DNA of 64,000 bases from positions 1,152,001 through 1,216,000 of the forward strand of contig CBDHDG010000006.1 of the NCBI GenBank assembly GCA_965261595.1, in the 5' to 3' direction. This document shows positions 1 to 64,000 of the stretch, piece after piece (within the stretch, counting starts at the first letter, position 1; each line of letters begins with the position of its first letter). This DNA comes from a bacterium (GTDB taxonomy: Bacteria; UBA8248; JACPRG01; G963555815). A program made the position numbers and the translations under genes. The notes below the pieces were generated by a model that saw nothing but the letters and a program-made list of their open reading frames with translations, was not told the DNA's origin and searched no databases.

Positions 1-61
1 TGGGCCGGGCATCCTGCCCGGCGTCATATCGAGACCCGGAACGGCGCGATTCAGCGCCCCG

Positions 62-1216
62 TCAGATGGCGTATCGCTCCAACAGCCGCCGGGCGATGAG
101 GAGGCGCTGGATCTCGTTCGTCCCCTCGCCAACGGTCAAGAGCTTGCAGTCGCGGAAGTAGCGCTCCGCGTTGAACTCGTTGATGTAACCGTAACCGCCG
201 TGGATCTGGATACCTTCCGAGGCGCAGAATTCCGAGGTCTCCGAGGCGAAGAGCTTGGCCATGCCGGCCTCCAGGTCGCAGCGCTCGCCCCGGTCCTTCA
301 TGGCCGCGGCCTGGTAGGTGAGCATTCGGGCGGCCTCGATGCGAGTCGCCATCTCCGCCAGCTTGATCTGAATGCTCTGGTGTTGGCAGATGGGCTTGCC
401 GCCCTGCACCCGCTGCTGGGCGTAGCGGATCGAGTCCTCGAACGCCGCGCGCGCCAGGCCGACGCCCCGGGCGGCCACGTTGATGCGCCCGATCTCCAGC
501 CCCGCCATGACGTAGTTGAAGCCCCGGCCCTCCTCGCCGATCAGGTTCTCGGCCGGGACCCGGCAATCCTGGAAGATCAGCTCACCGGAGCGGATGCCCT
601 TGTATCCGAGCTTGTGGAGGTGGCGGCCGACGGTGAACCCGGGCATGTCCTTCTCGATGATGAGACAGGAGATCCCCTTGTGCCGGAGCGAGGCGTCGGG
701 GTGGGTCCGGACAAAGACGCTGAACGTCGTGCCCATCTCCGAGTTGGTGATGAACATCTTCGTTCCGTTGACGATGAACGCGTCTCCCTCCCGGCGGGCC
801 GAGGTCTTGAGGGACGCGGCGTCCGAGCCGGACTCGGGCTCGGTCAGGGCCATCCCCGAGCGGCGAACCCCCGCCGCCAGGTCGGGGAGGAACCTCCCCT
901 TTTGCTCCTCCGTCCCGTAATTCTCGATGATCCAGCACGTCATCCCGTGGCTGCCGATAATGCCGCCCAGGCTCATCCAGCCTCGGGACAGCTCTTCCAT
1001 CAGGATGGCGTAGCTGACGTAGTCCATCCCGGAGCCCCCGTATTTCTCCGAGACCAGGAAGCCGAACAGGCCCATCTCTTTCAACCGGTCCGCCAGGGCG
1101 TGGGGGTACTCGTCCTTATGTTCCAGCTCGCTGGCGGTGGGGATGACCTCCTTGTTCACAAATTCGCGGATGGTCCGCTGCACCTGCCGCTGCACCTCGT
1201 TCAGCTCGAAATCCAT
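62..1216 (-). CDS. Acyl-CoA dehydrogenase
   Basis: 384 aa; ALTEPESGSDA, NGTKMFITNS, KLG.KG, IQIHGGYGY..E and GEGTNEIQR motifs. Confidence 0.95.
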   Translation of the reverse strand: MDFELNEVQRQVQRTIREFVNKEVIPTASELEHKDEYPHALADRLKEMGLFGFLVSEKYGGSGMDYVSYAILMEELSRGWMSLGGIIGSHGMTCWIIENYGTEEQKGRFLPDLAAGVRRSGMALTEPESGSDAASLKTSARREGDAFIVNGTKMFITNSEMGTTFSVFVRTHPDASLRHKGISCLIIEKDMPGFTVGRHLHKLGYKGIRSGELIFQDCRVPAENLIGEEGRGFNYVMAGLEIGRINVAARGVGLARAAFEDSIRYAQQRVQGGKPICQHQSIQIKLAEMATRIEAARMLTYQAAAMKDRGERCDLEAGMAKLFASETSEFCASEGIQIHGGYGYINEFNAERYFRDCKLLTVGEGTNEIQRLLIARRLLERYAI

Positions 1217-1295
1217 ATGCGTTTGCTCCCGATGCCGGCCGCCTATCCGCCGAAGCCACGAATACGACGGAGGGGGGCTATTGATCCCCTTATTG

Positions 1296-1431
1296 TTAAT
1301 GACCTATCTGCGTATCGCGTGAAATGAAAGGGCCGGTACAGAGCCCGGCCCCTACATGTCCATTGCGGGATCGCGCGTAGGGGCGGGTGCGAGAGTCGGT
1401 TGACTCCCGCACCCGCCCCAGAAATGTCGGG
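1296..1431. repeat. GTAG-type REP/REPIN-like composite palindromic repeat, copy 1
   Basis: ggccggtacagagcccggcccctac...gtaggggcggg...cccgcccc; closely similar copy at 60300-60414; intergenic. Confidence 0.75.
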
Positions 1432-1498
1432 TGATCCTCCGGACCTTTCGTTGAGCTGCTCCGTGTAGGACATTATTTATGCCATCCTAAATAGTCCT

Positions 1499-2692
1499 TC
1501 AGATTGCGCCTTCCCGGCGGAGTCCTTCGATCTCCTCGGCGCTGTACCCGAGTTCCGCCAGGACGGTTTCCGTGTGCTCTCCCAGCCGGGGCGGGGGGGT
1601 CAGGCGGACATCCGAGCGCGAAAACTTCACAGGAAACCCGAAGAGCTTCAAGGGGTCGCCTTCGCCGCCGCCCTCGGCCGCGTCAACCTCGCGGAGGAGC
1701 CGGCGGTGCTTCAACTGGGGATGATCGATGACCTCCGAAATTCGGTTGACCGCTCCGCAGGGAATCCCCGCGGCCCTCAGCCGCTCGAGCCAGGCGGCGG
1801 CGTCCTCCTTCTTGAAAGTCTCGGCCAGCTCCCGGTCCAGGGCCTCCAGGTTCTTCATCCGATCCGCGTTCGTCTGAAATCGCGGGTCTTCCTCCAGATC
1901 GGGCCGCTCGATGAGGGCGCAGAAAGTCTCCCACAACGCCGGCGTCGCCACCGAGATATTGACCCAAACGCCATCCTTCGCGGTCCACGGCCCGTAGGGG
2001 GCGATCAGGTGGTGCCGGAGGCCGACCCGTTGCGGCTCCTCGCCGCCGTACAGATATTGATAAGGAAGATAGCCCAAGAGCGAGACCAGGCAATCGAACA
2101 TCGAAACGTCGATCTCCTGGCCCTCGCCCGTCCGCAGCCGCTCCGCGATGGCGGCCTGGACGGAGATCGCCGCGAACAGCCCCGCCGAGGCGTCGGCGAT
2201 CGAGAGGGCGATCTTGGCCGGGGTCTCGGGCGGACCGTTCAGGTGGATCGCCCCGGCCTCGCCCTGGATCAACATGTCCAGGGCCTTCATGTCGCGGTAG
2301 GGGCCGTCCTGTCCATAGCCCGAAATGTGGCAATAAATGATCCGGGGATTGATCCCTTTCGCCCAGGCGTAATCGACCCCAAGCCTGGCCGCCACCCCGG
2401 GGGAGGCGTTCTCCAAAAACACGTCGGCGCCCCCCACGAGCCGGCCGAGGGCCTCCCGCCCCCCGTCGCTTTTCAGGTTCAGGGTGATGGAGCGCTTGTT
2501 GGGATTGCACCACAGGTGCGCGGAGCTGACGCCGGGAAGCACCTCGTCCCACCCGCGCGCGAAGTCGCCCGTCCCGGGCCTCTCCACCTTGATCACGTCG
2601 GCCCCCAGGTCCGCCAGGAACCGGGCGCACAGCGGCGCTGCGACCGATGATCCCAGCGAAACGATCTTCAAGCCTTCGAGGGCGCGGGACAC
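1499..2692 (-). CDS. CaiB/BaiF family III CoA-transferase
   Basis: LADLGADVIKVERPG.GD, NPNKRSITLNLK, ISGYGQDGPY and PPRLGEHT motifs. Confidence 0.95.
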   Translation of the reverse strand: MSRALEGLKIVSLGSSVAAPLCARFLADLGADVIKVERPGTGDFARGWDEVLPGVSSAHLWCNPNKRSITLNLKSDGGREALGRLVGGADVFLENASPGVAARLGVDYAWAKGINPRIIYCHISGYGQDGPYRDMKALDMLIQGEAGAIHLNGPPETPAKIALSIADASAGLFAAISVQAAIAERLRTGEGQEIDVSMFDCLVSLLGYLPYQYLYGGEEPQRVGLRHHLIAPYGPWTAKDGVWVNISVATPALWETFCALIERPDLEEDPRFQTNADRMKNLEALDRELAETFKKEDAAAWLERLRAAGIPCGAVNRISEVIDHPQLKHRRLLREVDAAEGGGEGDPLKLFGFPVKFSRSDVRLTPPPRLGEHTETVLAELGYSAEEIEGLRREGAI

Positions 2693-3316
2693 GGGGCGCG
2701 CCTCAGGCGGGACGGCAGACGGACATCAATTCGGACATGCCGGAAACCGACTCCAACCGGCGGACCGTCGCAAGGACTTCATCCACCCGCTCCCCGGAGA
2801 GAACCCGGGAGGCGTTGTCGCGGAACTTGCGCTCGACCTCCCCGGGGGTGACGGGGTTTTCGGCGCACCCGCGGTTGCGGGGCTCCTCGCGCGTCAGCGC
2901 CCGGCCGTCCTTCATGCGCACGGTGACCGTTCCGGGGAAGAAGCGGGGAAAATTCTGGCTCTCGTCCCCGACGCACGTCGTTCGCGCCGCGAGGTCCAAC
3001 AGGCCGGCGGCCACAGTGTAGGGGACGCTGAACTGGGCGTCGTACGGCGTCTGGGGCCGGCGCTTGGTCTCGACCGGGTCGCACACGACGGGCATCTCCC
3101 GGGGGTGGATCCGGCACTCGACCGAATCGATCCCGGCGGGGTCGATCCGGTGCTCCTCCCGAAGGAACAGCGCGGCGTCGATGAAGGCGTGGGTGAAGTG
3201 GCAGCAGGGAAACGGCTTGTGGCAGAGCTCCAGGGTCTTCCATTGGGAATTACAAAGAAAGGTTGACATTTCCGCTCTCAATCCCTATATTTCAAGTATT
3301 GGAAGGGAGAGCGGAA

Positions 3317-4285
3317 ATGGCGAAAAAAGCACCCGGAAAAGCGCACCGCAAGGGGATCACCATCGTTCAATTGATGGATATGTTTCCGACCGAGAAAGCC
3401 GCCACGGCGTGGTTCGAATCGGTAATCTGGCCGGACGGTCGCCACTGCCCCAAGTGCGGATCGCTCCGCACCAGCGAGGCCAGTCACGCGAAAATGCCCT
3501 ATTGGTGCACCGATTGCCGATCCTATTTCAGCGTCAAGACGGGCACGGCCATGCAGCGGTCGAAAATCCCACTCCGGAAGTGGGCCATCGCCATCTATCT
3601 CTGTCTGACAAACCTCAAGTCGGTTTCGTCCATGAAGCTGCAACGCGACATTGGCGTTTCGCAGCCCACGGCTTGGTTCATGCTTCACCGTATCCGGGAA
3701 GCATGGGGCGGGGATGGCGAAGGCCCGTTTGACGGCCCGGTCGAGTTCGACGAAACCTATGTCGGCGGGAAGCGCCAGAACATGTCGAACGCGAAGCGCA
3801 AGGCGACGACGGGGCGCGGACCGGTGGACATGGTGGCGGTCGTGGGCGCGAAGGACCGGGCGACGAACAAGGTCAACGCCCGCGTGATCGAGAGCACCGA
3901 CAAGGCCACGCTGCAAGATTTCGTGGCCGAGAACGCCGAGCCGGACGCGGTGGTCTACACCGATGACGCCGCTGCCTACGAGGGCATCCCGAACCCGCAC
4001 GAAAGCATTAAGCACTCGGTCTCCGAATACGTCAACGGCATGGCGCACACCAACGGGATCGAGTCCTTCTGGTCGATGCTCAAGCGCGCCCACAAGGGCA
4101 CCTTCCACAAGATCAGCCCGAAGCACATGCAACGCTACGTCTCCGAATTTGCTGGCAAACACAACGTCCGCGACTCAGGAACGCTTGCGCAGATGCGGCA
4201 CACCGTCGCTCGGCTGGTCGGGCGCAACCTTCTCTACCGCGACCTCATCGCGGACAACGGGCTTTCGTCGGGCTCCGGGGCGTAA
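3317..4285 (+). CDS. IS1595-family transposase
   Basis: Zn ribbon CPKC...CTDC; VEFDETYVGG, YTD and HTNGIESFWSMLKR motifs. Confidence 0.95.
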   Translation: MAKKAPGKAHRKGITIVQLMDMFPTEKAATAWFESVIWPDGRHCPKCGSLRTSEASHAKMPYWCTDCRSYFSVKTGTAMQRSKIPLRKWAIAIYLCLTNLKSVSSMKLQRDIGVSQPTAWFMLHRIREAWGGDGEGPFDGPVEFDETYVGGKRQNMSNAKRKATTGRGPVDMVAVVGAKDRATNKVNARVIESTDKATLQDFVAENAEPDAVVYTDDAAAYEGIPNPHESIKHSVSEYVNGMAHTNGIESFWSMLKRAHKGTFHKISPKHMQRYVSEFAGKHNVRDSGTLAQMRHTVARLVGRNLLYRDLIADNGLSSGSGA

Positions 4286-4378
4286 CGGTTCCGTGCGGCG
4301 GAACAGCGCCTTTGCCAGCGTCTCCGGAGTCGCGCCCGCCAAGTCCACCCTGGGGTCAAGCTTGGAGCGATACGGCAT
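4175..4378 (-). CDS. Small IS passenger ORF (67 aa) overlapping the transposase 3' end in antisense
   Basis: ATG at 4378 preceded by GGAGGT RBS; MPYRSKLDPRVDLAGATPETLAKALFRR. Confidence 0.5.
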   Translation of the reverse strand: MPYRSKLDPRVDLAGATPETLAKALFRRTEPLRPGARRKPVVRDEVAVEKVAPDQPSDGVPHLRKRS

Positions 4379-4397
4379 AGCAGTCGACCTCCACCCG

Positions 4398-4835
4398 TTA
4401 GGTAATTTCGTCTTGGTGCGCGACGAGACAGCGCGCCGCATTTTTCTGGAACCACTGGTGTAGAAGCTGGCCGTTGTACTGATCTCCGATCTGCGCACCA
4501 ACCACCTTGTCAAACCTTGCGAGAATTTGCGCTCGCACGGCGATCAACTTGCTCGATGCCATGGTTTCATCGGGGTCGACGTAGCGATTCGCGATTACAC
4601 AGGCCGTCGTATAATCCACTTCCAATGAAACCCCCGGTTGGGCGATCTTGGATCGCCTTCTCCGTATTTGACGGTAAACTACCGGCGTGTAGATGGCGAG
4701 GATGCCTAATAGCCCGACGCCAGCGAGAATGCCCCATCTGTAATCGCCTAACGGGAACATCGGTTCCGTCCAGAATCCGACGCACAATACGACTGTGGAG
4801 AAGAACGTTGACACGACAGGGCCTCTCCAATCCAT
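4398..4835 (-). CDS. IS passenger: hypothetical membrane protein
   Basis: 145 aa; two N-terminal hydrophobic segments followed by RRRR and a soluble domain; lies inside the IRs. Confidence 0.65.
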   Translation of the reverse strand: MDWRGPVVSTFFSTVVLCVGFWTEPMFPLGDYRWGILAGVGLLGILAIYTPVVYRQIRRRRSKIAQPGVSLEVDYTTACVIANRYVDPDETMASSKLIAVRAQILARFDKVVGAQIGDQYNGQLLHQWFQKNAARCLVAHQDEIT

Positions 4836-5892
4836 CCGTCAAGCATGCGCGCCTCCCGCGCTGGCGTCAACCAATCTTTGTAATTCCCCTTCCATTCCGT
4901 CCCCAGCCCGGAGGTCAGGCGGTAGAGATCCCTTTCTTCTCCGTTTTTCCCGATGTAGAGGTTGTAGAACCCGAACCGCCCTTCGAAGACCTCTTTGGGT
5001 CCGGTGAACCCGCGCAGGGCCATCCGGGCGGCCACGAGGCCGCTGTGACCCGCCCAGCCGGGGTGGATCTGCTTGGTCCAGGCGCCGTCGGTCAGGAACT
5101 CCATGGAGCCCGCCGCCATGCTCCCGCAAAGACCCAGCGCGTTCGCCGTTTGCTCCGCGGTGCATCCCCAGAGCTTTGCCGCGACAAGGGCGGCGGCGAA
5201 GGGGCCGCAGACGGACGTGGCGTGAAACCCGCGGTCGTGGAATTGGCCGGGGCACACCAAGCCCAGCCGGACGAGAACCTCCCACCCGGCGACGGCAGCT
5301 GCCAGCAGGGCCCGGCCGTCCTTCCCCCCCGCCTCAGCGGCGGCCAGGGCGGCGGGGACGACGCAGGCGCTCGCGTGGATCACCGACTCGGCGTGGGTGT
5401 CGTCGTAGTCCAGGCCGTGGGCCAGGGTCCCGTTGGCGAGGGCCGCGTTGGGCGCGGGGAGGCGGTGGTCCGACCCCAGGACGGACGCTTCCTCCCCCGT
5501 CCCCAGGTCGCATGCGAGGGCGACGGCGGCCCGGCCGAATTTCATGCCGGAGGAAGCCAGAGCGATCCCCACGATGTCCAAAAAGGCGGTCTTGGCGCTC
5601 TCGACGACCTCGGGGGGGATCTCCTCATATTCGAGACCGAGGACCCACTCCGCCAACTGTCGCGAGTACGTTGCCACTACGGTTGCCTCTTCATTCCGGT
5701 TTCGTGATCCCCGACGCGGCGCGGTTTCCCGCTTTCCCTCAATCTTCTAATATACATCGGTCAAGGAAATCCAGGAAACCGCGAGGGCGCTCCGGTTCAT
5801 GGACCGGCCTGGGGTCGTAGGAGGGTGTCCCCCCAAGCGACCCGGCGAAAAGAATGTTTCGGATGAAAACCGGGAGAGGAGAACAATCCGCG

Positions 5893-6912
5893 ATGCGCGC
5901 CCAAGTGCTTCATGAGTTCGGCGGCCCCCTCAGGATGGAGGAGCGGCCCGTTCCCGAGCCCGGCCGCGGGGAGGCCCTCCTGCGCGTGCGCGCCTGCGCC
6001 GTCGATCAGTTCGACCTGACCATCCGGGACGGGAAATGGCCGGGGACAAAGCTGCCCCTCATCCTGGGGCACGAGGTGGCCGGGGAGGTGGAAGCCGTCG
6101 GTCTCGGCGTGGAGGGCGTCTCGATCGGAGACCGGGTGGCGTCCACACTCTACCTGACGTGCGGCGCCTGCAAATTCTGCCGGACGGGCCGGGAGACCCT
6201 GTGTCTCAACTTCGGCGGCCATCTGGGGGCCGAGGCGGACGGCGGCTTCGCCGAGTGCATGGCGCTGCCGGCGGACATGCTCGTCCGGGTCGCGGATCAT
6301 ATCTCCTTCGAGGCCGCCTCCATCCTGGCGAACGCCTGCGGCACGCCGTACCACGCCGTGAAAGTCCGGGCGGAGGTCCGGCCGGGGGAAACCGTCGTCG
6401 TGGTCGGCGCGGGGGGCGGCGTGGGGATCCACGCCGTCCAAATCGCCCGGGTTTGCGGGGCGAGGGTGTTCGGCGTCGAGCTGCCCGGCGAGAAGCTCGA
6501 CGGGGTGAAGGAGATCGAGGCCGACGCGGCGCTTTCGGCCGATTCGGACTGGGCGGCCGAAGTCTTGGAGAGAACGGACGGGGCCGGGGCCGAGAAAATC
6601 ATCCAGCTTGTCGGCGGGGAGACCTATGCGCCGAGCTTCCGGTGTCTGGCCGTGGGGGGCCGGATGGTCATTATCGGCAGCCACGCCGGAACCGACCTCG
6701 GCGTGTCGGGCGTCGATATCCTGGCCAAGGAGTGGGAGATCCTGGGCTCGCGAAACGTGACCAAGCAGGAGCTGGCCGAGGTGGCGGACCTGGCCGCGCG
6801 CGGGGAGATCCGCCCCGTCGTCAGCCGTACGTTCGCCTTCGAGGAGCTGGAGGAGGCCCACCGGCTGTTGCGGGAAGGCAAGATCGCCGGCCGGGGGGTG
6901 GTGCGGATTTAG
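5893..6912 (+). CDS. Zn-dependent alcohol dehydrogenase (MDR family)
   Basis: GHE, CGACKFC..G....C structural Zn site, GAGGGVG. Confidence 0.95.
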   Translation: MRAQVLHEFGGPLRMEERPVPEPGRGEALLRVRACAVDQFDLTIRDGKWPGTKLPLILGHEVAGEVEAVGLGVEGVSIGDRVASTLYLTCGACKFCRTGRETLCLNFGGHLGAEADGGFAECMALPADMLVRVADHISFEAASILANACGTPYHAVKVRAEVRPGETVVVVGAGGGVGIHAVQIARVCGARVFGVELPGEKLDGVKEIEADAALSADSDWAAEVLERTDGAGAEKIIQLVGGETYAPSFRCLAVGGRMVIIGSHAGTDLGVSGVDILAKEWEILGSRNVTKQELAEVADLAARGEIRPVVSRTFAFEELEEAHRLLREGKIAGRGVVRI

Positions 6913-7044
6913 GAAGGTTCCGGGTCGGTGGACTCCTGAGTCGGTTAACTCTTTGGCCATCCGTGGATGAAACCGGTGCACTCCGTGTAATCTGTGGATA
7001 AATATTTGTGCGTGACCGTCCGCAGATGAGATTGGAGCAACTCG

Positions 7045-7350
7045 ATGACTTCCGCTGGGATTGACATCCCGAAAGAGAAAATCGCGGAGTTCTGCCGGAA
7101 ACACTACATCCGCAGACTGGCGCTCTTTGGCTCTGTCCTTCGGGAGGACTTCCGTCCGGACAGTGACGTGGATGTGCTCGTCGAGTTCGAGCCGGGGCGC
7201 CCCGTCGGGCTGATTCGCCTGTCCCGCATCGAGCGGGAGCTTTCCGACCTCCTGGGGCGGAAGGTGGACCTGAACACCGCGGGCTTTTTGAGTCCCCACT
7301 TTTACGAGAAAGTGCTAAGAGAGACCGAGGAGCAGTATGTCGCACCATGA
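7045..7350 (+). CDS. MNT minimal nucleotidyltransferase antitoxin (MntA-like)
   Basis: GS-X10-DXD ([15 protein letters not shown]), LGRKVDL; overlaps the HEPN gene. Confidence 0.9.
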
Positions 7351-7687
7351 GGACAGCGTTCGCCTACGGCACATCCTCGCTCACGCCCGGGAGGCCGCGG
7401 AGCTGGTCCAGGGCAAAACGCGTGAGGACATCAAAAGAACGCGCGTATTGGAGCTTGCGCTGGTGCGTCTGGTGGAGATCGTTGGAGAAGCCGCGTCGCG
7501 GGTTTCTCAAAAGACGCGGAAGAATCACCCGCAGATTCCTTGGGTGGATATTGTCGGGATGAGAAATCGCATCGTTCATGGCTATGATCGCGTGGACTTG
7601 GACGTTCTTTGGGACACGGTGACGGATGATTTTCCGCCGCTCATCGCGGAATTGGAAAAGATCCTCTCGCCCGAATCCGCCGGTTGA
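7337..7687 (+). CDS. HEPN/DUF86 RNase toxin (HepT-like)
   Basis: EIVGEAA, IPW and R-X4-H-X-Y (RNRIVHGY). Confidence 0.9.
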
Positions 7688-7946
7688 GAGGGGTCGGCGG
7701 CCCGAGATCCTTATGGACCAAAGAGATCGTGCACGCCACTGAAATCAATGCCTGAATCTTTTTCCGGCTGAATCCATGTAATCAGCGGAATTAGATGGCT
7801 CGGTATCGCCGGCTGGTGCGTTTATCGAGCCTGACCCACCCCCCCCCCTCCAGCCAGTCCCCGGCAATCCGGAACAGCAAATCCGCAAATACCGCGTTCA
7901 CCCCTTCGGCGCACCATAGATGTCGTGATCGAGATTGTCCGTCCGG

Positions 7947-8996
7947 TCAACCGGGCGGCTCGGACGCTTCGGGAGCGGCGGCGGATTCTTCCGCCCGCGA
8001 CGCGGCCCAGGCCCCCTCCAAAACCCGCCCCAGGGCCCGCTCCAGGACCGAGATGAGGGCGTCCACGTCCTTGGCCTCGTCGATCTCCTGACGCAGGAAA
8101 CGCGCGGCGGGAAAGTCGGAGGCGTAATGGACCACGTGCTTTCTGGCGTGGACCAGTGCGCGGCGGGGAATCATTTGCCCGGCAAGCGCGCGGGTGTGCC
8201 GGAGGGCGCAGGCGAGGCGCTCGGAGACCGGAGGGTCCGGCGGAAGGTCTTCGCCCGCAATGGCGGCGTTCATCTGAGCAAAAACCCAGGGCCTGCCGAT
8301 CGCCCCGCGTCCGACCATCACCGCGTCGCATCCCGTTTCCTCCACAATCCGCCGGGCGTCCTCGGGGGTGTTCACGTCTCCGTTTCCGATGACCGGCACG
8401 CCCACGGCTTTCTTGACGGCGCCGATGACGCTCCAGTCCGCCCGGCCGTTGAACGCCTGGGCCCGGGTGCGCCCGTGAATCGCGATGGCGACGGCGCCGG
8501 CGTCTTCCAGCTTCCGGGCGAAACCGGTCACAGCCTCCACGTCCACGTTGTCCCAGCCCGAGCGGATCTTGACCGTCACCGGGCGGTCGACGGCGCGGAC
8601 CATGGCCGAGACAATCCCGGCCGCGCGGTCGGGAAACCGCAGCAGCGCGGAGCCGGCCTCGGTCTTGACAATCTTCTTGACCGGGCAGCCCATGTTCACG
8701 TCCACCACGTGGGCGCCCAACTCAACGGTGATCCGGGCGGCCTCGGCCATCTCGCCCGGATCACTTCCAAAGAGCTGCATCGACACCGCGCCCTCGGCGG
8801 GGTCCGTCCGAAGCTGCGCGCGGGTCTTCTCACTCCCGTGGACCAGCGCGCGGCTGCTGACCATCTCGGCGCACACGAGTCCAGCCCCCCGCTCCCGGGA
8901 CAGCACGCGATAAGGCAAATGCGAATACCCCGACAGGGGGGCCTGGACCACACGGGAGGTCAGGGTGACGTCTCCGATCCGGACCGGCGCCTTCAC
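7947..8996 (-). CDS. dusB: tRNA dihydrouridine synthase B
   Basis: QAPLSG, DVNMGCPVKK, HGRTRAQ, GNGDV, VMVGRG; GTG start overlaps the tsaD stop. Confidence 0.9.
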   Translation of the reverse strand: MKAPVRIGDVTLTSRVVQAPLSGYSHLPYRVLSRERGAGLVCAEMVSSRALVHGSEKTRAQLRTDPAEGAVSMQLFGSDPGEMAEAARITVELGAHVVDVNMGCPVKKIVKTEAGSALLRFPDRAAGIVSAMVRAVDRPVTVKIRSGWDNVDVEAVTGFARKLEDAGAVAIAIHGRTRAQAFNGRADWSVIGAVKKAVGVPVIGNGDVNTPEDARRIVEETGCDAVMVGRGAIGRPWVFAQMNAAIAGEDLPPDPPVSERLACALRHTRALAGQMIPRRALVHARKHVVHYASDFPAARFLRQEIDEAKDVDALISVLERALGRVLEGAWAASRAEESAAAPEASEPPG

Positions 8997-10105
8997 GAGG
9001 CGAGCTCCCAGCCGGCCTGCGCCTCCATGGCGAGGGCTTCTTCCAGCGGCGGCCCCCCCCCTCCCGCCTGGAGCGCGGAATGGCCGGCGGAGGCGATCAT
9101 CGCCGCGTTGTCCGTGCAATACGCCGGGGCGGGGATGTGGACCCTGACGCCCTCTTCCCGTCCGCGCCGGACCATGGCCTCCCGCAGGCCCCCGTTGGCG
9201 GCCACGCCGCCGACGACGGCGACGTCATCCACCCCCTCGCACCCGGCGGCTCGAAAGGTCTTCGCCACCAGCACCTCGACGGCGGCGTCCTGGAACGCCC
9301 GGCAGATTCGCCCCAACAACTCCGGCGGGATCTCCCGGGCGCGCTCCCGGGGGCTGAGGCCCGGGTCGTCATCGTACAAACCCCGGCCTTTCAGGTCATA
9401 CAGAACGGCCGTTTTCAGGCCGCTGAAGCTGAAGTCGAACGATGGGTCGTTCAGCATCGGACGCGGGAATCGCGGCGTCCCGTCTCCGGTGCCGTCGATG
9501 GGGCCGTGCGCCCGGGCCAGCTTGTCCACCACCGGCCCCCCCGGATATCCGAGACCCAGGATCTTGGCGACCTTGTCATACGCCTCCCCGGCCGCGTCGT
9601 CGCGCGTCGCTCCGAGCAGTCTGAACTTCTCGGATTCATCAACCCGGTACAAATGGGTGTGGCCGCCCGACACCACCAGGGCCACGAAAGGGAATCGTGG
9701 CGGGACCGGGCCTCCCAGGCCGTCCGGCTCGCGCGTGGCCCCCTCGATGAACACCGAGGCCACGTGGCCCGCCAGATGGTGGACCCCCGTCAGGGGAAGC
9801 CTTCTCGCCAGGGCGATCCCTTTGGCGGCCTGCAAACCGACCAGAAGGGCCACCAGCAGCCCCGGCCCGCGGGTGACGGCCACGCCCTCCACGGCCTCCC
9901 ATCCCCCCGCCCGGGAAACCGCCTCGTCCACAACGGGGTGAATGCGCTCGATGTGCCGCCGGGCGGCCAGCTCGGGGACGACTCCCCCGTACGGGGCGTG
10001 CAGATCCGCCTGGGAGGCCACGACCGTGGAACACACGGTCCGGCCCCCTTCGACGACCGCCGCCGCCGTTTCGTCGCACGAGGTTTCGATGCCCAGCACC
10101 CGCAT
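8993..10105 (-). CDS. tsaD: tRNA threonylcarbamoyltransferase
   Basis: LGIETSCDETAAA, HHLAGH, SGGHT, DDAAGEAYDKVAK, CTDNAAMI. Confidence 0.97.
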   Translation of the reverse strand: MRVLGIETSCDETAAAVVEGGRTVCSTVVASQADLHAPYGGVVPELAARRHIERIHPVVDEAVSRAGGWEAVEGVAVTRGPGLLVALLVGLQAAKGIALARRLPLTGVHHLAGHVASVFIEGATREPDGLGGPVPPRFPFVALVVSGGHTHLYRVDESEKFRLLGATRDDAAGEAYDKVAKILGLGYPGGPVVDKLARAHGPIDGTGDGTPRFPRPMLNDPSFDFSFSGLKTAVLYDLKGRGLYDDDPGLSPRERAREIPPELLGRICRAFQDAAVEVLVAKTFRAAGCEGVDDVAVVGGVAANGGLREAMVRRGREEGVRVHIPAPAYCTDNAAMIASAGHSALQAGGGGPPLEEALAMEAQAGWELAS

Positions 10106-10201
10106 GTTGTTATCCGTTCATCGAGAAGCGAGGACCATCCGCGGCCGTCCCGGCGGCTGCTCAAGCCCCGCCGGAGTCTCTGTCCACGCGGCGGAAGCCG
10201 A

Positions 10202-11557
10202 TCAACCCGTCTTGGTCCCCTTGTTCAGTGTCCGGCGGAAGATGTCCCAGCTCCTCAGCAGCTCGATTGCACGGTCCAGCTGCGTATCGCCCGTTTTTTT
10301 CAGCGGATTCCTGGGACCGTTGTGGGGGCTGGCGATGCCCGGCGTGCTCTCCGGGTCGTCCTCGCCTTTGAGCGTGCCTTTGAGATCACTTTCCTTCAGC
10401 CGCCGCCGCCTCTTGGTTGTGGGCGATTGCGTGGCCTCCACGACGATGTCGGGCATGATTCCCCGCCCTTGGATCTGCCGGCCGTTGGGGGTGTAGTAGC
10501 GTCCGGTCGTCATCCTCAGGCCGGAACCGTCGCTGAGGGGGATGATCGTCTGCACCGAGCCCTTGCCGAAGGTCGGGGTTCCGGCGATGAGGGCGCGCCC
10601 CATGTCCTGCAAGGCCCCGGCCACAATCTCGGACGCGCTGGCGCTTCCCCCGTTGACGAGGATCACCATCGGAAACTTCAGGGGGGCGTTTTTCCCCCGG
10701 GAATGGAACCGCATATTCTGCCTCGGGTCCCGCCCCTTGGTGTAGACCAGAAGGGCCCCCTCGCTCACGAAATGGTCCGTCACGGCCACCGCCGCCGAGA
10801 GCAGGCCGCCGGGGTTGTTTCTCAGGTCCAGAACGAGGCCCTTCAGGGAAGCGCCGCCGAGGGAATCGAGTCCTTTCTTGACATCCCGGCCGGTGTCCTG
10901 GGTGAACTGGCGGACCTGTAGGTAGCCCAACCCCTCTCCCAGCTTCCGGTGGCTGACGGTCTTGATCCGGATGACTTCCCGGGTCAGGGTGAAATCCCGG
11001 GGGGTTGTCCAGCCCGTCCTGATGATGCTGAGGGTGACCTTGGAATTGGGTTTGCCGCGCAGTTTCTTGACCGCGTCGAACAGGGTCATGTCCTTCGTGG
11101 CTTCACCGTCCACTTTGAGGATCCGGTCTCCCGACTTCACACCCGCGCGCTGGGCCGGGGTCCCGTCGATGGGCGAGATCACCGTCAGGACGCCTTGCCG
11201 GATGGTGATCTCGATTCCCAACCCTCCGAACTTTCCACGGGTCTCGACCTGGGACTCCCGGAAAACTTCCGGGGGCAGAAAGGTGGTGTGGGGGTCGAGC
11301 GTCCGGAGCATCCCCCGGACGGCGCCATAAACGAGCATGCGGTCCTCCACGTTCTCCACGTAATTCTTCCTCAGGTGCGAGAGCACCTCGGCGAAGGTCT
11401 TGAGTTCCTCGTAGACGGAGGACGGCGTCTTCTTGTCCGGCTTTTTCTGGGCGCCGGCTGTCTCCGGAGCGCCCGCGAACAGGCCGCCGATCAGGAAAAT
11501 AGACAGGATTGCGTTTTGCAGACATGCGGCCCCTCTTCGCACCCTCATCCTGCTCAT
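10202..11557 (-). CDS. ctpA: S41 carboxyl-terminal processing protease
   Basis: Signal peptide, PDZ (FGGLGIEI), DLRNNPGG, SASASEI, TFGKGSVQ. Confidence 0.92.
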   Translation of the reverse strand: MSRMRVRRGAACLQNAILSIFLIGGLFAGAPETAGAQKKPDKKTPSSVYEELKTFAEVLSHLRKNYVENVEDRMLVYGAVRGMLRTLDPHTTFLPPEVFRESQVETRGKFGGLGIEITIRQGVLTVISPIDGTPAQRAGVKSGDRILKVDGEATKDMTLFDAVKKLRGKPNSKVTLSIIRTGWTTPRDFTLTREVIRIKTVSHRKLGEGLGYLQVRQFTQDTGRDVKKGLDSLGGASLKGLVLDLRNNPGGLLSAAVAVTDHFVSEGALLVYTKGRDPRQNMRFHSRGKNAPLKFPMVILVNGGSASASEIVAGALQDMGRALIAGTPTFGKGSVQTIIPLSDGSGLRMTTGRYYTPNGRQIQGRGIMPDIVVEATQSPTTKRRRRLKESDLKGTLKGEDDPESTPGIASPHNGPRNPLKKTGDTQLDRAIELLRSWDIFRRTLNKGTKTG

Positions 11558-11573
11558 AACCTTTCCTTTCACG

Positions 11574-12839
11574 TTACGGCGTTCGGACCCTGAGCCACCG
11601 CAAGGGATCCTGTGGCTTGCCCAGATGCCGGACTTCGAAATAAATGGCGGGCTGGCCCAGCGGGCCCCCCTCGCCCACCCGGGCGATCGGCTGCCCCTCT
11701 TCGACTCGATCACCCACCCGGACGGTCGCGATCGTCGCGTGGGCGTACACCGTATAGAGACTTTTCCCGTGGGCCAGCACCAGCAGGTTGCCGTATCCCC
11801 GCAGCCGGTCGGCGTACATGACCTTGCCCCCGCCCACCGCCCGGACGGGCTCGCCCCGCTTCGCCGCCAGGGTGATTCCCGTCTTGAAGGTCAGCGTGGA
11901 AGAGGCGGTCCCCCGAACCGGATCGAACCGGCTGAGGATTTTCCCCGACACCGGCCACGGCAACAGACCCTTTCGATCCTGGAAGGACCATTGATTTCTC
12001 TGCTTCGCCTCGGCCGCCCAGTCCTTCAGCAAACGCTGAAGGCGCCGCGCGGCGCGGCGGACTTCCGAATACGCCTGACGCTGTCGGTCCCGGCGCTTGC
12101 GGATCGACGCCAGGAGCCGGGCCTTTTTCGCCCGGGCCGCCCGAAGTCGTTTCTCTTCCTTCTCGACCTCCCTTTTCCCGGCGGCCAGGGCCCGCGTTTC
12201 AGATCGGATGACTTCCAGCAGGCGCGCGCGGGCCTTCCGCTCTTGCTGAACGTACCGGATGAGTCCGGCGTCGGCCCGGGCGATCCTGTCCGCATAGATC
12301 CGCATGCGGGCCGCTTCGGCGACCCCGCTGTTCAGCCAGGCGAGAACGCTCGGGGGCGCCCCCATCCCTTTGTAGAGAGAACGGATGCGGCGTCGCAGCT
12401 CGGCCTCCGCCTTCGCCATCCGGACTTCCAGGTCCCGCCGCTTTTGCTCCGAGGCGTCGAGCCTCCGGCGGGCCAGGGCGAAACTGTAATTCCGGATCCG
12501 GAGCTCTCCGCCGAGAATTTCCAGTTGGGCGTCGAATCCCTCAATCGCCTCCAGGACAGATCGTTCGGCTCGTTCGCTACGGACGATTCGCCGTTTCTGG
12601 GAATCCAGCCGATCTTTGAGACGGGCGAGCCGATTTCGCTCGGCGGCGATCTTCTTCTTGAGCTGGACGGACGTTGGGGACCCGGCCGTTTCCGCACCGG
12701 CGGATTCGGAAAGCGTAAGCGGACCGACCCCAAGGGCGAGAAAAACGACGACGATCCGGAGAAATGTCAACGGGCGAATCAGGCTGGGTCTCCAAAGGTT
12801 TGAAGTCCCGGAAACAACGAACGGGCCGCATTCCTCCAA
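11574..12839 (-). CDS. envC: Murein hydrolase activator EnvC-like (coiled coil + M23)
   Basis: Coiled coil, LPWPVSG, GYGNLLV, YFEVR; downstream of ftsEX; start uncertain. Confidence 0.85.
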   Translation of the reverse strand: MEECGPFVVSGTSNLWRPSLIRPLTFLRIVVVFLALGVGPLTLSESAGAETAGSPTSVQLKKKIAAERNRLARLKDRLDSQKRRIVRSERAERSVLEAIEGFDAQLEILGGELRIRNYSFALARRRLDASEQKRRDLEVRMAKAEAELRRRIRSLYKGMGAPPSVLAWLNSGVAEAARMRIYADRIARADAGLIRYVQQERKARARLLEVIRSETRALAAGKREVEKEEKRLRAARAKKARLLASIRKRRDRQRQAYSEVRRAARRLQRLLKDWAAEAKQRNQWSFQDRKGLLPWPVSGKILSRFDPVRGTASSTLTFKTGITLAAKRGEPVRAVGGGKVMYADRLRGYGNLLVLAHGKSLYTVYAHATIATVRVGDRVEEGQPIARVGEGGPLGQPAIYFEVRHLGKPQDPLRWLRVRTP

Positions 12840-12911
12840 CCCATTGAAGATATGGAGAATTTAGCGGCGGATCCGGATCGTTGCAACCGAAATTCAGGTT
12901 GGAGGGCGGCT

Positions 12912-13823
12912 TCAGCCTCTATAGCCCGGATAACGCGACACGGACAGGAGCGACCCGATGACGCCCAGAAAAGTCCCCAGGACCAGGAGACCGATGCTGA
13001 GGGCGGGCTCCAGGAAGGTCACGGCGTCGGGACCGAGGCCCGGAAAGCCATGCGCGGCCCGAAGCAACACCAAACGATAAAGCCCGTAGAGCGCCCCGAG
13101 GGAAAGCGCGCTGCCGCCCAGCCCTTCGAGGAACCCCTCGACCAGAAAGGGCGATCGAATGAAGCCGGGCGTAGCCCCCACCAAGTTCATGATCTCGACC
13201 TCTTCCCGCCTAGAATACAAGGCCAGCCGAATGGTGTTCGACACGATCAGGACGATTCCGAGGCCCAGGAAAACACCGACCCCCACGATGATCCATTTGA
13301 GATCGCGGACGACCCGTTCGAAGCTCTCCACCCAATTCCGCCCAAAGTCCACGCTCTCCACCCCGGTTCGGCCCCGAATCGTGGCCGCCGTCCGGGAGAC
13401 GAACAGCGAGTTCCGATTCTCGGGGCGAAAACCCAGAGCAAAGGCGGCCGGCAGCGGGTTGGGCCGCAAACCGTCCAGGATCTCCGCCCTCGAACCCAAA
13501 TGCCTGCGGAAATCCCTCAGGGCCTCCTCCTTCGAGATGTACCGAACCTCAGCGACTCCCTCCATGGCCGTCAGGTCCCGCCGGAGGCGTCCCCGTGCGG
13601 AATCGCTCAACCCGTCTTCCAGATAAGCGACCAGGCGAATCTGCTCTCCCCACTCATTCAAAAGCCGCGTCATGTTGGACAGGGCCAAGAGAAATCCGCC
13701 CAGGATCAGCAGGGCGATGGAAATGGTGGCAATCGTCACCAGGGCCGCGCCGCCGCTCTCCAGGATTCCGCGGATCGCCATGCGCAGAAAGTAAGGGAGG
13801 GTGCGCAGCCATTTCACCGTCAC
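12912..13823 (-). CDS. ftsX: Cell division permease FtsX
   Basis: NPLP, NTIRLALYSRREEVEIMNLVGAT..FIRSPF. Confidence 0.95.
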   Translation of the reverse strand: MTVKWLRTLPYFLRMAIRGILESGGAALVTIATISIALLILGGFLLALSNMTRLLNEWGEQIRLVAYLEDGLSDSARGRLRRDLTAMEGVAEVRYISKEEALRDFRRHLGSRAEILDGLRPNPLPAAFALGFRPENRNSLFVSRTAATIRGRTGVESVDFGRNWVESFERVVRDLKWIIVGVGVFLGLGIVLIVSNTIRLALYSRREEVEIMNLVGATPGFIRSPFLVEGFLEGLGGSALSLGALYGLYRLVLLRAAHGFPGLGPDAVTFLEPALSIGLLVLGTFLGVIGSLLSVSRYPGYRG

Positions 13824-14557
13824 GCCTCCCGACGGATTCCGCCCCTGGCTCGCCGGCCGCCTCCGGCCGGAGCGGCGTCATTCAGGAACTCCGAAGCCGC
13901 ATCCTTCGCGGTCGCCCTCCCTCGGAGCATTCGTATCACCGGACGTTTCGACCGGTCCACCAGCATCTCATCGTGGGTGGCCACAAGGATCGTGGTCCCG
14001 CCGGCGTGGATCAGCGAGAACAGCTCGACCATTTCATTGGCCAGGTCCGGGTCGAGATGACCCGTCGGCTCGTCGGCCAGGAGGATGTCCGGCCGGTTGA
14101 CAATGGCGCGGGCGACCGCGACCCGCTGCTGCTCTCCGCCGGAGAGCAGGCCGGGTTCGTCATTCATCCGCCTTCCCAGTCCCACCTGATGCAATACGAA
14201 TCGGACGCGCCGCCGAATCTCGGAGGTCGGGGCGCCCATGACCCTCATGGCGAACGCGACGTTCTCGAACACCGTCCGCCGCGGCAACAGGCGGAAATCC
14301 TGGAAAACCACGCCGATTCGCCGTCTGAGGAAGGGGACCTCGCGCTCGGGCAGGTGCGTCACGTCGGAGCCGTCTACCAGAATACTCCCCCGGTCGGCGA
14401 CCTCGGCCCGGTAGAGAAGCTTGAGCAGCGTCGTCTTTCCCGCTCCGCTGGGGCCCATCACGAACAGGAACTCCCCCCGGGGCACATGGAGCGAGACATT
14501 CTTCAGGGCGTCCAGGCCGGGTCCGTAGGACTTATAAACGTGTCGAAGCCGGATCAC
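13820..14557 (-). CDS. ftsE: Cell division ATPase FtsE
   Basis: [38 protein letters not shown]. Confidence 0.95.
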
Positions 14558-14623
14558 GGATTGAATGGTCCCCTCTCTGGTTCTTCGAGGTCGGACCCGG
14601 GAATCCACGCCGGGCGAGCGCCT

Positions 14624-16263
14624 TTATGAATCCTCGCCCTCCTTTGGTTTCGCCCGAATCCGATCAAGCAGCCCCTCCAGCCGCTCGATGGTCGCCTCCT
14701 GTCCGCTCTCCGAGGCGGGGGACGATTCCACTCGGGTCTCCTCAGAGGGGGGCGCCGGAGCGGGGGGCGAAGCCTTCACAGCGGGCTCCGAGGCATGAAG
14801 CGCCGGCTCCTCGGAAGGCACCGGAGCGGCGGGGGGGGCGGCGCTTCCTGTTCGACCGCCCCGACAGGGTCGGCCACAGGGTCGGCCGCCAACGCATCGG
14901 GCTCTTCGTCCGCGTCGGACGCAACGTCGTCCAGATCCGTCAGCCAATCCGCTTCGGAGGTCTCAAGCTCATCTTCCAGGGGAGGGGGGGGGGATTCCGA
15001 CTCCGGCGGACTTTCCGCTTCCGAAACCAGCAGATCCTCCAACTCTCCCGGAAACGGCTCCTCCTCCGGGACCGCTTCGGCGAAACCCGTTGGAACCTCG
15101 GCCGGACCGTCCGCATCCACCGATCCGGTTTCCGGTTCGGCCGGGGAGGGCTCGCGGTCACCGGCGATATCCTCCAGGGCCGGGCCGGCGCCCGGAGAAG
15201 CGTCGTCCGCCACACCCTTTTCCTCCAGGTCATACAACTCCAAGGCGGGATCGGGTTCCCCGTCATCAAGCACGGCTTCTTCGGATTCCTGAGCCGATTC
15301 CTCTTCCACTGAGATCACGGAATCAACCTGAACCCCGGATGAGGCGAAATCGGGTTCCTCCTCATCGGGTTTTTCGTCTGCGCTTTCCCGCGCCGATTCC
15401 TCTTTCTCCGGGACCGGAGAATCAACTTCCACGCCGGATTCGGCGAGCTCCTGCTCGAATGCGATGGCCTGTTCCAATTCTTGGATCTTGACCGGAATGG
15501 TCTTGTCATCCGGTTTATCCTTCAGGACCATCCGGTAGGTGACCAGGGCCGCCTTGAGATTTCCCTGTCCTTCATAGAGACGGGCCAGCGTCGGTGTGTA
15601 CTGGGGGTCCGACATCTCCATGCCGGCGAGCTCTGGGAAAGGGCTACTCTCTAGGGCGACGGGGATTTCGACCTCCGAGGCCGGCTCTTCGGCGGTCCCC
15701 GCGTCCTCGGCCTCCGGGGGAGGCCCTCCCTCCTCGACTTCCGCGTTCTCCGGGGGAAGCGTTTCGACGCTTGACTCCGAACCCCCTTTTCGGCCCATCC
15801 CGCCTTCGGCCAGCTCTTCATCTAAAGAGACAAGTGTATCCAATGTCTCGGTGTTTCCGGGGAGCAGCCAGAGGAGCTCTTCGAATTGCAGCTTGGCATC
15901 TTTCAGGTTTTGGTCTTCGCGGTAGAGATTGCCCAGCGCTTGGCGGGCGATCAGGTTGGTCGGGGAGGCCTCCAGGATGATCTCCAACTCGGATTGGGCC
16001 TCCTCCCGGTCGCCGCGCTCGATCAGGATCATCGCCAGCGCGACGCGGGCGCTCAGATAATCAGGATGGCTTTCCAGACCCGCCCGGCAGACCTCGAGCG
16101 CCTCATCATACCGCTTGGCCTTTCGATAGCCGTTGGCGAGAATGAGGAACCCGAATCCCTCCGAGTCCTGCAAACCAACGCCTTTGCCCTTTTGTCCGGC
16201 CCGACCCGATTTTCGTTTTTTTCCAAACATTTCTGACTGACTCCCTTCGGACGGCATAGCCAT
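14624..16263 (-). CDS. TPR protein with long acidic low-complexity region; probable frameshift near 14835
   Basis: N-terminal TPRs, YTPTLARLYEGQG; the C-terminus (TIERLEGLLDRIR) continues in another frame after a homopolymer run. Confidence 0.75.
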
Positions 16264-16417
16264 CCAAGGTTACCTCATACCCAACTTAGCAAACGGCATT
16301 CCCGGTTCGCAACATTAGTTTCTTTCGTGATTATGCCTTTGACGCAGTAAGACACAAGATATAGGTGCGATTTTGAGACACTACATGTTGTGGTTATCCA
16401 ACAGGAGGGGGTCACTT

Positions 16418-16633
16418 TTAGGGACCCGTGGAACCACATATCCTCCCATTGATGATGGCTGGTGGCCCGACGTAAGAGCCCCGAATTTCGAGTGGGATGC
16501 GTTTCTTCGGCGGTTTCTTATTCCTTATCCCCATCAAGTAGAAACCCGCATAGAAGAGAAGATCAATAACCCTAGAGGCTGCTTCGGAGATGAACCATTC
16601 AAAAACGTCAAATCCTTCGCATTTTGCTTCCAT
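16418..16633 (-). CDS. Cassette A passenger: small hypothetical protein (71 aa)
   Basis: Strong AAGGAGG RBS 9 nt before the ATG; hydrophobic stretch followed by a basic patch. Confidence 0.55.
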   Translation of the reverse strand: MEAKCEGFDVFEWFISEAASRVIDLLFYAGFYLMGIRNKKPPKKRIPLEIRGSYVGPPAIINGRICGSTGP

Positions 16634-16672
16634 TGCCCCAGTCCTCCTTCAAGGTTGGGTGGTGATGGAACC

Positions 16673-16704
16673 GCAGCGCCAGGGGCGGGATCCCCTGGCG
16701 CTGC
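16673..16704. terminator. GC-rich hairpin between the cassette A passengers
   Basis: Perfect 13-bp stem gcagcgccagggg/cccctggcgctgc; no clear U-tract. Confidence 0.45.
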
Positions 16705-16726
16705 ACTTGTAAATCTTATTTTCCAC

Positions 16727-17077
16727 TTATTTGCACGAGATGAACTCGCACAACGTCTCAAAAACCTTGAATTCCCCTTCAAAACGGAAAGTCGTAGAGC
16801 CAGGGATGCTCTTCAGGTATTGGAATCCTTTTGGATGCTCACTCACCATGAAAATACGCCATTTCTCCTTTGCGTTTCGGTATCCAAGTTTATACAAAGC
16901 TACCAAATCGCGATCGTCCAACATGCGAAGTATGAGTTTTCTTCGTTCCAAATCCACATAAGCGGGGCTGTACACCGCACCTTTTCCGATAAAACAGGCC
17001 TTGTTGGATTCTCCAGCCATGACGGCGGAAGATGCGATGAGGGCAGTTGTAAGTATGCAACCGCCGATAGTACGCAT
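16727..17077 (-). CDS. Cassette A passenger: secreted hypothetical protein (116 aa)
   Basis: Signal peptide MRTIGGCILTTALIASSAVMA; Cys near both ends of the mature part. Confidence 0.65.
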   Translation of the reverse strand: MRTIGGCILTTALIASSAVMAGESNKACFIGKGAVYSPAYVDLERRKLILRMLDDRDLVALYKLGYRNAKEKWRIFMVSEHPKGFQYLKSIPGSTTFRFEGEFKVFETLCEFISCK

Positions 17078-17367
17078 GGGCAGACCCCCAGAAAATCGAG
17101 GTTGACACGGGCTTGGGGATTTGCTACAAGGAGGGTCTGTGAGGTCCTCTCTTGTAGCAACGCCCCGGGGTTCCCTCGGGGCTTCCACCCTTTGAAGTTC
17201 CATATACCACATGTAGTGGGTCGGATTCAATTTTCGAGGGACCACCATATCTTGTGTCTTACTGCGTCAAGGGCATAATCACGGTTTCTTTCGCCTCGCC
17301 GCCAGCCGCCGAACGCCTCCCTGAACACCGGAGGCTCTCCCGGAAGGCCATCGGTCCGGAGGGGGGC

Positions 17368-17400
17368 TTGATCGCCTGCCGTCAACACGATACATTGTGG
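17368..17400 (+). promoter_or_regulatory. Putative recA sigma70 promoter with overlapping palindromic box
   Basis: TTGATC-N17-TACATT; acacgatacattgtgg at 17385-17400. Confidence 0.5.
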
Positions 17401-17466
17401 TTCGCGTGGGTCCTCGAAGGCGCTTCGGCCGACACCTTTCCGACCCCGAGCAAGGGGAGGCTCTGA

Positions 17467-18525
17467 ATGAATCCGGCACCGGATGCCAAGGAGAAGGCGT
17501 TGGCGACGGCCTTTTCCCAGATAGAACGCCAGTTCGGCAAGGGCGCGATCATGCGGCTCGGCGACAAGCCCCTCCCATCGGGCGCATCCTCCATCTCCAC
17601 CGGGTCGATCTCCTTGGACGCGGCCTTGGGAATCGGAGGGGTCCCGCGCGGCCGCATCGTTGAAGTCTATGGCCCGGAGTCCTCCGGGAAGACCACCCTC
17701 GCCCTGCACATCGTCGCTCAGGCCCAGAAGCAGGGAGGCATCGCCGGATTCGTGGACGCCGAACACGCCCTCGACCCGGGCTACGCGAAGAAACTCGGCG
17801 TGGTCACCGACGACTTGGTCATCAGCCAGCCCGACTCGGGAGAGCAGGCCCTGGAGATCACCGAGGTGTTGGTCCGCAGCGGCGCCCTCGACCTGGTGGT
17901 TCTCGATTCGGTGGCGGCGCTGGTGCCCAAGGCCGAGCTCAGCGGCGATATGGGGGACGCGCACATGGGCCTGCAGGCCCGGCTCATGTCCCAGGCCCTG
18001 AGAAAGTTGACGGCCGTCATCAGCAAATCCAATACGTGCGTCCTGTTCATCAACCAGATTCGGATGAAGATCGGCGTGATGTTCGGCAACCCGGAGACCA
18101 CCCCGGGCGGAAACGCCCTGAAGTTTTATGCGTCCATCCGGATGGACATCCGCCGGATCTCGGCCATCAAGGAAAGCGGCGAGGTGGTCGGCAACCGTAC
18201 GCGGGTCCGCGTCGTCAAAAACAAGATGGCCGCCCCCTTCCGGCAGGCGGAGTTCGATATCCTCTACGATCAGGGAATCTCCAAGTCCGGCGACCTGTTG
18301 GATTTGGCATCCGAAATGGACTTGATCAAAAAGAGCGGATCGTGGTTTTCCTATCAGGATCAGCGCATCGGTCAGGGACGGGAAAATGCGCGGCGCTTTC
18401 TCGAGGACAACCCGGAAATCATGGACACGCTTGAAACCATTGTGCGCGAGAACCTCGGTCAGCCGTCCCAACCAGCGCCCGGCGCCGGGGAGAATCAGGA
18501 TTCCGAGGAAACCGACGTCGACTGA
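17467..18525 (+). CDS. recA: Recombinase RecA
   Basis: [50 protein letters not shown]. Confidence 0.99.
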
Positions 18526-18544
18526 AGGGACGCGACGTTCACCC

Positions 18545-19177
18545 ATGTCCCGGACGCGCCCAACAAAACCACCTCCTTCTTCCTCCTCCCGACCGACCCA
18601 CAAAAAGGGGCGGGACTTGACGGCGCTCGAGTCCGCCAAGGCGGACGCTTATCGTCTCATCGCCCGGCGAATGAGAACCCGCAAGGAGATTCAGACCCGG
18701 CTCCGACAACGGGGGCACCGGGAGGCGGTTGTCGAAGAAACCATCAAAAGCCTCCACGAGCTGGGCTACGTGGATGACGCCGCGTTCGCCCGAGAGTGGT
18801 GCCGGCGCCGGCTGGAGGACCGCCCGCTGGGCAGGCGGGGCCTGCTCCGGGAGCTCTCGGAGAAGGGCGTGCCGCGGGAAATCGCTGAGGGCGCCGTGAA
18901 TGAGGCGTTCGCGGGCGTGGAAGAAAGCCGACTGGCCGAGGGCTTGATCCGCCGACGCGCCGAAAATGGAATCGACCTCCGCTCCCCCAGGGACACCCGG
19001 CGGCTGAAGGGCTATCTTCTCCGCCGGGGGTTTTCCATCGAGAGCGTGAACGAAGCCCTCGCGGCCGCCGCGGGGACGCAAACTCGAGACCCGGCGGATC
19101 TGGAGGCCATGAGCCAGGACCCGCCATGGGACCCGCTGGAAGAAGAGATCGATGCCGATCGAGAAGGCGCGTCATGA
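18545..19177 (+). CDS. recX: Regulatory protein RecX
   Basis: Directly after recA; R.RT.KEI..RL, GYVDDAAFA, YLLRRGFS; start uncertain. Confidence 0.9.
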   Translation: MSRTRPTKPPPSSSSRPTHKKGRDLTALESAKADAYRLIARRMRTRKEIQTRLRQRGHREAVVEETIKSLHELGYVDDAAFAREWCRRRLEDRPLGRRGLLRELSEKGVPREIAEGAVNEAFAGVEESRLAEGLIRRRAENGIDLRSPRDTRRLKGYLLRRGFSIESVNEALAAAAGTQTRDPADLEAMSQDPPWDPLEEEIDADREGAS

Positions 19178-19502
19178 GCGGATTTTCCGCTTTCGGGGCC
19201 GGCCGTTTTCCCGCGGCTTGGCCGCAATCGGGCTTTTCGCATTGGCGGCGGCCCTCTGGGCAGCGGCCGCTTTCGCTCAGGGATCGGGCTCGACGCCTCC
19301 CGCCAACGGCGTCCGCGATCCGCGAAATCTCGGAATTCTGACCCCGCGGGAATATCCCCTCGTCAAAAGAGACGTCCGGTCCGCTTCGGACATCGTCCGG
19401 CGGGCCGAATCTCTCGGAAGACATCTTGCAAATCCCGAGGCGCAGTCCAATGGATCGAATCCCCGCGGCCGAGACCGTCCGCCGGCCGGAGCGGACCGCT
19501 GA
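19152..19502 (+). CDS. Hypothetical secreted protein
   Basis: Signal-peptide-like GLAAIGLFALAAALWAAAAFAQ; start uncertain. Confidence 0.45.
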   Translation: MPIEKARHERIFRFRGRPFSRGLAAIGLFALAAALWAAAAFAQGSGSTPPANGVRDPRNLGILTPREYPLVKRDVRSASDIVRRAESLGRHLANPEAQSNGSNPRGRDRPPAGADR

Positions 19503-20026
19503 AGGAGGGGACGATTCTCCCCGGTCTTCCGTCTTCCCGGACGAGCCCGTTCCGCAAATCCTGGCCGAGCCCGGCTGGCAAATCTGGTTCCGGGCGGGCC
19601 GGCGCGTCCCCTCCGTCTGGGGGGCGGCCCCGTCGGGGATCTATGTGTTGGCGCTGGACCTCGAGAAGGACGCCGAGATTACGGTGGGCGCTCTCGGGGA
19701 AAGAAAGTTTCCCGCGGGGCGGCACTTACTTCTATACGGGACGGGCCATGCGGGGGCTCGAGGCTCGGCTTGCGCGTCACGTGCGCAGAACAAAAGACCG
19801 GCCCCGGTGGCACATCGACCACCTTCGCGCGCGGGCAAGGCTTCTGACCATCTCGGTTCTCCCGGCCGACGACCCTTCACTGGAGTGCCGGACCGCCGGC
19901 CGGCTGCTGGCCGCGGGAGGAAGGATCGAGGTTCCCGGCTTCGGCTCATCGGATTGCGCTTGTCCCGCGCATCTGTTTTCTATGCCCCGTAGTGGCCGCC
20001 TCGGGGCGATTTCCCCAGGAGAATGA
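19450..20026 (+). pseudogene. DUF123 (GIY-YIG/Uri-like endonuclease), frameshifted near 19718
   Basis: GIYVLAL...VGALG in one frame; YFYTG, RLARH, WHIDHL, EC and GFGSSDC.C..HL in the next. Confidence 0.8.
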
Positions 20027-20030
20027 ATCC

Positions 20031-21347
20031 ATGACCAGGTCGTTGGCGATACGCGGCGCCACGCTTGTGACGCTGGATCCAGAGATCGGGGTCGTCCCGG
20101 ACGGACTTCTCGTTCTGGAGGACGGCCGAATCCGCGAGGTCGGGGAGGATCCCGGCGCGGACCCGCGGGCCGATGACTTCATCGACGGACGCGGGCTCAT
20201 CGCCCTGCCCGGCTTTGTCAACGCCCACATGCACACCCGCCCCGTCCGCGCCCTCGGCGACGAGCTCCCCGTCCCCGAGTGGCACGCCCGGTACGCCGAC
20301 GGCGTCAGCGTCCTCATGGACGACGAGGACTCCCGCAAGGGCGCTCTGTTGGCCTTCTCGGAATGCCTCCTCGCGGGCTATACGTCGGCGCTGGCCATGC
20401 CGGTGAAGCCGCAGGGCTGTTTTCGCGGGGCGGTCGAGATCGGCATCCGGGCCGGGGTCGCCCCACACACGGCGGACCAGCCGCTGATCGAAGGGTCATG
20501 CGACACCATCGAGGACAACGCCCGACTGATCGAGACGTGCGGCGTCTCCGCGGACGAGCGGGTCCATTCGTGGCTGGGCTTCGACGTCCTGGCGGGTTGC
20601 AGCGACGGGATGATCCGCGGGATGCGACAGACCGCCGGCCGGTTCGGCGTCCGCGTGCACGGCCACATGAGCGAGCACCGGGGAGAGGTCGGCTACGCCC
20701 TCGAACGGTGGGGGAAAAGACCCCCCGCCGCCTTGGAAGACCTGGGCCTCCTCGGTCCCGATCTGGTCCTGGCCCACTGCGTCAAGACCGACCGGGACGA
20801 CATCGAGGCCCTTGCGCGCACGGACACGAAGGTCGTCCACAATCCCGTTTCGAACATGAAGTTCGGCAGCGGGGGCGCGCCGGTCGCGGCGATGCTGGAA
20901 GCGGGCGTCACCGTCGCCCTCGGCACGGACGGGATGCTCTCGACCTACCGTCTCGACCCCTTCGAGACCATGCGCCAGGCATTGAATCTCCAGCGGCTCC
21001 TGGCGGAGGACGCGACCGCCCTCCTGACAGAAAAGGCCCTGGAGATGACCACCCTCCAAGGGAATCGGGCGCTCGGCTTCGACGGGGGCAGGCTTCGCCC
21101 GGGCCTGAACGCCGATGTGGTTCTCATCGACTCCCGGCGGCTTCAATGGACGCCCCGGGCGCGGGGAACCCACGACAACCTGATCGCCCTGCTCGTTTGG
21201 TCGGCCTCCGCGGCGGACGTGGACACGGTGATCGTGGATGGAACGGTGGCTGTTCGGAACCACACCCTGACGCTCGTGGATGAAGAGGTCGTCCGCCGGG
21301 AGGCCCAGGAAGCCTCCGATCGCCTCCTGGAGCGGCTGATTGTCTGA
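20031..21347 (+). CDS. Amidohydrolase (MTA/SAH deaminase-like family)
   Basis: LPGFVNAHMH, HMSE, AHCV, HNPVSNMK, LGTDG. Confidence 0.92.
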   Translation: MTRSLAIRGATLVTLDPEIGVVPDGLLVLEDGRIREVGEDPGADPRADDFIDGRGLIALPGFVNAHMHTRPVRALGDELPVPEWHARYADGVSVLMDDEDSRKGALLAFSECLLAGYTSALAMPVKPQGCFRGAVEIGIRAGVAPHTADQPLIEGSCDTIEDNARLIETCGVSADERVHSWLGFDVLAGCSDGMIRGMRQTAGRFGVRVHGHMSEHRGEVGYALERWGKRPPAALEDLGLLGPDLVLAHCVKTDRDDIEALARTDTKVVHNPVSNMKFGSGGAPVAAMLEAGVTVALGTDGMLSTYRLDPFETMRQALNLQRLLAEDATALLTEKALEMTTLQGNRALGFDGGRLRPGLNADVVLIDSRRLQWTPRARGTHDNLIALLVWSASAADVDTVIVDGTVAVRNHTLTLVDEEVVRREAQEASDRLLERLIV

Positions 21348-21562
21348 TCCCCTAACCTGGATTTCGGACAAAGAGGAGATGCCAGCCTTGTTTCATTCTG
21401 ACAACTTGTTTTTGATCAGCCGGTTGCCGGAAGCGAACAGAACGACAAGGCCGGAACACCGTGTCATTCACGGAAGTGCCACATTCAATCGCGGTGTAGC
21501 GTTGGAGGCGCTCAGAGGAACAGGTCTTGGATGACCCTTGGGAGGGTTCGGGGCGTCCCCGC

Positions 21563-22073
21563 TCATGGGGCCAGGAGGGCCTGAAGCTCGGAGGTCAGGG
21601 TCCGGGCGGAGGTCGGGCCAAAATGCTCCCCGGCCACAACTCCCAGCTTGTCTACGAGAACGAACTTGGGGACAAACCAGACGCGGTATGTATCCTTGGC
21701 CCAGGTGTGAGCGACTGAGATCCGAGCCGGGTCGATGATGACGACATTGGCCCGACCGCCGAAGCGCCTCCTGTGCTCAGACATGGGCTCAACAGAGCGC
21801 AGGCAGACGTTGCAGAGGTGGTCGATGAAGGATGAGGGTGGGCCAGCCCTCCCCCACGAGTTGCCGCAGGCGATAAGGGTCCTTCTCCTCGATGGCCACC
21901 AGACGGCGGGCCATCCCCTCCAGATCAAAAGAAGTCCGCTGACCATAGAGGGGCGCCGCGCCCATCGCCGCGCAAAAGGCCGCGAGGCCCAAACACCCCT
22001 TCAGGACCCCGCTCCATTCCCCGAAATGTCTTCTCACCCCCGGCGTCTCTCCTATCGCCTGCGGGCGCGTCAC
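21563..22073 (-). pseudogene. Thioredoxin-fold CxxC protein, frameshifted near 21830
   Basis: Signal-like N-part in one frame; FIDHLCNVC...WFVPKFVLVD in another. Confidence 0.6.
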
Positions 22074-24323
22074 TTGCCCATCGGGGCGATCTCTACGATC
22101 GCCTTGAGGTCCGAGTCGATGGTGAAGCGGATGCGGTCCCCCGGCTGGAGACCCTTGAGGAGCCCAGCCGGTTTCACCGGATAGCCCATGATCATCGCGG
22201 CCATAAAGCCCGGGATCTCCTTGTGGTCCACGACGATCTGGCTCTTGCGCATGTCGGCCAGGATGACCTTCCCCTCGCCCCTGAAGGTGAGGGGGGTGAT
22301 CTTCACGATGGCTTTCCGGTCGGCATCGATGGTGAAGCGAATCCGGGCGCCCGCTTCGAGGCCCTTGAGGAGCTTGGCAGGCTTGACCGGATAGCCCATG
22401 ATCATCTCGGCCATGAAGCCCGGGATCTCTTTGTGGTCCACGACGATCTGGCTCTTGCGCATGTCCGCCAGGATCACCTTCCCCACGCCCTCGAAGAGGC
22501 GACCGGCGGCGGCCACCCGCTCTTCTTTGGGCTCCCCGCCCTTTCCGACGATAAACGTCCCCTCCATCCCCATCTTCTGGTGGGTGTGGACGTGGCAGTG
22601 AAACTCCAGCGTGATGTCCTCATCGGGGGTGATGAACCGGGCGGTCCGCACACCGGGGCCTCGGAACTCCAGCATGAACATGGGGTTGAGGCCGGGGATC
22701 ATGAGGGCGTGGCGGACGGCGTCCTTGTTCTCCAGGACAACCTCCACCTCCTCGCACCGGCCGAGGCGGATCTCCTTGGGCTCAAAACCGACGACCTCCC
22801 CCTCGCCCGCGAATTCAACCCCTCCCTTCACGTAAATCCGGCGGAAACCCCGGGGCTTCTCACAGGAGCGGGCCACGGGCCGATGCTCCTCCAGGAGCCG
22901 CTGCCGTTCCGTGACTTTTGGCGTCTCGTCTCCGGCGTTGTCGGAGCGATGCCCGCGCCTCTCGCCCGGGGCATTTCCCTCTCCTTTTTTGGGGGTGAGA
23001 GCCGTGGGGCTTCGGTTTGGCCTCCTTGCCCCATCCTTTTTCGTGCTCGGCGAAGGTTGAGTGAAAGATGGACGGGTCAAAGACGGGGACCTTGCCTCGG
23101 TAGTAATCGGGGTCAAAGAAGCGGTCGAGAGACGTGGCGACAAGGGGCAGGCCGTCTGGACCGATGAACTTCTCATAGGCGATGATCGTCAGGTCCCCGC
23201 CCGGGGAGATCCCCTTGTTCGTCACCCTCTCCTCGGTATGGTCGTGCATCACCCAGACGCCGGGCCCCGAGGCATAGGTATCGTCGGGTGTGGTGCGCAA
23301 CTCTAAGTCTATCCGCTGCGCGGGGGATATGGTGAAGACATCTCGGGCGATCCGCGCGGACTCCGGCACGGGATAGCCGTCCACGTGGGTCAGGATGGGA
23401 TGGTGGCCGTGTGTGTGCAGGGCGATGGTCCGCGCCCCGGCGTTCAGGATGCGGAGCTTGACCCGCTCGTTCGGCTTCACCTTGATCAGGGTGTCCCGGA
23501 GGGTGAAGGGAAAGGAGCGGCCGTTGAGCATGAAGATGTTGGGCTGCCGCTTTGTCGAGTCATACTCCCGGTGCATCTTCTTCTCGATCTGCCGGGGGTC
23601 ATCGTACTTCGTGGGCATGTCGTTGAGGCGGTCGTCGATGTCCGTGTTGACCAGGGAGCACTCCCGGTCGTAGCGCTCCGCCTGGGCCTTGGCCAGATCC
23701 TTGATCTCTCCGGCGCCCACAATGAGGTGGCGGAAGTTGTCGTTGGGCCGGTTGGGCTCAATGATGAACATCCCGACCAGGCCCATCAGGACGTGGACGT
23801 CGGGCTGAACGTGGCAGTGGTACCAGTGGGTGCCGGGGTTCTTGGCGACGAAATCATAGGTGAACTGGTCGCCGGGTCTTACCGCCTCCTGCGTGATGGT
23901 GGGAACGCCGTCCATGGCGTTGGGGTGGATGGTCCCGTGAGGATGGATGGTGTGGGGGAAGTAGTGGGTGTTCCGCAGGTGGATCTTGATCCGGTCTCCC
24001 TGCTCGACCCGGATGGTCGGGCTGGGGAACCGGGCCGCAGAGACCATCCCCTTCCCTTCGGGGGCGAAGACCCAGAAGGTGACGAACTTGCCGGGATAGA
24101 CCTCCTCCTGGACCTCGATGACCTCCAGGTTGATGGTGACCTCGTCGGGGTCTCCGTCACCGTCCAGGTCGCGCCCGAGAACAACGGCCTCCTTCGACAT
24201 CCCCGGGATCGGGGGCTCGATAAAGGCTGGGAGATCCTTGGAAGCGCCCGCCGGAGCCGGGAAAAACAGAAACAATGACAAAGAAAACAAGACCGTCCAC
24301 AGCCACGTCCGCGGGAATCTCAC
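22070..24323 (-). pseudogene. Two-domain multicopper oxidase + cupredoxin + 2x CusF-like fusion, frameshift near 22990
   Basis: HTIHPHG, WYHCHV...H..M, LHTHGH, WVMHDH; then FHCHVHTHQKMGMEG and two VVDHKEIPGFM..MIMGY domains; frame change at a T6G5 run. Confidence 0.85.
22082..22490 (-). repeat. 210-bp-period tandem duplication encoding two CusF-like domains
   Basis: GKVILADMRKSQIVVDHKEIPGFMA.MIMGYPVKPA.LLKGL occurs twice. Confidence 0.9.
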
Positions 24324-24420
24324 GGCCTCTCCCTCCTCCGCAACATTTCGCCCCTCCCCCAGGATTGCCCTCCTGGAAAAGCGCGTCGGGTCCGGTAGCC
24401 GTACCCCCCCCATATTTTTT

Positions 24421-24978
24421 CTATTTCACGGTTTCAATCGCGACGATCTTCTTTTTGGCGGCGTCAATCTTGAACTTGACCCGGTCGCCCGGCTTGAAGC
24501 CCTTCAGGAGGGCCTTGGACTCCACCGCGTATCCCATCCCCTCGTAAATGCCCTTAGTCGCCATCTCCATTTTCATCCCGGGTTTCATCTTCATGCCCGG
24601 CTTCATCTTCATCTGGGCTTTCATTTTCATCCGGCCTGGGGCCTTTGCGCTCATTTTGCCTGCCATGACCTCTGCGGCGTAGGCGTACCCTATGGCGGCC
24701 TTGGCCTTCGCGACGGCGCGGGCGTGGTCATAGGCCCCCTGGGGCTTTTTGTGGTTATGAATGCCGCTCGTCAGCAACATCTTCGCGTCATCGATGAGGG
24801 TGTGGTCAAGCTGCATGTTCCGCCCCATTGACATTTGTTTCATGGCCGCCGTGGCCTTTGCAATCGCCGCCTTCGCGTCTTTGAAACGGGCGGGGCACTC
24901 AAAGGCGATCGCTGTTGAAGCAAAACCGAACGCCAAAAACACTCCGACAACGATTCCTGCGATGATCCGGGTTTTTAT
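24421..24978 (-). pseudogene. Met/Lys-rich periplasmic copper-binding protein with truncated CusF-like domain
   Basis: Signal peptide begins at ATA (lost ATG); MKMKPG repeats; EG|MGY lacks the H/M ligand segment present in the neighbouring CusF repeats. Confidence 0.7.
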
Positions 24979-25647
24979 TTTGTTTCCCCACTTGGTGTCA
25001 AAAGATTGTCGGGATGGAGCTTCTGGAGGGCCCCTGCCCTCTGAACAAGCGGCAGCGGTGTTTCGAAGCGCTACAGGAAGCCCACAATACCGTTGGAGGA
25101 GGTGGCGGTCTGAAGGAAAGGCGCTGCCGAGGCCGCTAATTAGATCAACCAGAGCCAGTCTATTTAATTCTCCCTGTCGAGATGGAAGACGAGGTGCACC
25201 CTCCACTTGTGCCTTCGTCTCCGGCTTCGTGGTAACCGGCAAAGGGTATTTCCAACGCGCCCAGCAACAGCAAGAACAGGAGAGCACCGAGAATGATCTT
25301 CATTCCAGACTTCCCCCAATTCGCGAATGTGGGCGAGCGGTGGACGCTCGTAGCAGCCCTTCTCGGCTGGTATGGGTCATCCTCGACGGTCGGAGGGTCG
25401 CGGCCCTTGGTCTTGAATCCTTTGCTTAACCGGAATTTCCCATATCAACTTGCTTGCGTGGTTTCCGGTCCCCTTTCCCGATGAAAACCATTTGATCCCC
25501 TTCCAATGGGCTTGTCAACAGCCTTCCAACCCTCCGTAACAGGGGGCTGACGGCCATCGGCTGGCCCAAAGGGCGGACCCTCGCCCTTCGGTCTCCTTTG
25601 TCCACTTTCATTCCGGCCTTCATCTTCATGGCCGGTTTCATTTTTTT

Positions 25648-26555
25648 CGGAATTATGTACTTGACGCAGACGACCACAACATGTAGATCGTCCCCGCGTC
25701 TCGGCTGACCACAAGATGTAGGGGCATGCTTCAACTCAAGTCATGGTGGAGTTGGATTCGCAATTATGCGCTTGACTCAACCGAAGAGGGATCATACAAT
25801 GACTGAATCATGCTCAATTGGCTTCGCAAAGTCGCCCTCTTTTTGGCGGGTGAATTACTGCGGAGCTGGATATGGCCCATTGCGGTCACGGCGGCTGGCG
25901 TCATGATCGGTTTTGCGCAACATATCCAGTTGTTCAACCTATATGTTGGAGCGGTCATTCTGTTTTCAGTTTCCTCTATGGGATTGTTGCGATTCAGCGA
26001 ATGGCGGTATCGTAATAGAGTTGCGGATATGCTTAACTTTCATAGTGTGAGAACTGACAGAATAATCGACAAAGCTGGTGTAGTAAAATCACTGCGGATT
26101 GGTGCTACGTTTAACAACAAAGCTCTTTTCCCGGTGACATTTGAGGTTGTAAATGTCGTCTCAACATTTGATAAGTTGTACCCGACAAAAGAGCCATATG
26201 CCAAGAATAGCTATACCATCCCTGCAGGAGGGATGGGGTGGTTTGACGATCACTACATATCCTATAGAGCAGAAGAGAAGCGGCGTTTTTGAGGGCGGTC
26301 TTGAATTTGAGTTTAAGTACGGAAGAAAAGGAAAAACCAACAACACATTGCATATAAACAAAAAGTTGTTTTTACACTTCAATGAAAAGGGCGATATTCA
26401 GCGCGTGGATTTTATCGATCAATGAAACCGAACGATCTGATAGAGCGCATCTTCTGGAAACGGATCGATGGAAGCATGCCCCTACATCTTGTGGTCAGCC
26501 GAGACGCGGGCGCGACCTACATGTTGTGGTCGTCTGTGTCAAGTATATAAATACG
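25648..26555. mobile_element. Transposase-free IS1595-like cassette B (908 bp)
   Basis: 85-bp IRs (about 78/85) at 25648-25732 and 26471-26555; 8-bp TSD attttttt at 25640-25647 and 26556-26563. Confidence 0.92.
25810..26425 (+). CDS. Cassette B passenger: low-GC membrane-anchored hypothetical protein, frameshift near 26260
   Basis: Two N-terminal TM segments then a beta-rich domain; continues as PIEQKRSGVFEGGLEFEFKYG in a second frame. Confidence 0.65.
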
Positions 26556-26564
26556 ATTTTTTTA

Positions 26565-27464
26565 GGTGATTGTAAAAGATATGACACCGGATTAGGCTGG
26601 TGTCGTGGACCTGAAGAGCTTTGAAGTCCTTGTAAAATCGGAAGCTACAGCGAGACGCCATCTGCTCATGGCGTGTCAGAAAAACGGGCGTAAAATCTGC
26701 CCTCGTTGTGAGGGTCGAAAACGCTACGTTTTGGGCACGCGGGGGCGCTTTCGCTGCGCTGGGTGTCGGTACACCTTCGGGCCGTTCACGGGCCGCTGGC
26801 TGGGCCAACTTCGCCTCTCGGCCCGGCAGTGGCTTTGGGTGGTGAAGCTCTTTGAGCTGGAGGTCTCGGCCCGCAAGATGGCCCAGCAACTCGCCGTGAG
26901 CTATCCGACAGCGCTGCGGGCCGTGACGACGCTCAGGCGCAGTCTTGTGGCCGGCACGCCGGGGGGACAGGAGCTTCTTCGAGGGGAGGTGGAGGCGGAC
27001 GAGGCCTACTTCGGGGGCAAGCGCAAGGGCAAGAGAGGCCGAGGCGCAGCGGGTAAAGTCCCTGTTTTCGGCATATTGGAGCGGGGCGGCCGGGTGAAGG
27101 TGGAGGCGGTCGGCAACGTCAAGGCCCAGACCCTTTTGGCCTCCACCGTGAAGTTGGTCCGTCGGGGCAGCGTGGTCTACACCGACCGCTACCGGGTCTA
27201 TGACGCCCTGATGTTCTGCGGCTATCGCCACTTGCGGGTGGATCATGATCGGCGCTTCAGTCGGGGCAAAGTGCACATCAACGGCCTGGAAGGCTTTTGG
27301 GCCTACGCCAAGGAGAGGCTCATCAAACATCATGGGGTGTCCAAAGAGCGGTTCCCCCTCTACCTGAAGGAGATGGAATTCCGTTACAATCACCGACACC
27401 AGGATCTCTTTCCCCTGGTGGTACAACATCTCACTCAATTGGTGTCAAAACCTTTATAATCCCC
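26565..27464 (+). mobile_element. IS1595-family IS (900 bp)
   Basis: 24-bp IRs ggtgattgtaaaagatatgacacc / ggggattataaaggttttgacacc (19/24); TSD ttttttta/ttctttta (7/8). Confidence 0.9.
26605..27459 (+). CDS. IS1595-family transposase
   Basis: CPRC...CAGC, EVEADEAYFGG, KRGRGA.GK, YTD, HINGLEGFW, EFRYN. Confidence 0.95.
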   Translation: MDLKSFEVLVKSEATARRHLLMACQKNGRKICPRCEGRKRYVLGTRGRFRCAGCRYTFGPFTGRWLGQLRLSARQWLWVVKLFELEVSARKMAQQLAVSYPTALRAVTTLRRSLVAGTPGGQELLRGEVEADEAYFGGKRKGKRGRGAAGKVPVFGILERGGRVKVEAVGNVKAQTLLASTVKLVRRGSVVYTDRYRVYDALMFCGYRHLRVDHDRRFSRGKVHINGLEGFWAYAKERLIKHHGVSKERFPLYLKEMEFRYNHRHQDLFPLVVQHLTQLVSKPL

Positions 27465-27916
27465 TTCTTTTATTTGGGCTTATGCAGAGGGCACAACGCC
27501 GAAAACCAAAAACACTCCGACAACCAAACCCGTTGCTTAGCCGTGTTTCATTTCGCTTCTCCCCTGACGGCTGATGAACCACAAATCGGGCGCGCCGCGC
27601 GCACCACAACCCGCGTTCGCCCGGCGGAGTCGGCCGCATCTCCCACGAGCGCGAACGGCATGGCCCCGCAAACGACCGAGGTCACGGCGTTCCGAACGTC
27701 CAACAACTTACCGGACGCAAGACTCGCCATCGGATTCAGCCAATCCCCGCGTCGTCACTCGTCTTGAGCAAGAGAGCGACACCCCCCGGGCATTCCTGCG
27801 CCGCCGTTCGGCCGATCTTTTCCCCCTTATTATTTAACCTCTACCGGGAGTAAGAATTTCCAGACCCACATGCGGCGCAGGAAGTCCTTGTCCGCACCTT
27901 TGAAGGAACCCGGTTC

Positions 27917-28591
27917 CTAGACGTTCTCTATCCGCCGGGCGGACAGCCCCTGGAAAACGTGGAGCATGAACGCCGCCGAGACGACGGGCGCCAGGAGGTT
28001 CAGAAGGGGAACGCTGAACAGAAGGACGATGAGCAGTCCCGCCCCGATGATCCGCACCCGGTTGCCTTTCCGGACTCGGTGAACCGCTCTCTTATCCAGG
28101 CGTCTGATTGCGACGAGCTCGAAGTACTCCCGTCCCAACAAGTAAGCATTGAGCAGATAGGCGGCGACAGGCCCCAGCCCCGGAATCAAGTACACCGGCA
28201 ACGCGATCAGGTTGATCACGACCAGGGCGGCCGTCAACCGGACGACGATGGCGATACTTTCCGAAAGGGGCTGCGCCCGGGTCGGCGGCAAACCGGGGTA
28301 ATGGCGCGACTCGACGGCCGCGAAAATCTTTTCCAGAAACAGCGTCATCATCAGCGTCGCGACGGCGGGGAACAACAGCCATGTCAACACCAAGGCCGAG
28401 AGACCGCCGAGGATGTCGAGGGCGTTGTCGAGCCAACCGATCTTGAAGACGGTGACTTCCGCCAGGATCCACCAAACGCCGGCGATCAGGACGGCGAACA
28501 CGCCGGCCGTGATCAAAATGCCGCGCCGGACCACCTTCCAGCACGACCTTTCCGTTAAGATGGACAAGGCCCGAACGGCCGCGGTCAACAT
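27917..28591 (-). CDS. EI24/CysZ-like membrane protein
   Basis: FLE.I..AVESRHYP, NAYLLGREYFE, VPLLNLLAP. Confidence 0.8.
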   Translation of the reverse strand: MLTAAVRALSILTERSCWKVVRRGILITAGVFAVLIAGVWWILAEVTVFKIGWLDNALDILGGLSALVLTWLLFPAVATLMMTLFLEKIFAAVESRHYPGLPPTRAQPLSESIAIVVRLTAALVVINLIALPVYLIPGLGPVAAYLLNAYLLGREYFELVAIRRLDKRAVHRVRKGNRVRIIGAGLLIVLLFSVPLLNLLAPVVSAAFMLHVFQGLSARRIENV

Positions 28592-28680
28592 CGTCCATTC
28601 CAATCCGGGTAGATCGTCACAGGCTCAATCTCAGAATCCACTTCGTATGGGCGTCCGTGAATGACCCTGGAGATTATCGC

Positions 28681-29943
28681 ATGCCCAACCGCTGGCTCAT
28701 CGTATTCTCCGCCGCGCTGATCAGCCTGGTCGGTTTCGGCAGCCGGGGCGTCTTCGGCGTCGTCTACGTCGAGATGCTGAAGGAGTTCCACTGGGACCGG
28801 GCCGCGTTGGCGGGCGTGTACTCGGTGGGGATGCTCCTGATGGGGTTCGGCGGACCCCTGGCGGGAAGCCTTTCGCGCAAAATCGGGTTCAGGCGGTACT
28901 ATCTGGTAAGCGGACTGCTCGTCGGGTTGACCTTTCTCTTGGCCAGCCGCGTCCAAACGCTCGCGCAGGTGTACTGGACCTACGGCCTGCTCGGCGGGCT
29001 TTCGCTGGCGGCGCTCGGCTTCGGCCCGACGCAGGGACTGGTCGCCCGGTGGTTCGAGACGCGGCGCGGCCTGGCCATCGGGATCGTCGGCGCGGGCGTG
29101 GGCGCTTATCCGCTTCTGGCGCCCCTCGCCCAGCTTCTCATCGACGCCCTCGGATGGCGAAACGCCCTGGTCGCCCTGGGAGTCTTCTTCTTCGCCGTTG
29201 TGACGCTCCTGGGAACCACCCTCATGCGGGAGCCGCCGAAGGAGGCGGGCGACCCGCAATCCTCCGACGCGCCCCGCGAAGGCGCCGCCGCGGGGGGGGG
29301 AGGGGGGGATTGGACGCTGCGCGGGGCCCTGGGAACCGGACCCGTCTGGTTGATCGGCCTGGCGTGGTTCTTCATGGCCGTCTCGATCCATTTCGTGAAC
29401 ACCCACCTCGTCGCCCTGCTGGTCGGGATCGGCCATCCCGCGTTGCTGTCGTCCAGCGTCTTGGCCTCGGTGGGGGTCTTTTCGGTGATCAACCGGGCCG
29501 TGAGCGGGGGGATCTCCGACCGTCTCGGGCGCGTCCGGATTTTTGTCGCGGGCGTCGTCGCGGCGTGCCTGGGCCTGTTGACGCTCTTGTTCCTCCTGAC
29601 AACCGGGGGGGGCGCCGGGGGAGTGGGGTGGTTCTATGCTTTCGCCGTCTTGTTCGGTCTCGGAACGGGGGCGCAGACGACCCAGGTCACGGCGCTGGCG
29701 TCCGATCTCTACCGGGGGCGGTTCTTCGGAAGTATCATCGGTTTTTTGACCATCGGTTTCGGCCTGGGGGGGGCGGTGGGGCCTTGGCTCGGCGGGCTCA
29801 TCTTCGAGTGGACCGGGAGCTACCGCGTTATGATAGGCTGCGTCCTGGCGACCCAGGCGGCCGCGGCGCTCTCCCTGATCGCGGCCGGCCGGTTGGGCCG
29901 GCGCCTCCGCGAACCGTTCCCGGCGGACGCGGGCGCGCGCTGA
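28681..29943 (+). CDS. MFS transporter
   Basis: About 12 hydrophobic segments; RWFETRRGLAIG, G.ISDRLGR. Confidence 0.92.
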   Translation: MPNRWLIVFSAALISLVGFGSRGVFGVVYVEMLKEFHWDRAALAGVYSVGMLLMGFGGPLAGSLSRKIGFRRYYLVSGLLVGLTFLLASRVQTLAQVYWTYGLLGGLSLAALGFGPTQGLVARWFETRRGLAIGIVGAGVGAYPLLAPLAQLLIDALGWRNALVALGVFFFAVVTLLGTTLMREPPKEAGDPQSSDAPREGAAAGGGGGDWTLRGALGTGPVWLIGLAWFFMAVSIHFVNTHLVALLVGIGHPALLSSSVLASVGVFSVINRAVSGGISDRLGRVRIFVAGVVAACLGLLTLLFLLTTGGGAGGVGWFYAFAVLFGLGTGAQTTQVTALASDLYRGRFFGSIIGFLTIGFGLGGAVGPWLGGLIFEWTGSYRVMIGCVLATQAAAALSLIAAGRLGRRLREPFPADAGAR

Positions 29944-29988
29944 CGGCCCCCGCCGCTCACCGAATCGGCAAAGGCATCGAGTAACCCC

Positions 29989-31209
29989 ATGAACGACATT
30001 CTCGCGGGACTCCGGGTCGTCGAAGGCTCGGCCTTCGTTGCCGCGCCCCTGGCCGGGATGACCCTGGCGCAGCTCGGCGCCGATGTCATCCGCTTCGATC
30101 CCCCCGGCGGCGGAATCGATTATCGGCGCTGGCCCGTGACGAGCGGCGGCATAAGCCTCTACTGGGCCGGCTTGAATAAAGGCAAGCGGTCCATCGCCGT
30201 GGATTTCCGCCGTCCGGAAGGCCGGGAGCTGGTGACGGCCCTCATCACGGAACCCGGACCGGACGCGGGGATCTTCCTGACGAACTTCCCCGCCGCCGGC
30301 TGGCTCGGCTACGAAGCCCTGAGAGAGCGGCGGCGCGATCTGATCATGCTCGCCATCACCGGCAACCGCGACGGCTCCTCGGAGGTCGATTACACGGTCA
30401 ACTGCGCCACGGGCCTGCCCTTCATGACGGGCGGCGAAGGCGAAGCCGGGCCGGTGAATCACGTCCTTCCCGCCTGGGATCTGGTGACGGGCCTGACGGC
30501 GGTGAACGGGCTGTTGGCCGCCGAGCGCCGCCGCCGCCTGACGGGGGAGGGCCAACGGGTCAGCCTGGCCCTTTCGGACATCGCCTTCGCGACCATGGGC
30601 CACCTGGGCCTGATCGCCGAATTCCAGGTCAACGGCGAGGAGCGGCCGAGATACGGCAACGATCTCTACGGGGCCTTCGGCCGGGATTTCAAGACGAAAG
30701 ACGACCGGCGGATTTATGTCCTTGCCATCACCCGCAGACAGTGGAAAGCCCTCGTCGAGGCCACGGGTATCGGCAGCCGGCTCGGGCGGATCGAGCGGGC
30801 GCTCGGTGTCGACCTGGACGAGGAAGGGGACCGGTTTCGCGCCCGGGACGAAATCGCCGGACTCCTGGAACCCTGGTGCGCGGAGCGGGGGTTGGACGAA
30901 ATCAGCAAGACATTTAAAGGTTCCGGCGTTTCCTGGGGACCGTACCGGACGATCGGCGCGATGTTGAGCGAGGATGAGCGTTGTTCCACCGCGAGCCCGC
31001 TGTTTGAAACCGTGGAGCAGCCCGGCGTCGGCCGGTTCCTCATGCCGGGGTCGCCCCTGGATTTCAGCGGGGCGCCGCGCAAGGCCGTGCGGCCGGCCCC
31101 GGTCCTGGGACAGCACACGGACGAAATCCTCGAAACCGTGTTGGGACTCAGCCGCCGCGAGATCGGCGACCTCCACGACAAGGGGGTTGTGAAGGCCGAG
31201 ACGCCCTGA
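29989..31209 (+). CDS. mct: Mesaconyl-CoA C1-C4 CoA-transferase (2-methylfumaryl-CoA isomerase)-like
   Basis: LRVVEGSAFVAAPL.GMTLAQLGADVIRFDP.GGG.DY.RWP, SEVDYTVN and PVNHVLPAWD match my recollection of the Mct subfamily. Confidence 0.8.
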   Translation: MNDILAGLRVVEGSAFVAAPLAGMTLAQLGADVIRFDPPGGGIDYRRWPVTSGGISLYWAGLNKGKRSIAVDFRRPEGRELVTALITEPGPDAGIFLTNFPAAGWLGYEALRERRRDLIMLAITGNRDGSSEVDYTVNCATGLPFMTGGEGEAGPVNHVLPAWDLVTGLTAVNGLLAAERRRRLTGEGQRVSLALSDIAFATMGHLGLIAEFQVNGEERPRYGNDLYGAFGRDFKTKDDRRIYVLAITRRQWKALVEATGIGSRLGRIERALGVDLDEEGDRFRARDEIAGLLEPWCAERGLDEISKTFKGSGVSWGPYRTIGAMLSEDERCSTASPLFETVEQPGVGRFLMPGSPLDFSGAPRKAVRPAPVLGQHTDEILETVLGLSRREIGDLHDKGVVKAETP

Positions 31210-31350
31210 GCCGCGCCGGGCGTCGGCCGGCCCGTGGATCTTCCGGCGGGAAGGATCCTGGGACCCGGTTCCCGAACAGAGCGTGAAACAGATTTCATCG
31301 CGCGGGATTGAGGCAAAAAAGTTGACTTTCTTCCAGAGGGGACTGCCCGG

Positions 31351-32080
31351 GTGGCCGCTCATATCCCGTTCCTCACCGCCCGCTGGTCGAACCTGGCGCT
31401 CCTGACCTACGCCGTGCCGGCCCAGGTCCTGGAGCCGGCCCTGCCGCCCGGGTGCCGGTTGGACGAGCGCGAGGGGCGCGCGTTCGTCAGTCTGGTCGCC
31501 TTCGACTTTCTCGACACACGCGTGTTGGGCATTCCCTGGCCGGGTTTCCGCGATTTCCCGGAAATCAACCTCCGGTTTTACGTCCGGCGCGGGAAGGACC
31601 GCGGCGTCTGCTTCATTCGCGAGTTCGTCCCCCGGCGGTTCATGGCATGGGTCGCCCGGACGCTCTACAACGAGCCTTACCTCGGCGCACCGATGAGCAG
31701 CCGGACCGAAGAAGGTCCGGCCGAGATCACCGTCCGGCACACCCTGCGGTTCGGCGGCCGGGAGCACACGCTGCGCGTGACCGGCCAAAAGCCCCCGGTC
31801 CATCCATCCGAAGGCAGCGTCGAGCATTTCTTCAAAGAGCACCAGTGGGGGTTCGGCAGGACCCGGGGCGGAAGGCTCATCCGCTACGAGGTGGCATCAT
31901 CCGGCCTGGGACATCCACTCCGTGCGCTCGGTGGACCTGGACTGGGACTGGGCGCGCGTCTATGGCCCCCGGTGGGCGTTCCTGGAGAACGCGCCGCTTT
32001 ATTCCTCCGTCCTCGCCGTCGGGTCGGGCGTCCGGGTCTATCCGAAGCGGATTTTGGGGGCGGAAACGGAGGCCGGGTGA
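31351..32080 (+). pseudogene. DUF2071 (YqjF-like) protein, +1 frameshift near 31894
   Basis: FLTARW, F.EINLRFYV, EHFFKEHQWG; after one extra g the frame reads HHPAWDI...GSGVRVY to TGA 32080. Confidence 0.8.
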
Positions 32081-32115
32081 AGGGCGATTGTTAAGCCCTT
32101 GGGAGAAGACGTCGC

Positions 32116-32529
32116 ATGGCGCATGACGAGAAATCGGGCGCGCTCGTGCTCTTCGATGGGGTGTGCAACCTCTGCAACGCGTCCGTCACGTTCATCATCG
32201 ACCGCGACCCGGCCGAACGCTTCCGTTTCGCGTCGTTGCAATCGGAATTCGGAGAGGAACAGATCCGCCGACACCGGCTCTCGGGTCCCGTCCTGCGCAG
32301 TCTGGTCCTGATCGAGGGGGGCCGATGCTTCACCCGATCGACGGCGGCGCTTCGGATCGCCCGCCGCCTCACGCTGCCGTGGAACCTGCTCTACGGCCTC
32401 ATCCTCGTCCCCGCGCCGGTCAGGAACACCGTCTACGATTGGATTGCCCGCAACCGGTATCGGTGGTTCGGAAAATCCGACGCCTGCCGTCTGCCGACCC
32501 CCGACCTCGCCCGCCGGTTTCTTGATTGA
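32116..32529 (+). CDS. DCC1-like thiol-disulfide oxidoreductase (DUF393)
   Basis: VLFDGVCNLC, RFASLQS, YDWIARNRYRWFG...C. Confidence 0.93.
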   Translation: MAHDEKSGALVLFDGVCNLCNASVTFIIDRDPAERFRFASLQSEFGEEQIRRHRLSGPVLRSLVLIEGGRCFTRSTAALRIARRLTLPWNLLYGLILVPAPVRNTVYDWIARNRYRWFGKSDACRLPTPDLARRFLD

Positions 32530-32535
32530 GGGTTT

Positions 32536-32754
32536 TTGGCTATCGCTATCGGAGCCGGAGATCCGGCACCCATCTCAATGCAGAGTGTTAGTTGGTCCCT
32601 AGGAATAGATGCCCCTCCGATTTATACATTCGATTTCTGGTGGGATTACACAGATTTTTGCCGAAGAATTACGGCCGAAAACGGGGTGTCCCTGAGGACG
32701 CTGGACCCTGCGCTACGGCAATACTCGAAGGAGCATCAGCCAAAGACCGGCTGA
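32536..32754 (+). pseudogene. C-terminal fragment of a hypothetical protein
   Basis: FW.DY..FCR.I..E.GVSLRTLD.AL.QYSKE with no credible start. Confidence 0.4.
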
Positions 32755-32882
32755 AACGTATTTCCTCTATCCTGTACGCATCGGATGCCTGAAACCCGCG
32801 AAAACCCGGAACTTAATCGCGAGTGAGCGGTCAAATCCTGTAAGCTGGAATGGCGTTCCCTTCTACGAAAGGGCCATGAGAG

Positions 32883-33707
32883 ATGAAATCGCGCAATGGG
32901 AGAAGCCGCTCAAGGGTGATTGGGCGAACCGCCGCGTTGATGGTCGCCACGATTTGGCTGAGTCCCGTCGGCGCGCCCGACGCCGCCGCTCAATCCTGCC
33001 GCTCGCTTTTACAGCTTGAGAGAAGACACCCGAAATTTTCCGTCAAGCGAATGCTGAGACGGGGCCGGTACGTCATCGCCATTCGCCACGGGGATAAGGG
33101 CGCGCGGGATGACGGCGTTCCCGAGATTCCCGGGTGCCCCCAGCCCGGTCAATCCTTGACGAATCGTGGAAAAGAGCAGGCCGGGCAGATCGGCGCCGGC
33201 CTCCGGGGCTTGGTTTACAAGGTCAACGCCAGCCCCTATTGCCGGACAATGCAGACGGCGATCGTCGCCTTCGACCGTAAGAAGGTCAAATCGGACGCGA
33301 GGCTGGCGGGCGGGTCCGACAAGAACCTGAAAGACCTGATCCTGGAGCAGCTCAGAAAGAAAGAGTGGTCACAACCCCTCGCGCGCAGGCGGCGGCCGGT
33401 CCCTAAGCGGATCGTCAAAAGAAAACCGGATAGGCGGCCGCCCGTTCGCAGGCGGAAAGTGAGCCCGAACCTGTTGAAAAAACAGGCGCTTGCGAGAGCC
33501 GCCGCCCGAAGACAGAACGTCGTCCTCGTCACGCACAGCAACCTGCTGGCCGAGATCGAGATTGGGGGGGGATTTCCGCTTCACGACGCCCCTGAACCGG
33601 AGAACCTCGGCCGGGCGGCGATTTTCACCCTGTCGAAGCGGAAAAAGCGAAACCGGAGGTTCCTGGTCGGATGCGTCCTGCCCCAGGATTGGAGCCGCCT
33701 GAGGTAA
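32883..33707 (+). CDS. Secreted histidine phosphatase superfamily protein
   Basis: Signal peptide; IRHG, LT.RG..QA, ASPYCRT.QTA, LVTH. Confidence 0.8.
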   Translation: MKSRNGRSRSRVIGRTAALMVATIWLSPVGAPDAAAQSCRSLLQLERRHPKFSVKRMLRRGRYVIAIRHGDKGARDDGVPEIPGCPQPGQSLTNRGKEQAGQIGAGLRGLVYKVNASPYCRTMQTAIVAFDRKKVKSDARLAGGSDKNLKDLILEQLRKKEWSQPLARRRRPVPKRIVKRKPDRRPPVRRRKVSPNLLKKQALARAAARRQNVVLVTHSNLLAEIEIGGGFPLHDAPEPENLGRAAIFTLSKRKKRNRRFLVGCVLPQDWSRLR

Positions 33708-33733
33708 CGCCCCGTCGTCCAGCCCCCCGGCTC

Positions 33734-34150
33734 TCACTTCCCCAGCGACCAGACGCCGGTGGTTCCGGGCTCGTTCCCGGTGCTGAGGAGCAGCCTTTCC
33801 TCCGGCCCTTCGTGCAGCGAGGCGAATCCGCTCGCCCTCGGACCGTCGAAGAACAACAGGCTTCCGTCATCCAGCCTCATGGTTCCCCGGGCCGTCCATC
33901 GGGACGTGCGCATCTCATACGTTCCGTCCTTCTTGATGATCCAGGTGGCCCCCACGACGGACGTCCCAAAAAGCGACTTTTGGACCGTCAGGTTCCCCTC
34001 CCACCTTCCAGCGATGGCGCTGAAGTCCCGGATGGGCTTGGCGGCGGGGATGGCGGAGCATCCGGTCAGCGCAAACGCCCCGATGACGCAGACGGCGCCC
34101 GCCAACGTCCGGACCGACCCCTTTCTCATTCTTTCCCGCCATCGGATCAT
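33734..34150 (-). CDS. Hypothetical lipoprotein
   Basis: Lipobox LTGC; IAGRWEG beta-rich domain; paralog of the adjacent interrupted gene. Confidence 0.75.
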   Translation of the reverse strand: MIRWRERMRKGSVRTLAGAVCVIGAFALTGCSAIPAAKPIRDFSAIAGRWEGNLTVQKSLFGTSVVGATWIIKKDGTYEMRTSRWTARGTMRLDDGSLLFFDGPRASGFASLHEGPEERLLLSTGNEPGTTGVWSLGK

Positions 34151-34578
34151 GATGTCGCTCCTCCCACCTCAAACCCATTCCTAAAGAGGACGCGGCGGGC
34201 TGGCCGGTCCATGCGCCATCAATCCGAACGGCCGGGGCGCCGGGACCTTGAAAACCTACTTCGCGCGCCACCAGGTCCCGGACATGTCCGGGTCGCCCAT
34301 GCTGAGGAGGTATTTCCCCTGGGCGTCTTCCTGCATATAGGCGACGCCCGACGCCCTTCTGCCGTCGGCGTAGAAGCCGCTCGTCCGATTGCTGTCGAAG
34401 AAGATCCGGCCTTCCCGGATGCTTAACGTCCCCGCGGCCCTCCACCGGGGCGTGATGATCTCGTACGTTCCGTCCTCCCGGATGATCCACTCGGCCCCGA
34501 CGTTCGTTGTGCTCCCCCGCTCTAGGGTTTTGTTGGACACTCGATTGATCCATGATTCATGGAGAAAGGGGTGTCGCG

Positions 34579-34965
34579 ATGAACGAACAAAAGCAAGAGG
34601 GGGCTTTGGCGGAGGGCGCCCGCAGGGCGAACGGAGCCAAGGCCCCAGGGCATCGCAGTGAGCGGGGTCGGTTCTCCTGCCAGCGCAAGCGGGAGGCGGT
34701 CCTGCGTCTTTTGCGGGGCGAGAGCCTGGAGACGCTCTGCCGCGAGTTGGGCACGACAGCGGCTCGGCTTTCCGCCTGGCGCGAGGCGTTCCTTCGCGGG
34801 GGCGAGGCGGCGCTCAAAGCCCGCCCGGCGGATGAGCGGGACGAGGAGAACGCCCGGCTCAAGGCCAAGGTGGGCGAACTCACGATGGAGGGCGAGGTCC
34901 TGCGGGAGAAGATCGACCGCCTGGAGGCCGGCCGCCCTTTAGCCGGCAGGAGGTGGAGGCGATGA
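34579..34965 (+). CDS. IS3-family OrfA (HTH)
   Basis: RFS..RK.EAVLRLLRGESLE..REL...L..WR; LKAKVGELTME. Confidence 0.9.
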   Translation: MNEQKQEGALAEGARRANGAKAPGHRSERGRFSCQRKREAVLRLLRGESLETLCRELGTTAARLSAWREAFLRGGEAALKARPADERDEENARLKAKVGELTMEGEVLREKIDRLEAGRPLAGRRWRR

Positions 34966-35870
34966 GTCAGGCCCGCTTCACCTCCACGGGCAGAGCCTAC
35001 GGCCTGAAGCGGGTGTGCGCCCTTTGGGGCTTGGCGCGCTCCACGGTCTACGCGCAACGGCGGCGAGAGGCGGTCCCCGTTCATGAACGCCCCACGCCCA
35101 ATAAGCGCGGCCCTGTGGGCCCGTGCACCGATGCGGAACTCCTCGGCCACATCCGGCAGGTCCTGGAGGACTCTCCCTTCCATGGCGAGGGCTACCGCAA
35201 GGTGTGGGCGAGGCTGCGCTTCGCGGGCATCCGCACCAGCAAGGAGCGGGTGCGTCGCCTGATGCGGGAGGCGGGGCTTCAGGCCCCTCACCGGGTGGGC
35301 AAACCCCGAGGTCCCAAGGCCCACAACGGGACCATCCGCACCGAGCGGCCCGACCGAATGTGGGGTACGCACATGACGACGACGGTGACCACCGAGGAGG
35401 GGATGGCCTCGGTGTTCGTGGCGGTGGATCACTGCTCGGTGGACTGCGTGGGGATCCATGCGGCCAAGAGCGGCAACCGCTTCGAGGCCCTGGAGCCGAT
35501 CCGGCAGGGGGTCGCCGAGCGCTTCGCCGGCTTGGAGGCGGACGTCGCCGAGGGGCTTAAAGTTCGTCACGACCACGGCCCCGCCTATCTGTCCGATGAC
35601 TTTCAGCGGGAGATCGCCTACCTGGGCATGACCAGTTCGCCCAGCTTCGTGCGGGCGCCCGAGGGAAATGGCTACTGTGAGTGGTTTATCCGCATCTTGA
35701 AGGAGAATCTCCTGTGGGTGCGCTCTTTCGCCACCGTAGAGGAACTGCGGTGGGCGCTGCTTGAGTTCAAAAACCTGTACAACCATCATTGGATTCTCGA
35801 GGGCTACGGCTACCGAACGCCGGCCCAGGCAAGGCAGGAAAAACTCGCTCAAGTTGCGGAGGCCGCATGA
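34962..35870 (+). CDS. IS3-family OrfB integrase core (first catalytic Asp replaced by His)
   Basis: GYRKVWARL, WGTHMT (copy 2 WGTDMT), HDHG, PEGNG..E. Confidence 0.9.
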   Translation: MSQARFTSTGRAYGLKRVCALWGLARSTVYAQRRREAVPVHERPTPNKRGPVGPCTDAELLGHIRQVLEDSPFHGEGYRKVWARLRFAGIRTSKERVRRLMREAGLQAPHRVGKPRGPKAHNGTIRTERPDRMWGTHMTTTVTTEEGMASVFVAVDHCSVDCVGIHAAKSGNRFEALEPIRQGVAERFAGLEADVAEGLKVRHDHGPAYLSDDFQREIAYLGMTSSPSFVRAPEGNGYCEWFIRILKENLLWVRSFATVEELRWALLEFKNLYNHHWILEGYGYRTPAQARQEKLAQVAEAA

Positions 35871-36419
35871 GGTCGAATACCCTCACCCGAGTGTCCAATA
35901 ACCCAGGGGCGGTCCAGTGCCGTACTGCGCCCGCTGATAAGAAAGACTCCCGTCCCACCGCCCGGCGATGGAGCGGATGTCCTGAATGGGCATGGCGGAC
36001 ATCGTCGCGCCGCAACCCGCCGCGCCAAGTCCGGCCGCAATCAATACCGAGATCGCCATCCAGGTTCGGGCGATATCGCGCATCCTTCGAGTCATGGGAG
36101 GCCCCCCCTCTCAAACCGGTTTTGAACTCAGGCGGCCATCGTACAGCCGTTTCGCCCGTGTATCCATCCAAACAAGACGCGAGGCCGGATATTCCGCCCC
36201 TCCCCCCCCTCCAGGTCTCCATCGGAGGAAGCACGGACCCCGCGGCGCTCCGGAGCATCCACGGCCGGACGCGCCGGGATTCGGAGAATTTCAGCCCGCG
36301 TCACCTTCGCCATCCGGTTTCTGTATAATCCAGGAGTTTTGTTTTCCTGAACACACCGAAAAGACAAGCGCCCAATCGCGCGAAGGAATGCGCGCTCAAA
36401 TCGCGGGAGGACATCAGGC

Positions 36420-38012
36420 ATGGAGAAAGTAGACGGAATCGTCATCGGCGCGGGCCACAACGGCCTTATCACCGCCGCGTATCTGGCCAGGGCCGGCCTG
36501 CGGATGCTGGTCATCGAGCGCAACCCCGAGATCGGCGGCGGCACCACCACCGATGAGGTCACCCTGCCGGGTTTCCGGTCCAACCTGCACGCCAACTTCC
36601 ACTTCGGATGCGTGGACTCCCCCTGGTTCCGGGACCTCGAGCTCCAACGCTACGGCTTCTCCTACATCCTGCCCCAGGCCATGATCGCCATGACGTATCC
36701 GGACGAAACCTGCATGACACTCCATCAGGACCCGGAGAAGACCGCCGCGTCCATCGCGCGGATCTCCAAGGCCGACGCCGAAAGCTTCCGGGATCTGCAC
36801 GAGATGTTTTCGGTCAAGATGCGGCCCTTCATCCTGTCCGCCGCCTTCTCTTCTCAACACGACTTGGAAGAGGCCCTGAACCGCATGGAGGGGCCGCACG
36901 CCGACGCGCTCCTGTCCTTCAACAAGCTCTCCGTCAACGGGGCCATCGAAAAGGCCTTCGAGCACGACAAGGTCCGGAACTGGCTCAGGCTCATCATCCA
37001 CGCGCGGACGGTGGACTTCGACACCGCCGGGTCCGGCGGATTCCTGCCCGCCATCTTCTCCGGCCTGCACCGGACCGGGCTCGCCATGGGCGGATCGCTT
37101 CAGCTCCCCCGCGCCCTGGTCCGCATCATCGAAGAGGGGGGCGGCGCCGTTGTAACGAACGCCTCCGTGAGGGAGATCGTTCTGAAATCAGGCGAGGCCC
37201 GGGAAGTGGTCCTGGAGGACGGAACGCGGTATGAGGCCGGTCGATGCGTCATCAGCGCCATTGACGCACCCCAGACGATCCGGCTGGTCGGGGAGGAGGC
37301 CTTCGAGGACAACGTGGTCCAAAAGCTCCGGAATTGGAAGTGGGGGGACCATACCCTCCTGACGATCCACCTGGCCCTGAACGAGCCTCCCCGGTACGCC
37401 TCGGCCGATTTCGACCCGGACATCAACCGCACGTTCAACGTCTTCATGGGCCCGGAAACCTCCGAAGACTTCCATGAAAACTCGGCGGAGCTCGACCGGA
37501 ATGAGATGCCGACGCGGCCCATGGGCAACGGCGCGTGCAACTCCCTCATCGACCCAAGCTATGCCCCCGAAGGGAAACACGTCGCCTTCTGGTGGCCCTT
37601 CGCCCGGTTCGATTTGAATGGAGACGCCGCCAATTGGGACAACGTCCGGGAGGAAGCCACGCAGCACCTCATCAAATCCTGGCAGGGCTACGCGCCCAAC
37701 GTGAACGAAGACAAGATCCTCGCCAGCTACCTTTTCACGCCCCTCGACATCTCGCGCCGAAACATCAACATGGGGCGCGGGGCCGTGCAATCGGGCGCGT
37801 ACGACCTGGACCAGTCCGGAGTCCATCGGCCCCACGTCTCGATGTCGAACTCGCGGACGCCGATTCCGGGACTCTATCTCTGCGGCTCGACCACGGGCGC
37901 GGGCGGCGGCATGAGCGGCGCGCCGGGCTACAACGCGGCCAACGTCATCGCCGAAGACCTCAACGTCAAGCCGTGGTGGGAGCGGATCACCCCGCCCAAG
38001 CAGCCCCTGTGA
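36420..38012 (+). CDS. FAD-dependent oxidoreductase, phytoene desaturase family
   Basis: VIGAGHNGL..AAYLA, ER...GG, TPIPGLYLCG, G.SGAPGYNAA. Confidence 0.92.
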   Translation: MEKVDGIVIGAGHNGLITAAYLARAGLRMLVIERNPEIGGGTTTDEVTLPGFRSNLHANFHFGCVDSPWFRDLELQRYGFSYILPQAMIAMTYPDETCMTLHQDPEKTAASIARISKADAESFRDLHEMFSVKMRPFILSAAFSSQHDLEEALNRMEGPHADALLSFNKLSVNGAIEKAFEHDKVRNWLRLIIHARTVDFDTAGSGGFLPAIFSGLHRTGLAMGGSLQLPRALVRIIEEGGGAVVTNASVREIVLKSGEAREVVLEDGTRYEAGRCVISAIDAPQTIRLVGEEAFEDNVVQKLRNWKWGDHTLLTIHLALNEPPRYASADFDPDINRTFNVFMGPETSEDFHENSAELDRNEMPTRPMGNGACNSLIDPSYAPEGKHVAFWWPFARFDLNGDAANWDNVREEATQHLIKSWQGYAPNVNEDKILASYLFTPLDISRRNINMGRGAVQSGAYDLDQSGVHRPHVSMSNSRTPIPGLYLCGSTTGAGGGMSGAPGYNAANVIAEDLNVKPWWERITPPKQPL

Positions 38013-38067
38013 CCCGAGGCCCTCTCGGGCGCAAAGAATTTGTTTCCACCGATCAGGGAAGGACGCC

Positions 38068-38481
38068 ATGAAAACCACCGTCATTCAGTCGGACGCCCCG
38101 CGTCCCCTGGCCAACTATTCCGAGTGCGTCGTCGCCGGCCCGCTTGTCTTCGCCGCCGGCCAGATCGCCAGCGACTACAAGACCGGCATCCCGCCCTCAG
38201 CGCGAACCGATTCCGCCTTCCCCTATTACGGGTCAAACATCAAGCGCCAAACGGACTACATCCTCGGCAACCTGTCGAAAACCTTCGAGGCCGCCGGGTC
38301 CTCTCTGGACCACGTCGTCAAGGCCCAGGTCTTCATAGCCGACCTGAACGAGTTCTTCGCCTTCGACGAGGTCTGGAAAACCTACTTCAAGACGCCGCCC
38401 CCGCGCACGACCATCGGGACGACCGGCCTGCTGGCGCCGGGATGCAAGGTGGAGATCGACCTCATCGGCGTGGCCGGCTGA
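38068..38481 (+). CDS. RidA/YjgF family protein
   Basis: YS, AGQI, VVK..VF, PPRTTI, KVEID. Confidence 0.9.
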   Translation: MKTTVIQSDAPRPLANYSECVVAGPLVFAAGQIASDYKTGIPPSARTDSAFPYYGSNIKRQTDYILGNLSKTFEAAGSSLDHVVKAQVFIADLNEFFAFDEVWKTYFKTPPPRTTIGTTGLLAPGCKVEIDLIGVAG

Positions 38482-38569
38482 GCGGAGACGCCGGCGCGAA
38501 CGCGGGTAAGTCGAGGGGGTCCCAACCTCAATTTGAAAAGCGACGTTTGTTCCAGAAAAGGAGACATAT

Positions 38570-38942
38570 ATGTCCAGGACCGTTGTCACGCCGGACGGAA
38601 TCGGAGATCCCGTCACGCCCTATTCCCACGGAATCCTGACCGATTCCAAAGAAATCCTCTTCCTCGCGGGACAGGTCCCGATCGACAAGGACGGCAACAT
38701 CGTCGGAAGCGGAGACATCGAGGCCCAGACCCGGTGCGTTTACGACAACCTGGAAGCCGTCCTCGCAAAAGCGGGGATGGGCTGGTCCAACGTCGTCAAG
38801 TTCAACATCTATATGAAGAGGAAGGAAGACCGGGACCGGTTCACGGCGCTGCGCGAGAATGACCTGTTCGGGAAATTCTACCCCGGCGGTGACTATCCCC
38901 CGAGCACGCTGGTCTTCGTGGATCTCTACAAGGAAGAATTTC
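38570..38942 (+). pseudogene. RidA family protein truncated by cassette C
   Basis: PYSHG, AGQV, PPSTLV.V.L; the final (L/I)EIE strand is replaced by the cassette end. Confidence 0.8.
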
Positions 38943-39379
38943 CGGAGTTATATACTTGACACAGACGACCACAACATGTAGATCGCGTCCGCGTCTCGGT
39001 TGACCACAAGATGTAGGGGGGAGGTTTTTCGAGGGATCATCGGGGCTGACCCCGGCGCCGTGGCCTTTTTTGTGGCAAGTGTTTTTTTATGGGCTTGGCT
39101 TTTAGATTCAGGGATGGGATTTCTTTATTCTCACATTTTGGGTCAATCTCCAAATGATTGACCATCTGCTTGATCTTACCCCTCTTGATATCGGATTGTG
39201 ATTTTGAGCCGTGCTCCCCTTTTGGCAATGAGGGGAAGGATTTCTCCCCAAATTTTACGCAGTAATAGTGGTCAGTCGTTTCAATCTCGTGTCCTTGGGC
39301 ACACTTCTTGAGCATGTCAAAGACATTTTTGAGCTTAACTTGGCCAAAAGAGCCCAAACGCCCTAAGCCGCCAAGAGGT
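38943..39379. mobile_element. Truncated cassette C (one end of the cassette B family)
   Basis: 38943-39018 closely matches the cassette B IR; the other end is missing, cut by IS3 copy 2. Confidence 0.85.
39037..39357 (-). CDS. Cassette C passenger: low-GC protein with HicA-like pattern
   Basis: VKLKNVFDMLKK...TDHYYCV...LP..H...DIKRGKIKQMVNHLEI; TTG start inferred. Confidence 0.5.
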   Translation of the reverse strand: MGSFGQVKLKNVFDMLKKCAQGHEIETTDHYYCVKFGEKSFPSLPKGEHGSKSQSDIKRGKIKQMVNHLEIDPKCENKEIPSLNLKAKPIKKHLPQKRPRRRGQPR

Positions 39380-39445
39380 TCCCCCGCTCTAGGGTTTTGT
39401 TGGACACTCGATTGATCCATGATTCATGGAGAAAGGGGTGTCGCG

Positions 39446-39832
39446 ATGAACGAACAAAAGCAAGAGGGGGCTTTGGCGGAGGGCGCCCGCAGGGCGAACG
39501 GAGCCAAGGCCCCAGGGCATCGCAGTGAGCGGGGTCGGTTCTCCTGCCAGCGCAAGCGGGAGGCGGTCCTGCGTCTTTTGCGGGGCGAGAGCCTGGAGAC
39601 GCTCTGCCGCGAGTTGGGCACGACAGCGGCTCGGCTTTCCGCCTGGCGCGAGGCGTTCCTTCGCGCGGGCGAGGCGGCGCTCAAAGCCCGCCCGGCGGAT
39701 GAGCGGGACGAGGAGAACGCCCGGCTCAAGGCCAAGGTGGGCGAACTCACGATGGAGGGCGAGGTCCTGCGGGAGAAGATCGACCGCCTGGAGGCCGGCC
39801 GCCCTTTAGCCGGCAGGAGGTGGAGGCGATGA
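39446..39832 (+). CDS. IS3-family OrfA
   Basis: One aa different from copy 1. Confidence 0.9.
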   Translation: MNEQKQEGALAEGARRANGAKAPGHRSERGRFSCQRKREAVLRLLRGESLETLCRELGTTAARLSAWREAFLRAGEAALKARPADERDEENARLKAKVGELTMEGEVLREKIDRLEAGRPLAGRRWRR

Positions 39833-40737
39833 GTCAGGCCCGCTTCACCTCCACGGGCAGAGCCTACGGCCTGAAGCGGGTGTGCGCCCTTTGGGGCTTG
39901 GCGCGCTCCACGGTCTACGCGCAACGGCGGCGAGAGGCGGTCCCCGTTCATGAACGCCCCACGCCCAATAAGCACGGCCCTGTGGGCCCGTGCACCGATG
40001 CGGAACTCCTCGGCCACATCCGGCAGGTCCTGGAGGACTCTCCCTTCCATGGCGAGGGCTACCGCAAGGTGTGGGCGAGGCTGCGCTTCGCGGGCATCCG
40101 CACCAGCAAGGAGCGGGTGCGTCGCCTGATGCGGGAGGCGGGGCTTCAGGCCCCCCACCGGGTGGGCAAACCCCGAGGTCCCAAGGCCCACAACGGGACC
40201 ATCCGCACCGAGCGGCCCGACCGAATGTGGGGCACGGACATGACGACGACGGTGACCACCGAGGAGGGGGTGGCCTCGGTGTTCGTGGCGGTGGATCACT
40301 GCTCGGTGGACTGCGTGGGGATCCATGCGGCCAAGAGCGGCAACCGCTTCGAGGCCCTGGAGCCGATCCGGCAGGGGGTCGCCGAGCGCTTCGCCGGCTT
40401 GGAGGCGGACGTCGCCGAGGGGCTTAAAGTTCGTCACGACCACGGCCCCGCCTATCTGTCCGATGACTTTCAGCGGGAGATCACCTACCTGGGCATGACC
40501 AGTTCGCCCAGCTTCGTGCGGGCGCCCGAGGGAAATGGCTACTGTGAGTGGTTTATCCGCATCTTGAAGGAGAATCTCCTGTGGGTGCGCTCTTTCGCCA
40601 CCGTAGAGGAACTGCGGTGGGCGCTGCTTGAGTTCAAGAACCTGTACAACCATCATTGGATTCTCGAGGGCTACGGCTACCGAACGCCGGCCCAGGCAAG
40701 GCAGGAAAAACTCGCTCAAGTTGCGGAGGCCGCATGA
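39829..40737 (+). CDS. IS3-family OrfB integrase core
   Basis: WGTDMT, HDHG, PEGNG..E. Confidence 0.9.
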   Translation: MSQARFTSTGRAYGLKRVCALWGLARSTVYAQRRREAVPVHERPTPNKHGPVGPCTDAELLGHIRQVLEDSPFHGEGYRKVWARLRFAGIRTSKERVRRLMREAGLQAPHRVGKPRGPKAHNGTIRTERPDRMWGTDMTTTVTTEEGVASVFVAVDHCSVDCVGIHAAKSGNRFEALEPIRQGVAERFAGLEADVAEGLKVRHDHGPAYLSDDFQREITYLGMTSSPSFVRAPEGNGYCEWFIRILKENLLWVRSFATVEELRWALLEFKNLYNHHWILEGYGYRTPAQARQEKLAQVAEAA

Positions 40738-40783
40738 GGTCGAATACCCTCACCCGAGTGTCCAATAACCCAGGGGCGGTCCA

Positions 40784-41728
40784 GGGCCTTTTGGGCGGTC
40801 GGCCAACCGGCCGGGTCAGAAGGCATTCGATGTCCCTGTACAAGATGGCGTTGGCCGGAAGCCGAATCGCATAGGAGTAGCCCTCCGCCTCAAGGTATCG
40901 GTACACCTCCGGCTTGGCAAATGCCGCGTCGCCTCGAAAAAACCGACAGACCTTCGCATCCCGGTAGCGAGCTACCACCGGCTCCAATACAGACCACCAG
41001 TCATCAGCGCTGTGGACCTTGCCGTTGCGCAACAGCGCCCGCTCCAGATCGCCAAACTGGTTGAAGCAAAACAGTGGGTGATAGCAGGTGCAGCCGAAGT
41101 GGCCGTTGTAGGAAGAGCCTTCCTGCTCACCGTGGGTCGGGCTGACCGAACTGTCCATGTCCAGGATCAGCTTGCGAATCGGCTTGCGTTTGCGGACACG
41201 ATCCACCAACACACCGGGCAGACCGCTCAGCGCCTTGAGGGGTTAAGGGGCCGGGTGAGGGTCTGCGTCTCGAATCGGCTCATCTGGCTGGTGGAGGCAG
41301 CGGTGTGATACTTCGCTCGCCCCCCAACCACCTGACGCATGGCGGGATCGACACAGAGCCGCTCGGCATCATTGGTGTCTTTATATCCTGCCAGGCGGCT
41401 GTAGACCGACTGGCGCACCAAAGCGGTGAGGCTGTGCCGGGTGTTCCCGCCCGTCCGTGAATCGGACAGAAACCCCTCGGCCGCCTTCGTCAGCCCCAAC
41501 ACCTCATCCAGTTCACGATAGGCAAGCAAACCGGCGTCACTCGTAACCTTTGCTCCGTGAAACTCCAGCCTGAGCCGACCGTCGAATTGGAGCCTCAACG
41601 GCCTCTTTTTCGCTTCACCCATCGGGTCCCCTCGCAAGATGATGGCAGGGAGAGGACAACACCTTGATTTTACACGAGAAAACGGCCTTCGGGGCGTTAA
41701 AAATTATCATCCATATGGGAAATGCGGG
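40784..41728 (-). mobile_element. Truncated IS1380-family element with frameshifted transposase
   Basis: End cccgcatttcccatatgg; MGE...[48 protein letters not shown]; frameshift near 41240; 3' part cut by IS3. Confidence 0.88.
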
Positions 41729-41894
41729 GAAAAATGTCTCATGGAATAGCATCCTTCCTTTTCAAGAATCCAGAGTAAACGTCTCTTTGCCTTCGGCAGC
41801 CTGGAGTGTCAACTGTATTTGATGTTTCTCAGGACTCTGCTAGAAGGGTTGGAATTGTCAAGGAAGAATTGACTCTCCCCCCCCGCGGGACCGC

Positions 41895-42857
41895 CTACCT
41901 TCCCGTCCGTCCGGCGGGGGGCTTGGCCGATCTTCCCCCGCCCACCCGCATCCTGGGATCGAAGGCGTCGCGCAGGCCGTCTCCGATGAGGTTGTACGCC
42001 ATGACGGAAAAGAAGATGAACAGCCCCGGGAAAAACGTGATCCACCACGCCGTCCGCAGGAACGTCCGGCCCTCGGCCACCATGTTCCCCCAACTGGGCG
42101 TGGGCGGCTGGATGCCGAACCCCAGGTAGCTCAACCCCGCCTCCGCCAGAATGACGTAGGCCACGCGCAAGGTGGCGGCCACGACGATCACCGGTACGAC
42201 GTTGGGCAGGATGTGCTTGAGCATGACGCGGACCTTCCCGGCGCCCGTCGCCAGGGCCGACTCCACAAAGGGCCGCTCCCGTAAGGAGAGAAACTCCGCC
42301 CGGACGACCCGCGCGGTGATGGGCCAGGACGTCAGGCTGAGCACCAGAATGAGGTTCAGAAAACTCGTCCCGAACAGCGCGACAATGGCAATCATGATGA
42401 AGTACGTGGGGAAGGTGATGATCGTCTCGGTGAACCTCGAAAGAATGTGATCGGTCCACCGGCCATAGAAGCCCGCCAGCGCGCCGACGATGATTCCGAT
42501 CAGAATGCTGATGGACATCGACAGCAGGCCGACGGACTGTGAGATTTGGCCCGCCCACAGGGCGCGGCTGAGGATGTCGCGGCCGTAGCGGTCGGTGCCC
42601 ATCCAATGCTGGAGGCTCGGGGGTTTCAGCCGGCCGGAGAGGTTCTGCTCGTCGATGCCGAAAGGGGCCAACCGGGGCGCCAGGAGCGCGCTGAGGTAGA
42701 ACGCCAGCAGAAGTGCGAGGCCGACGGCCGCGCGGCGGTTCCGCAGGAACCGCCTCCAGAACCCCGGGGCGGCGGGCATTCCCGTTACAGCTTCAACCCC
42801 GACCGCCCCAAGGCCCGAGGATTCGGAACCCCGATCTTCCGCCAAATTCGCACCCAT
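41895..42857 (-). CDS. Peptide/nickel ABC permease (DppC/OppC-like)
   Basis: HWMGTD.YGRD, ARVVRAE, HILPN, EAGLSYLG, P.PSWG. Confidence 0.93.
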   Translation of the reverse strand: MGANLAEDRGSESSGLGAVGVEAVTGMPAAPGFWRRFLRNRRAAVGLALLLAFYLSALLAPRLAPFGIDEQNLSGRLKPPSLQHWMGTDRYGRDILSRALWAGQISQSVGLLSMSISILIGIIVGALAGFYGRWTDHILSRFTETIITFPTYFIMIAIVALFGTSFLNLILVLSLTSWPITARVVRAEFLSLRERPFVESALATGAGKVRVMLKHILPNVVPVIVVAATLRVAYVILAEAGLSYLGFGIQPPTPSWGNMVAEGRTFLRTAWWITFFPGLFIFFSVMAYNLIGDGLRDAFDPRMRVGGGRSAKPPAGRTGR

Positions 42858-42884
42858 TGACACTGATCCTCCCCCTCCCCCCAG

Positions 42885-43838
42885 CTACGTGTGCTTGATT
42901 CTCGGGTCGAGAAGGCTGTAGGCAACGTCCACGAACAGACCCGCCGTCAACGCCAGGACCGCCGCCATGATATTGATCGTGATCACCACGGGGTAATCCC
43001 GAAGAAGCGCCGCGCTGATGGCCATGCTGCCGATCCCCGGCAGGGCGAAGACATACTCGACCACCACGGTGGCGCCCAGCATCAGGGGGATGAGCATGCC
43101 CAGCACGGTGACGACGGGGAGCAAGGAGTTCTTGAGGGCGTGGCGGTAAATCACCCTGGCGCCCGGCAATCCCTTGCTCCGGGCCGTCCGGATGTAATCC
43201 TGGTCGAGCGATTCCATCATGGCGTTGCGCGTGTAGCGCACGATGGGCGGCAAAGAGACCGTTCCCAGAACCACGACCGGGAGGATCAGGTGGCGCAGGA
43301 CGTCCAGGACGGGAAAAGGACCCGGATCGTCCGACATCCACCCCGTCGCCGGGAGCCATCCCCAGGACTCCGCGAACACGTAGATCAGCATCAGACCCAA
43401 CCAGAACTGGGGGATGGAGATGCCGAACAGGGAGAACACCGTCAGCGAGTTGTCGAGTTTCGTGTAAGGCCGGACCGCCGAAACCACACCCAGCGGGATG
43501 CCGATAACGACGGCGAACAAGAGGCTGCCCGCCATCAATGAAAGCGTTATGGGCAGACCTTCCAGGATCATCACCCAGGTGGGCTGCGCGGTCTCGAAGG
43601 AATCCAGCCGGCCGGACAGGAGCGCGCCCATCGTCTTGACAAACTGGATCGGCAGGGGCTCCTCCAGACCGAGACCCTTTCGGACCTCCAAAAGCTCCTC
43701 GTCCGTCAGGATCTCTACATTGACGAGCAGGCCGGTCGGGTCTCCCGGCGCCAGGTGGATGATGAGAAACGCGACCACCGAGATGCCGAACAGGATGGGA
43801 ATGAACTGTAGAAGCCGGTTGGACAGGTATTTACCCAC
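42885..43838 (-). CDS. Peptide/nickel ABC permease (DppB/OppB-like)
   Basis: PGDP, SIP.FW, QDYIRTARSKGL, HALKN, RDYP, DPRI. Confidence 0.93.
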   Translation of the reverse strand: MGKYLSNRLLQFIPILFGISVVAFLIIHLAPGDPTGLLVNVEILTDEELLEVRKGLGLEEPLPIQFVKTMGALLSGRLDSFETAQPTWVMILEGLPITLSLMAGSLLFAVVIGIPLGVVSAVRPYTKLDNSLTVFSLFGISIPQFWLGLMLIYVFAESWGWLPATGWMSDDPGPFPVLDVLRHLILPVVVLGTVSLPPIVRYTRNAMMESLDQDYIRTARSKGLPGARVIYRHALKNSLLPVVTVLGMLIPLMLGATVVVEYVFALPGIGSMAISAALLRDYPVVITINIMAAVLALTAGLFVDVAYSLLDPRIKHT

Positions 43839-44029
43839 GATGACTCAAAAACCCTTGGGCGGGGAGGAGGTTTCCGGCGAACACCGAAACCCGGGGCGGA
43901 GGGAAAGCTCCGGATTCCAACGTGACGGTTCCTGGCTGTCCGATTCTTGGCTGTCCAATTCGAGGGACCGGCGCGGAATGTTGCACGGACGTCCTTCCCA
44001 GGATTCGAGCCTTTCCCCGGATCATCCCC

Positions 44030-45217
44030 TTACATCCGATCGCCGACAATGGGATCCTCGATCGGGTGCGTGTGGAGATCCTCGACGCCGGTCTCGGTGA
44101 CCGCCAGCAGGTCTCCCAGAAAAATCCCGCTCTTGCCGTCCGGGGTGCTCGGGTTCGGCTCAACCACAATCGTCCGACCCTTCCGGAACGTGAAATCCGG
44201 GATGGGATACGGCGACCCGGGAATGCCGATCACCGGCGCCTCCAGGGAAACTCCCCACCCGTGCACCAGCGGGGCCCGTATCGTGAGCCCCGCGTCGATC
44301 ATGGGCTTCGCCCCGTCCAGGACGTCGGCCACGGTGCTTCCGGGCCTGATTCGGTCGCGAATCCGCTGGAAGACCTCCAGGCCGATCTCGAACAGCCGCT
44401 CATACGGCTTGGGCGGCGTCCCCGCGAAAACGGTCCGAAGGATCTGGCCCGAATACCCGCCGTAAGAAGAGCTGTGCTCGCTGATGGTGACATCCCCCCG
44501 GCCGATCCCGCGGTCTGAGATGTACGCGTCCGGGAACGACATTGCGGGATTCGCCATGGGAGTGGACCCCACCAGAGCGAAGATAAAATCCCCCCCCGCG
44601 CGATGGGATTCGAAGAGGATCTCATGATACAGATCGATGTTGCGGACACCGGGCCGGATCGCCTCCACCATCGCCTCAAAGGCGCGATCGCTGATCTCGG
44701 CGCCCTTTCGCAGGAATGCCAACTCCTCTTCCGACTTGATTTGCCGGACCCGCTCCATCAAATCGGTCGCGGGCGCGAACCGGGCTCCGGGCAATGAGGC
44801 CTCGAACGCGGCATGATGCTCGCTTGGAATCGAGATCTTCCACCTGGAGGCCATCCCCACGAGACCGATCCGAGCGCGTTCCAGTTCCTTTTCGCACAGG
44901 ACTTCAACAACCTTCTCTCCCATGCGCGCCCCGGCCGCTCGCATGTCCTTCACGACCGCCACCTCTCTGCCCGTGTCAAGGTGGGGAAAGAGGCTCGTCA
45001 ATAACGTCGGGGGCCCCTGCTTCGGAAAGACACAATAGGCCTGCATCTGATCGGTGTAATTGGTCAGGTATCTCAAATTGGCCTGGCTCTCGGGACCGCA
45101 GGCCCCGTACACCAACAGGCCATCGAATTGGGCGGCGTCCATGGCGTCGCGAATCTTTTGCCAACGACTCCGAACCTCTTCGTCACTGAACTTGGGGTAG
45201 AAGACCGGCTCTGCCAT
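44030..45217 (-). CDS. M24 Xaa-Pro peptidase/creatinase-like protein
   Basis: NLRYLTNY, R.IKSEEE, GYSGQI.RT, HGWG, VVEPN. Confidence 0.85.
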   Translation of the reverse strand: MAEPVFYPKFSDEEVRSRWQKIRDAMDAAQFDGLLVYGACGPESQANLRYLTNYTDQMQAYCVFPKQGPPTLLTSLFPHLDTGREVAVVKDMRAAGARMGEKVVEVLCEKELERARIGLVGMASRWKISIPSEHHAAFEASLPGARFAPATDLMERVRQIKSEEELAFLRKGAEISDRAFEAMVEAIRPGVRNIDLYHEILFESHRAGGDFIFALVGSTPMANPAMSFPDAYISDRGIGRGDVTISEHSSSYGGYSGQILRTVFAGTPPKPYERLFEIGLEVFQRIRDRIRPGSTVADVLDGAKPMIDAGLTIRAPLVHGWGVSLEAPVIGIPGSPYPIPDFTFRKGRTIVVEPNPSTPDGKSGIFLGDLLAVTETGVEDLHTHPIEDPIVGDRM

Positions 45218-45306
45218 GCCCCCCGATTCCCCCTTCGGCCCATCTTGAGCCCCGGAGGCGATGAACCTCCCCCCGGAATGAAAAGTTTTACGGGACCCGG
45301 CGTCCT

Positions 45307-46320
45307 TCAGTCCTTGAAGTGCGGCCAGACCTTTTCAGTGAATTCCCGGAATTGTTTCATCTGGTCGGGCGCGGTGAAGAGGATCGCGAACGTCTGAATC
45401 CCGGCATCGATGAATGCCTGAATTCGTTCGCGGATGTATTCGGCGTCGCCGTACGGACCCCAGATGTGATGGCCGTTCACCTCCTTCCAGAATTTCATGT
45501 TTCTGTAATATTCGAGAAGATGACTCTCGTACTCTTCCCGGGCCCGCTCTTTGTTCGAATTGATGTTGACCCTGAGGGTGCACGCGGCGTGGAGGGCCGA
45601 CGGGTCTCTGCCCGCTTCCTTCGCGGCGGCGGCCAGCACCCGGCCGGTCTCGACACAGTCCTCCGGAAACGCGACAGCGGTCATCCAGCCGTCCGCCCGC
45701 TCGACGACCCGCCGGACCTGAACCGGGACGAGGGGGCGCAGACCGTGCCCGCACACCGTCCAGATGGGGATGCCGCCGGGCCGGACAGACTTGGGCTCGA
45801 GGGTCACGTTCTCGAACTGGAAATACTTCCCCCGGTGCGTAACGCCGTCCTCTTTCCAGAGCTTCCGGAGAATGTCGATGGTCTCGTCCATCCTCCTTCC
45901 CCGCTCTTCGGCCGGGACGCCGAGGGCGTCCCACTCGTTCGAATAGACCGAGCCGCGCTCATACGCCCCCCCGGCCCCGAAGGCCAGGATGAGTCGGCCG
46001 TCGGAGACCTGGTCGATGGTGGCGGTCTGGTGAGCCAGGTGGATGGGGTGGCGCAAGGCGGGCAGCAGAACGGTCACGCCGATCTTCACCCGCTCGGTCG
46101 CCGCCCCGAGGGCCGAGAGCAGGGTCAACGCCTCGTACCGCGGCTTGGCGACGACGCTGTCGCCGATCCAGACCGAATGGTATCCGGCTTCCTCGATCTC
46201 CCGGGCCATGCGGAGAAGGGTCGATTTGACGGAGGACCGCTCCCCCCCCTCCCCCTCCCCCCTCATCGACCACGCACGGTTGCTCAGGTGAATGCCGATC
46301 TCCACCTTCTTCGCCGACAT
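45307..46320 (-). CDS. LLM-class flavin-dependent oxidoreductase
   Basis: SVWIGDS, L.ALGAATERVKIG, ATIDQVSDGRL, ADGW. Confidence 0.92.
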   Translation of the reverse strand: MSAKKVEIGIHLSNRAWSMRGEGEGGERSSVKSTLLRMAREIEEAGYHSVWIGDSVVAKPRYEALTLLSALGAATERVKIGVTVLLPALRHPIHLAHQTATIDQVSDGRLILAFGAGGAYERGSVYSNEWDALGVPAEERGRRMDETIDILRKLWKEDGVTHRGKYFQFENVTLEPKSVRPGGIPIWTVCGHGLRPLVPVQVRRVVERADGWMTAVAFPEDCVETGRVLAAAAKEAGRDPSALHAACTLRVNINSNKERAREEYESHLLEYYRNMKFWKEVNGHHIWGPYGDAEYIRERIQAFIDAGIQTFAILFTAPDQMKQFREFTEKVWPHFKD

Positions 46321-46521
46321 CACGCACCTTCCCGAAATGAGACGAGAGACAAACCGCCCGCGCCGCAAAGGGACGGACGGATTCAATCAAAAGCGAATTG
46401 ATCGCCCACCATTCTGACAGAAGGGAGAAAACCGGACAAGGAACGGTGATGGCAACCCCGGGGATTGAAACCGTGGCGGTTCAATCCCAGAGGCATATTT
46501 GCAGTTGCCGGGAGGTCACGG

Positions 46522-47496
46522 TCATTGAATGACACGGCCCAGCCGGCCGGAGATGATCGCTTCGGCCTCTTCCACGGTGCGCCGGATGACCTCGGCCGCC
46601 GGCAGGATCTCTTCGATCAGCCCGGCGTCCTGCCCGTATAGAAGCGGCGCGTTCTCCACGTCTCCCGCTTGGCGCGCCGCCATGGCCGCCTCGGCCGCCT
46701 CGCGCCGGTTGCGGCGCAGGTCCCACTCCCGCCCGGCCCACTTCCGAATAAACCCGTTGCGCGCCGCGCGGGCCATCGCCCCCGGCCAAACCCGGCCGGA
46801 CGCGATATCGGGGATCTCGGTGAGGTCGGTGTCGTGGCCGTCGCTGCGGACGATCGCATCCTTGAGGTTCGGGTGAAGGGGAGATTCCTCGGTGGCCAGA
46901 AACCGCGTCCCCAAAAGCACACCCTCCGCCCCAAGCGCAAGGGCGGCGGCCAGGCCGCGCCCGTCGACAATGCCCCCCGCGGCCAGAACGGGGAGGGGCG
47001 CGACGGCGCTCACCACCATCGGCACGAGCGGCATCGAGGCCATCCAGCCCACGTGGCCTCCCCCCTCCGTCCCCTGGGCGACGACGACGTCGGCCCCCGC
47101 TTCGGCCCCGCGAACGGCCTCGGGCGCCTCCCCCGCCATGAACATGACCTTCGAGCCGATGTCGTGAACCCGATCGAACCAGGTCCGCAGATCCTGCTCC
47201 GGCCGCGCCCAGGCGAATGCGATGAGGGGAGGCTTGGCCTCCAGGGCGGCGGCAAAACCTTCTTCCTTTATCTCAAACAGGAGAAAATTGACGCCGAAGG
47301 GTTTTTTCGTTGAGGCCCGGATGGCCGCGATCTGCTCAGCCACCTGCGTCGGGCTCAGGTTGGCCGCCCCCAACGTCCCGAACCCGCCCGCGTTCGACAC
47401 GGCGGCCACCAGCGGCGCGGACGTCCCCGAAGCCATCCCGCCGAGGACGACGGGGTGCTCGATTCCGAGGAGGTCACAAATTCGCGTCCGGATCAT
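46522..47496 (-). CDS. Nitronate monooxygenase family flavoprotein
   Basis: HPVVLGGM, AVSNAGG.G, QGTEGGGH, AAGGIVDGRG, GTRFLAT.ES. Confidence 0.92.
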   Translation of the reverse strand: MIRTRICDLLGIEHPVVLGGMASGTSAPLVAAVSNAGGFGTLGAANLSPTQVAEQIAAIRASTKKPFGVNFLLFEIKEEGFAAALEAKPPLIAFAWARPEQDLRTWFDRVHDIGSKVMFMAGEAPEAVRGAEAGADVVVAQGTEGGGHVGWMASMPLVPMVVSAVAPLPVLAAGGIVDGRGLAAALALGAEGVLLGTRFLATEESPLHPNLKDAIVRSDGHDTDLTEIPDIASGRVWPGAMARAARNGFIRKWAGREWDLRRNRREAAEAAMAARQAGDVENAPLLYGQDAGLIEEILPAAEVIRRTVEEAEAIISGRLGRVIQ

Positions 47497-47649
47497 TCTG
47501 CTTCTCCTGATGATGAATGGGATAGGGAAATCATTTGCATCGGTTTCGAGGGGGGGGAAGGGGAGGGCTTTTCGGCCGCGCCCGGGAAAGGCTTTGAAAT
47601 CGCCCCGCCCGGCCCCGGCGTTCTCACCCGCCAATCAGCGCGAAAGACA

Positions 47650-49431
47650 TTACCGGGCCTGCGTCAGGACGTCCACGAGGGCAAGGCGCTTCTCTTTCTT
47701 GACGACCTGAATGGCCCGGTCCAGGACGGGGGCGAGCTCCGCCGGGTCCTCCACGAGGCCGAAGCCCGCCAGGCCGTAGGACTCGGCCATGCGGGCGAAG
47801 TCCACCGCCGGCTCATCCAGGCGGACGCCGATTCCGGCCCGGCTCGTGGGCCGGTCCCGGTGTCGGGCCATGACCAGGGCGTGCTCCTCCGAGTTGTAGT
47901 ACGACCGGTTGTTCACGATGACGGTGAGAAGCGGTATGTCGTGATGCGCCGCCGTCCAAAGAGCGGATGGCGTGTACAGGAAATCTCCGTCGGCCTGAAG
48001 GTTGACGCAAAGGCGCTCGCTCCCCCGGTGGGCGAGGGCGACGCCGAGGGAGGCCCCCATCCCGTACCCCAGCCCCGCGCCCCCGCTATGGCCCAGGAAC
48101 TGATGGGGCGAGGTCCACGACCAGAGCCTTCTCTCCCACCCGTAGAGCTGACCGTTCGTGAGCACCCAGTCCTCATCCTTGAGCAAAGCCCAAAGCTCGC
48201 CGGCCAGACGGGCCAGGGAGATGGGCCTATCGTCCCAGGAATCCCGGGCCTCTTTCTCCCACCCGGCGCGCAGCGCGAGCCTTTTCTTCTTGAGCTTTTC
48301 GAAGCGATCCCGGGCCGCTCCCCGGCGAGCGGCGTCCTTCTCCAGCCGCCCCCGGACCTTTTGGACCAGGGGAGGAAGCGACCGGGCGGCGCTGCCCGCC
48401 AGGGGCAGGTCCACGGGTGTCAGCCGGTGGTAATCGGTGGACCAGGACGGGATCGCCAAATCGAAATTCGAGATCTGAGCGACCCGGCATTCCGGTGAAA
48501 GACGGAAAACGGACTCCCGCGTCGTCTTGTCCTGGACGGTGAGGGCGCGGTACAGGTCCGGGATATCGAGGCCCAGGACGAGGTCGGCCCCGGGGAGCAC
48601 TTCGCCGGCGGCGCCGGTGAAATCCATCGGATGGGTGGAGGGGAAGTTGAACCGGCTGCCGTGGTCCAGGACCGGGGCGCCCAAGAGATCGGCCAGCTCC
48701 GTCAACGCCGGAATCGCGTCGGGCTCCCGCCCCACGTACTCGGCCGCTATCACGGGAAACGCCGCGTCGACGAGCTGCCGCGCCAGCTCCTCCAGTTGTT
48801 CATCGGGCGGAACGGCGGGCGCCGGCGGGAGATACCGAGCCGGATCGGGAAGCGGGGGCATCTCATCCACGCCCTCCTCCTGGATGTCGGCGTCGAAACA
48901 GACGTACACCGGGCCCGGCGGATCGGTTCGGGCGACCCGGTGCGCCCGCAGGAGGGACTCCGGGACGGCGGCGAGGCCCGCGGGCTGGTCGTCCCATTTC
49001 ACATATTCCCGGACGAGGGACCCCTGGACGAGAGCGGTGTGGATCCAGTCGATCCACGGCCGGCGCTTCGTCAGGTCCATGGGGCCGGTCGCGCCCAGGA
49101 GCAGGATCGGCGCCTTGTCGCACCAGGCATTGTAGATGGCCATGGCGCCGTGCTGAAGACCCACAATGTTGTGGAGGCACGCGGCCATGGGCCTGCCGGC
49201 GGCCTTGGCGTAGCCGTGGGCAAGGGCGACGGAGACCTCTTCATGCAGACACTGGATGATCTCCGGAACGGGATTGCCCGTCTCCCCGCCGCCGGGGAAA
49301 TTCACCAGTGAATCGTGAATTCCCCGGAACGTCGCCCCCGGGTTGAAGGCGGCGTACTCGATGCCCAGGCGGCGTAAAAGCTCGACAATCACATCGGATC
49401 CGTAGAGACTCGCACTCATCGCGTCATACAT
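47650..49431 (-). CDS. Thiamine pyrophosphate-binding enzyme
   Basis: NPGATFRGIHDS, HEE..V..AHGYAK, DGDFLY...LWTAAH...NN. Confidence 0.92.
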   Translation of the reverse strand: MYDAMSASLYGSDVIVELLRRLGIEYAAFNPGATFRGIHDSLVNFPGGGETGNPVPEIIQCLHEEVSVALAHGYAKAAGRPMAACLHNIVGLQHGAMAIYNAWCDKAPILLLGATGPMDLTKRRPWIDWIHTALVQGSLVREYVKWDDQPAGLAAVPESLLRAHRVARTDPPGPVYVCFDADIQEEGVDEMPPLPDPARYLPPAPAVPPDEQLEELARQLVDAAFPVIAAEYVGREPDAIPALTELADLLGAPVLDHGSRFNFPSTHPMDFTGAAGEVLPGADLVLGLDIPDLYRALTVQDKTTRESVFRLSPECRVAQISNFDLAIPSWSTDYHRLTPVDLPLAGSAARSLPPLVQKVRGRLEKDAARRGAARDRFEKLKKKRLALRAGWEKEARDSWDDRPISLARLAGELWALLKDEDWVLTNGQLYGWERRLWSWTSPHQFLGHSGGAGLGYGMGASLGVALAHRGSERLCVNLQADGDFLYTPSALWTAAHHDIPLLTVIVNNRSYYNSEEHALVMARHRDRPTSRAGIGVRLDEPAVDFARMAESYGLAGFGLVEDPAELAPVLDRAIQVVKKEKRLALVDVLTQAR

Positions 49432-49619
49432 CCTCAGTCGTGAAATGGATCAGGAAGACGGAGAAAGGCGTTCCCCCGCCTCGGCACCCCGCGAATTCCC
49501 AGCGGGTCAATCAGGAAAAAGGGCGGACGCACCCCCAGGGTGGACCCCTCCCCCCTGGGGACGAGATGAGTCCCCGGAATGGAAACCGAACGAACCGGAA
49601 ACGCGCGCCCGCCGATGAA

Positions 49620-50675
49620 TTACATCTTCGTCCGCTTCGGGAACCGCCAAGCCCTCGGGGTCGCCTCGATGAACTTGTTGGTAAAGGTGTCCCGCGAATT
49701 CAGCGGCCCCTTCAATCCGAGGTGGTCCCTGACCAGCCCGACCGCGCTCTTCATCTTCCCCGCATCGGCATAGCCCAAGCCGTTTTTCTTGAACAACTCG
49801 TCGAAGGTCAGCGCCACGACGAATTTCCATTCGGCCTCGATGACCTTCCGGCTACGTCCCAGGTTGTACTTCAAAAAGGCGTCAATCGCCTCTTTGGGAT
49901 GATCTATGGCGCAGGTGTACCCCCGCATGGCGGCCCGCGTGTACCGGCGGACGAGGTCGGGGTCCGATTGGATGACCTTGTCGGAGGAGATGACCACCGA
50001 TCCGTAGAGCTGCAGGCCATAGTCCGCCCACAGGAAGTAACCCACCCGGCCTTTCTTGCCCGCCTGCGCCGCGGCCTTAGCGAAGGCGGGGATGTTTACC
50101 AGCCAACCGGTCGCAGCGTCCACAATTCCCGATGCCAAGCTCGGAGCGAGAGCGGATCCACCCATGTTGACGTGAACCATTTTCTTGTCGTCAAACCCGC
50201 TGATCTTGGCGAAAGCCGGGATGAACCAGGTGCTTGAAGACCCCGCGACAACGGCGATTTTTCGTCCCTCCAGCATCTTTAGGCTTCGAGATTCCCTTTC
50301 CTTTCATATAGGCGATTGCGTAGGGTCCCTTATGGAAGGTGACAAAGATGATCTTCACCTTCGCCCCGCCGCCCGGCCGGAGATGACCGATTGGGCCGCC
50401 GCGCGGGAAATCTTGGTCGTCCCGGCGGCGACGCGCTTCACCGCGTCCCCCGACCCGTAGCCCCTGGTGATCTTGACCTTCAGCCCTTCCGCCTCATAGA
50501 AGCCCTTGGCCAGAGCCATGAAATCGCCGATGTGCTCCGCCCCCAGGACCCAGTTCTCCGTATAGACCAGCTTGGTCATTTCCGCATGAACCGGAAAGAC
50601 GCCGAACAGGCCCAACTGTAGGAACGCAGCCAACAGAATGCCCGTCCTGAAATTTGTGTTCGCACGAATTTTCAT
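49620..50675 (-). pseudogene. NMT1/THI5-like ABC substrate-binding protein with two compensating frameshifts (about 50365 and 50274)
   Basis: Signal peptide, KGFYEAEGL, GYGSGD; the middle segment AKVKIIFVTFHKGPYAI...ISKPKD is in a shifted frame; LEGRKI resumes. Confidence 0.8.
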
Positions 50676-50979
50676 CTTTGTCTCCCCCTCAGGAATAGAC
50701 CCCCGCGTGGAGGCAACGGCGCGGCCGAGCGCCGCTCCGTCCGGGAACACCCGGCAGCGCCTCCCGATCGAGGTCTTGGAAAACAACGCCTCTGCCCTCC
50801 CACAGCGAGTTCCGCACAGGCCCGCTACGTCTGAGATTTTCGACGGGATTCCTGAAAACCGTCACCATCTTAACTTGAAATCCGATTCCTGTCACGACAA
50901 GCCTTTCCACGAAACCGGGTCAACCCCGGTTTTCTATACCGACCGAATTCTGATTCATCGGTGATGGGCCAAGCCGAAT

Positions 50980-51015
50980 AAAAAAAGGCCCCATCCTCGT
51001 GACGAGGACAGGGCC
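50980..51015 (-). terminator. Rho-independent terminator of the rrn operon
   Basis: ggccctgtcctcgt/acgaggatggggcc hairpin followed by T7 on the minus strand. Confidence 0.85.
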
Positions 51016-51024
51016 CTGGAAAAA

Positions 51025-51142
<118 letters not shown>

Positions 51143-51245
51143 AATCGAAATCCCCCGCAGGGCGGCACCTGCGGGGGACACTGAATAGCGCGAAGGGTGG
51201 TCTTGGCAAAGCACTGAGCGTTTTCATGTTGGATGAGACCATCAT

Positions 51246-54272
<3,027 letters not shown>

Positions 54273-54419
54273 TGAAACTCGATGATCTCGCTCAGTGACT
54301 ATTGCTTTGACTTCTTCGCGCTATTCAGTTTTCAAAGAACAATGGGGCCAGCCTTTGGCCGGACGCCCAAAGAGGACACATCCACCGTCAAAATCGAGCC
54401 GCCCAGGGGAGAGTTACGG

Positions 54420-54492
54420 TGGAGGTGAGCGGATTCGAACCGCTGGCCTCCTGCGTGCAAGGCAGGCGCTCTCCCAGCTGAGCTACACCCCC
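54420..54492 (-). tRNA. tRNA-Ala(TGC); CCA not encoded (CCG follows)
   Basis: GGGGGTGTAGCTCAG...TTGCACG...GTTCGAATCC...CCTCCA. Confidence 0.97.
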
Positions 54493-54506
54493 GTCACGCG
54501 CGACCC

Positions 54507-54583
54507 TGGTGGGCCTACCTGGATTTGAACCAGGGACCTCACGCTTATCAGGCGTGCGCTCTAGCCAACTGAGCTATAGGCCC
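54507..54583 (-). tRNA. tRNA-Ile(GAT)
   Basis: GGGCCTATAGCTCAG...CTGATAA...GTTCAAATCC...GCCCACCA. Confidence 0.97.
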
Positions 54584-54846
54584 ACGTGAATTTCAGGCGG
54601 CCCACTCTTCTCGCCGCCTCGAATCACATGCACCCTCGCCGGAGCGCCGGGATATTCTCGGCCCGAGCCGGCTCTCATTGGATTTCGACGATAAATTTAA
54701 AACAGGGGGATCGCAGTCCGCAGGGTATCGACCTTGGTGTAGCCGCCTACCGGACGTTATTGCCTTCATCGGCACCTTTTCCGTTTCCCGTGAAGGGAAA
54801 CGTACTCGAGCCCCTCAGGCTAGTCGCTCGCAGGACGTTTTTGCTA

Positions 54847-56413
<1,567 letters not shown>

Positions 56414-56516
56414 GAACTGCATGTTTCAACTGCGAGTCTGTTTTCGAACAGATCTCCGTAGAGCCCGTCCGAATACTGCTCAAAGGAACCCGTTGGACTG
56501 CGATGCACCCTATTTC

Positions 56517-56531
56517 GTTGTCAAAGAGCGA
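56517..56531 (-). promoter_or_regulatory. rrn leader boxA antiterminator
   Basis: tcgctctttgacaac; a similar ttgttctttgaaaac lies in the ITS before the 23S. Confidence 0.6.
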
Positions 56532-56935
56532 TAGACAGATTGGAGACCCGGGAATCTTCGTTGATCCCGACAGGTTTGTCAAGGAGCAACGTTAAACACC
56601 AAAGATCGGGTCAACCCTCCGGCTAAGTGAAGAAGAATATACCTCCGAGCGGGCGATTGCGCCACAATATTTTACGGGGGAGCGCCGGATTTTCAGAATC
56701 CTCCCGATCCATCTCTTCGGGCCGCGCTCGGGACGGCGACCCGCCCGATTGCAGGCGTGGCCATTCAACTCCGGGCCGGGCAGGATGGCCGGCCTACCGG
56801 ACGGTGTAAATCCGGTGTTTTCAAAACAGGCAGAGCGGGCGTTTGGATCGTTTCACCCCTTGCCCGCCTCCCCCGCAAATCATCCTATGCTATGCTCCCG
56901 ATGAACCCGAAAGAACCTCACGGCGGGAGCGAATC

Positions 56936-57766
56936 ATGCTTTTCCAAAAGGCGTTGCGCCGCCTGACCCCGGACCAGCGGAGGGCGTTCAGGGCCTGGCA
57001 AACCAGGGCCCGCGCCCGCCGGGGAGCGGGCGGCCCGCCGGAAGACGGCCGCAAGGTTGTTACCAACCTCTCTGCCGAAGATCCGTTGGGACGTGACGGC
57101 GATCCGGAAGAAGAGGTGTTCCGCCGGTTCCTCGTCCGGTTGAGCTTGACACGGACAAGGGCCAACTTAAAAAAGAGCTACGAGAAGGCGTGCGCATCTT
57201 TCACCCTTGAAGGTCCCGAGGTCTCCGGGAGAACCTCCGGCTTGGTCAGCCGTGTCATCCCGGCGGACGTTTTCCTCCGAGAACTCGGAATCGCCGCCGG
57301 CCGGCCCGCCGCCGCCTCATCCCTGAACAAGCCCGCGGTTGAGGTGGAGCGCTTTCTGACGCGCTGGAGGAGACGAAGGGCCCGTGTTCTTCGCGACCTG
57401 GAAAAGGTCAGGCTCGGAAGACGCGATAAGAAGGCGGTTTTCCTGGTTTTCGACATTTCCGACGCCGACCGCTCCGATCCCGCAACCCTCAACCGAAGGA
57501 TTGGAAAAGACCCGCCGCCGGACCCAGATACCATATTATTGGAGATGGAAATCCCCGTTGCCGCTCTCGGGCCTAAAAGGTATCCTACGGTCTGTGACGC
57601 GGGCTGGTCGGGATATTTCAAGCCGTCGGCCAGAGAGGCCGATTTCGGCCGGACGCTTGATCTGAACCAACGTCCTCCCGGGCCGGGATTGCCCGAGATC
57701 GTGGCCGAAAATTCGAATGCGAATTGCGTGAGAGATTTTAGGCGCATACCAAGCGGTACGCCATGA
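56936..57766 (+). CDS. Hypothetical protein, possible ART-like fold
   Basis: 276 aa; C-terminal YPTVCDAGW..YFKP...GRT.DL...GLPEIV; ATGA overlap with the next gene. Confidence 0.7.
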   Translation: MLFQKALRRLTPDQRRAFRAWQTRARARRGAGGPPEDGRKVVTNLSAEDPLGRDGDPEEEVFRRFLVRLSLTRTRANLKKSYEKACASFTLEGPEVSGRTSGLVSRVIPADVFLRELGIAAGRPAAASSLNKPAVEVERFLTRWRRRRARVLRDLEKVRLGRRDKKAVFLVFDISDADRSDPATLNRRIGKDPPPDPDTILLEMEIPVAALGPKRYPTVCDAGWSGYFKPSAREADFGRTLDLNQRPPGPGLPEIVAENSNANCVRDFRRIPSGTP

Positions 57767-58695
57767 AACGAGCCACCGCCGTCTGGCGGCCGAAGAACAA
57801 CAGAGACGGGACGCTCAACCTGGACTCGCTGGGAGACGCCTCAGCCGCTGACATCCGACGCTGGATGAAGGCGCGTCTATCGGGCGACGACCTTTACTTC
57901 CCCGAGCGCCCCGACGATCTTCCGGCGCCCGAGCGCCTCTTCATCTACATCTGGGCCAACGCCGAAGGCCGCGCGCAGCGGCTTGTCGAGCGGGGCGCGG
58001 TCTCCCTCCTGAAAGAGATCTTGAAGAAGGACCGCACGCCCGGCCCGGCCGAGACGGCCTACAATCAGGCCATCCTTTTGCTTCTGGCCCACATCCGGCC
58101 CATCGAGGCCCGGGACTTGCTCGAACCCGTCGTCCGATCGGATGAATTCCGGAAAGAGCGTTTTACGGCATCCGGTCTGGATCGTTTGCTCGTCGGGGCC
58201 TGGGCGGCGCAGGGGCAACGGGCGGACGAGGGCCTCGCGCGCGGCCTTTTATCCGAGAAACCCTACGCCCTCGACGCCTTCTGGGTTTTCGCGGAACGGG
58301 GGCCCGAATCGGCCCTCCGCGCCCTGCCCGCGCTCCTGAAACATTTCCGGGACGACCCGGAGGACTACGCCCTCTCGGAGCTCCTCGGGGATTGGGTGGA
58401 GCTCCTTCAGGGGCCAAAGCGTCCGGGCGTTCAGGTCCTGACCTCTCACTTGAAGGACGCGCACGCCTGGGTCCGGGAGATCGTCGCGGCCTCCCTCGAC
58501 ACTGTGGGCATCGAGGTTCCCGGCATCCGCTCCCGGAAAGCGGCCTCACGGGAAAGCAGGCTGATCGGGGAGAAACTCGTGACGGCCTATAACGGCAACG
58601 CCGCAACGCCGGCCATACCTCCCCCCGCCCCCGCCGCCGGACGGCCGTCCACCCCGAGCGCCTGGCACGCTCCCTATCATCCTTCGCCGGCTTGA
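57763..58695 (+). CDS. Hypothetical alpha-helical (HEAT-like) protein
   Basis: 310 aa, amphipathic Leu/Ala-rich helices, Pro-rich tail; coupled on both sides. Confidence 0.7.
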   Translation: MKRATAVWRPKNNRDGTLNLDSLGDASAADIRRWMKARLSGDDLYFPERPDDLPAPERLFIYIWANAEGRAQRLVERGAVSLLKEILKKDRTPGPAETAYNQAILLLLAHIRPIEARDLLEPVVRSDEFRKERFTASGLDRLLVGAWAAQGQRADEGLARGLLSEKPYALDAFWVFAERGPESALRALPALLKHFRDDPEDYALSELLGDWVELLQGPKRPGVQVLTSHLKDAHAWVREIVAASLDTVGIEVPGIRSRKAASRESRLIGEKLVTAYNGNAATPAIPPPAPAAGRPSTPSAWHAPYHPSPA

Positions 58696-60137
58696 GACCC
58701 TCCTTGTCCGCCCCCCCGCCCCCCCAGACAACGCACTTCATCACATTCTACTCGTTCAAAGGCGGCGTGGGCCGGACGATGGCGCTCTTGAACGCGGCGC
58801 ACTATCTGGCCGCGGCGGGCCTGGACGTCCTGATGATCGACGCCGACCTGGAGGCCCCGGGGCTGACGCTGGCGCACAAGCGCGGCCGCAGGAAACCGGC
58901 CCAAGGGTTCATCGCGCTCTACGAGGAGTGCCGGGGTTTCATCGAGAGCGGCGCCGAACCGGACGATGCCCCCCACAAGCTCAAAGGATATCTTCACTCC
59001 TTCACCGTGAATACGCCGCCCCTGCCGGGGGTCGAGCGGCCCGGACGCCTCGCCCTCCTGCCGGCCCACCCGTCGGACACCTCGCCGGACGCCTATCTCC
59101 GCCAGCTCTCCGAGCTGTCCATCCGGGAGGTCGTCGGAAAAGGCATTGCCGTGTACGTGGCCGAAGTCATCCGGGCGCGCGTCCGGGAGGAGGGGTTCGA
59201 CTACGCCCTCATCGATTCCCGGACGGGGTGGAGCGAGGCGGCCGGCTTCTGCGTCCTGGGGCTGGCGGACGCCCTGGCCGTCGTCTCGGGCTTGAACGAG
59301 CAGAACCTCCTCGGGACGAAGGACTTTCTGGAGTTCGTGGCGGGCCGGGAGGGCGAGGCGCCGAAACCCGTCCTGCGGATACTCTCTCCGGTCCCGACGG
59401 CGGAGGAGGATCTCAAAGAGAAACGGTTCAGGCGGGCGCGGGAGCTACTCGGCGGAGAGGCCGCCGTCCAGATCCCGTACCACCCCCGGATCGCCCTCAT
59501 CGAAGAGCCTTTCGTCGTCACCCAGCCGGACCACCACGTGACCGAGCAGTACCGAAAGGCCGCCCGGGCGGTCCTGGCCCTCGTCGGCGACGACCCGGAA
59601 ACGCATCTGCGCGAGGCCACGCGACTCGTCTCGGAGGACAAGATCGAAGAATCGTTGAGCCGCCTGCGCCGGGCCTGCCCCTTTGCGAAGAACGAGGTGA
59701 TCCAGGTTCTCCGTTTAGTCATAACCCAGACGATCCTGGCGAGGGGAGACGTTCCACCGTGGGGCGACGACGCCTTCCTTCTCCTCACTCGCCTGGACCC
59801 CCAAGACGACATCGCATTCAACAACTGGGGAAACCACCTCACCCGCTTAGCTGAAATGGTCTGGAAAGACAAAAGGAAAACCGCCGAAAAATATTTCCGG
59901 GACGCGGAGAAGCGCCTTCGCGAGGCAGTGAGCCTTGCGCCCGAAAAAGAGGCTTACCGGAAGAATCTCGTAACGATGCTCAAACTGTGGGCGGATAAAC
60001 TGGAGGAATCCGGAGACACCCGGGCGGCGGAGAAAAAGCGCGAAGAGGCGGAGGGAGTTTCCTCGACCCCCGCGACCAACAGGAAAAAGAAGACACCGAA
60101 GAAACGTCCGGCCAAACCACGGACGGTCAAAAAGTAA
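58692..60137 (+). CDS. KGGVGR-variant ParA/MinD-like ATPase with C-terminal TPR
   Basis: ITFYSFKGGVGRT, DADLEAPGL, IDSRTG, NEQNL.G; AFNNWGNHL TPR. Confidence 0.88.
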   Translation: MRPSLSAPPPPQTTHFITFYSFKGGVGRTMALLNAAHYLAAAGLDVLMIDADLEAPGLTLAHKRGRRKPAQGFIALYEECRGFIESGAEPDDAPHKLKGYLHSFTVNTPPLPGVERPGRLALLPAHPSDTSPDAYLRQLSELSIREVVGKGIAVYVAEVIRARVREEGFDYALIDSRTGWSEAAGFCVLGLADALAVVSGLNEQNLLGTKDFLEFVAGREGEAPKPVLRILSPVPTAEEDLKEKRFRRARELLGGEAAVQIPYHPRIALIEEPFVVTQPDHHVTEQYRKAARAVLALVGDDPETHLREATRLVSEDKIEESLSRLRRACPFAKNEVIQVLRLVITQTILARGDVPPWGDDAFLLLTRLDPQDDIAFNNWGNHLTRLAEMVWKDKRKTAEKYFRDAEKRLREAVSLAPEKEAYRKNLVTMLKLWADKLEESGDTRAAEKKREEAEGVSSTPATNRKKKTPKKRPAKPRTVKK

Positions 60138-60299
60138 GACGGGCGGCTCGCCAATAGGGACTACCACGGGCCTGCCGGTGGGGGGGGCGCTGCCCTGGTG
60201 ATGAGAAACCTCCGCGCTACACCGCAACGAGTTGTCGGAATGCAACGAGGCCGGCATCTCCTCTTGGTGAGAAATGCGGGCTATTTGAGTTCTGTCTTA

Positions 60300-60414
60300 T
60301 TAATGGCCTATCTGCGTCTCGCGTGTAGGGGCCGGTACTGAGCCCGGCCCCTACATGTCCATTGTACGATCGCGTGTAGGGGCGGGGCTCCGTACCCGCC
60401 CCAGAAGTGTCGGG
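60300..60414. repeat. GTAG-type REP/REPIN-like composite repeat, copy 2
   Basis: gtaggggccgg...ccggcccctac and gtaggggcggg...cccgcccc; matches 1296-1431. Confidence 0.78.
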
Positions 60415-60431
60415 AAAACCCGGCCACGCGC

Positions 60432-61631
60432 CTACCCGCCGATCGTCACTTCCAGAAACCGCCGCTTGCCGACCTGGATCAGGTGGGTCCCCGCCTCGAC
60501 GTGAAGGTCGGCGTCCGAGACCTTCTCGCCGTTCACTCGCACCCCGCCCTGCCCGATGAGACGCCGCGCTTCGCTGTTGGACTTCGTGAGACCCTGGTCC
60601 GTCAATAACTGACAGATCCAGTGTCCCCCTTCCCGCGCCGGGATCGACACCTTCTTCACGTCCGACGGGACTTCATGCCGGCGGAACCGCGCGACGAATT
60701 CCTCCGCCGCGGCCCGGGCCGCTTCTTCTCCGTGAAACCGCGCCGCGAGCTCGGCCGCCAGGGCGGCCTTGACGTCGCGGGGGTTCCGCGCGCCGCTCTC
60801 GGTCTCTTTTTTCAGCGCCGCCAGGGCGTCCTCATCCACGTCGCTCAACAGCTCATGCCAGCTCCACATCAGCTCGTCCGAGATGGACATGACCTTGCCG
60901 TAGATCTCGCCCGGCGGCTCGTCGATCCCGATGTGGTTGCCGAGGCTCTTGCTCATCTTTCGCCGGCCGTCCGTGCCGACGAGCAGGGGGAGGGTCATCA
61001 CCACCTGGGGTGCCTGGCCGAAGGCGCGCTGGAGCTCCCGGCCCACAAGGAGGTTGAACTTCTGATCGGTCCCGCCGATCTCCACGTCCGCGCGCAGCTC
61101 CACCGAGTCGTAGCCCTGGAGAATGGGGTAGAGGAACTCATGGATGCCGATGGGCCTGCCCTCCCGGCGCCTTATCTGGAAATCGTCGCGCTCGAGCATC
61201 CGGGCCACGGTCTGGCGCGCCGCCAGGCGCAACAGGTCGGCCGCCGAGAGGCCCCCCAGCCAGGCGTTGTTGAAGACGACCTCGGTTTTATCCGGATCGA
61301 GGATCTTGAAGACCTGCCGCTCGTAGGTCCGGGTGTTCTCGCGAATCTGGTCCTCGGTAAGCTGCGGCCGGGTCTCGGAGACGCCGGTGGGGTCCCCGAT
61401 CCGGGCGGTGAAATCCCCGATGAGGAACAGGACGTGGTGGCCGAGGTCCTGGAAATGACGGAGCTTTTGGATCAGGACCGTGTGGCCCAGGTGAAGGTCG
61501 GGGGCCGTCGGGTCGAAACCGGCCTTGACGCGGAGCGGCTTTCCGGCGGCGATCTTCTTCCGAAGCTCCCCCGCCGGGATCACCTCGGCGGCGCCGCGCC
61601 CCAATCGGGCCAACTGGTCTTCCGCGTCCAT
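60432..61631 (-). CDS. tyrS: Tyrosine--tRNA ligase
   Basis: [34 protein letters not shown]4 domain. Confidence 0.98.
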
Positions 61632-61731
61632 CTCCCGACACCCCCGGGCGCAGGCTTTCCAAAACACGAAAAGGCATGGCAACCCCTCGGGCGCCTGCCT
61701 TTTCGTGAAGAAATGCCGGATCTTTGAAAGA

Positions 61732-62004
61732 TTAGTTTACGGCGTCTTTCAACTCTCTTCCAGCCGAAAACTTCGGGATCTTCCGGGCCTTGATCTTCAG
61801 CGCCTCACCGGTTCTCGGGTTCCGGCCCATCCGCGCCTTCCGCTTGCTCACGGAGAAGGTGCCAAACCCGACCAGCGTCACCTTGTCGTTTTTCTTCAGC
61901 GCTTTCTTGATTCCATCCAACGCCGCCTTGAGCGCGCTCTCGGCGTCCTTCAGCGTAATCCCCGCTCCATCCGCCATCTGCTTAATCAATTCGCCCTTGT
62001 TCAC
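61732..62004 (-). CDS. hup: HU family DNA-binding protein
   Basis: [30 protein letters not shown]. Confidence 0.96.
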
Positions 62005-62320
62005 TGTCCCCGCTCCTCCCTCATAAGATTACCGCACGACCATCCCCTGGCGACCTCCCCACATCCCCATCATGATTGCAAAATATTAAGGGGTATCCGT
62101 CCGCCCGGCCGTCTTCTTATCACCGCGCCATGCCGAGTGTCAAGGCAAATTCCGGCGCTTTGCGCAGGAAAACCACATCCAGCCGGGAACGCCGCATTGA
62201 CACCCCTCCATCAGTCGCCTATGTTTCGCTGCAAGACCGGGCCGAGCCCGCCGGCAAGACGGATCGGCCGCGCCTCGAACCCGCCGCCCGCTGAAACCGA
62301 CCACCGGGGAGACCTCGCCT

Positions 62321-62794
62321 TTGGGACGGAAATACCCCTCGCGCCCCATTGTCGGCGTCGGGGCCTTAATCTTCCAGGATGGCGGAGAAGAGGTTCTCGT
62401 CGTGCGCCGGGGAACGCCGCCGGGGGCGGGGGCGTGGAGCGTTCCGGGCGGCGCGGTGGAGATCGGCGAACACCTCGAAGACGCCCTCCACCGCGAGATC
62501 GACGAGGAGACCGGTCTGCGGATCGAAATCCTGGAGACCGCCGCCGTCCTCGACCGCATTCACCCGGACGCGTTCGGCCGCGTCCAATACCACTACGTTC
62601 TCATCGATTATCTCTGCGCCCACGTGTCCGGCGAGCCCGTGGCCCGAACGGACATCGTCGACGCCCGTTGGGCCAAGGTCCGGGAGCTGGAAGCGCTCGA
62701 GATGACCGAGTGGACCCTGGAGCACTTGCGGAAGGCCTCGGAGCGGTTTCGAGAAATCAAGTCCGGCGCCGCGGCGCCGCCGGCCATCGGCTGA
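62321..62794 (+). CDS. NUDIX hydrolase
   Basis: PGGAVEIGE....A..REIDEETGL, HYVLIDY. Confidence 0.92.
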   Translation: MGRKYPSRPIVGVGALIFQDGGEEVLVVRRGTPPGAGAWSVPGGAVEIGEHLEDALHREIDEETGLRIEILETAAVLDRIHPDAFGRVQYHYVLIDYLCAHVSGEPVARTDIVDARWAKVRELEALEMTEWTLEHLRKASERFREIKSGAAAPPAIG

Positions 62795-62861
62795 GCGCGT
62801 TTCGCTGCCGGCCCCGCCGGATCCGCGGCGGCCCGCCGGGTCGAGAGAAGGAGATAACCCG

Positions 62862-63383
62862 TTGTCGATTGCAACCCGCCGAGGCGACACCGGCGAGACC
62901 GATCTCCTCTACGGTGGACGCGTCGCCAAGCATCACCCCCGCGTGGAAGCCTACGGGGCGCTTCACGAGGCCATCGCCGCCCTGGGCCTGGCGCGCGCGG
63001 GGCTCCCGCCGGGCGGACTTCGGGAGGACACCTTCCGCGTCCAGAAAGAACTCTTCCTCATCGGCTCGGAGCTGGCCGCCGATCTCGCCCATCTTCACAG
63101 GCTGGCGACCCGCATCGGCGAAGAACACGTTCAGTGGCTGGACAAGCGATTGGCCGAGGCCGAGAAGACGCGGCCGGTGACCGACTGGATCATCCCGGGG
63201 GAGGGGTCGGCTTCGGCCGCCTTCCACCTGGCCTCCACCATCATCCGCCGCACGGAGCGCCGGGCGGTCAAGCTGCGGGACGACGGCCTCCTGGAGGGCG
63301 GGCACCTGCTCACCTACCTGAACCGCCTCGCGGACCTGCTCTTCATGTTCGCCGTGCTGAGCGAGGAGCCTTCGGGGGATTGA
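62862..63383 (+). CDS. PduO-type cob(I)alamin adenosyltransferase
   Basis: TRRGD.G.T.L..G.RV.K...RVEAYG, RR.ER, YLNRL.D.LF. Confidence 0.92.
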   Translation: MSIATRRGDTGETDLLYGGRVAKHHPRVEAYGALHEAIAALGLARAGLPPGGLREDTFRVQKELFLIGSELAADLAHLHRLATRIGEEHVQWLDKRLAEAEKTRPVTDWIIPGEGSASAAFHLASTIIRRTERRAVKLRDDGLLEGGHLLTYLNRLADLLFMFAVLSEEPSGD

Positions 63384-63398
63384 AGCCGCCCGCGCCGA

Positions 63399-64000
63399 TC
63401 AGGGCGAGCCGTAAAAACCGGATTGGCGGTATTGTGAGGTCAGCGCCTCCCACCAGACCTTCAGGACAACAGCCGCCGGCACCCCCAGCAGCACACCCAG
63501 GAAGCCGAAAGCCGAGCCCCCGATCAGGACCGCCAACATGACCACCACCGGGTGGAGGCCGATGCGCTTTCCCACGATGCGCGGCGTGAGAACAAACCCC
63601 TCCAGGCCCTGACCCACCGCGAAGACCGCCACAACGCCCAGCAGATGGGCGACGTCATGGAACTCCAAAACCGTCATCACCAGGGCCGGGAGAAGGCCCA
63701 CGATCAACCCCAGGTACGGCACGATGTTGGCCAAGCCCGCGACGATCCCGATCCCGATGGGCAGGGGGGTTCCCACGATCATGAGTCCGGCGCTGTACAC
63801 CACGACCAGGCAGAGCGCAACCAGAAACTGGCCCTTGATGAAGCTGCCCAGCAGCTCATCCATCCGCTCGAACCGCCGGATCAGAAACACCCGGTGTTTG
63901 GGCGGGACGTACCCGAGCGCCCTTTCCTTGAGCACATCGAAATCCCTCAACAGATAAAAAGCCGCCACAGGGATGACGGTCAGGTTCACCAGCAGCAGGG
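63399..64000 (-). CDS. AI-2E family transporter (5' end outside the window)
   Basis: FYLLRD, VPYLG, LTPRIVG..IGLHP, G..FG.LG.LL.VP. Confidence 0.9.
   Translation of the reverse strand, partial: LLLVNLTVIPVAAFYLLRDFDVLKERALGYVPPKHRVFLIRRFERMDELLGSFIKGQFLVALCLVVVYSAGLMIVGTPLPIGIGIVAGLANIVPYLGLIVGLLPALVMTVLEFHDVAHLLGVVAVFAVGQGLEGFVLTPRIVGKRIGLHPVVVMLAVLIGGSAFGFLGVLLGVPAAVVLKVWWEALTSQYRQSGFYGSP

What the first reader, a model, noticed from the sequence alone, without database searches (positions are those of the whole stretch)
16326..39379. Family of transposase-free IS1595-like gene cassettes (A 16326-17283, B 25648-26555, C 38943-39379) carrying orphan genes
Seen: A and B have long terminal IRs (37 and 85 bp) and exact 8-bp target duplications (gtttcttt; attttttt) but no transposase, only AT-richer passengers. 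C is one end nearly identical to B and truncates a RidA gene. All five ends share one layout: CG..TTAT, TTGAC at offset 13, palindromic box at offset 26. Each cassette has different cargo (secreted protein plus small ORF; TM-anchored protein; HicA-like protein). Known: 8-bp TSDs in AT-rich targets and passenger-carrying derivatives are typical of the IS1595 family. Inference: a non-autonomous gene-shuttling system mobilised in trans. The two autonomous IS1595 in this window have different IRs, so the cognate transposase is probably elsewhere.
Basis: partly seen in the sequence, partly recalled or inferred. Interest (0 to 1): 0.85.

Follow-up and report, generated by a model that had tools for sequence, protein, structure and literature searches.

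The report
IS1595 cargo cassettes with NrdR-like ends
These are real, recently jumping gene cassettes that borrow the transposase of related jumping genes, which is a known kind of element, but their ends carry near-perfect copies of the binding box of the cell's DNA-building-block sensor NrdR, which hints at an undescribed way for the host to control when they jump.

Summary
Confirmed. A occurs 10 times and B 11 times in this genome (same-form copies 99.8-100% identical). Nine of 10 A and 6 of 11 B copies have exact 8-bp duplications. A's site is empty in 4 of 4 sequencing runs and in a congener. C is half of a 1205-bp cassette that split a RidA gene, intact in the congener. Five intact IS1595 copies elsewhere share the 22-bp ends and are the likely movers. 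These are mobile insertion cassettes, a known kind. Cargo looks incidental: 10 of 11 B copies are frameshifted.

The unusual part is the 16-bp end box. It matches the NrdR box and retrieves the host's ribonucleotide reductase, dcd, smc and mazG/mutL promoters. Cassette ends carry two boxes at spacings NrdR binds worst. Many autonomous IS1595 carry one box at each end (unselected end: 24 of 35; control 8 of 1050 positions). The box is missing from much closer transposase relatives, and one clade has LexA-like sites at both ends instead. I favour a host-repressor site (about 0.55); binding is untested and the nrdR-absence test was inconclusive. The scan noted this look-alike before, here and in other genomes.

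The parts
16326..17283 (.). Cassette A, 958 bp, no transposase; 10 paired copies in three forms in the genome
16318..16325 (+). Left copy of A's 8-bp target duplication (right copy 17284-17291)
   Evidence: empty site skips 966 = 958+8 bases in 4 of 4 runs
16326..16393 (+). A left end: 22-bp repeat, NrdR-like box 16352-16367, second box 16378-16393 (centres 26 bp apart)
17204..17283 (-). A right end: 22-bp repeat, box 17242-17257, second box 17204-17219 (centres 38 bp apart)
16727..17077 (-). Cargo A1, 116 aa, hydrophobic signal-like N-terminus, two Cys; orphan apart from a 35% identical paralogue in sister forms of A
16418..16633 (-). 71-codon ORF in A, not shown to be a gene
16373..17278 (+). 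301-codon open frame antisense to and in register with the minus-strand ORFs; probably a shadow frame
25648..26555 (.). Cassette B, 908 bp, no transposase; 11 copies
25640..25647 (+). Left copy of B's 8-bp target duplication (right copy 26556-26563)
25648..25724 (+). B left end: repeat, boxes 25674-25689 and 25709-25724 (centres 35 bp apart)
26479..26555 (-). B right end: repeat, boxes 26514-26529 and 26479-26494 (centres 35 bp apart)
25759..25812 (+). Internal IS1595 end-like stretch with -35, 17-bp spacer, -10 and the cargo start codon: remnant of a captured element end
   Evidence: same layout at +91 in cassette F
25810..26425 (+). Cargo of B, membrane-anchored protein, 204 aa when intact; frameshifted near 26260 here (160 aa)
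   Evidence: (table 4)
38943..39379 (.). Left 437 bp of cassette C (full copy G000:C7:1038945-1040149, 1205 bp); boxes 38969-38984 and 39004-39019
38935..38942 (+). Left copy of C's 8-bp duplication; the right copy and the RidA tail now lie at G000:C7:1040150
39037..39357 (-). 106-aa cargo of C, weakly HicA-like
38570..38942 (+). RidA-family gene interrupted by C; intact in congener G001
39380..40760 (+). IS3-family element that cuts C (180 full-length matches in the genome); right boundary approximate
26565..27464 (+). Autonomous IS1595 with different ends, abutting B; not the cognate mover
3245..4888 (+). Second autonomous IS1595 with different ends; not the cognate mover

Best explanation
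A, B and C are non-autonomous IS1595-family mobile insertion cassettes. Shown: they are multicopy, recent and flanked by 8-bp duplications. Inferred: the transposase of five intact passenger-carrying IS1595 copies elsewhere in the genome binds their 22-bp ends in trans and inserts them into AT-rich targets. They grow by wrapping outer ends around pieces of other elements; B and F enclose an inner element end with its promoter and passenger gene. They multiply largely without regard to the cargo, and identical copies then act as recombination sites that exchange flanks. The 16-bp box 27-42 bp inside each end is most likely an operator of the host repressor NrdR (about 0.55 on its own). In autonomous elements it covers the -10 region of a leaderless transposase promoter, with a second box at the far end. 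In cassettes it is doubled and the promoter is lost. The confidence given is for the cassette part.
For: Copies: 10 paired A, 9 with exact duplication; 11 B, 6 exact, 2 with reciprocally exchanged flanks, 3 forming a chain of shared flanks. Empty A site in 4 of 4 runs laid and in G001. RidA is intact in G001 and runs on into what is C7:1040158+ in G000. Cognate elements: 5 intact copies, 295-296 aa, no stops, C2C2 and DDE motifs present. They match the five window ends at 15-20 of 22 bases, against 5-10 for the window's own IS1595. Further cassettes D-G carry other cargo, and so do cassettes in G006, another genus. B cargo is broken in 10 of 11 copies. Box evidence is listed in the section on the most novel reading and in the full report.
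Against: Transposition in trans was not observed. Which of the three cognate subfamilies moves which cassette is not resolved. No empty allele of B's site was found: the island holding it is absent from G001, and no such joint was among the 15 of 24 joints shown. Exchanged flanks could be assembly errors. No autonomous element with double-box ends was found, so the origin of those ends is unexplained. For the box: NrdR needs two boxes in vitro (PMC13584703), and linkers of 19-20 bp are at or near the weakest for all four NrdRs tested (PMC12051234 Table 5).
Confidence: 0.9

Rival explanations
1. The box is an inner binding site of the transposase itself (end handling or autorepression), and the likeness to the NrdR box is convergence.
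For: It sits at a fixed distance from the tip at both ends. It is kept in 227-266-bp MITE-sized elements and in cassette ends that have lost the -10 T (13 of 14 ends) and lack a start codon at 47-54 (13 of 14). One box per end, or two at 10, 19-20 or 22 bp linkers, do not fit NrdR's known binding rule. Box-bearing transposases of the cognate group form one clade of 10 rows, 9 with a box.
Against: The same box at the same offset occurs in two transposase groups only about 28-39% identical in full-length matches. It is missing from all 31 rows outside the clade whose end could be located, although most are 63-78% identical to the cognate transposase. It is palindromic and retrieves host nucleotide-metabolism promoters. 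One clade has LexA-like sites at both ends instead.
Confidence: 0.3
2. The boxes are NrdR sites in origin but act only on transcription (repressing inward promoters), and the doubled boxes of cassettes are relics with no present role.
For: In autonomous elements box 1 overlaps the -10 hexamer; 11 of 11 such promoter-bearing single-box ends have the -10 T and a start codon at 49-53 (a twelfth single-box end is a truncated A end). Both ends of the cognate elements drive genes.
Against: In cassette ends both boxes are 6/6 in 13 of 14 distinct ends while linkers diverge, better than in the autonomous ends (4-5/6). The spacing classes 35-37 and 26 recur in another genus. That pattern suggests selection, not decay.
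Confidence: 0.2
3. The cassettes are kept because their cargo benefits the host (secreted, membrane, toxin-antitoxin or restriction-modification genes).
For: Cargo in sister cassettes includes a DNA methyltransferase-like ORF (D) and restriction-modification-like ORFs (G006 L120), both named by eye. C's partner gene has a 35% identical homologue in a G006 cassette. Homologues of B's cargo keep 204-208 aa.
Against: 10 of 11 B copies are frameshifted. D and E are interrupted by other insertion sequences. A's site is empty in conspecific samples. The genome is undergoing a general IS expansion: 54 IS1595 domain matches and 180 IS3-like copies.
Confidence: 0.15

Closest known systems
Mobile insertion cassettes (MICs), e.g. 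MIC231 of the IS231 group
   Same: [quoted passage not shown]
   Different: Built on IS1595-type ends with 8-bp duplications, not IS231 (IS4 family). Ends carry two 16-bp boxes. MIC231 details are recalled; De Palmenaer 2004 was seen only as a reference.
IS1595 family, passenger-carrying 'transporter IS' (Siguier, Gagnevin, Chandler 2009)
   Same: 8-bp duplications, N-terminal zinc finger and DDE transposase in the cognate elements (family traits from PMC8101967, passages). Passenger genes in the autonomous copies.
   Different: The cassettes lack the transposase. The 2009 paper could not be read, so whether it or ISfinder lists such derivatives or the box is not known. Assignment to the ISNwi1-like and ISSod11-like groups is recalled, not tested.
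NrdR operator (pair of NrdR boxes) of ribonucleotide reductase promoters
   Same: All six key positions (C4, A6, A8, T9, T11, G13; PMC13584703) are met by both boxes in 13 of 14 cassette ends. The motif retrieves the host's reductase promoter.
   Different: Linkers are 10, 19-20 or 22 bp, not 15-16 or 25-27. Autonomous elements have one box per end. No regulated gene lies behind the cassette boxes.
Host-factor sites at IS ends (IHF at IS1 ends; DnaA, Fis, Dam and LexA at IS50/Tn5) - all recalled
   Same: A host DNA-binding protein site placed just inside transposon ends and over the transposase promoter.
   Different: NrdR in this role was not found in my searches. Binding here is inferred from sequence only.

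Membership tests
Mobile insertion cassette (MIC) | Paired IS-type terminal inverted repeats | tested here: met
Mobile insertion cassette (MIC) | Passenger gene(s), no transposase | tested here: met
Mobile insertion cassette (MIC) | Evidence of movement (multiple sites, target duplications, empty alleles) | tested here: met
Mobile insertion cassette (MIC) | Cognate intact IS with matching ends in the same genome | tested here: met
   5 intact copies, 15-20 of 22 end bases for the five window ends
Mobile insertion cassette (MIC) | Mobilisation in trans demonstrated | not testable with these tools
   needs a transposition assay
IS1595 family | 8-bp target duplication | tested here: met
   9 of 10 A, 6 of 11 B, C across two contigs
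IS1595 family | Zinc finger plus DDE_Tnp_IS1595 transposase | tested here: met
   In the cognate autonomous elements (NF033547; motifs); absent from the cassettes themselves
NrdR operator | 16-bp box with C4, A6, A8, T9, T11, G13 | tested here: met
   6/6 in both boxes of 13 of 14 distinct cassette ends
NrdR operator | Two boxes with a 14-17 or 24-27 bp linker | tested here: not met
   Linkers 10, 19, 20, 22 bp in G000, 10 and 19-21 in G006; host promoters do meet it, 9 of 11 top boxes
NrdR operator | nrdR gene in the host | tested here: met
   TIGR00244 at G000:C2:158433
NrdR operator | Box lost where the host lacks nrdR | tested here: inconclusive
   Both-end boxes in 3 of 9 distinct paired elements from nrdR-positive genomes and 0 of 3 from genomes without a match; one 5/6 single end in a genome without a match; MAGs may be incomplete
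NrdR operator | NrdR binding shown | not testable with these tools
   needs a binding assay or ChIP
HicAB toxin-antitoxin pair (cargo of C) | HicA dsRBD-like toxin and HicB antitoxin family match | tested here: inconclusive
   No Pfam hit, no real NCBIfam hit and no PDB hit for the partner. Atlas third hit 0.79 to a cluster with HicA in 11% of members. Single-sequence model pLDDT 49.5.

The most novel reading that the evidence does not exclude
A large part of the IS1595 family has an exchangeable slot for a host repressor just inside both ends, and in many members, including these cassettes, that repressor is the dATP sensor NrdR. The NrdR tetramer needs two boxes, so one box per end would let it bridge the two ends or loop the element. 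That would silence the transposase promoter and hold the ends when dATP is high, and release them during active or stressed replication. The cassettes' two boxes per end, spaced half a turn out of phase, would prevent binding within one end and favour end-to-end bridging. This would be nucleotide-pool control of transposition, which I did not find in the papers searched.
Probability: 0.35. Interest if true: 0.85.

Novelty: new variant of a known kind. Interest (0 to 1): 0.6.

Why it matters
The cassettes are a clean, very recent example of gene capture and genome reshuffling by transposase-free IS1595 derivatives in a marine, probably sponge-associated bacterium. That alone is an incremental finding. 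The end boxes matter more. If NrdR binds them, a near-universal nucleotide sensor would control a widespread transposon family, and NrdR would act on boxes about a kilobase apart, outside its known two-box rule. Named, cultured elements (ISAcr1 with the box; ISCsp2 and ISRama1 with LexA-like sites) make this directly testable.

Tried and rejected
Cargo as decayed transposase: no transposase family hit. Insertion into CRISPR repeats, suspected from recurring AT-rich targets: the flanks printed for 7 copies show no array. An IS1-like transposase as mover, suggested by a fragment inside cassette E: the three IS1-like loci looked at have no such ends. The window's own IS1595 elements as movers: 5-11 of 22 end bases. 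The box as an SOS motif of this host, suggested by a 5/6 box-like stretch before recA: the top matrix hits are reductase, dcd, smc and mazG/mutL promoters. Strict end patterns found 0 matches in GTDB genome contigs and in viral contigs; a looser pattern found 3 viral loci, one an autonomous IS1595. No double-box pair at 35-36 or 26 was found among 60 distinct ends in 79 of 120 metagenome loci; one at 34 and one at 42. A1 has no homologue among 5.8 billion proteins or 1.84 billion representatives; both queries lacked the first Met, and the Atlas result was weak. The fold of the HicA-like protein was low-confidence and not searched further. A sample of Bacteroidota, which I recall lack nrdR, could not be reached, and the one Phocaeicola plasmid element gave no recognisable ends. 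The careful tree did not finish; one search is the quick tree and a FastTree. A base-composition tally of target sites and a look-up of junction microhomology in the A forms were not done, so 'AT-rich targets' rests on the flanks printed.
Full report
Observation. A (16326-17283) and B (25648-26555) have the arms and 8-bp duplications described. They are AT-richer than the window (0.495 and 0.458 against 0.631 GC). The common end layout occurs 76 times in the 6.17-Mb genome and once in a shuffled copy. None of the cargo ORFs tested matches a transposase family.

Copies and empty sites. A has 10 paired copies: 6 of the window form (at most 1 difference), 3 identical 1315-bp copies and one alternative 958-bp form; 9 of 10 have exact duplications. 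B has 11 copies, 99.8-100% identical; 6 have exact duplications, 2 have reciprocally exchanged flanks and 3 share flanks in a chain. I laid 4 of the 23 listed runs (two seawater, two host-associated, four studies) on 15300-28800; all 4 join 16317 to 17284, skipping 958+8 bases. Congener G001 is also empty there. No empty allele of B's site was seen; its island is missing from G001. C is the left 437 bp of a 1205-bp cassette, complete at C7:1038945-1040149. The missing tail of the RidA gene lies right behind that copy with the matching duplication, and G001 has the gene intact and collinear across the two pieces. So C inserted into RidA and the halves were later separated, by recombination between C copies or by a misjoin.

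The mover. The genome has 54 IS1595-domain matches. One group has the same end layout: five intact copies of 1751-2101 bp with 295-296-aa transposases, C2C2 and DDE motifs, 8-bp duplications and a passenger gene read from the far end. Their first 22 bases match the five window ends at 15-20 positions; the window's two IS1595 match at 5-10. Relatives of this transposase occur at 58 GTDB loci from many phyla. In the 9 distinct paired elements found there the conserved part is a 22-23-bp repeat holding a -35 hexamer, followed by a -10 at 37-42 and usually a start codon near 49-53. B and cassette F each enclose such an end with promoter directly before their cargo, which suggests capture of a passenger together with its end. 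More cassettes (D-G) and lone ends occur in the genome and in G006, a different genus, one with a homologue of C's cargo.

Cargo. A1 (116 aa) has no relative in two large searches but a 35% identical paralogue in sister forms. B's gene is 204 aa in 1 of 11 copies and in one laid run, and homologues are 204-208 aa where full length; the other 10 copies are frameshifted. C's two genes resemble HicA and HicB only by eye and by a weak Atlas lead. The amplification of a broken form argues that these elements spread like MITEs, with cargo as hitch-hiker.

The end box. Each cassette end has two 16-bp quasi-palindromes. Both meet all six key positions of the NrdR box (C4, A6, A8, T9, T11, G13; PMC13584703, parts 1-2 of 4 read) in 13 of 14 distinct ends, against a genome rate of 1.2 in 10,000 positions. 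Centres are 35 (8 ends), 36 (3), 38 (1) or 26 (2) bp apart; G006 has 35-37 and 26. These ends have lost the -10 T (13 of 14). A matrix trained only on element boxes ranks, apart from three further boxes that belong or probably belong to cassette ends, the promoters of the ribonucleotide reductase, dcd, smc and mazG/mutL near the top. Nine of the 11 top host boxes have a partner of at least 5/6 at 31-32 or 42 bp, three of them with ties at other distances. The host has nrdR. [quoted passage not shown] The cassette spacings are all about half a turn out of phase, but they represent only two or three independent classes.

Beyond this genome. End plus 6/6 box was found in 3 distinct genomes of 32 searched, whereas the end alone was found in 27 and nrdR in 31 (34 handles, two duplicated). 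In a quick tree of 51 rows, 9 rows with a 4-5/6 box fall in one clade of 10 (SH-aLRT 92), the exception being a gammaproteobacterial element. Of the other 41 rows, one is the outgroup, 9 had no locatable end and 31 score at most 3/6. A metagenome scan for end plus box returned 121 or more loci; many of those with enough flank are autonomous IS1595 of another group, about 28-39% identical to the cognate transposase in full-length matches. Among 35 distinct two-ended candidates from 120 loci, the unselected end has at least 5/6 at the same offset in 24 (29 allowing one base of shift), against 8 of 1050 control positions. In those 24 the six key columns are 98% identical between the two ends, the other box columns 46% and the sequence beyond 26%. 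A few of the 35 pairs are probably spurious. Among 18 plasmid elements picked by transposase alone (18 of 67 hits; fetched), three have 6/6 at both ends (ISAcr1, Tardibacter, Legionella antarctica). Three have a LexA-like site at both ends instead (ISRama1, ISCsp2, Achromobacter; one clade; consensus recalled). The other 12 have neither, or no ends could be located. That LexA-like motif occurs in 0 of 70 ends of box-bearing elements. In samples of 401 genomes from each of three phyla, 35 loci gave 13 end pairs: 4 with both boxes (3 distinct) and 9 without. Both-end boxes occur in 3 of 9 distinct elements from nrdR-positive genomes and 0 of 3 from genomes without a match, which is not decisive.

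Reading. The cassette explanation is secure (0.9). For the box I give a host NrdR site about 0.55, a transposase site 0.3 and other explanations 0.15. The patchy spread over the transposase tree, the constant offset in distant groups, the palindromy and the LexA-like replacement favour a host repressor. The fixed offset and retention in promoter-less ends favour a role in transposition itself. End-to-end bridging by the tetramer would reconcile the two, but it is inference only (0.35).

Known and new. MICs and transporter IS are described (PMC3129680, passages; family traits in PMC8101967, passages). Siguier 2009 and ISfinder could not be read or searched, and one review was not held. Searches for NrdR with IS1595 (0 papers), NrdR box with transposase (2), NrdR with insertion sequence and transposition (1), LexA with IS1595 (0) and NrdR with mobile elements (13, 12 listed) gave no title on the subject; I saw only the listings, and the library lacks most subscription journals. 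Earlier notes of this scan saw the cassettes in this genome and the look-alike box here and in two other genomes; two of them preferred the transposase. They are leads, not support. One of them pointed me to PMC9110341.

Verdict. A new variant of a known kind; interest 0.6, resting on the testable NrdR question and not on the cassettes alone.

Noticed in passing
L251 (ISRama1), L252 (ISCsp2), L266: These betaproteobacterial IS1595 elements carry a LexA-like CTG-N10-CAG site (consensus recalled) at offset 37-38 of both ends and no NrdR-like box; they form one clade.
   Followed up: partly
G000:C6:1313036-1314350 and C6:773267-774224: Cassette A exists in three forms: A1 only (window), paralogue A2 only, and a 1315-bp form with A1 followed by A2 lacking its N-terminus; each gene is followed by a hairpin.
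   Followed up: partly
window 16373-17278 (+): One reading frame stays open across nearly the whole of all three A forms (301, 301, 420 codons); it is in register with the minus-strand ORFs and probably a shadow frame.
   Followed up: partly
G000:C6:1638040, C6:1127391, C6:1740928, C1:205161, C2:98756, C7:790278, C7:799300, C4:419246: Canonically spaced NrdR-like pairs before dcd, smc, mazG/mutL, vsr and several unnamed loci suggest a broad NrdR regulon in this host.
   Followed up: partly
G000:C6:1667271 and C7:905605; C3:129361, C7:8746, C7:29393: B copies with exchanged or chained 8-bp flanks, the signature of recombination between copies or of misassembly.
   Followed up: partly
window 39380-40760 and 34513 onward: IS3-family element with 180 full-length matches in the genome; congener G001 lacks A and C at the matching sites, pointing to a recent IS burst.
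   Followed up: partly
G000:C7:988245-988892: 648-bp element with autonomous-type single-box ends, a passenger gene and no transposase: a plain internal-deletion derivative, unlike the double-box cassettes.
   Followed up: partly
window about 17385-17400: A single 5/6 box-like stretch overlaps a likely -10 region upstream of recA (read by eye).
   Followed up: no
L279, L280: IS1595 elements from two Pseudomonadota genomes without an nrdR match have a tandem second copy of the inverted repeat where other elements have the box.
   Followed up: no
G000:C6:353819-356738: A 2920-bp IS1595 of another group is inserted inside a copy of cassette C.
   Followed up: no

Follow-up and report, generated by a model that had tools for sequence, protein, structure and literature searches.

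Transposase-less cassettes of the IS1595 family

The window, by which we mean the whole stretch of 64,000 nucleotides that was analysed, holds three cassettes, here called A, B and C, which by the sequence of their ends are transposase-less elements of the IS1595 family, elements of a known kind. G000 denotes the genome containing the window and G003 another genome of the same family. The features of the cassettes are as follows.

16326..17283, plus strand: cassette A, 958 bp, transposase-less, upstream of recA; 8-bp duplication at 16318-16325 and 17284-17291
25640..25647: target-site duplication of B, 8 bp; second copy at 26556-26563
25648..26555, plus strand: cassette B, 908 bp, transposase-less IS1595-family element with 11 genomic copies
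25648..25673, plus strand: left terminal inverted repeat proper of B, 26 bp, with TTGAC inside; common to the genome's autonomous IS1595 elements
25759..25800, plus strand: nested second IS1595-type end in B, box-less; sigma70-like promoter at 25772-25800 (10 of 12) before the cargo gene
25810..26292, plus strand: cargo ORF of B, 160 aa, with no NCBIfam or Pfam match
38943..39380, plus strand: left 438 bp of cassette C, followed by an IS3-type element; intact 1205-bp copy at G000:C7:1038945-1040149

Cassette A is present in the genome in 10 copies (7 of 958 bp and 3 of 1315 bp) and cassette B in 11 copies of 907-908 bp, at 99.8-100% identity; both insertions are AT-rich, the GC content of B being 45.8%, against 63.1% for the window. 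Perfect 8-bp target duplications flank 9 of the 10 A copies and 6 of the 11 B copies, and several of the other duplications are exchanged between copies. A search for a transposase inside A or B gives no PF12762 match, the ORFs of the cassettes match no family in NCBIfam or Pfam, and the window from 15500 to 42000 gives no match to a structured RNA in Rfam. As the first 26 bp of A and B match the ends of autonomous IS1595 elements in the same genome, both are taken to be non-autonomous IS1595 cassettes; from these shared ends we infer that the cassettes are probably mobilised in trans by the cognate transposase. The term 'mobile insertion cassette' and the group names ISNwi, ISNha5 and ISSod11 for these ends are reportedly those of Siguier et al. 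2009. In related cassettes the cargo consists either of orphan genes or of a DNA methylase that has an Mrr-type domain. The cassette type of end is also found on autonomous elements of G000 (C7:637984-639734, C6:703409-705509 and C5:10860-12674); the transposase of the second of these and its relative in genome G035 score above the cut-off of NF033547.

The surroundings of the cassettes show several further features. Cassette A lies between a gene for a TPR protein and recA-recX, 183 bp upstream of the recA start (window 16326-17466), and is spanned by one long plus-strand ORF (16373-17278), which has no family match. In B, one base at window position 26260 is missing from the contigs of 2 of 4 runs, and one genomic copy of B is 907 bp long; given this missing base, other copies may have a single gene in place of the 160-aa ORF and an overlapping ORF of 90 aa. 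Some copies of B have swapped target duplications with one another, as have copies of C, which points to rearrangements, or to swaps in the assembly, at the cassettes (G000 C6:1667271, C7:905605; C3:129361, C7:8746, C7:29393; window 38935-38942, C7:1040150). A second IS1595 element, of another group, adjoins B on the right (26565-27467, with a 284-aa transposase at 26605-27459); it has about a dozen copies and different, box-less ends. Just to the left of B is a 177-bp repeat (25425-25601) with 31 matches in the genome, one copy of which lies ahead of an IS1595 transposase at C6:1763037. Window 34513-35870 and 39380-41637 contain a split IS1380-type (DDE_Tnp_1_4) remnant together with two IS3-type elements of identical sequence, the second of which interrupts cassette C.

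Paired NrdR-type boxes in the cassette ends

Boxes are scored by the key NrdR positions that they carry (C4, A6, A8, T9, T11 and G13); the score (x/6) is a count of positions, not a weight-matrix rank. The boxes of the window are the following.

16352..16367: A-left box 1, at +27 from the end, 6/6
16378..16393: A-left box 2, 26 bp from box 1, outside the inverted repeat, 6/6
17204..17219: A-right box 2, 38 bp from box 1, 6/6
17242..17257: A-right box 1, at +27 from the right end, 6/6
25674..25689: B-left box 1, at +27 from the end, 6/6 NrdR key positions
25709..25724: B-left box 2, 35 bp from box 1 (19-bp spacer, out of NrdR phase), 6/6
26479..26494: B-right box 2, 6/6
26514..26529: B-right box 1, at +27 from the right end, 6/6
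38969..38984 and 39004..39019: the two C-left boxes, both 6/6

A preliminary description of the window had reported two NrdR-like palindromes in every cassette end, and all the 16-mers that it quoted are found where it placed them (A-left, A-right, B-left, B-right and C-left). Their NrdR signature is complete, with all six key positions present in 10 of the 10 boxes; A+T occupies 5 to 7 of the 8 positions between C4 and G13 (by the NrdR rule, at least about 63%), A-right box 2, at 5/8, being at the limit of this rule. The inner boxes of A indeed lie outside the inverted repeat, which is 37 bp long in this cassette, and the unusual spacings also hold, the boxes being 26 (A-left), 38 (A-right), 35 (B-left), 35 (B-right) and 35 bp (C-left) apart from start to start. 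For cassette C the same two boxes are found at the left end; the window includes only the left 438 bp of this cassette, so that the right end falls outside it.

The 6.17-Mb genome contains 725 single 6/6 cores, where 717 are expected, and 66 pairs of such cores within 17-60 bp, where arithmetic from the core density gives about 4; 55 of these 66 pairs stand at the cassette-end distances of 26, 35, 36 and 38 bp, many of them being copies of one another. The occurrence of NrdR-type box pairs in the cassette ends is thus far beyond chance.

Among 51 genomes of the phylum, two-box cassettes occur in G000 and G003 only. A metagenome scan for two-box ends gives seven matches, of which one is an autonomous left end and the other six belong to a single MITE family, and no further cassettes; plasmid DNA searched with the B end gives short chance matches only, and none of the eight matches to the end pattern in viral contigs carries the box. 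In four Logan contig sets, whose contigs drop rare forms, no joints corresponding to circle junctions or empty sites of B are found.

Three families of MITEs, 100-101 bp long and flanked by perfect 8-bp duplications, keep both boxes at distances of 32, 33 and 34 bp (one of the families was found with a pattern that demands a second box 20-50 bp away). These distances fall within the NrdR window of 14-18-bp spacers, and the MITEs are the only setting among the elements studied in which the spacing follows the NrdR rule. A fourth MITE, of 120 bp, has a 6/6 box at its left end only.

An optional box at +27 in IS1595 ends

A pattern scan of species genomes gives 56 loci, of which about 30 genomes' worth are IS1595 ends when sorted by eye; the box-bearing ends come from Alphaproteobacteria, Planctomycetota, Acidobacteriota, Omnitrophota, Nitrospirota and others. 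Because such a scan selects for the box, elements were then fetched by transposase protein only and their ends defined from the repeat alone (locus L278, of genome G542, is left out of every analysis). Among 115 dereplicated elements, a box of 5/6 or better stands at +27 in 5 of 93 unselected left ends and 4 of 63 unselected right ends, against a background of 0.61 (left) and 0.25 (right) per other offset; at +33 it is found in nine left ends, which is attributed to the -10 hexamer. In a held-out set, made up of 28 new elements drawn from 69 loci, the +27 box is seen in 5 of the 28 left ends and in 7 of the 23 right ends, with a background of 0.18 and 0.14 per other offset, respectively. When the unselected elements with both ends defined are pooled, the box is present in both ends of 7, in the left only of 3, in the right only of 4 and in neither end of 72, a left-right co-occurrence with an odds ratio of 42 (p 6e-6, relatives not being independent).

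Two simpler accounts of the box were considered and rejected. That it is merely a longer inverted repeat is contradicted by the 15 elements in which one end scores 6/6: the opposite end matches at 67 of 90 key positions, but at only 23 of 60 inner non-key positions. That it is a standard part of all IS1595 repeats is contradicted by box-less relatives (the anchored close relatives L170-L181 have it in 0 of 10) and by the drop of left-right identity, which is at background after position 24 in 59 box-less elements. By its offset, its co-occurrence and its key bases, the box is an optional module outside the repeat proper, and selection on the key bases maintains it at the two ends. Boxes in the autonomous elements of G000 score only 4-5/6, with T at position 13 in the left end. 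In some ends the box is shifted by one base or further inward (the right ends of L259 and L260; L066, L082, L247, L376 and L395), and the +27 rule is thus not absolute.

The ISAcr1-like group, for which 41 paired ends were fetched by protein, allows the box to be described position by position. At a threshold of at least 4/6, 23 of the 41 ends have a box and 18 are without one; many of the latter belong to Proteobacteria and Actinomycetes, and the box is thus dispensable in this group. These hosts presumably have nrdR as a rule. In the 23 ends with a box, C4, A6 and T11 are each present in 22, G13 in 23, A8 in 17 and T9 in 20; positions 5 and 12 are A or T, with no constraint at positions 7 and 10. 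The key columns are inflated by the threshold; symmetry, flanks and ranking do not follow from it, and the same symmetry and hierarchy are seen in the measured mutational rules of NrdR (PMC13584703). ISAcr1 itself (an IS1595-family element of an Acidiphilium plasmid, named after its PLSDB annotation) is flanked by an 8-bp duplication and carries a 6/6 box at +27 of each end; at non-key positions these two boxes are not identical.

The host of the window has an nrdR gene (G000 C2:158433-158873; TIGR00244, 196 bits, above cut-off), a point on which the preliminary description had made its NrdR reading depend. More widely, nrdR is detected in 28 of the 30 hosts whose IS ends bear the box (pattern-scan loci, sorted by eye) and in 8 of 8 further hosts. 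A box without detected nrdR occurs in L051, on a 1142-bp contig of an nrdR-less Bacteroidia bin, and in two elements of genome G072. A clade of 10 elements in 8 genomes of a Bacteroidia order is box-less, and nrdR is not found in any of these 8 genomes; this loss is a single event in one clade, and it coincides with a change of promoter type. The class of G075, taken as an nrdR-positive control for this clade, gives 2 weak matches in 300 genomes, too few to inform the comparison. In L327-L338, which are ISAcr1-like elements of the Bacteroidia order, TTGAC is lost from the repeat and most have TAnnTTTG near the transposase start, which we take to be the Bacteroidetes promoter motif; by its sequence, the end promoter of these elements appears to have been refitted to the host sigma factor.

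Spacing of the boxes and promoters of the ends

According to Table 5 of PMC12051234, NrdR binds best at spacers of 14-18 bp, again near 24-27 bp for some proteins, and worst at 19-20 bp; according to PMC13584703, a single box is not bound, NrdR needing two, and the sequence of the linker is irrelevant. The single ribonucleotide reductase gene of the host has a canonical 31-bp box pair, and at 30 nrdJ loci of the host phylum a distance of 31-33 bp separates the boxes in 39 of 61 candidate pairs, with none at 26 or 35 bp. The distances in the 22 distinct two-box ends of G000 and G003 are 26 (3 ends), 35 (11), 36 (6), 37 (1) and 38 bp (1), or about 2.5 or 3.5 helical turns; the corresponding spacers of 10, 19, 20, 21 and 22 bp lie outside the windows in which NrdR binds well, and none of the 22 ends has an NrdR-compatible distance of 30-34 or 40-43 bp. 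Box 1 is 6/6 in 19 of these 22 ends, in which box 2 had been selected as 6/6. This spacing, set against the 31-33 bp of the nrdJ pairs, rejects a tandem NrdR operator within each end. The avoidance of phase within ends is suggestive, not significant (about 0.18 by chance), since the spacings derive from about four ancestral linkers.

The preliminary description had further proposed that TTGAC and the tandem boxes of each end form an inward promoter repressed by the host. This proposal is not supported: the spacing is wrong, TTGAC also occurs in the inverted repeat of box-less relatives, and a promoter scan finds none at either end of B, only the internal one at 25772-25800. The left ends of autonomous elements have a good -10 hexamer 17 bp behind TTGAC, with the transposase or its leader next in line, and box 1 overlaps the -10; in the cassettes the -10 has decayed.

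Three G000 transposases (C7:639734, C6:703409 and C5:10860) are preceded by leaders of about 160 bp in which both strands are open; an ATG directly follows the -10, and the opposite strand has a conserved small ORF. Elsewhere in G000, canonically spaced NrdR-type pairs occur outside nrd genes (C2:98756, C1:205130, C4:889628, C7:790278, C7:799300 and C4:419204, with spacings of 31, 31, 31, 31, 32 and 42 bp, respectively); they lie upstream of an HU gene, of a vsr and C5-methylase cluster, of an Eco57I-type restriction-modification gene and of three regions without family matches.

A proposed NrdR bridge between the two ends

The reading that we favour, and to which we give an even chance, is that host NrdR binds one box in each end, a dATP-loaded tetramer bridging the left and the right end of the element. 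A wider proposal, put forward tentatively and with somewhat less than even confidence, is that IS1595 transposons of many phyla have recruited NrdR, a universal repressor that senses dNTPs, as a transposition accessory, an end clamp that would gate synapsis and transposase expression by the dATP pool, and that the cassettes have added an out-of-phase second pair of boxes for a second clamp. The observations that support the bridge are the +27 offset, the NrdR-type symmetry, the co-occurrence of the box at both ends, and box pairs that are out of phase within an end and in phase between the ends of MITEs. Counting against it are the box-less ISAcr1-like ends in hosts that presumably have nrdR, the boxes of L051 and G072 without detected nrdR, the incomplete boxes of the autonomous elements of G000 and the 120-bp MITE with its single full box.

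As described in PMC9110341, a distance of 80 A separates the two DNA-binding heads of the NrdR tetramer, and each box is kinked by about 90 degrees, giving a turn of 180 degrees; according to the NrdR papers, binding requires that the protein be loaded with both dATP and ATP. If a tetramer joined a box of the left end to a box of the right, the element itself serving as the linker, a single box per end at equal offset is the arrangement to be expected. The spacers reported in PMC12051234 stop at 27 bp, boxes farther apart being beyond this measured range; with a kilobase of flexible DNA between the ends, we infer that the two end boxes could act as a pair.

Such a loop would, in an autonomous element, extend over the -10 of the transposase promoter as well and thereby repress this promoter. 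The cassettes and MITEs have no transposase to repress, so the benefit there would be end pairing, probably in that the ends are held in register for a transposase supplied in trans; that the cassettes have retained and doubled their boxes likewise points to a need for them in mobilisation. The second boxes, standing half a helical turn out of phase, could form a second bridge while avoiding a useless U-turn within one end. In MITEs of 100 bp the binding of NrdR would fold the element and place the two repeats side by side. Bound NrdR may promote jumping or block it; either way, transposition would follow the dNTP pool.

Alternative binders and roles

The main rival to the NrdR bridge is that the boxes are the transposase's own inner binding sites, recognised for example by its N-terminal zinc ribbon, retained at the two ends in some lineages and doubled in the cassettes to attract scarce transposase, the likeness to NrdR being convergence. 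This is the fallback of the preliminary description; it is still viable but weakened, and we regard it as rather unlikely, though well worth weighing. A fixed position of +27 at both ends, with retention in MITEs and cassettes, is typical of a site required in cis; NrdR and the transposase both have zinc ribbons, box 2 is often a direct repeat of box 1, and the spacing within ends is wrong for NrdR. The distribution of the box within the ISAcr1-like group, moreover, approaches that of a clade trait, which is what a transposase site would show, and in one branch the box is near-universal. Against these points, most related elements are without the box, including close relatives (55-70% identical) that have no substitute inner motif either, while the same motif recurs in transposase groups less than 40% identical, with different termini. 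On a FastTree tree of 115 transposases the trait changes 16 times, a count that includes three doubtful rows (G0_C6_355843, L206 and L165). With these three dropped, no transposase column tracks the box in a comparison of 20 box-bearing with 92 other rows: the best column differs by 0.38, against 0.42 for the 95th percentile of shuffled labels, and a residue signature for the box is rejected as no better than shuffles. Also against a transposase site are the two-fold symmetry of the box, with NrdR's own hierarchy, and the lack of significant similarity between the sequences of NrdR and transposase (best E 0.07).

That NrdR only silences the inward promoters of the ends (for transposase, passenger or read-through), with no pairing of ends, was the main idea of the preliminary description and seems improbable. 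In its favour, box 1 overlaps the -10 hexamer that stands 17 bp behind TTGAC in the left ends of autonomous elements, passenger genes are driven from some right ends, several cassettes have a further TTGAC directly next to box 2, and the in-phase pair of the MITEs could mute read-through; however, single boxes are unbound and spacers of 19-20 bp give the weakest binding, the B ends have no scorable promoter while the cargo promoter is box-less, and right-end boxes have lost the letters of the -10 yet keep the key bases. Another host protein with a similar palindromic site, or a neutral relic, is more improbable still: the occurrence of the box is patchy, even where the host is expected to have nrdR, and no cassette-encoded candidate binder is found, but the conservation pattern is exactly that of NrdR and the key positions are fixed across 22 diverged ends whose linkers vary.

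Relation to known systems

How the jumps of insertion sequences are timed to host replication is a standing question; Dam or DnaA sites are known links between the two, and the beta clamp is reportedly another. If the NrdR bridge is correct, a dNTP sensor in both ends would be a new link of transposition to host replication. For NrdR, which has until now been studied as a repressor of ribonucleotide reductase genes, it would mean a moonlighting role of an architectural kind, and it would be, as far as literature searches reach, the first NrdR role outside promoter repression and the first nucleotide-pool switch on an insertion sequence. If instead the transposase is the binder, the box would be an undescribed inner site of a poorly studied family, and a warning that predictions of NrdR regulons will pick up IS ends. 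The preliminary description had known of no account of such a control at IS ends, in agreement with literature searches that show no NrdR-IS link: a full-text search for NrdR with IS1595 and broader searches for NrdR with transposons give none within the library searched.

The cassettes resemble the non-autonomous passenger derivatives of IS1595 in their 8-bp duplications, in repeats of about 26 bp common to the autonomous elements of the same genome (which encode transposases with Zn_ribbon_IS1595 and DDE_Tnp_IS1595 domains), in their AT-rich orphan cargo and in their many near-identical copies; the features of the family are those given in PMC8101967. They differ from the known derivatives in the one or two NrdR-type boxes inside each end of the present elements. 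The boxes in turn resemble NrdR operators (PMC9110341, PMC12051234, PMC13584703) in being 16-bp partial palindromes with six key bases, at least 5/8 inner A/T in all window boxes and, in autonomous left ends, an overlap with a putative sigma70 -10. They differ from them in number and spacing, with one box per end in autonomous elements or two boxes 26 or 35-38 bp apart in cassettes, where operators have 31-33 or 42 bp, and in lying in transposon ends, not nrd promoters.

The closest parallel is ArgR at cer of ColE1 in Xer recombination, as described in PMC2409434. There too the box of a metabolic repressor occurs once per site, near the recombinase core, and ArgR is proposed to synapse two sites, each with a single Arg box. 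The cer system differs in using a tyrosine recombinase, not a DDE transposase, in having PepA as its main architectural protein, and in placing the Arg box 98 bp from the core, whereas the NrdR-type box is adjacent. The role of ArgR was shown experimentally, whereas that of NrdR is a proposal, and the same source gives a warning on likeness to a box, a 16/18 Arg-box look-alike beside loxP having failed to bind ArgR. The NrdR bridge can be tested directly: NrdR binds boxes across species, according to PMC13584703, and ISAcr1, which unlike the cassettes is autonomous, belongs to a different transposase group and has one box per end, carries the same design in a culturable host.

Follow-up and report, generated by a model that had tools for sequence, protein, structure and literature searches.

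Organisation of the locus

The window, by which we mean the whole stretch of 64,000 nucleotides analysed, contains a cassette of 3.2 kb composed of three open reading frames, all on the plus strand. Gene 1 (56936-57766, +) encodes 276 amino acids and starts with ATG, with GGGAG 8 nt before the start codon, and is followed by gene 2 (57763-58695, +; 310 aa, ATG start) and gene 3 (58692-60137, +; 481 aa, TTG start). Stop and start codons overlap by 4 nt at both junctions, which read gccATGAaa between genes 1 and 2 and ggcTTGAga between genes 2 and 3, and the ATGA overlap of genes 1 and 2 is present in five of the six distant loci examined. The 16S gene (54855-56413, -), accompanied by two tRNAs, 23S and 5S, lies upstream, and in the spacer between it and gene 1 (56414-56935) the ~360 bp nearest the 16S gene are the conserved rrn leader, positions 56358-56771 of the window being 91.8% identical to a genome of the same genus (G001). 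The housekeeping gene tyrS (60432-61682, -; Pfam tRNA-synt_1b, 3.3e-82) flanks the cassette on the other side. The layout given in a preliminary description of this DNA, with three overlapping frames divergent from the rrn leader and convergent with tyrS, was confirmed on the sequence.

The promoter of gene 1 was not located, the scan yielding 1 site compared with 0.7 expected by chance. The consensus scan for terminators returned nothing above shuffled sequences and did not call an inverted repeat of 28 nt with 89% complementarity in the spacer between gene 3 and tyrS (60328-60402), which may act as a bidirectional terminator of these convergent genes. A repeat search of the flanks found no terminal repeats bracketing the cassette, and no mobile-element genes were detected there by Pfam. 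The neighbours of the cassette are housekeeping genes, namely rrn, tyrS and HU.

Gene 3, a ParA-like ATPase of the ConB2 clade

Gene 3 consists of a ConB2 ParA-like ATPase domain (residues ~15-214), a helical middle part, a short TOM20/TPR-like unit (~366-440) and, at the C terminus, a tail rich in Lys, Arg and Pro. Pattern search located the motifs KGGVGRT, DADLEAPG and DYALIDSRT, so that the KGGVGRT, DLEAPG and DSRT motifs noted earlier hold on the translation. The Walker A motif KGGVGRT (58758-58778, +; residues 23-29) has Arg where the canonical motif has its second Lys, a substitution named as the ConB2 signature in the main text of a recent preprint (Li, Burroughs & Aravind, bioRxiv 10.64898/2026.10.19.760177, 22 Oct 2026), which defines the clade by this Arg (KGGxGR[ST]), a PG after the sensor-1 DxD and a DhhhhD Walker B motif. 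The ConB2 motifs of gene 3 also occur in all eight further copies checked. With NF047398 (AAA_KGGVGR, cutoff 90 bits), gene 3 scores 133.8 bits and its eight orthologues 120.9-132.4 bits (8/8); this score and the motifs bear out the earlier assignment to a conflict-type ParA variant as opposed to the partition type. A partition ParA of the ParABS type was rejected on account of the Walker A Arg, a score of 23.2 bits with NF041546 (ParA_partition, cutoff 180) and the lack of ParB in the flanks, where, as previously noted, no parB is adjacent: none of the five downstream genes encodes ParB, and rRNA lies upstream.

The “TPR tail” ascribed to gene 3 stands only in part. In the window it is short and below threshold (TOM20_plant, 19.1 bits, cutoff 20.6), whereas the 79% identical orthologue of locus L002 has a full TPR array (TPR_11, 6.2e-20; TPR-S, 1.3e-8), built from a 141-nt unit repeated 4.1 times. 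TPR_11 and TPR_END_plus matches are likewise found in gene 3 of locus L016. Among the PADLOC models, PDC-M28B matches gene 3 (2.1e-24) and all of its orthologues (E 2e-24 to 7e-27), but the match is confined to the ATPase domain and component A of PDC-M28 gave no match. Among the papers of the library searched in full text, none mentions “PDC-M28” or “KGGVGR”.

Gene 1, a predicted toxin with an ART fold

Genes 1 and 2 of the window have no match in Pfam, NCBIfam or PADLOC, and neither did Pfam match any of 60 family members nor PADLOC any of 14 gene 1 and gene 2 relatives from seven loci. The PDB sequence-profile search returned chance rows only, and all scores in the ESM Atlas were <0.9, with integrase SAM-like matches that serve as a lead only. 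The gene 1 family was found by exhaustive HMMER search, the word-indexed protein search having retrieved no more than 5 gene 1 relatives and 3-5 for gene 2.

In the predicted structure, gene 1 is composed of a helical N-terminal subdomain (~1-90) and a C-terminal domain (~94-276) of ART/NADase fold with the split beta-sheet of ART enzymes. The structure matches are almost only ART, NADase and Tpt1 proteins, at modest Z (<= 7.3). The near-invariant positions of the family, P217, T218, F228, G238, T240 and E254, coincide with the C-terminal pattern recognised earlier by eye, which is therefore real, and the ART/NADase-like fold that had been suggested from it is borne out by the model, in which the conserved Glu lies in a predicted strand. 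R106, T218 and E254 are conserved in at least 90% of the sequences, in the order and on the strands expected for an ART triad, and are candidate active-site residues. Gene 1 is predicted to be a toxin, likely an NAD-using one.

The best-covering structural analogue of gene 1 is SPN, the NAD+ glycohydrolase of Streptococcus pyogenes that, according to PDB entry titles, has a dedicated immunity factor, IFS (PDB 3pnt, 4kt6). The two share 8% sequence identity, and no relation at the sequence level was found; SPN, which is secreted as a virulence factor and carries a translocation domain, differs from the cassette also in having no NTPase partner. The immunity factor IFS is a helical protein. The resemblance of gene 1 to the ART-fold toxins of DarTG and MbcT-MbcA is weaker than that to SPN or Tpt1. 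DarT-DarG and MbcT-MbcA are moreover two-gene systems without an NTPase switch, in contrast to the three-gene cassette, and their antitoxins are a macrodomain enzyme (DarG) and a small binder (MbcA).

Gene 1 could alternatively be a Tpt1/KptA-like RNA 2'-phosphotransferase or modify RNA ends in another way, with the operon serving RNA repair or processing beside the rRNA operon. We consider this highly improbable: PF01885 matches three control genomes but neither the genome of the window nor any of the phylum's 51 genomes, gene 1 is without any Pfam match, and only the NAD-binding lobe of Tpt1 (chain residues ~84-185) is matched. The adjacency to rrn is furthermore specific to the genus of the window, the other loci having unrelated flanks.

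Gene 2, an alpha-solenoid partner

Public gene calls place the start of gene 2 at Met35. This start was rejected, because all distant homologs can be aligned over residues 1-34, which include the near-invariant W34, codons 1-34 are under purifying selection (omega 0.26) and the ATGA overlap with gene 1 is recurrent. The full-length protein is composed of a HEAT/armadillo-like alpha-solenoid (~10-250) and a disordered Pro-rich tail (253-310); its model, of moderate confidence (pLDDT 68.4), matches open HEAT/ARM solenoids, with no TED among the matches listed. Gene 2 is predicted to be an antitoxin or an adaptor. The former role follows by analogy the logic set out in the main text of the preprint (10.64898/2026.10.19.760177), while the preliminary description had suggested a scaffold or sensor.

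Distribution, gene association and decay

The distant loci were gathered with a motif-derived DNA pattern and sub-alignments, as the 60-sequence alignment contained no sufficiently conserved stretch. One of the seven pattern loci (L012, Mesorhizobium) was dropped as a chance match having no gene 1 relative, and L020 is a repeat of L016. Genes 1 and 2 are paired in 13 of 13 loci, across phyla, which confirms the expected co-occurrence of the homologs, and the order 1-2-3 is kept in nine of the 13. The third component is a ConB2 ParA in nine loci, while a KaiC/RecA-like ATPase takes the place of ParA in L018, and L021 and L022 are two-gene loci without an NTPase. In L022, the gene 2 homolog has a C-terminal Mrr_cat / NA-iREase1 domain (4.7e-9 / 3.2e-5), and in L023 a single gene 1 lies amid three gene 2 paralogs. 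A SLT-TPR transglycosylase adjoins the cassette in three Thermoanaerobaculia loci.

The cassette is rare, was acquired horizontally and has since been decaying in relatives of its host. Of the phylum's 51 genomes, one has gene 1; in same-family relatives, tyrS lies directly upstream of rrn and the sites are empty, with tyrS-16S gaps of 413 bp (G006) and 634 bp (G005), so that the locus is not a vertically conserved housekeeping one. In close relatives, genes of the cassette have rapidly turned into pseudogenes or been deleted, G001 having lost genes 1 and 2 together, and some MAGs carry several paralogous cassettes. Omega values of 0.26-0.40 indicate purifying selection on each of the three genes. 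A narrow scan of viral contigs with a single motif variant gave 0 matches.

These data also bear on a role in physiology instead of conflict, in which gene 1 would reversibly ADP-ribosylate a cellular protein or nucleic acid, with gene 2 as specificity or regulatory subunit and ParA positioning or gating the complex. The housekeeping neighbours (rrn, tyrS, HU), the flanks free of terminal repeats and of mobile-element genes detectable by Pfam, the purifying selection on all three genes and the transglycosylase beside the three Thermoanaerobaculia loci are in line with such regulation. However, a patchy distribution with empty sites in relatives, the rapid decay, the paralogous cassettes, the swapped NTPase of L018 and the lack of an ADP-ribose-removing enzyme adjoining the cassette all argue against it, as does the assignment of this ParA clade to immunity in the main text of the preprint (10.64898/2026.10.19.760177), and we regard it as quite unlikely.

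Relation to known systems

The preliminary description had proposed a candidate undescribed system. In the main text of their preprint, Li, Burroughs and Aravind (10.64898/2026.10.19.760177) describe TA-ParA ternary systems composed of a toxin, an antitoxin and a ConB2 ParA, mostly fused to TPRs, among them a subtype in which ART toxins are combined with “previously unrecognized antitoxin domains”; all of these are computational predictions. The cassette is probably a member of the TA-ParA type and, because this class is already named, a case for which the preliminary description had itself allowed, the claim of novelty does not hold for the class as such. It resembles the ART subtype in its operon of predicted toxin, putative antitoxin and ConB2 ParA with a PG after sensor-1, the ParA bearing clear C-terminal TPRs in L002 and L016, in the ART-superfamily fold of the predicted toxin and in a putative antitoxin that is non-HTH and previously unrecognised; a conserved gene order and a distribution not tied to multicellular bacteria are shared with TA-ParA systems as well. 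This likeness is one of description, the main text giving no accessions or domain names for the subtype. The cassette differs in that the TPR array of the window copy is nearly lost and in that genes 1 and 2 also occur with a KaiC-like ATPase (L018) or, without an NTPase, with a REase-like partner fusion (L022), arrangements of which we found no mention in that main text.

As described in the same text (10.64898/2026.10.19.760177), APE systems are likewise three-gene ConB2 ParA neighbourhoods, in which a helical protein accompanies an enzymatic effector. Their constant pair, however, is an alpha/alpha-toroid and ParA with a varying effector, whereas here effector and helical partner are constant and the NTPase varies; gene 2 is modelled as an open solenoid and not as a toroid, and the effectors listed there for APE include no ART. 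Membership in APE was rejected, given the constancy of genes 1 and 2 beside a ParA that gives way to another ATPase in L018 and is missing from L021 and L022.

An APE-like wiring of effector, adaptor and NTPase could still apply, with gene 2 as sensor or adaptor scaffold for invader recognition or substrate recruitment and the ART effector restrained by ParA or by the helical N-terminal subdomain of gene 1. Such wiring would suit a gene 2 that is a protein-binding solenoid and not an HTH or small disordered antitoxin, the Mrr_cat / NA-iREase1 domain of the L022 homolog, a domain type used as sensor, and the three gene 2 paralogs per gene 1 in L023, which suggest diversifying recognition modules; the NTPase-free loci L021 and L022 fit it, too. 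On the other hand, toxin-immunity pairs typically show the tight 1:1 translational coupling seen for genes 1 and 2, and the loss of both genes together in G001 is likewise typical of such pairs. The analogue SPN has an immunity factor of its own that neutralises it, and loci can exchange ParA or do without it, but always retain gene 2. We hold this wiring to be rather unlikely.

Proposed mechanism and significance

We consider it probable that the cassette is a three-component toxin-antitoxin-NTPase system of the TA-ParA type that acts as follows. The gene 2 solenoid, made in step with gene 1 by translational coupling, would bind and restrain the gene 1 enzyme. The C-terminal TPR array of gene 3 would sense an invader-derived signal, upon which the ATP-dependent switch would remodel the complex of toxin and antitoxin and set the toxin free. 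The freed ART-fold enzyme would then destroy NAD+ or ADP-ribosylate an essential target, so that the infected cell would become dormant or die (abortive infection), in a putative anti-phage role. To our knowledge, no TA-ParA system has yet been tested at the bench, and the class is described in one computational preprint.

A tentative, less probable reading is that the pair of genes 1 and 2 is in itself an autonomous, previously unnamed toxin-partner module with interchangeable triggers, in which a new clade of ART fold, marked by the R-T-E set and a helical subdomain like that of SPN, is combined with a solenoid inhibitor. The variants seen are ConB2 ParA-TPR (nine loci), the KaiC/RecA-like ATPase (L018) and a partner-fused endonuclease-like sensor without NTPase (L022). 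If this were true, two genes would suffice as an NADase/ART defence core to which an NTPase can be added and exchanged, and the primary regulator would be the solenoid and not ParA.

The cassette provides a compact, intact 3.2-kb example of a probable TA-ParA system from an environmental, non-pathogenic lineage, with a confident predicted model of the toxin, clear mutational targets (R106 and E254 of gene 1; Walker A K23 and R28 of gene 3) and natural knock-outs in close relatives. It could show if the enzymes of this unnamed ART clade act by depletion of NAD+ or by modification of a target, and a toxin-partner pair associated with differing NTPases or none bears on the evolutionary assembly of such systems. 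It could also reveal how a ParA-type ATPase, from a family known for positioning DNA or protein complexes, works as an immune switch.

Organisation of the cassette

The cassette consists of three open reading frames on the forward strand, gene 1 (56936–57766, 276 aa), gene 2 (57763–58695, 310 aa) and gene 3 (58692–60137, 481 aa), whose junctions read ATGA and TTGA, respectively, so that stop and start codons overlap by 4 nt at each boundary. GGGAG is located 8 nt 5' of the ATG of gene 1. The 16S rRNA gene (54855–56413, minus strand), part of a complete rrn operon (16S, two tRNAs, 23S, 5S), lies upstream, and tyrS (60432–61682), which is convergent with gene 3, lies downstream; beyond it are genes encoding HU, a NUDIX enzyme, a cobalamin adenosyltransferase and an AI-2E transporter. 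ParB is not found among the genes downstream of the cassette. The coordinates, junctions and flanking genes thus agree with the preliminary description, which had placed three overlapping genes between rrn and tyrS with no parB adjacent. Within the spacer between gene 3 and tyrS, at 60319–60402, a direct repeat of 17 nt (60319/60370) occurs along with an inverted repeat of 28 nt (60328–60355/60375–60402); they could represent a terminator or a REP-like element. The assembly itself comprises 6.17 Mb in 7 contigs with an estimated contamination of 5.57%, while a same-genus genome has about 3.7 Mb; second tyrS-like matches sit on another contig of the assembly.

In public annotations, gene 2 begins at Met35, a start that was rejected as wrong, the true one being 34 codons earlier. 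Residues 1–34 can be aligned to all distant homologs with a near-invariant W34, codons 1–34 show an omega of 0.26, and the ATGA overlap of genes 1 and 2 is present again in five of the six distant loci examined.

The gene 1 family and its predicted fold

Gene 1 has no match in Pfam, NCBIfam or PADLOC. Searching 5.8 billion proteins by word index returned five relatives, and an exhaustive HMMER profile search covering 1.84 billion cluster representatives returned 92 at E ≤ 1e-3, 13 of them at E ≤ 1e-10; most are full-length proteins of 250–300 aa. Sixty relatives were picked by eye for the alignment, fragments and short-stretch matches being mostly left out; they share 18–52% identity with the gene 1 protein, and none of the 60 matched Pfam. 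M1, G93, R106, L189, P217, T218, F228, G238, T240 and E254 are conserved in at least 90% of the alignment, and these include positions of the C-terminal pattern that had been singled out earlier.

The AlphaFold2 model based on this alignment (pLDDT 92.7, pTM 0.89) predicts a helical subdomain (~1–90) and an alpha/beta domain, with R106 in the first strand (103–109) and E254 in a long strand (249–258). Foldseek returned nothing at E ≤ 1e-3 for this model; the top three rows were SPN NAD+ glycohydrolase (best E 0.043), followed lower down by Tpt1, PltA, DarT1, MTX and pierisin. The ART fold proposed earlier is supported, and gene 1 would be a toxin using NAD+ chemistry. The trio could instead be a physiological ADP-ribosylation module, which we consider improbable, and a Tpt1-like RNA enzyme is very improbable.

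The gene 3 ATPase

Gene 3 scores 133.8 bits against the NCBIfam model of KGGVGR-motif ATPases (NF047398, cutoff 90) and contains KGGVGRT, DADLEAPG and DYALIDSRT. The candidate-defence model PDC-M28B of PADLOC matches its ATPase domain only. Gene 3 scores far under the NCBIfam cutoffs of partition ParA, MinD and the other relatives, and the partition reading was rejected. In the window, the TPR tail described earlier stays below the threshold (19.1 bits for TOM20_plant against a cutoff of 20.6), but it is a clear array (TPR_11 6.2e-20, TPR-S 1.3e-8) in the orthologue on the metagenome contig L002, which is 79% identical and 667 aa long. There, the array consists of a 141-nt unit repeated 4.1 times, and therefore about four 47-aa repeats have been lost from the window copy.

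Residues ~455–481 of gene 3 (60054–60134) form a Lys/Arg/Pro-rich C-terminal tail, KKKTPKKRPAKPRTVKK, which is kept in L002 and missing from the Thermoanaerobaculia orthologues, which terminate in a conserved acidic motif. This tail may serve one lineage in binding nucleic acids or membranes.

Insertion and decay

Among 51 genomes of the phylum, a single one contains gene 1. Two same-family genomes (G005, G006) share the order NUDIX-HU-tyrS-16S, tyrS lying upstream of 16S and pointing the same way, with tyrS-16S gaps of only 634 and 413 bp, respectively, as opposed to about 4 kb in the window. It follows that the cassette, gained horizontally, has been inserted between tyrS and the rrn leader. 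In this genus, the insert, located within 56414–60431, comprises ~3.5 kb on the strand opposite to tyrS and 16S, and ~360–415 bp of conserved rrn leader remain. No terminal repeats were found at the cassette ends in the window.

The cassette also decays. All three genes are intact in the window, with a short TPR array. In L002 (88% DNA identity), gene 3 is intact, gene 1 carries an internal deletion shifting the frame and W34 of gene 2 has become TAG. In the same-genus genome G001 (L032, 1–1600), genes 1 and 2 (~1.95 kb) are cleanly deleted, the rrn leader meeting a gene 3 remnant at codon ~10 within ~40 bp. From this remnant, residues ~164–250 with Walker B have been lost, and an in-frame stop interrupts it. 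Among short metagenome contigs, gene 1 is frameshifted near residue 207 in P0002, and in P0003 a Cys codon replaces its stop and the frame continues over the gene 2 start; both could be real variants or assembly errors. In the comparison of the window with L002, gene 1 has an omega of 0.38–0.40, gene 2 one of 0.26–0.36 and gene 3 one of 0.34; the value of tyrS is 0.16.

Distribution and variation of the cassette

Loci were retrieved with a DNA pattern for the gene 1 motif FPTVADAGW, two subgroup alignments and one metagenome scan; after removal of a chance match (L012) and a duplicate (L020), 12 loci and the window remained. Judged by record titles and source names, the 12 belong to a Nitrospinota-labelled relative, Thermoanaerobaculia, Aminicenantes, other Acidobacteriota, Myxococcales and Polyangiaceae. 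In all 13 loci, gene 1 is directly next to an ORF of the gene 2 family (HMM E-values 1e-129 to 1e-7); in L021–L023, where this ORF encodes a longer protein, the match spans its first ~250 residues. Both junctions are 4-nt overlaps in L014 and L016. The flanks differ in each lineage and are not defence islands. Two MAGs, as labelled, carry two cassettes each on separate contigs (L013 and L015; L021 and L023), which indicates paralogous copies within one genome.

The third gene is less constant. It is a KGGVGR ATPase in 9 of the 13 loci, the eight copies outside the window scoring 120.9–132.4 bits with NF047398. In L018 (Polyangiaceae), it encodes 817 aa (7709–10162) with a central KaiC/AAA_25 ATPase (PF06745 1.3e-14; PADLOC mad8 2e-8), in L021 and L022 the gene following the pair is not an NTPase, and the contig of L023 ends too soon to show a third gene. 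The N- and C-terminal ~250–300 residues of the L018 protein are without annotation.

Gene 2 would neutralise gene 1. The main alternative, that the parts are the same and gene 2 is a sensor or adaptor, is favoured by a gene 2 homolog with a C-terminal Mrr_cat/NA-iREase1 domain (L022) and by two extra gene 2 paralogs immediately upstream of gene 1 (L023). However, the obligatory 1:1 coupling of genes 1 and 2 and their joint loss argue against it, and we regard it as unlikely.

Several neighbours were also observed. A gene for a large TPR-plus-SLT lytic transglycosylase adjoins the cassette in three Thermoanaerobaculia loci (L011, 3425–6703; L014, 3825–6101; L015, 9993–12938), which could reflect local synteny or a functional link. 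L015 additionally has three phage-tail-collar-domain genes in tandem plus a gene for a GNAT acetyltransferase (814–2427, 2466–3011) ~3.3 kb upstream of the cassette. In L019, a gene ~3.7 kb upstream (2–2317, minus strand) encodes an LRR-Roc-COR protein, whose architecture is that of a conflict-type GTPase.

Comparison with known systems

Literature searches for 'KGGVGR' and 'PDC-M28' found no papers. Li, Burroughs and Aravind define the ConB2 assemblage of ParA proteins and describe TA-ParA and APE systems in a preprint dated 22 October 2026 (10.64898/2026.10.19.760177). In the part of its text available, ConB2 proteins are marked by an Arg that replaces the Walker A Lys and by a PG motif following sensor-1, and TA-ParA systems, with six toxin subtypes, combine a toxin, an antitoxin and a ConB2 ParA that carries a fused sensor, 'most commonly TPRs'; in the model proposed there, the antitoxin holds the toxin until the sensor detects an invader and the ParA switches the complex, freeing the toxin (10.64898/2026.10.19.760177). 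Gene 3 carries both ConB2 features, and the trio matches TA-ParA by description, the available text on the ART subtype naming no accessions or antitoxin folds. APE is a worse fit, since, as described in that text, it pairs a constant toroid and ParA with a variable effector, ART not being among those listed, whereas gene 2 is modelled as an open solenoid.

The cassette is thus probably a TA-ParA type system, in which gene 3 would act as the trigger and whose role may be anti-phage. The conflict-type assignment of the preliminary description is upheld, while its claim of an undescribed system is not supported, as the trio fits the TA-ParA class in the available preprint text (10.64898/2026.10.19.760177). 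The cassette belongs to a class predicted recently by computation and experimentally untested. Beyond the preprint text available, the loci compared here indicate that the NTPase is exchangeable and that the predicted module of genes 1 and 2 may work without it.
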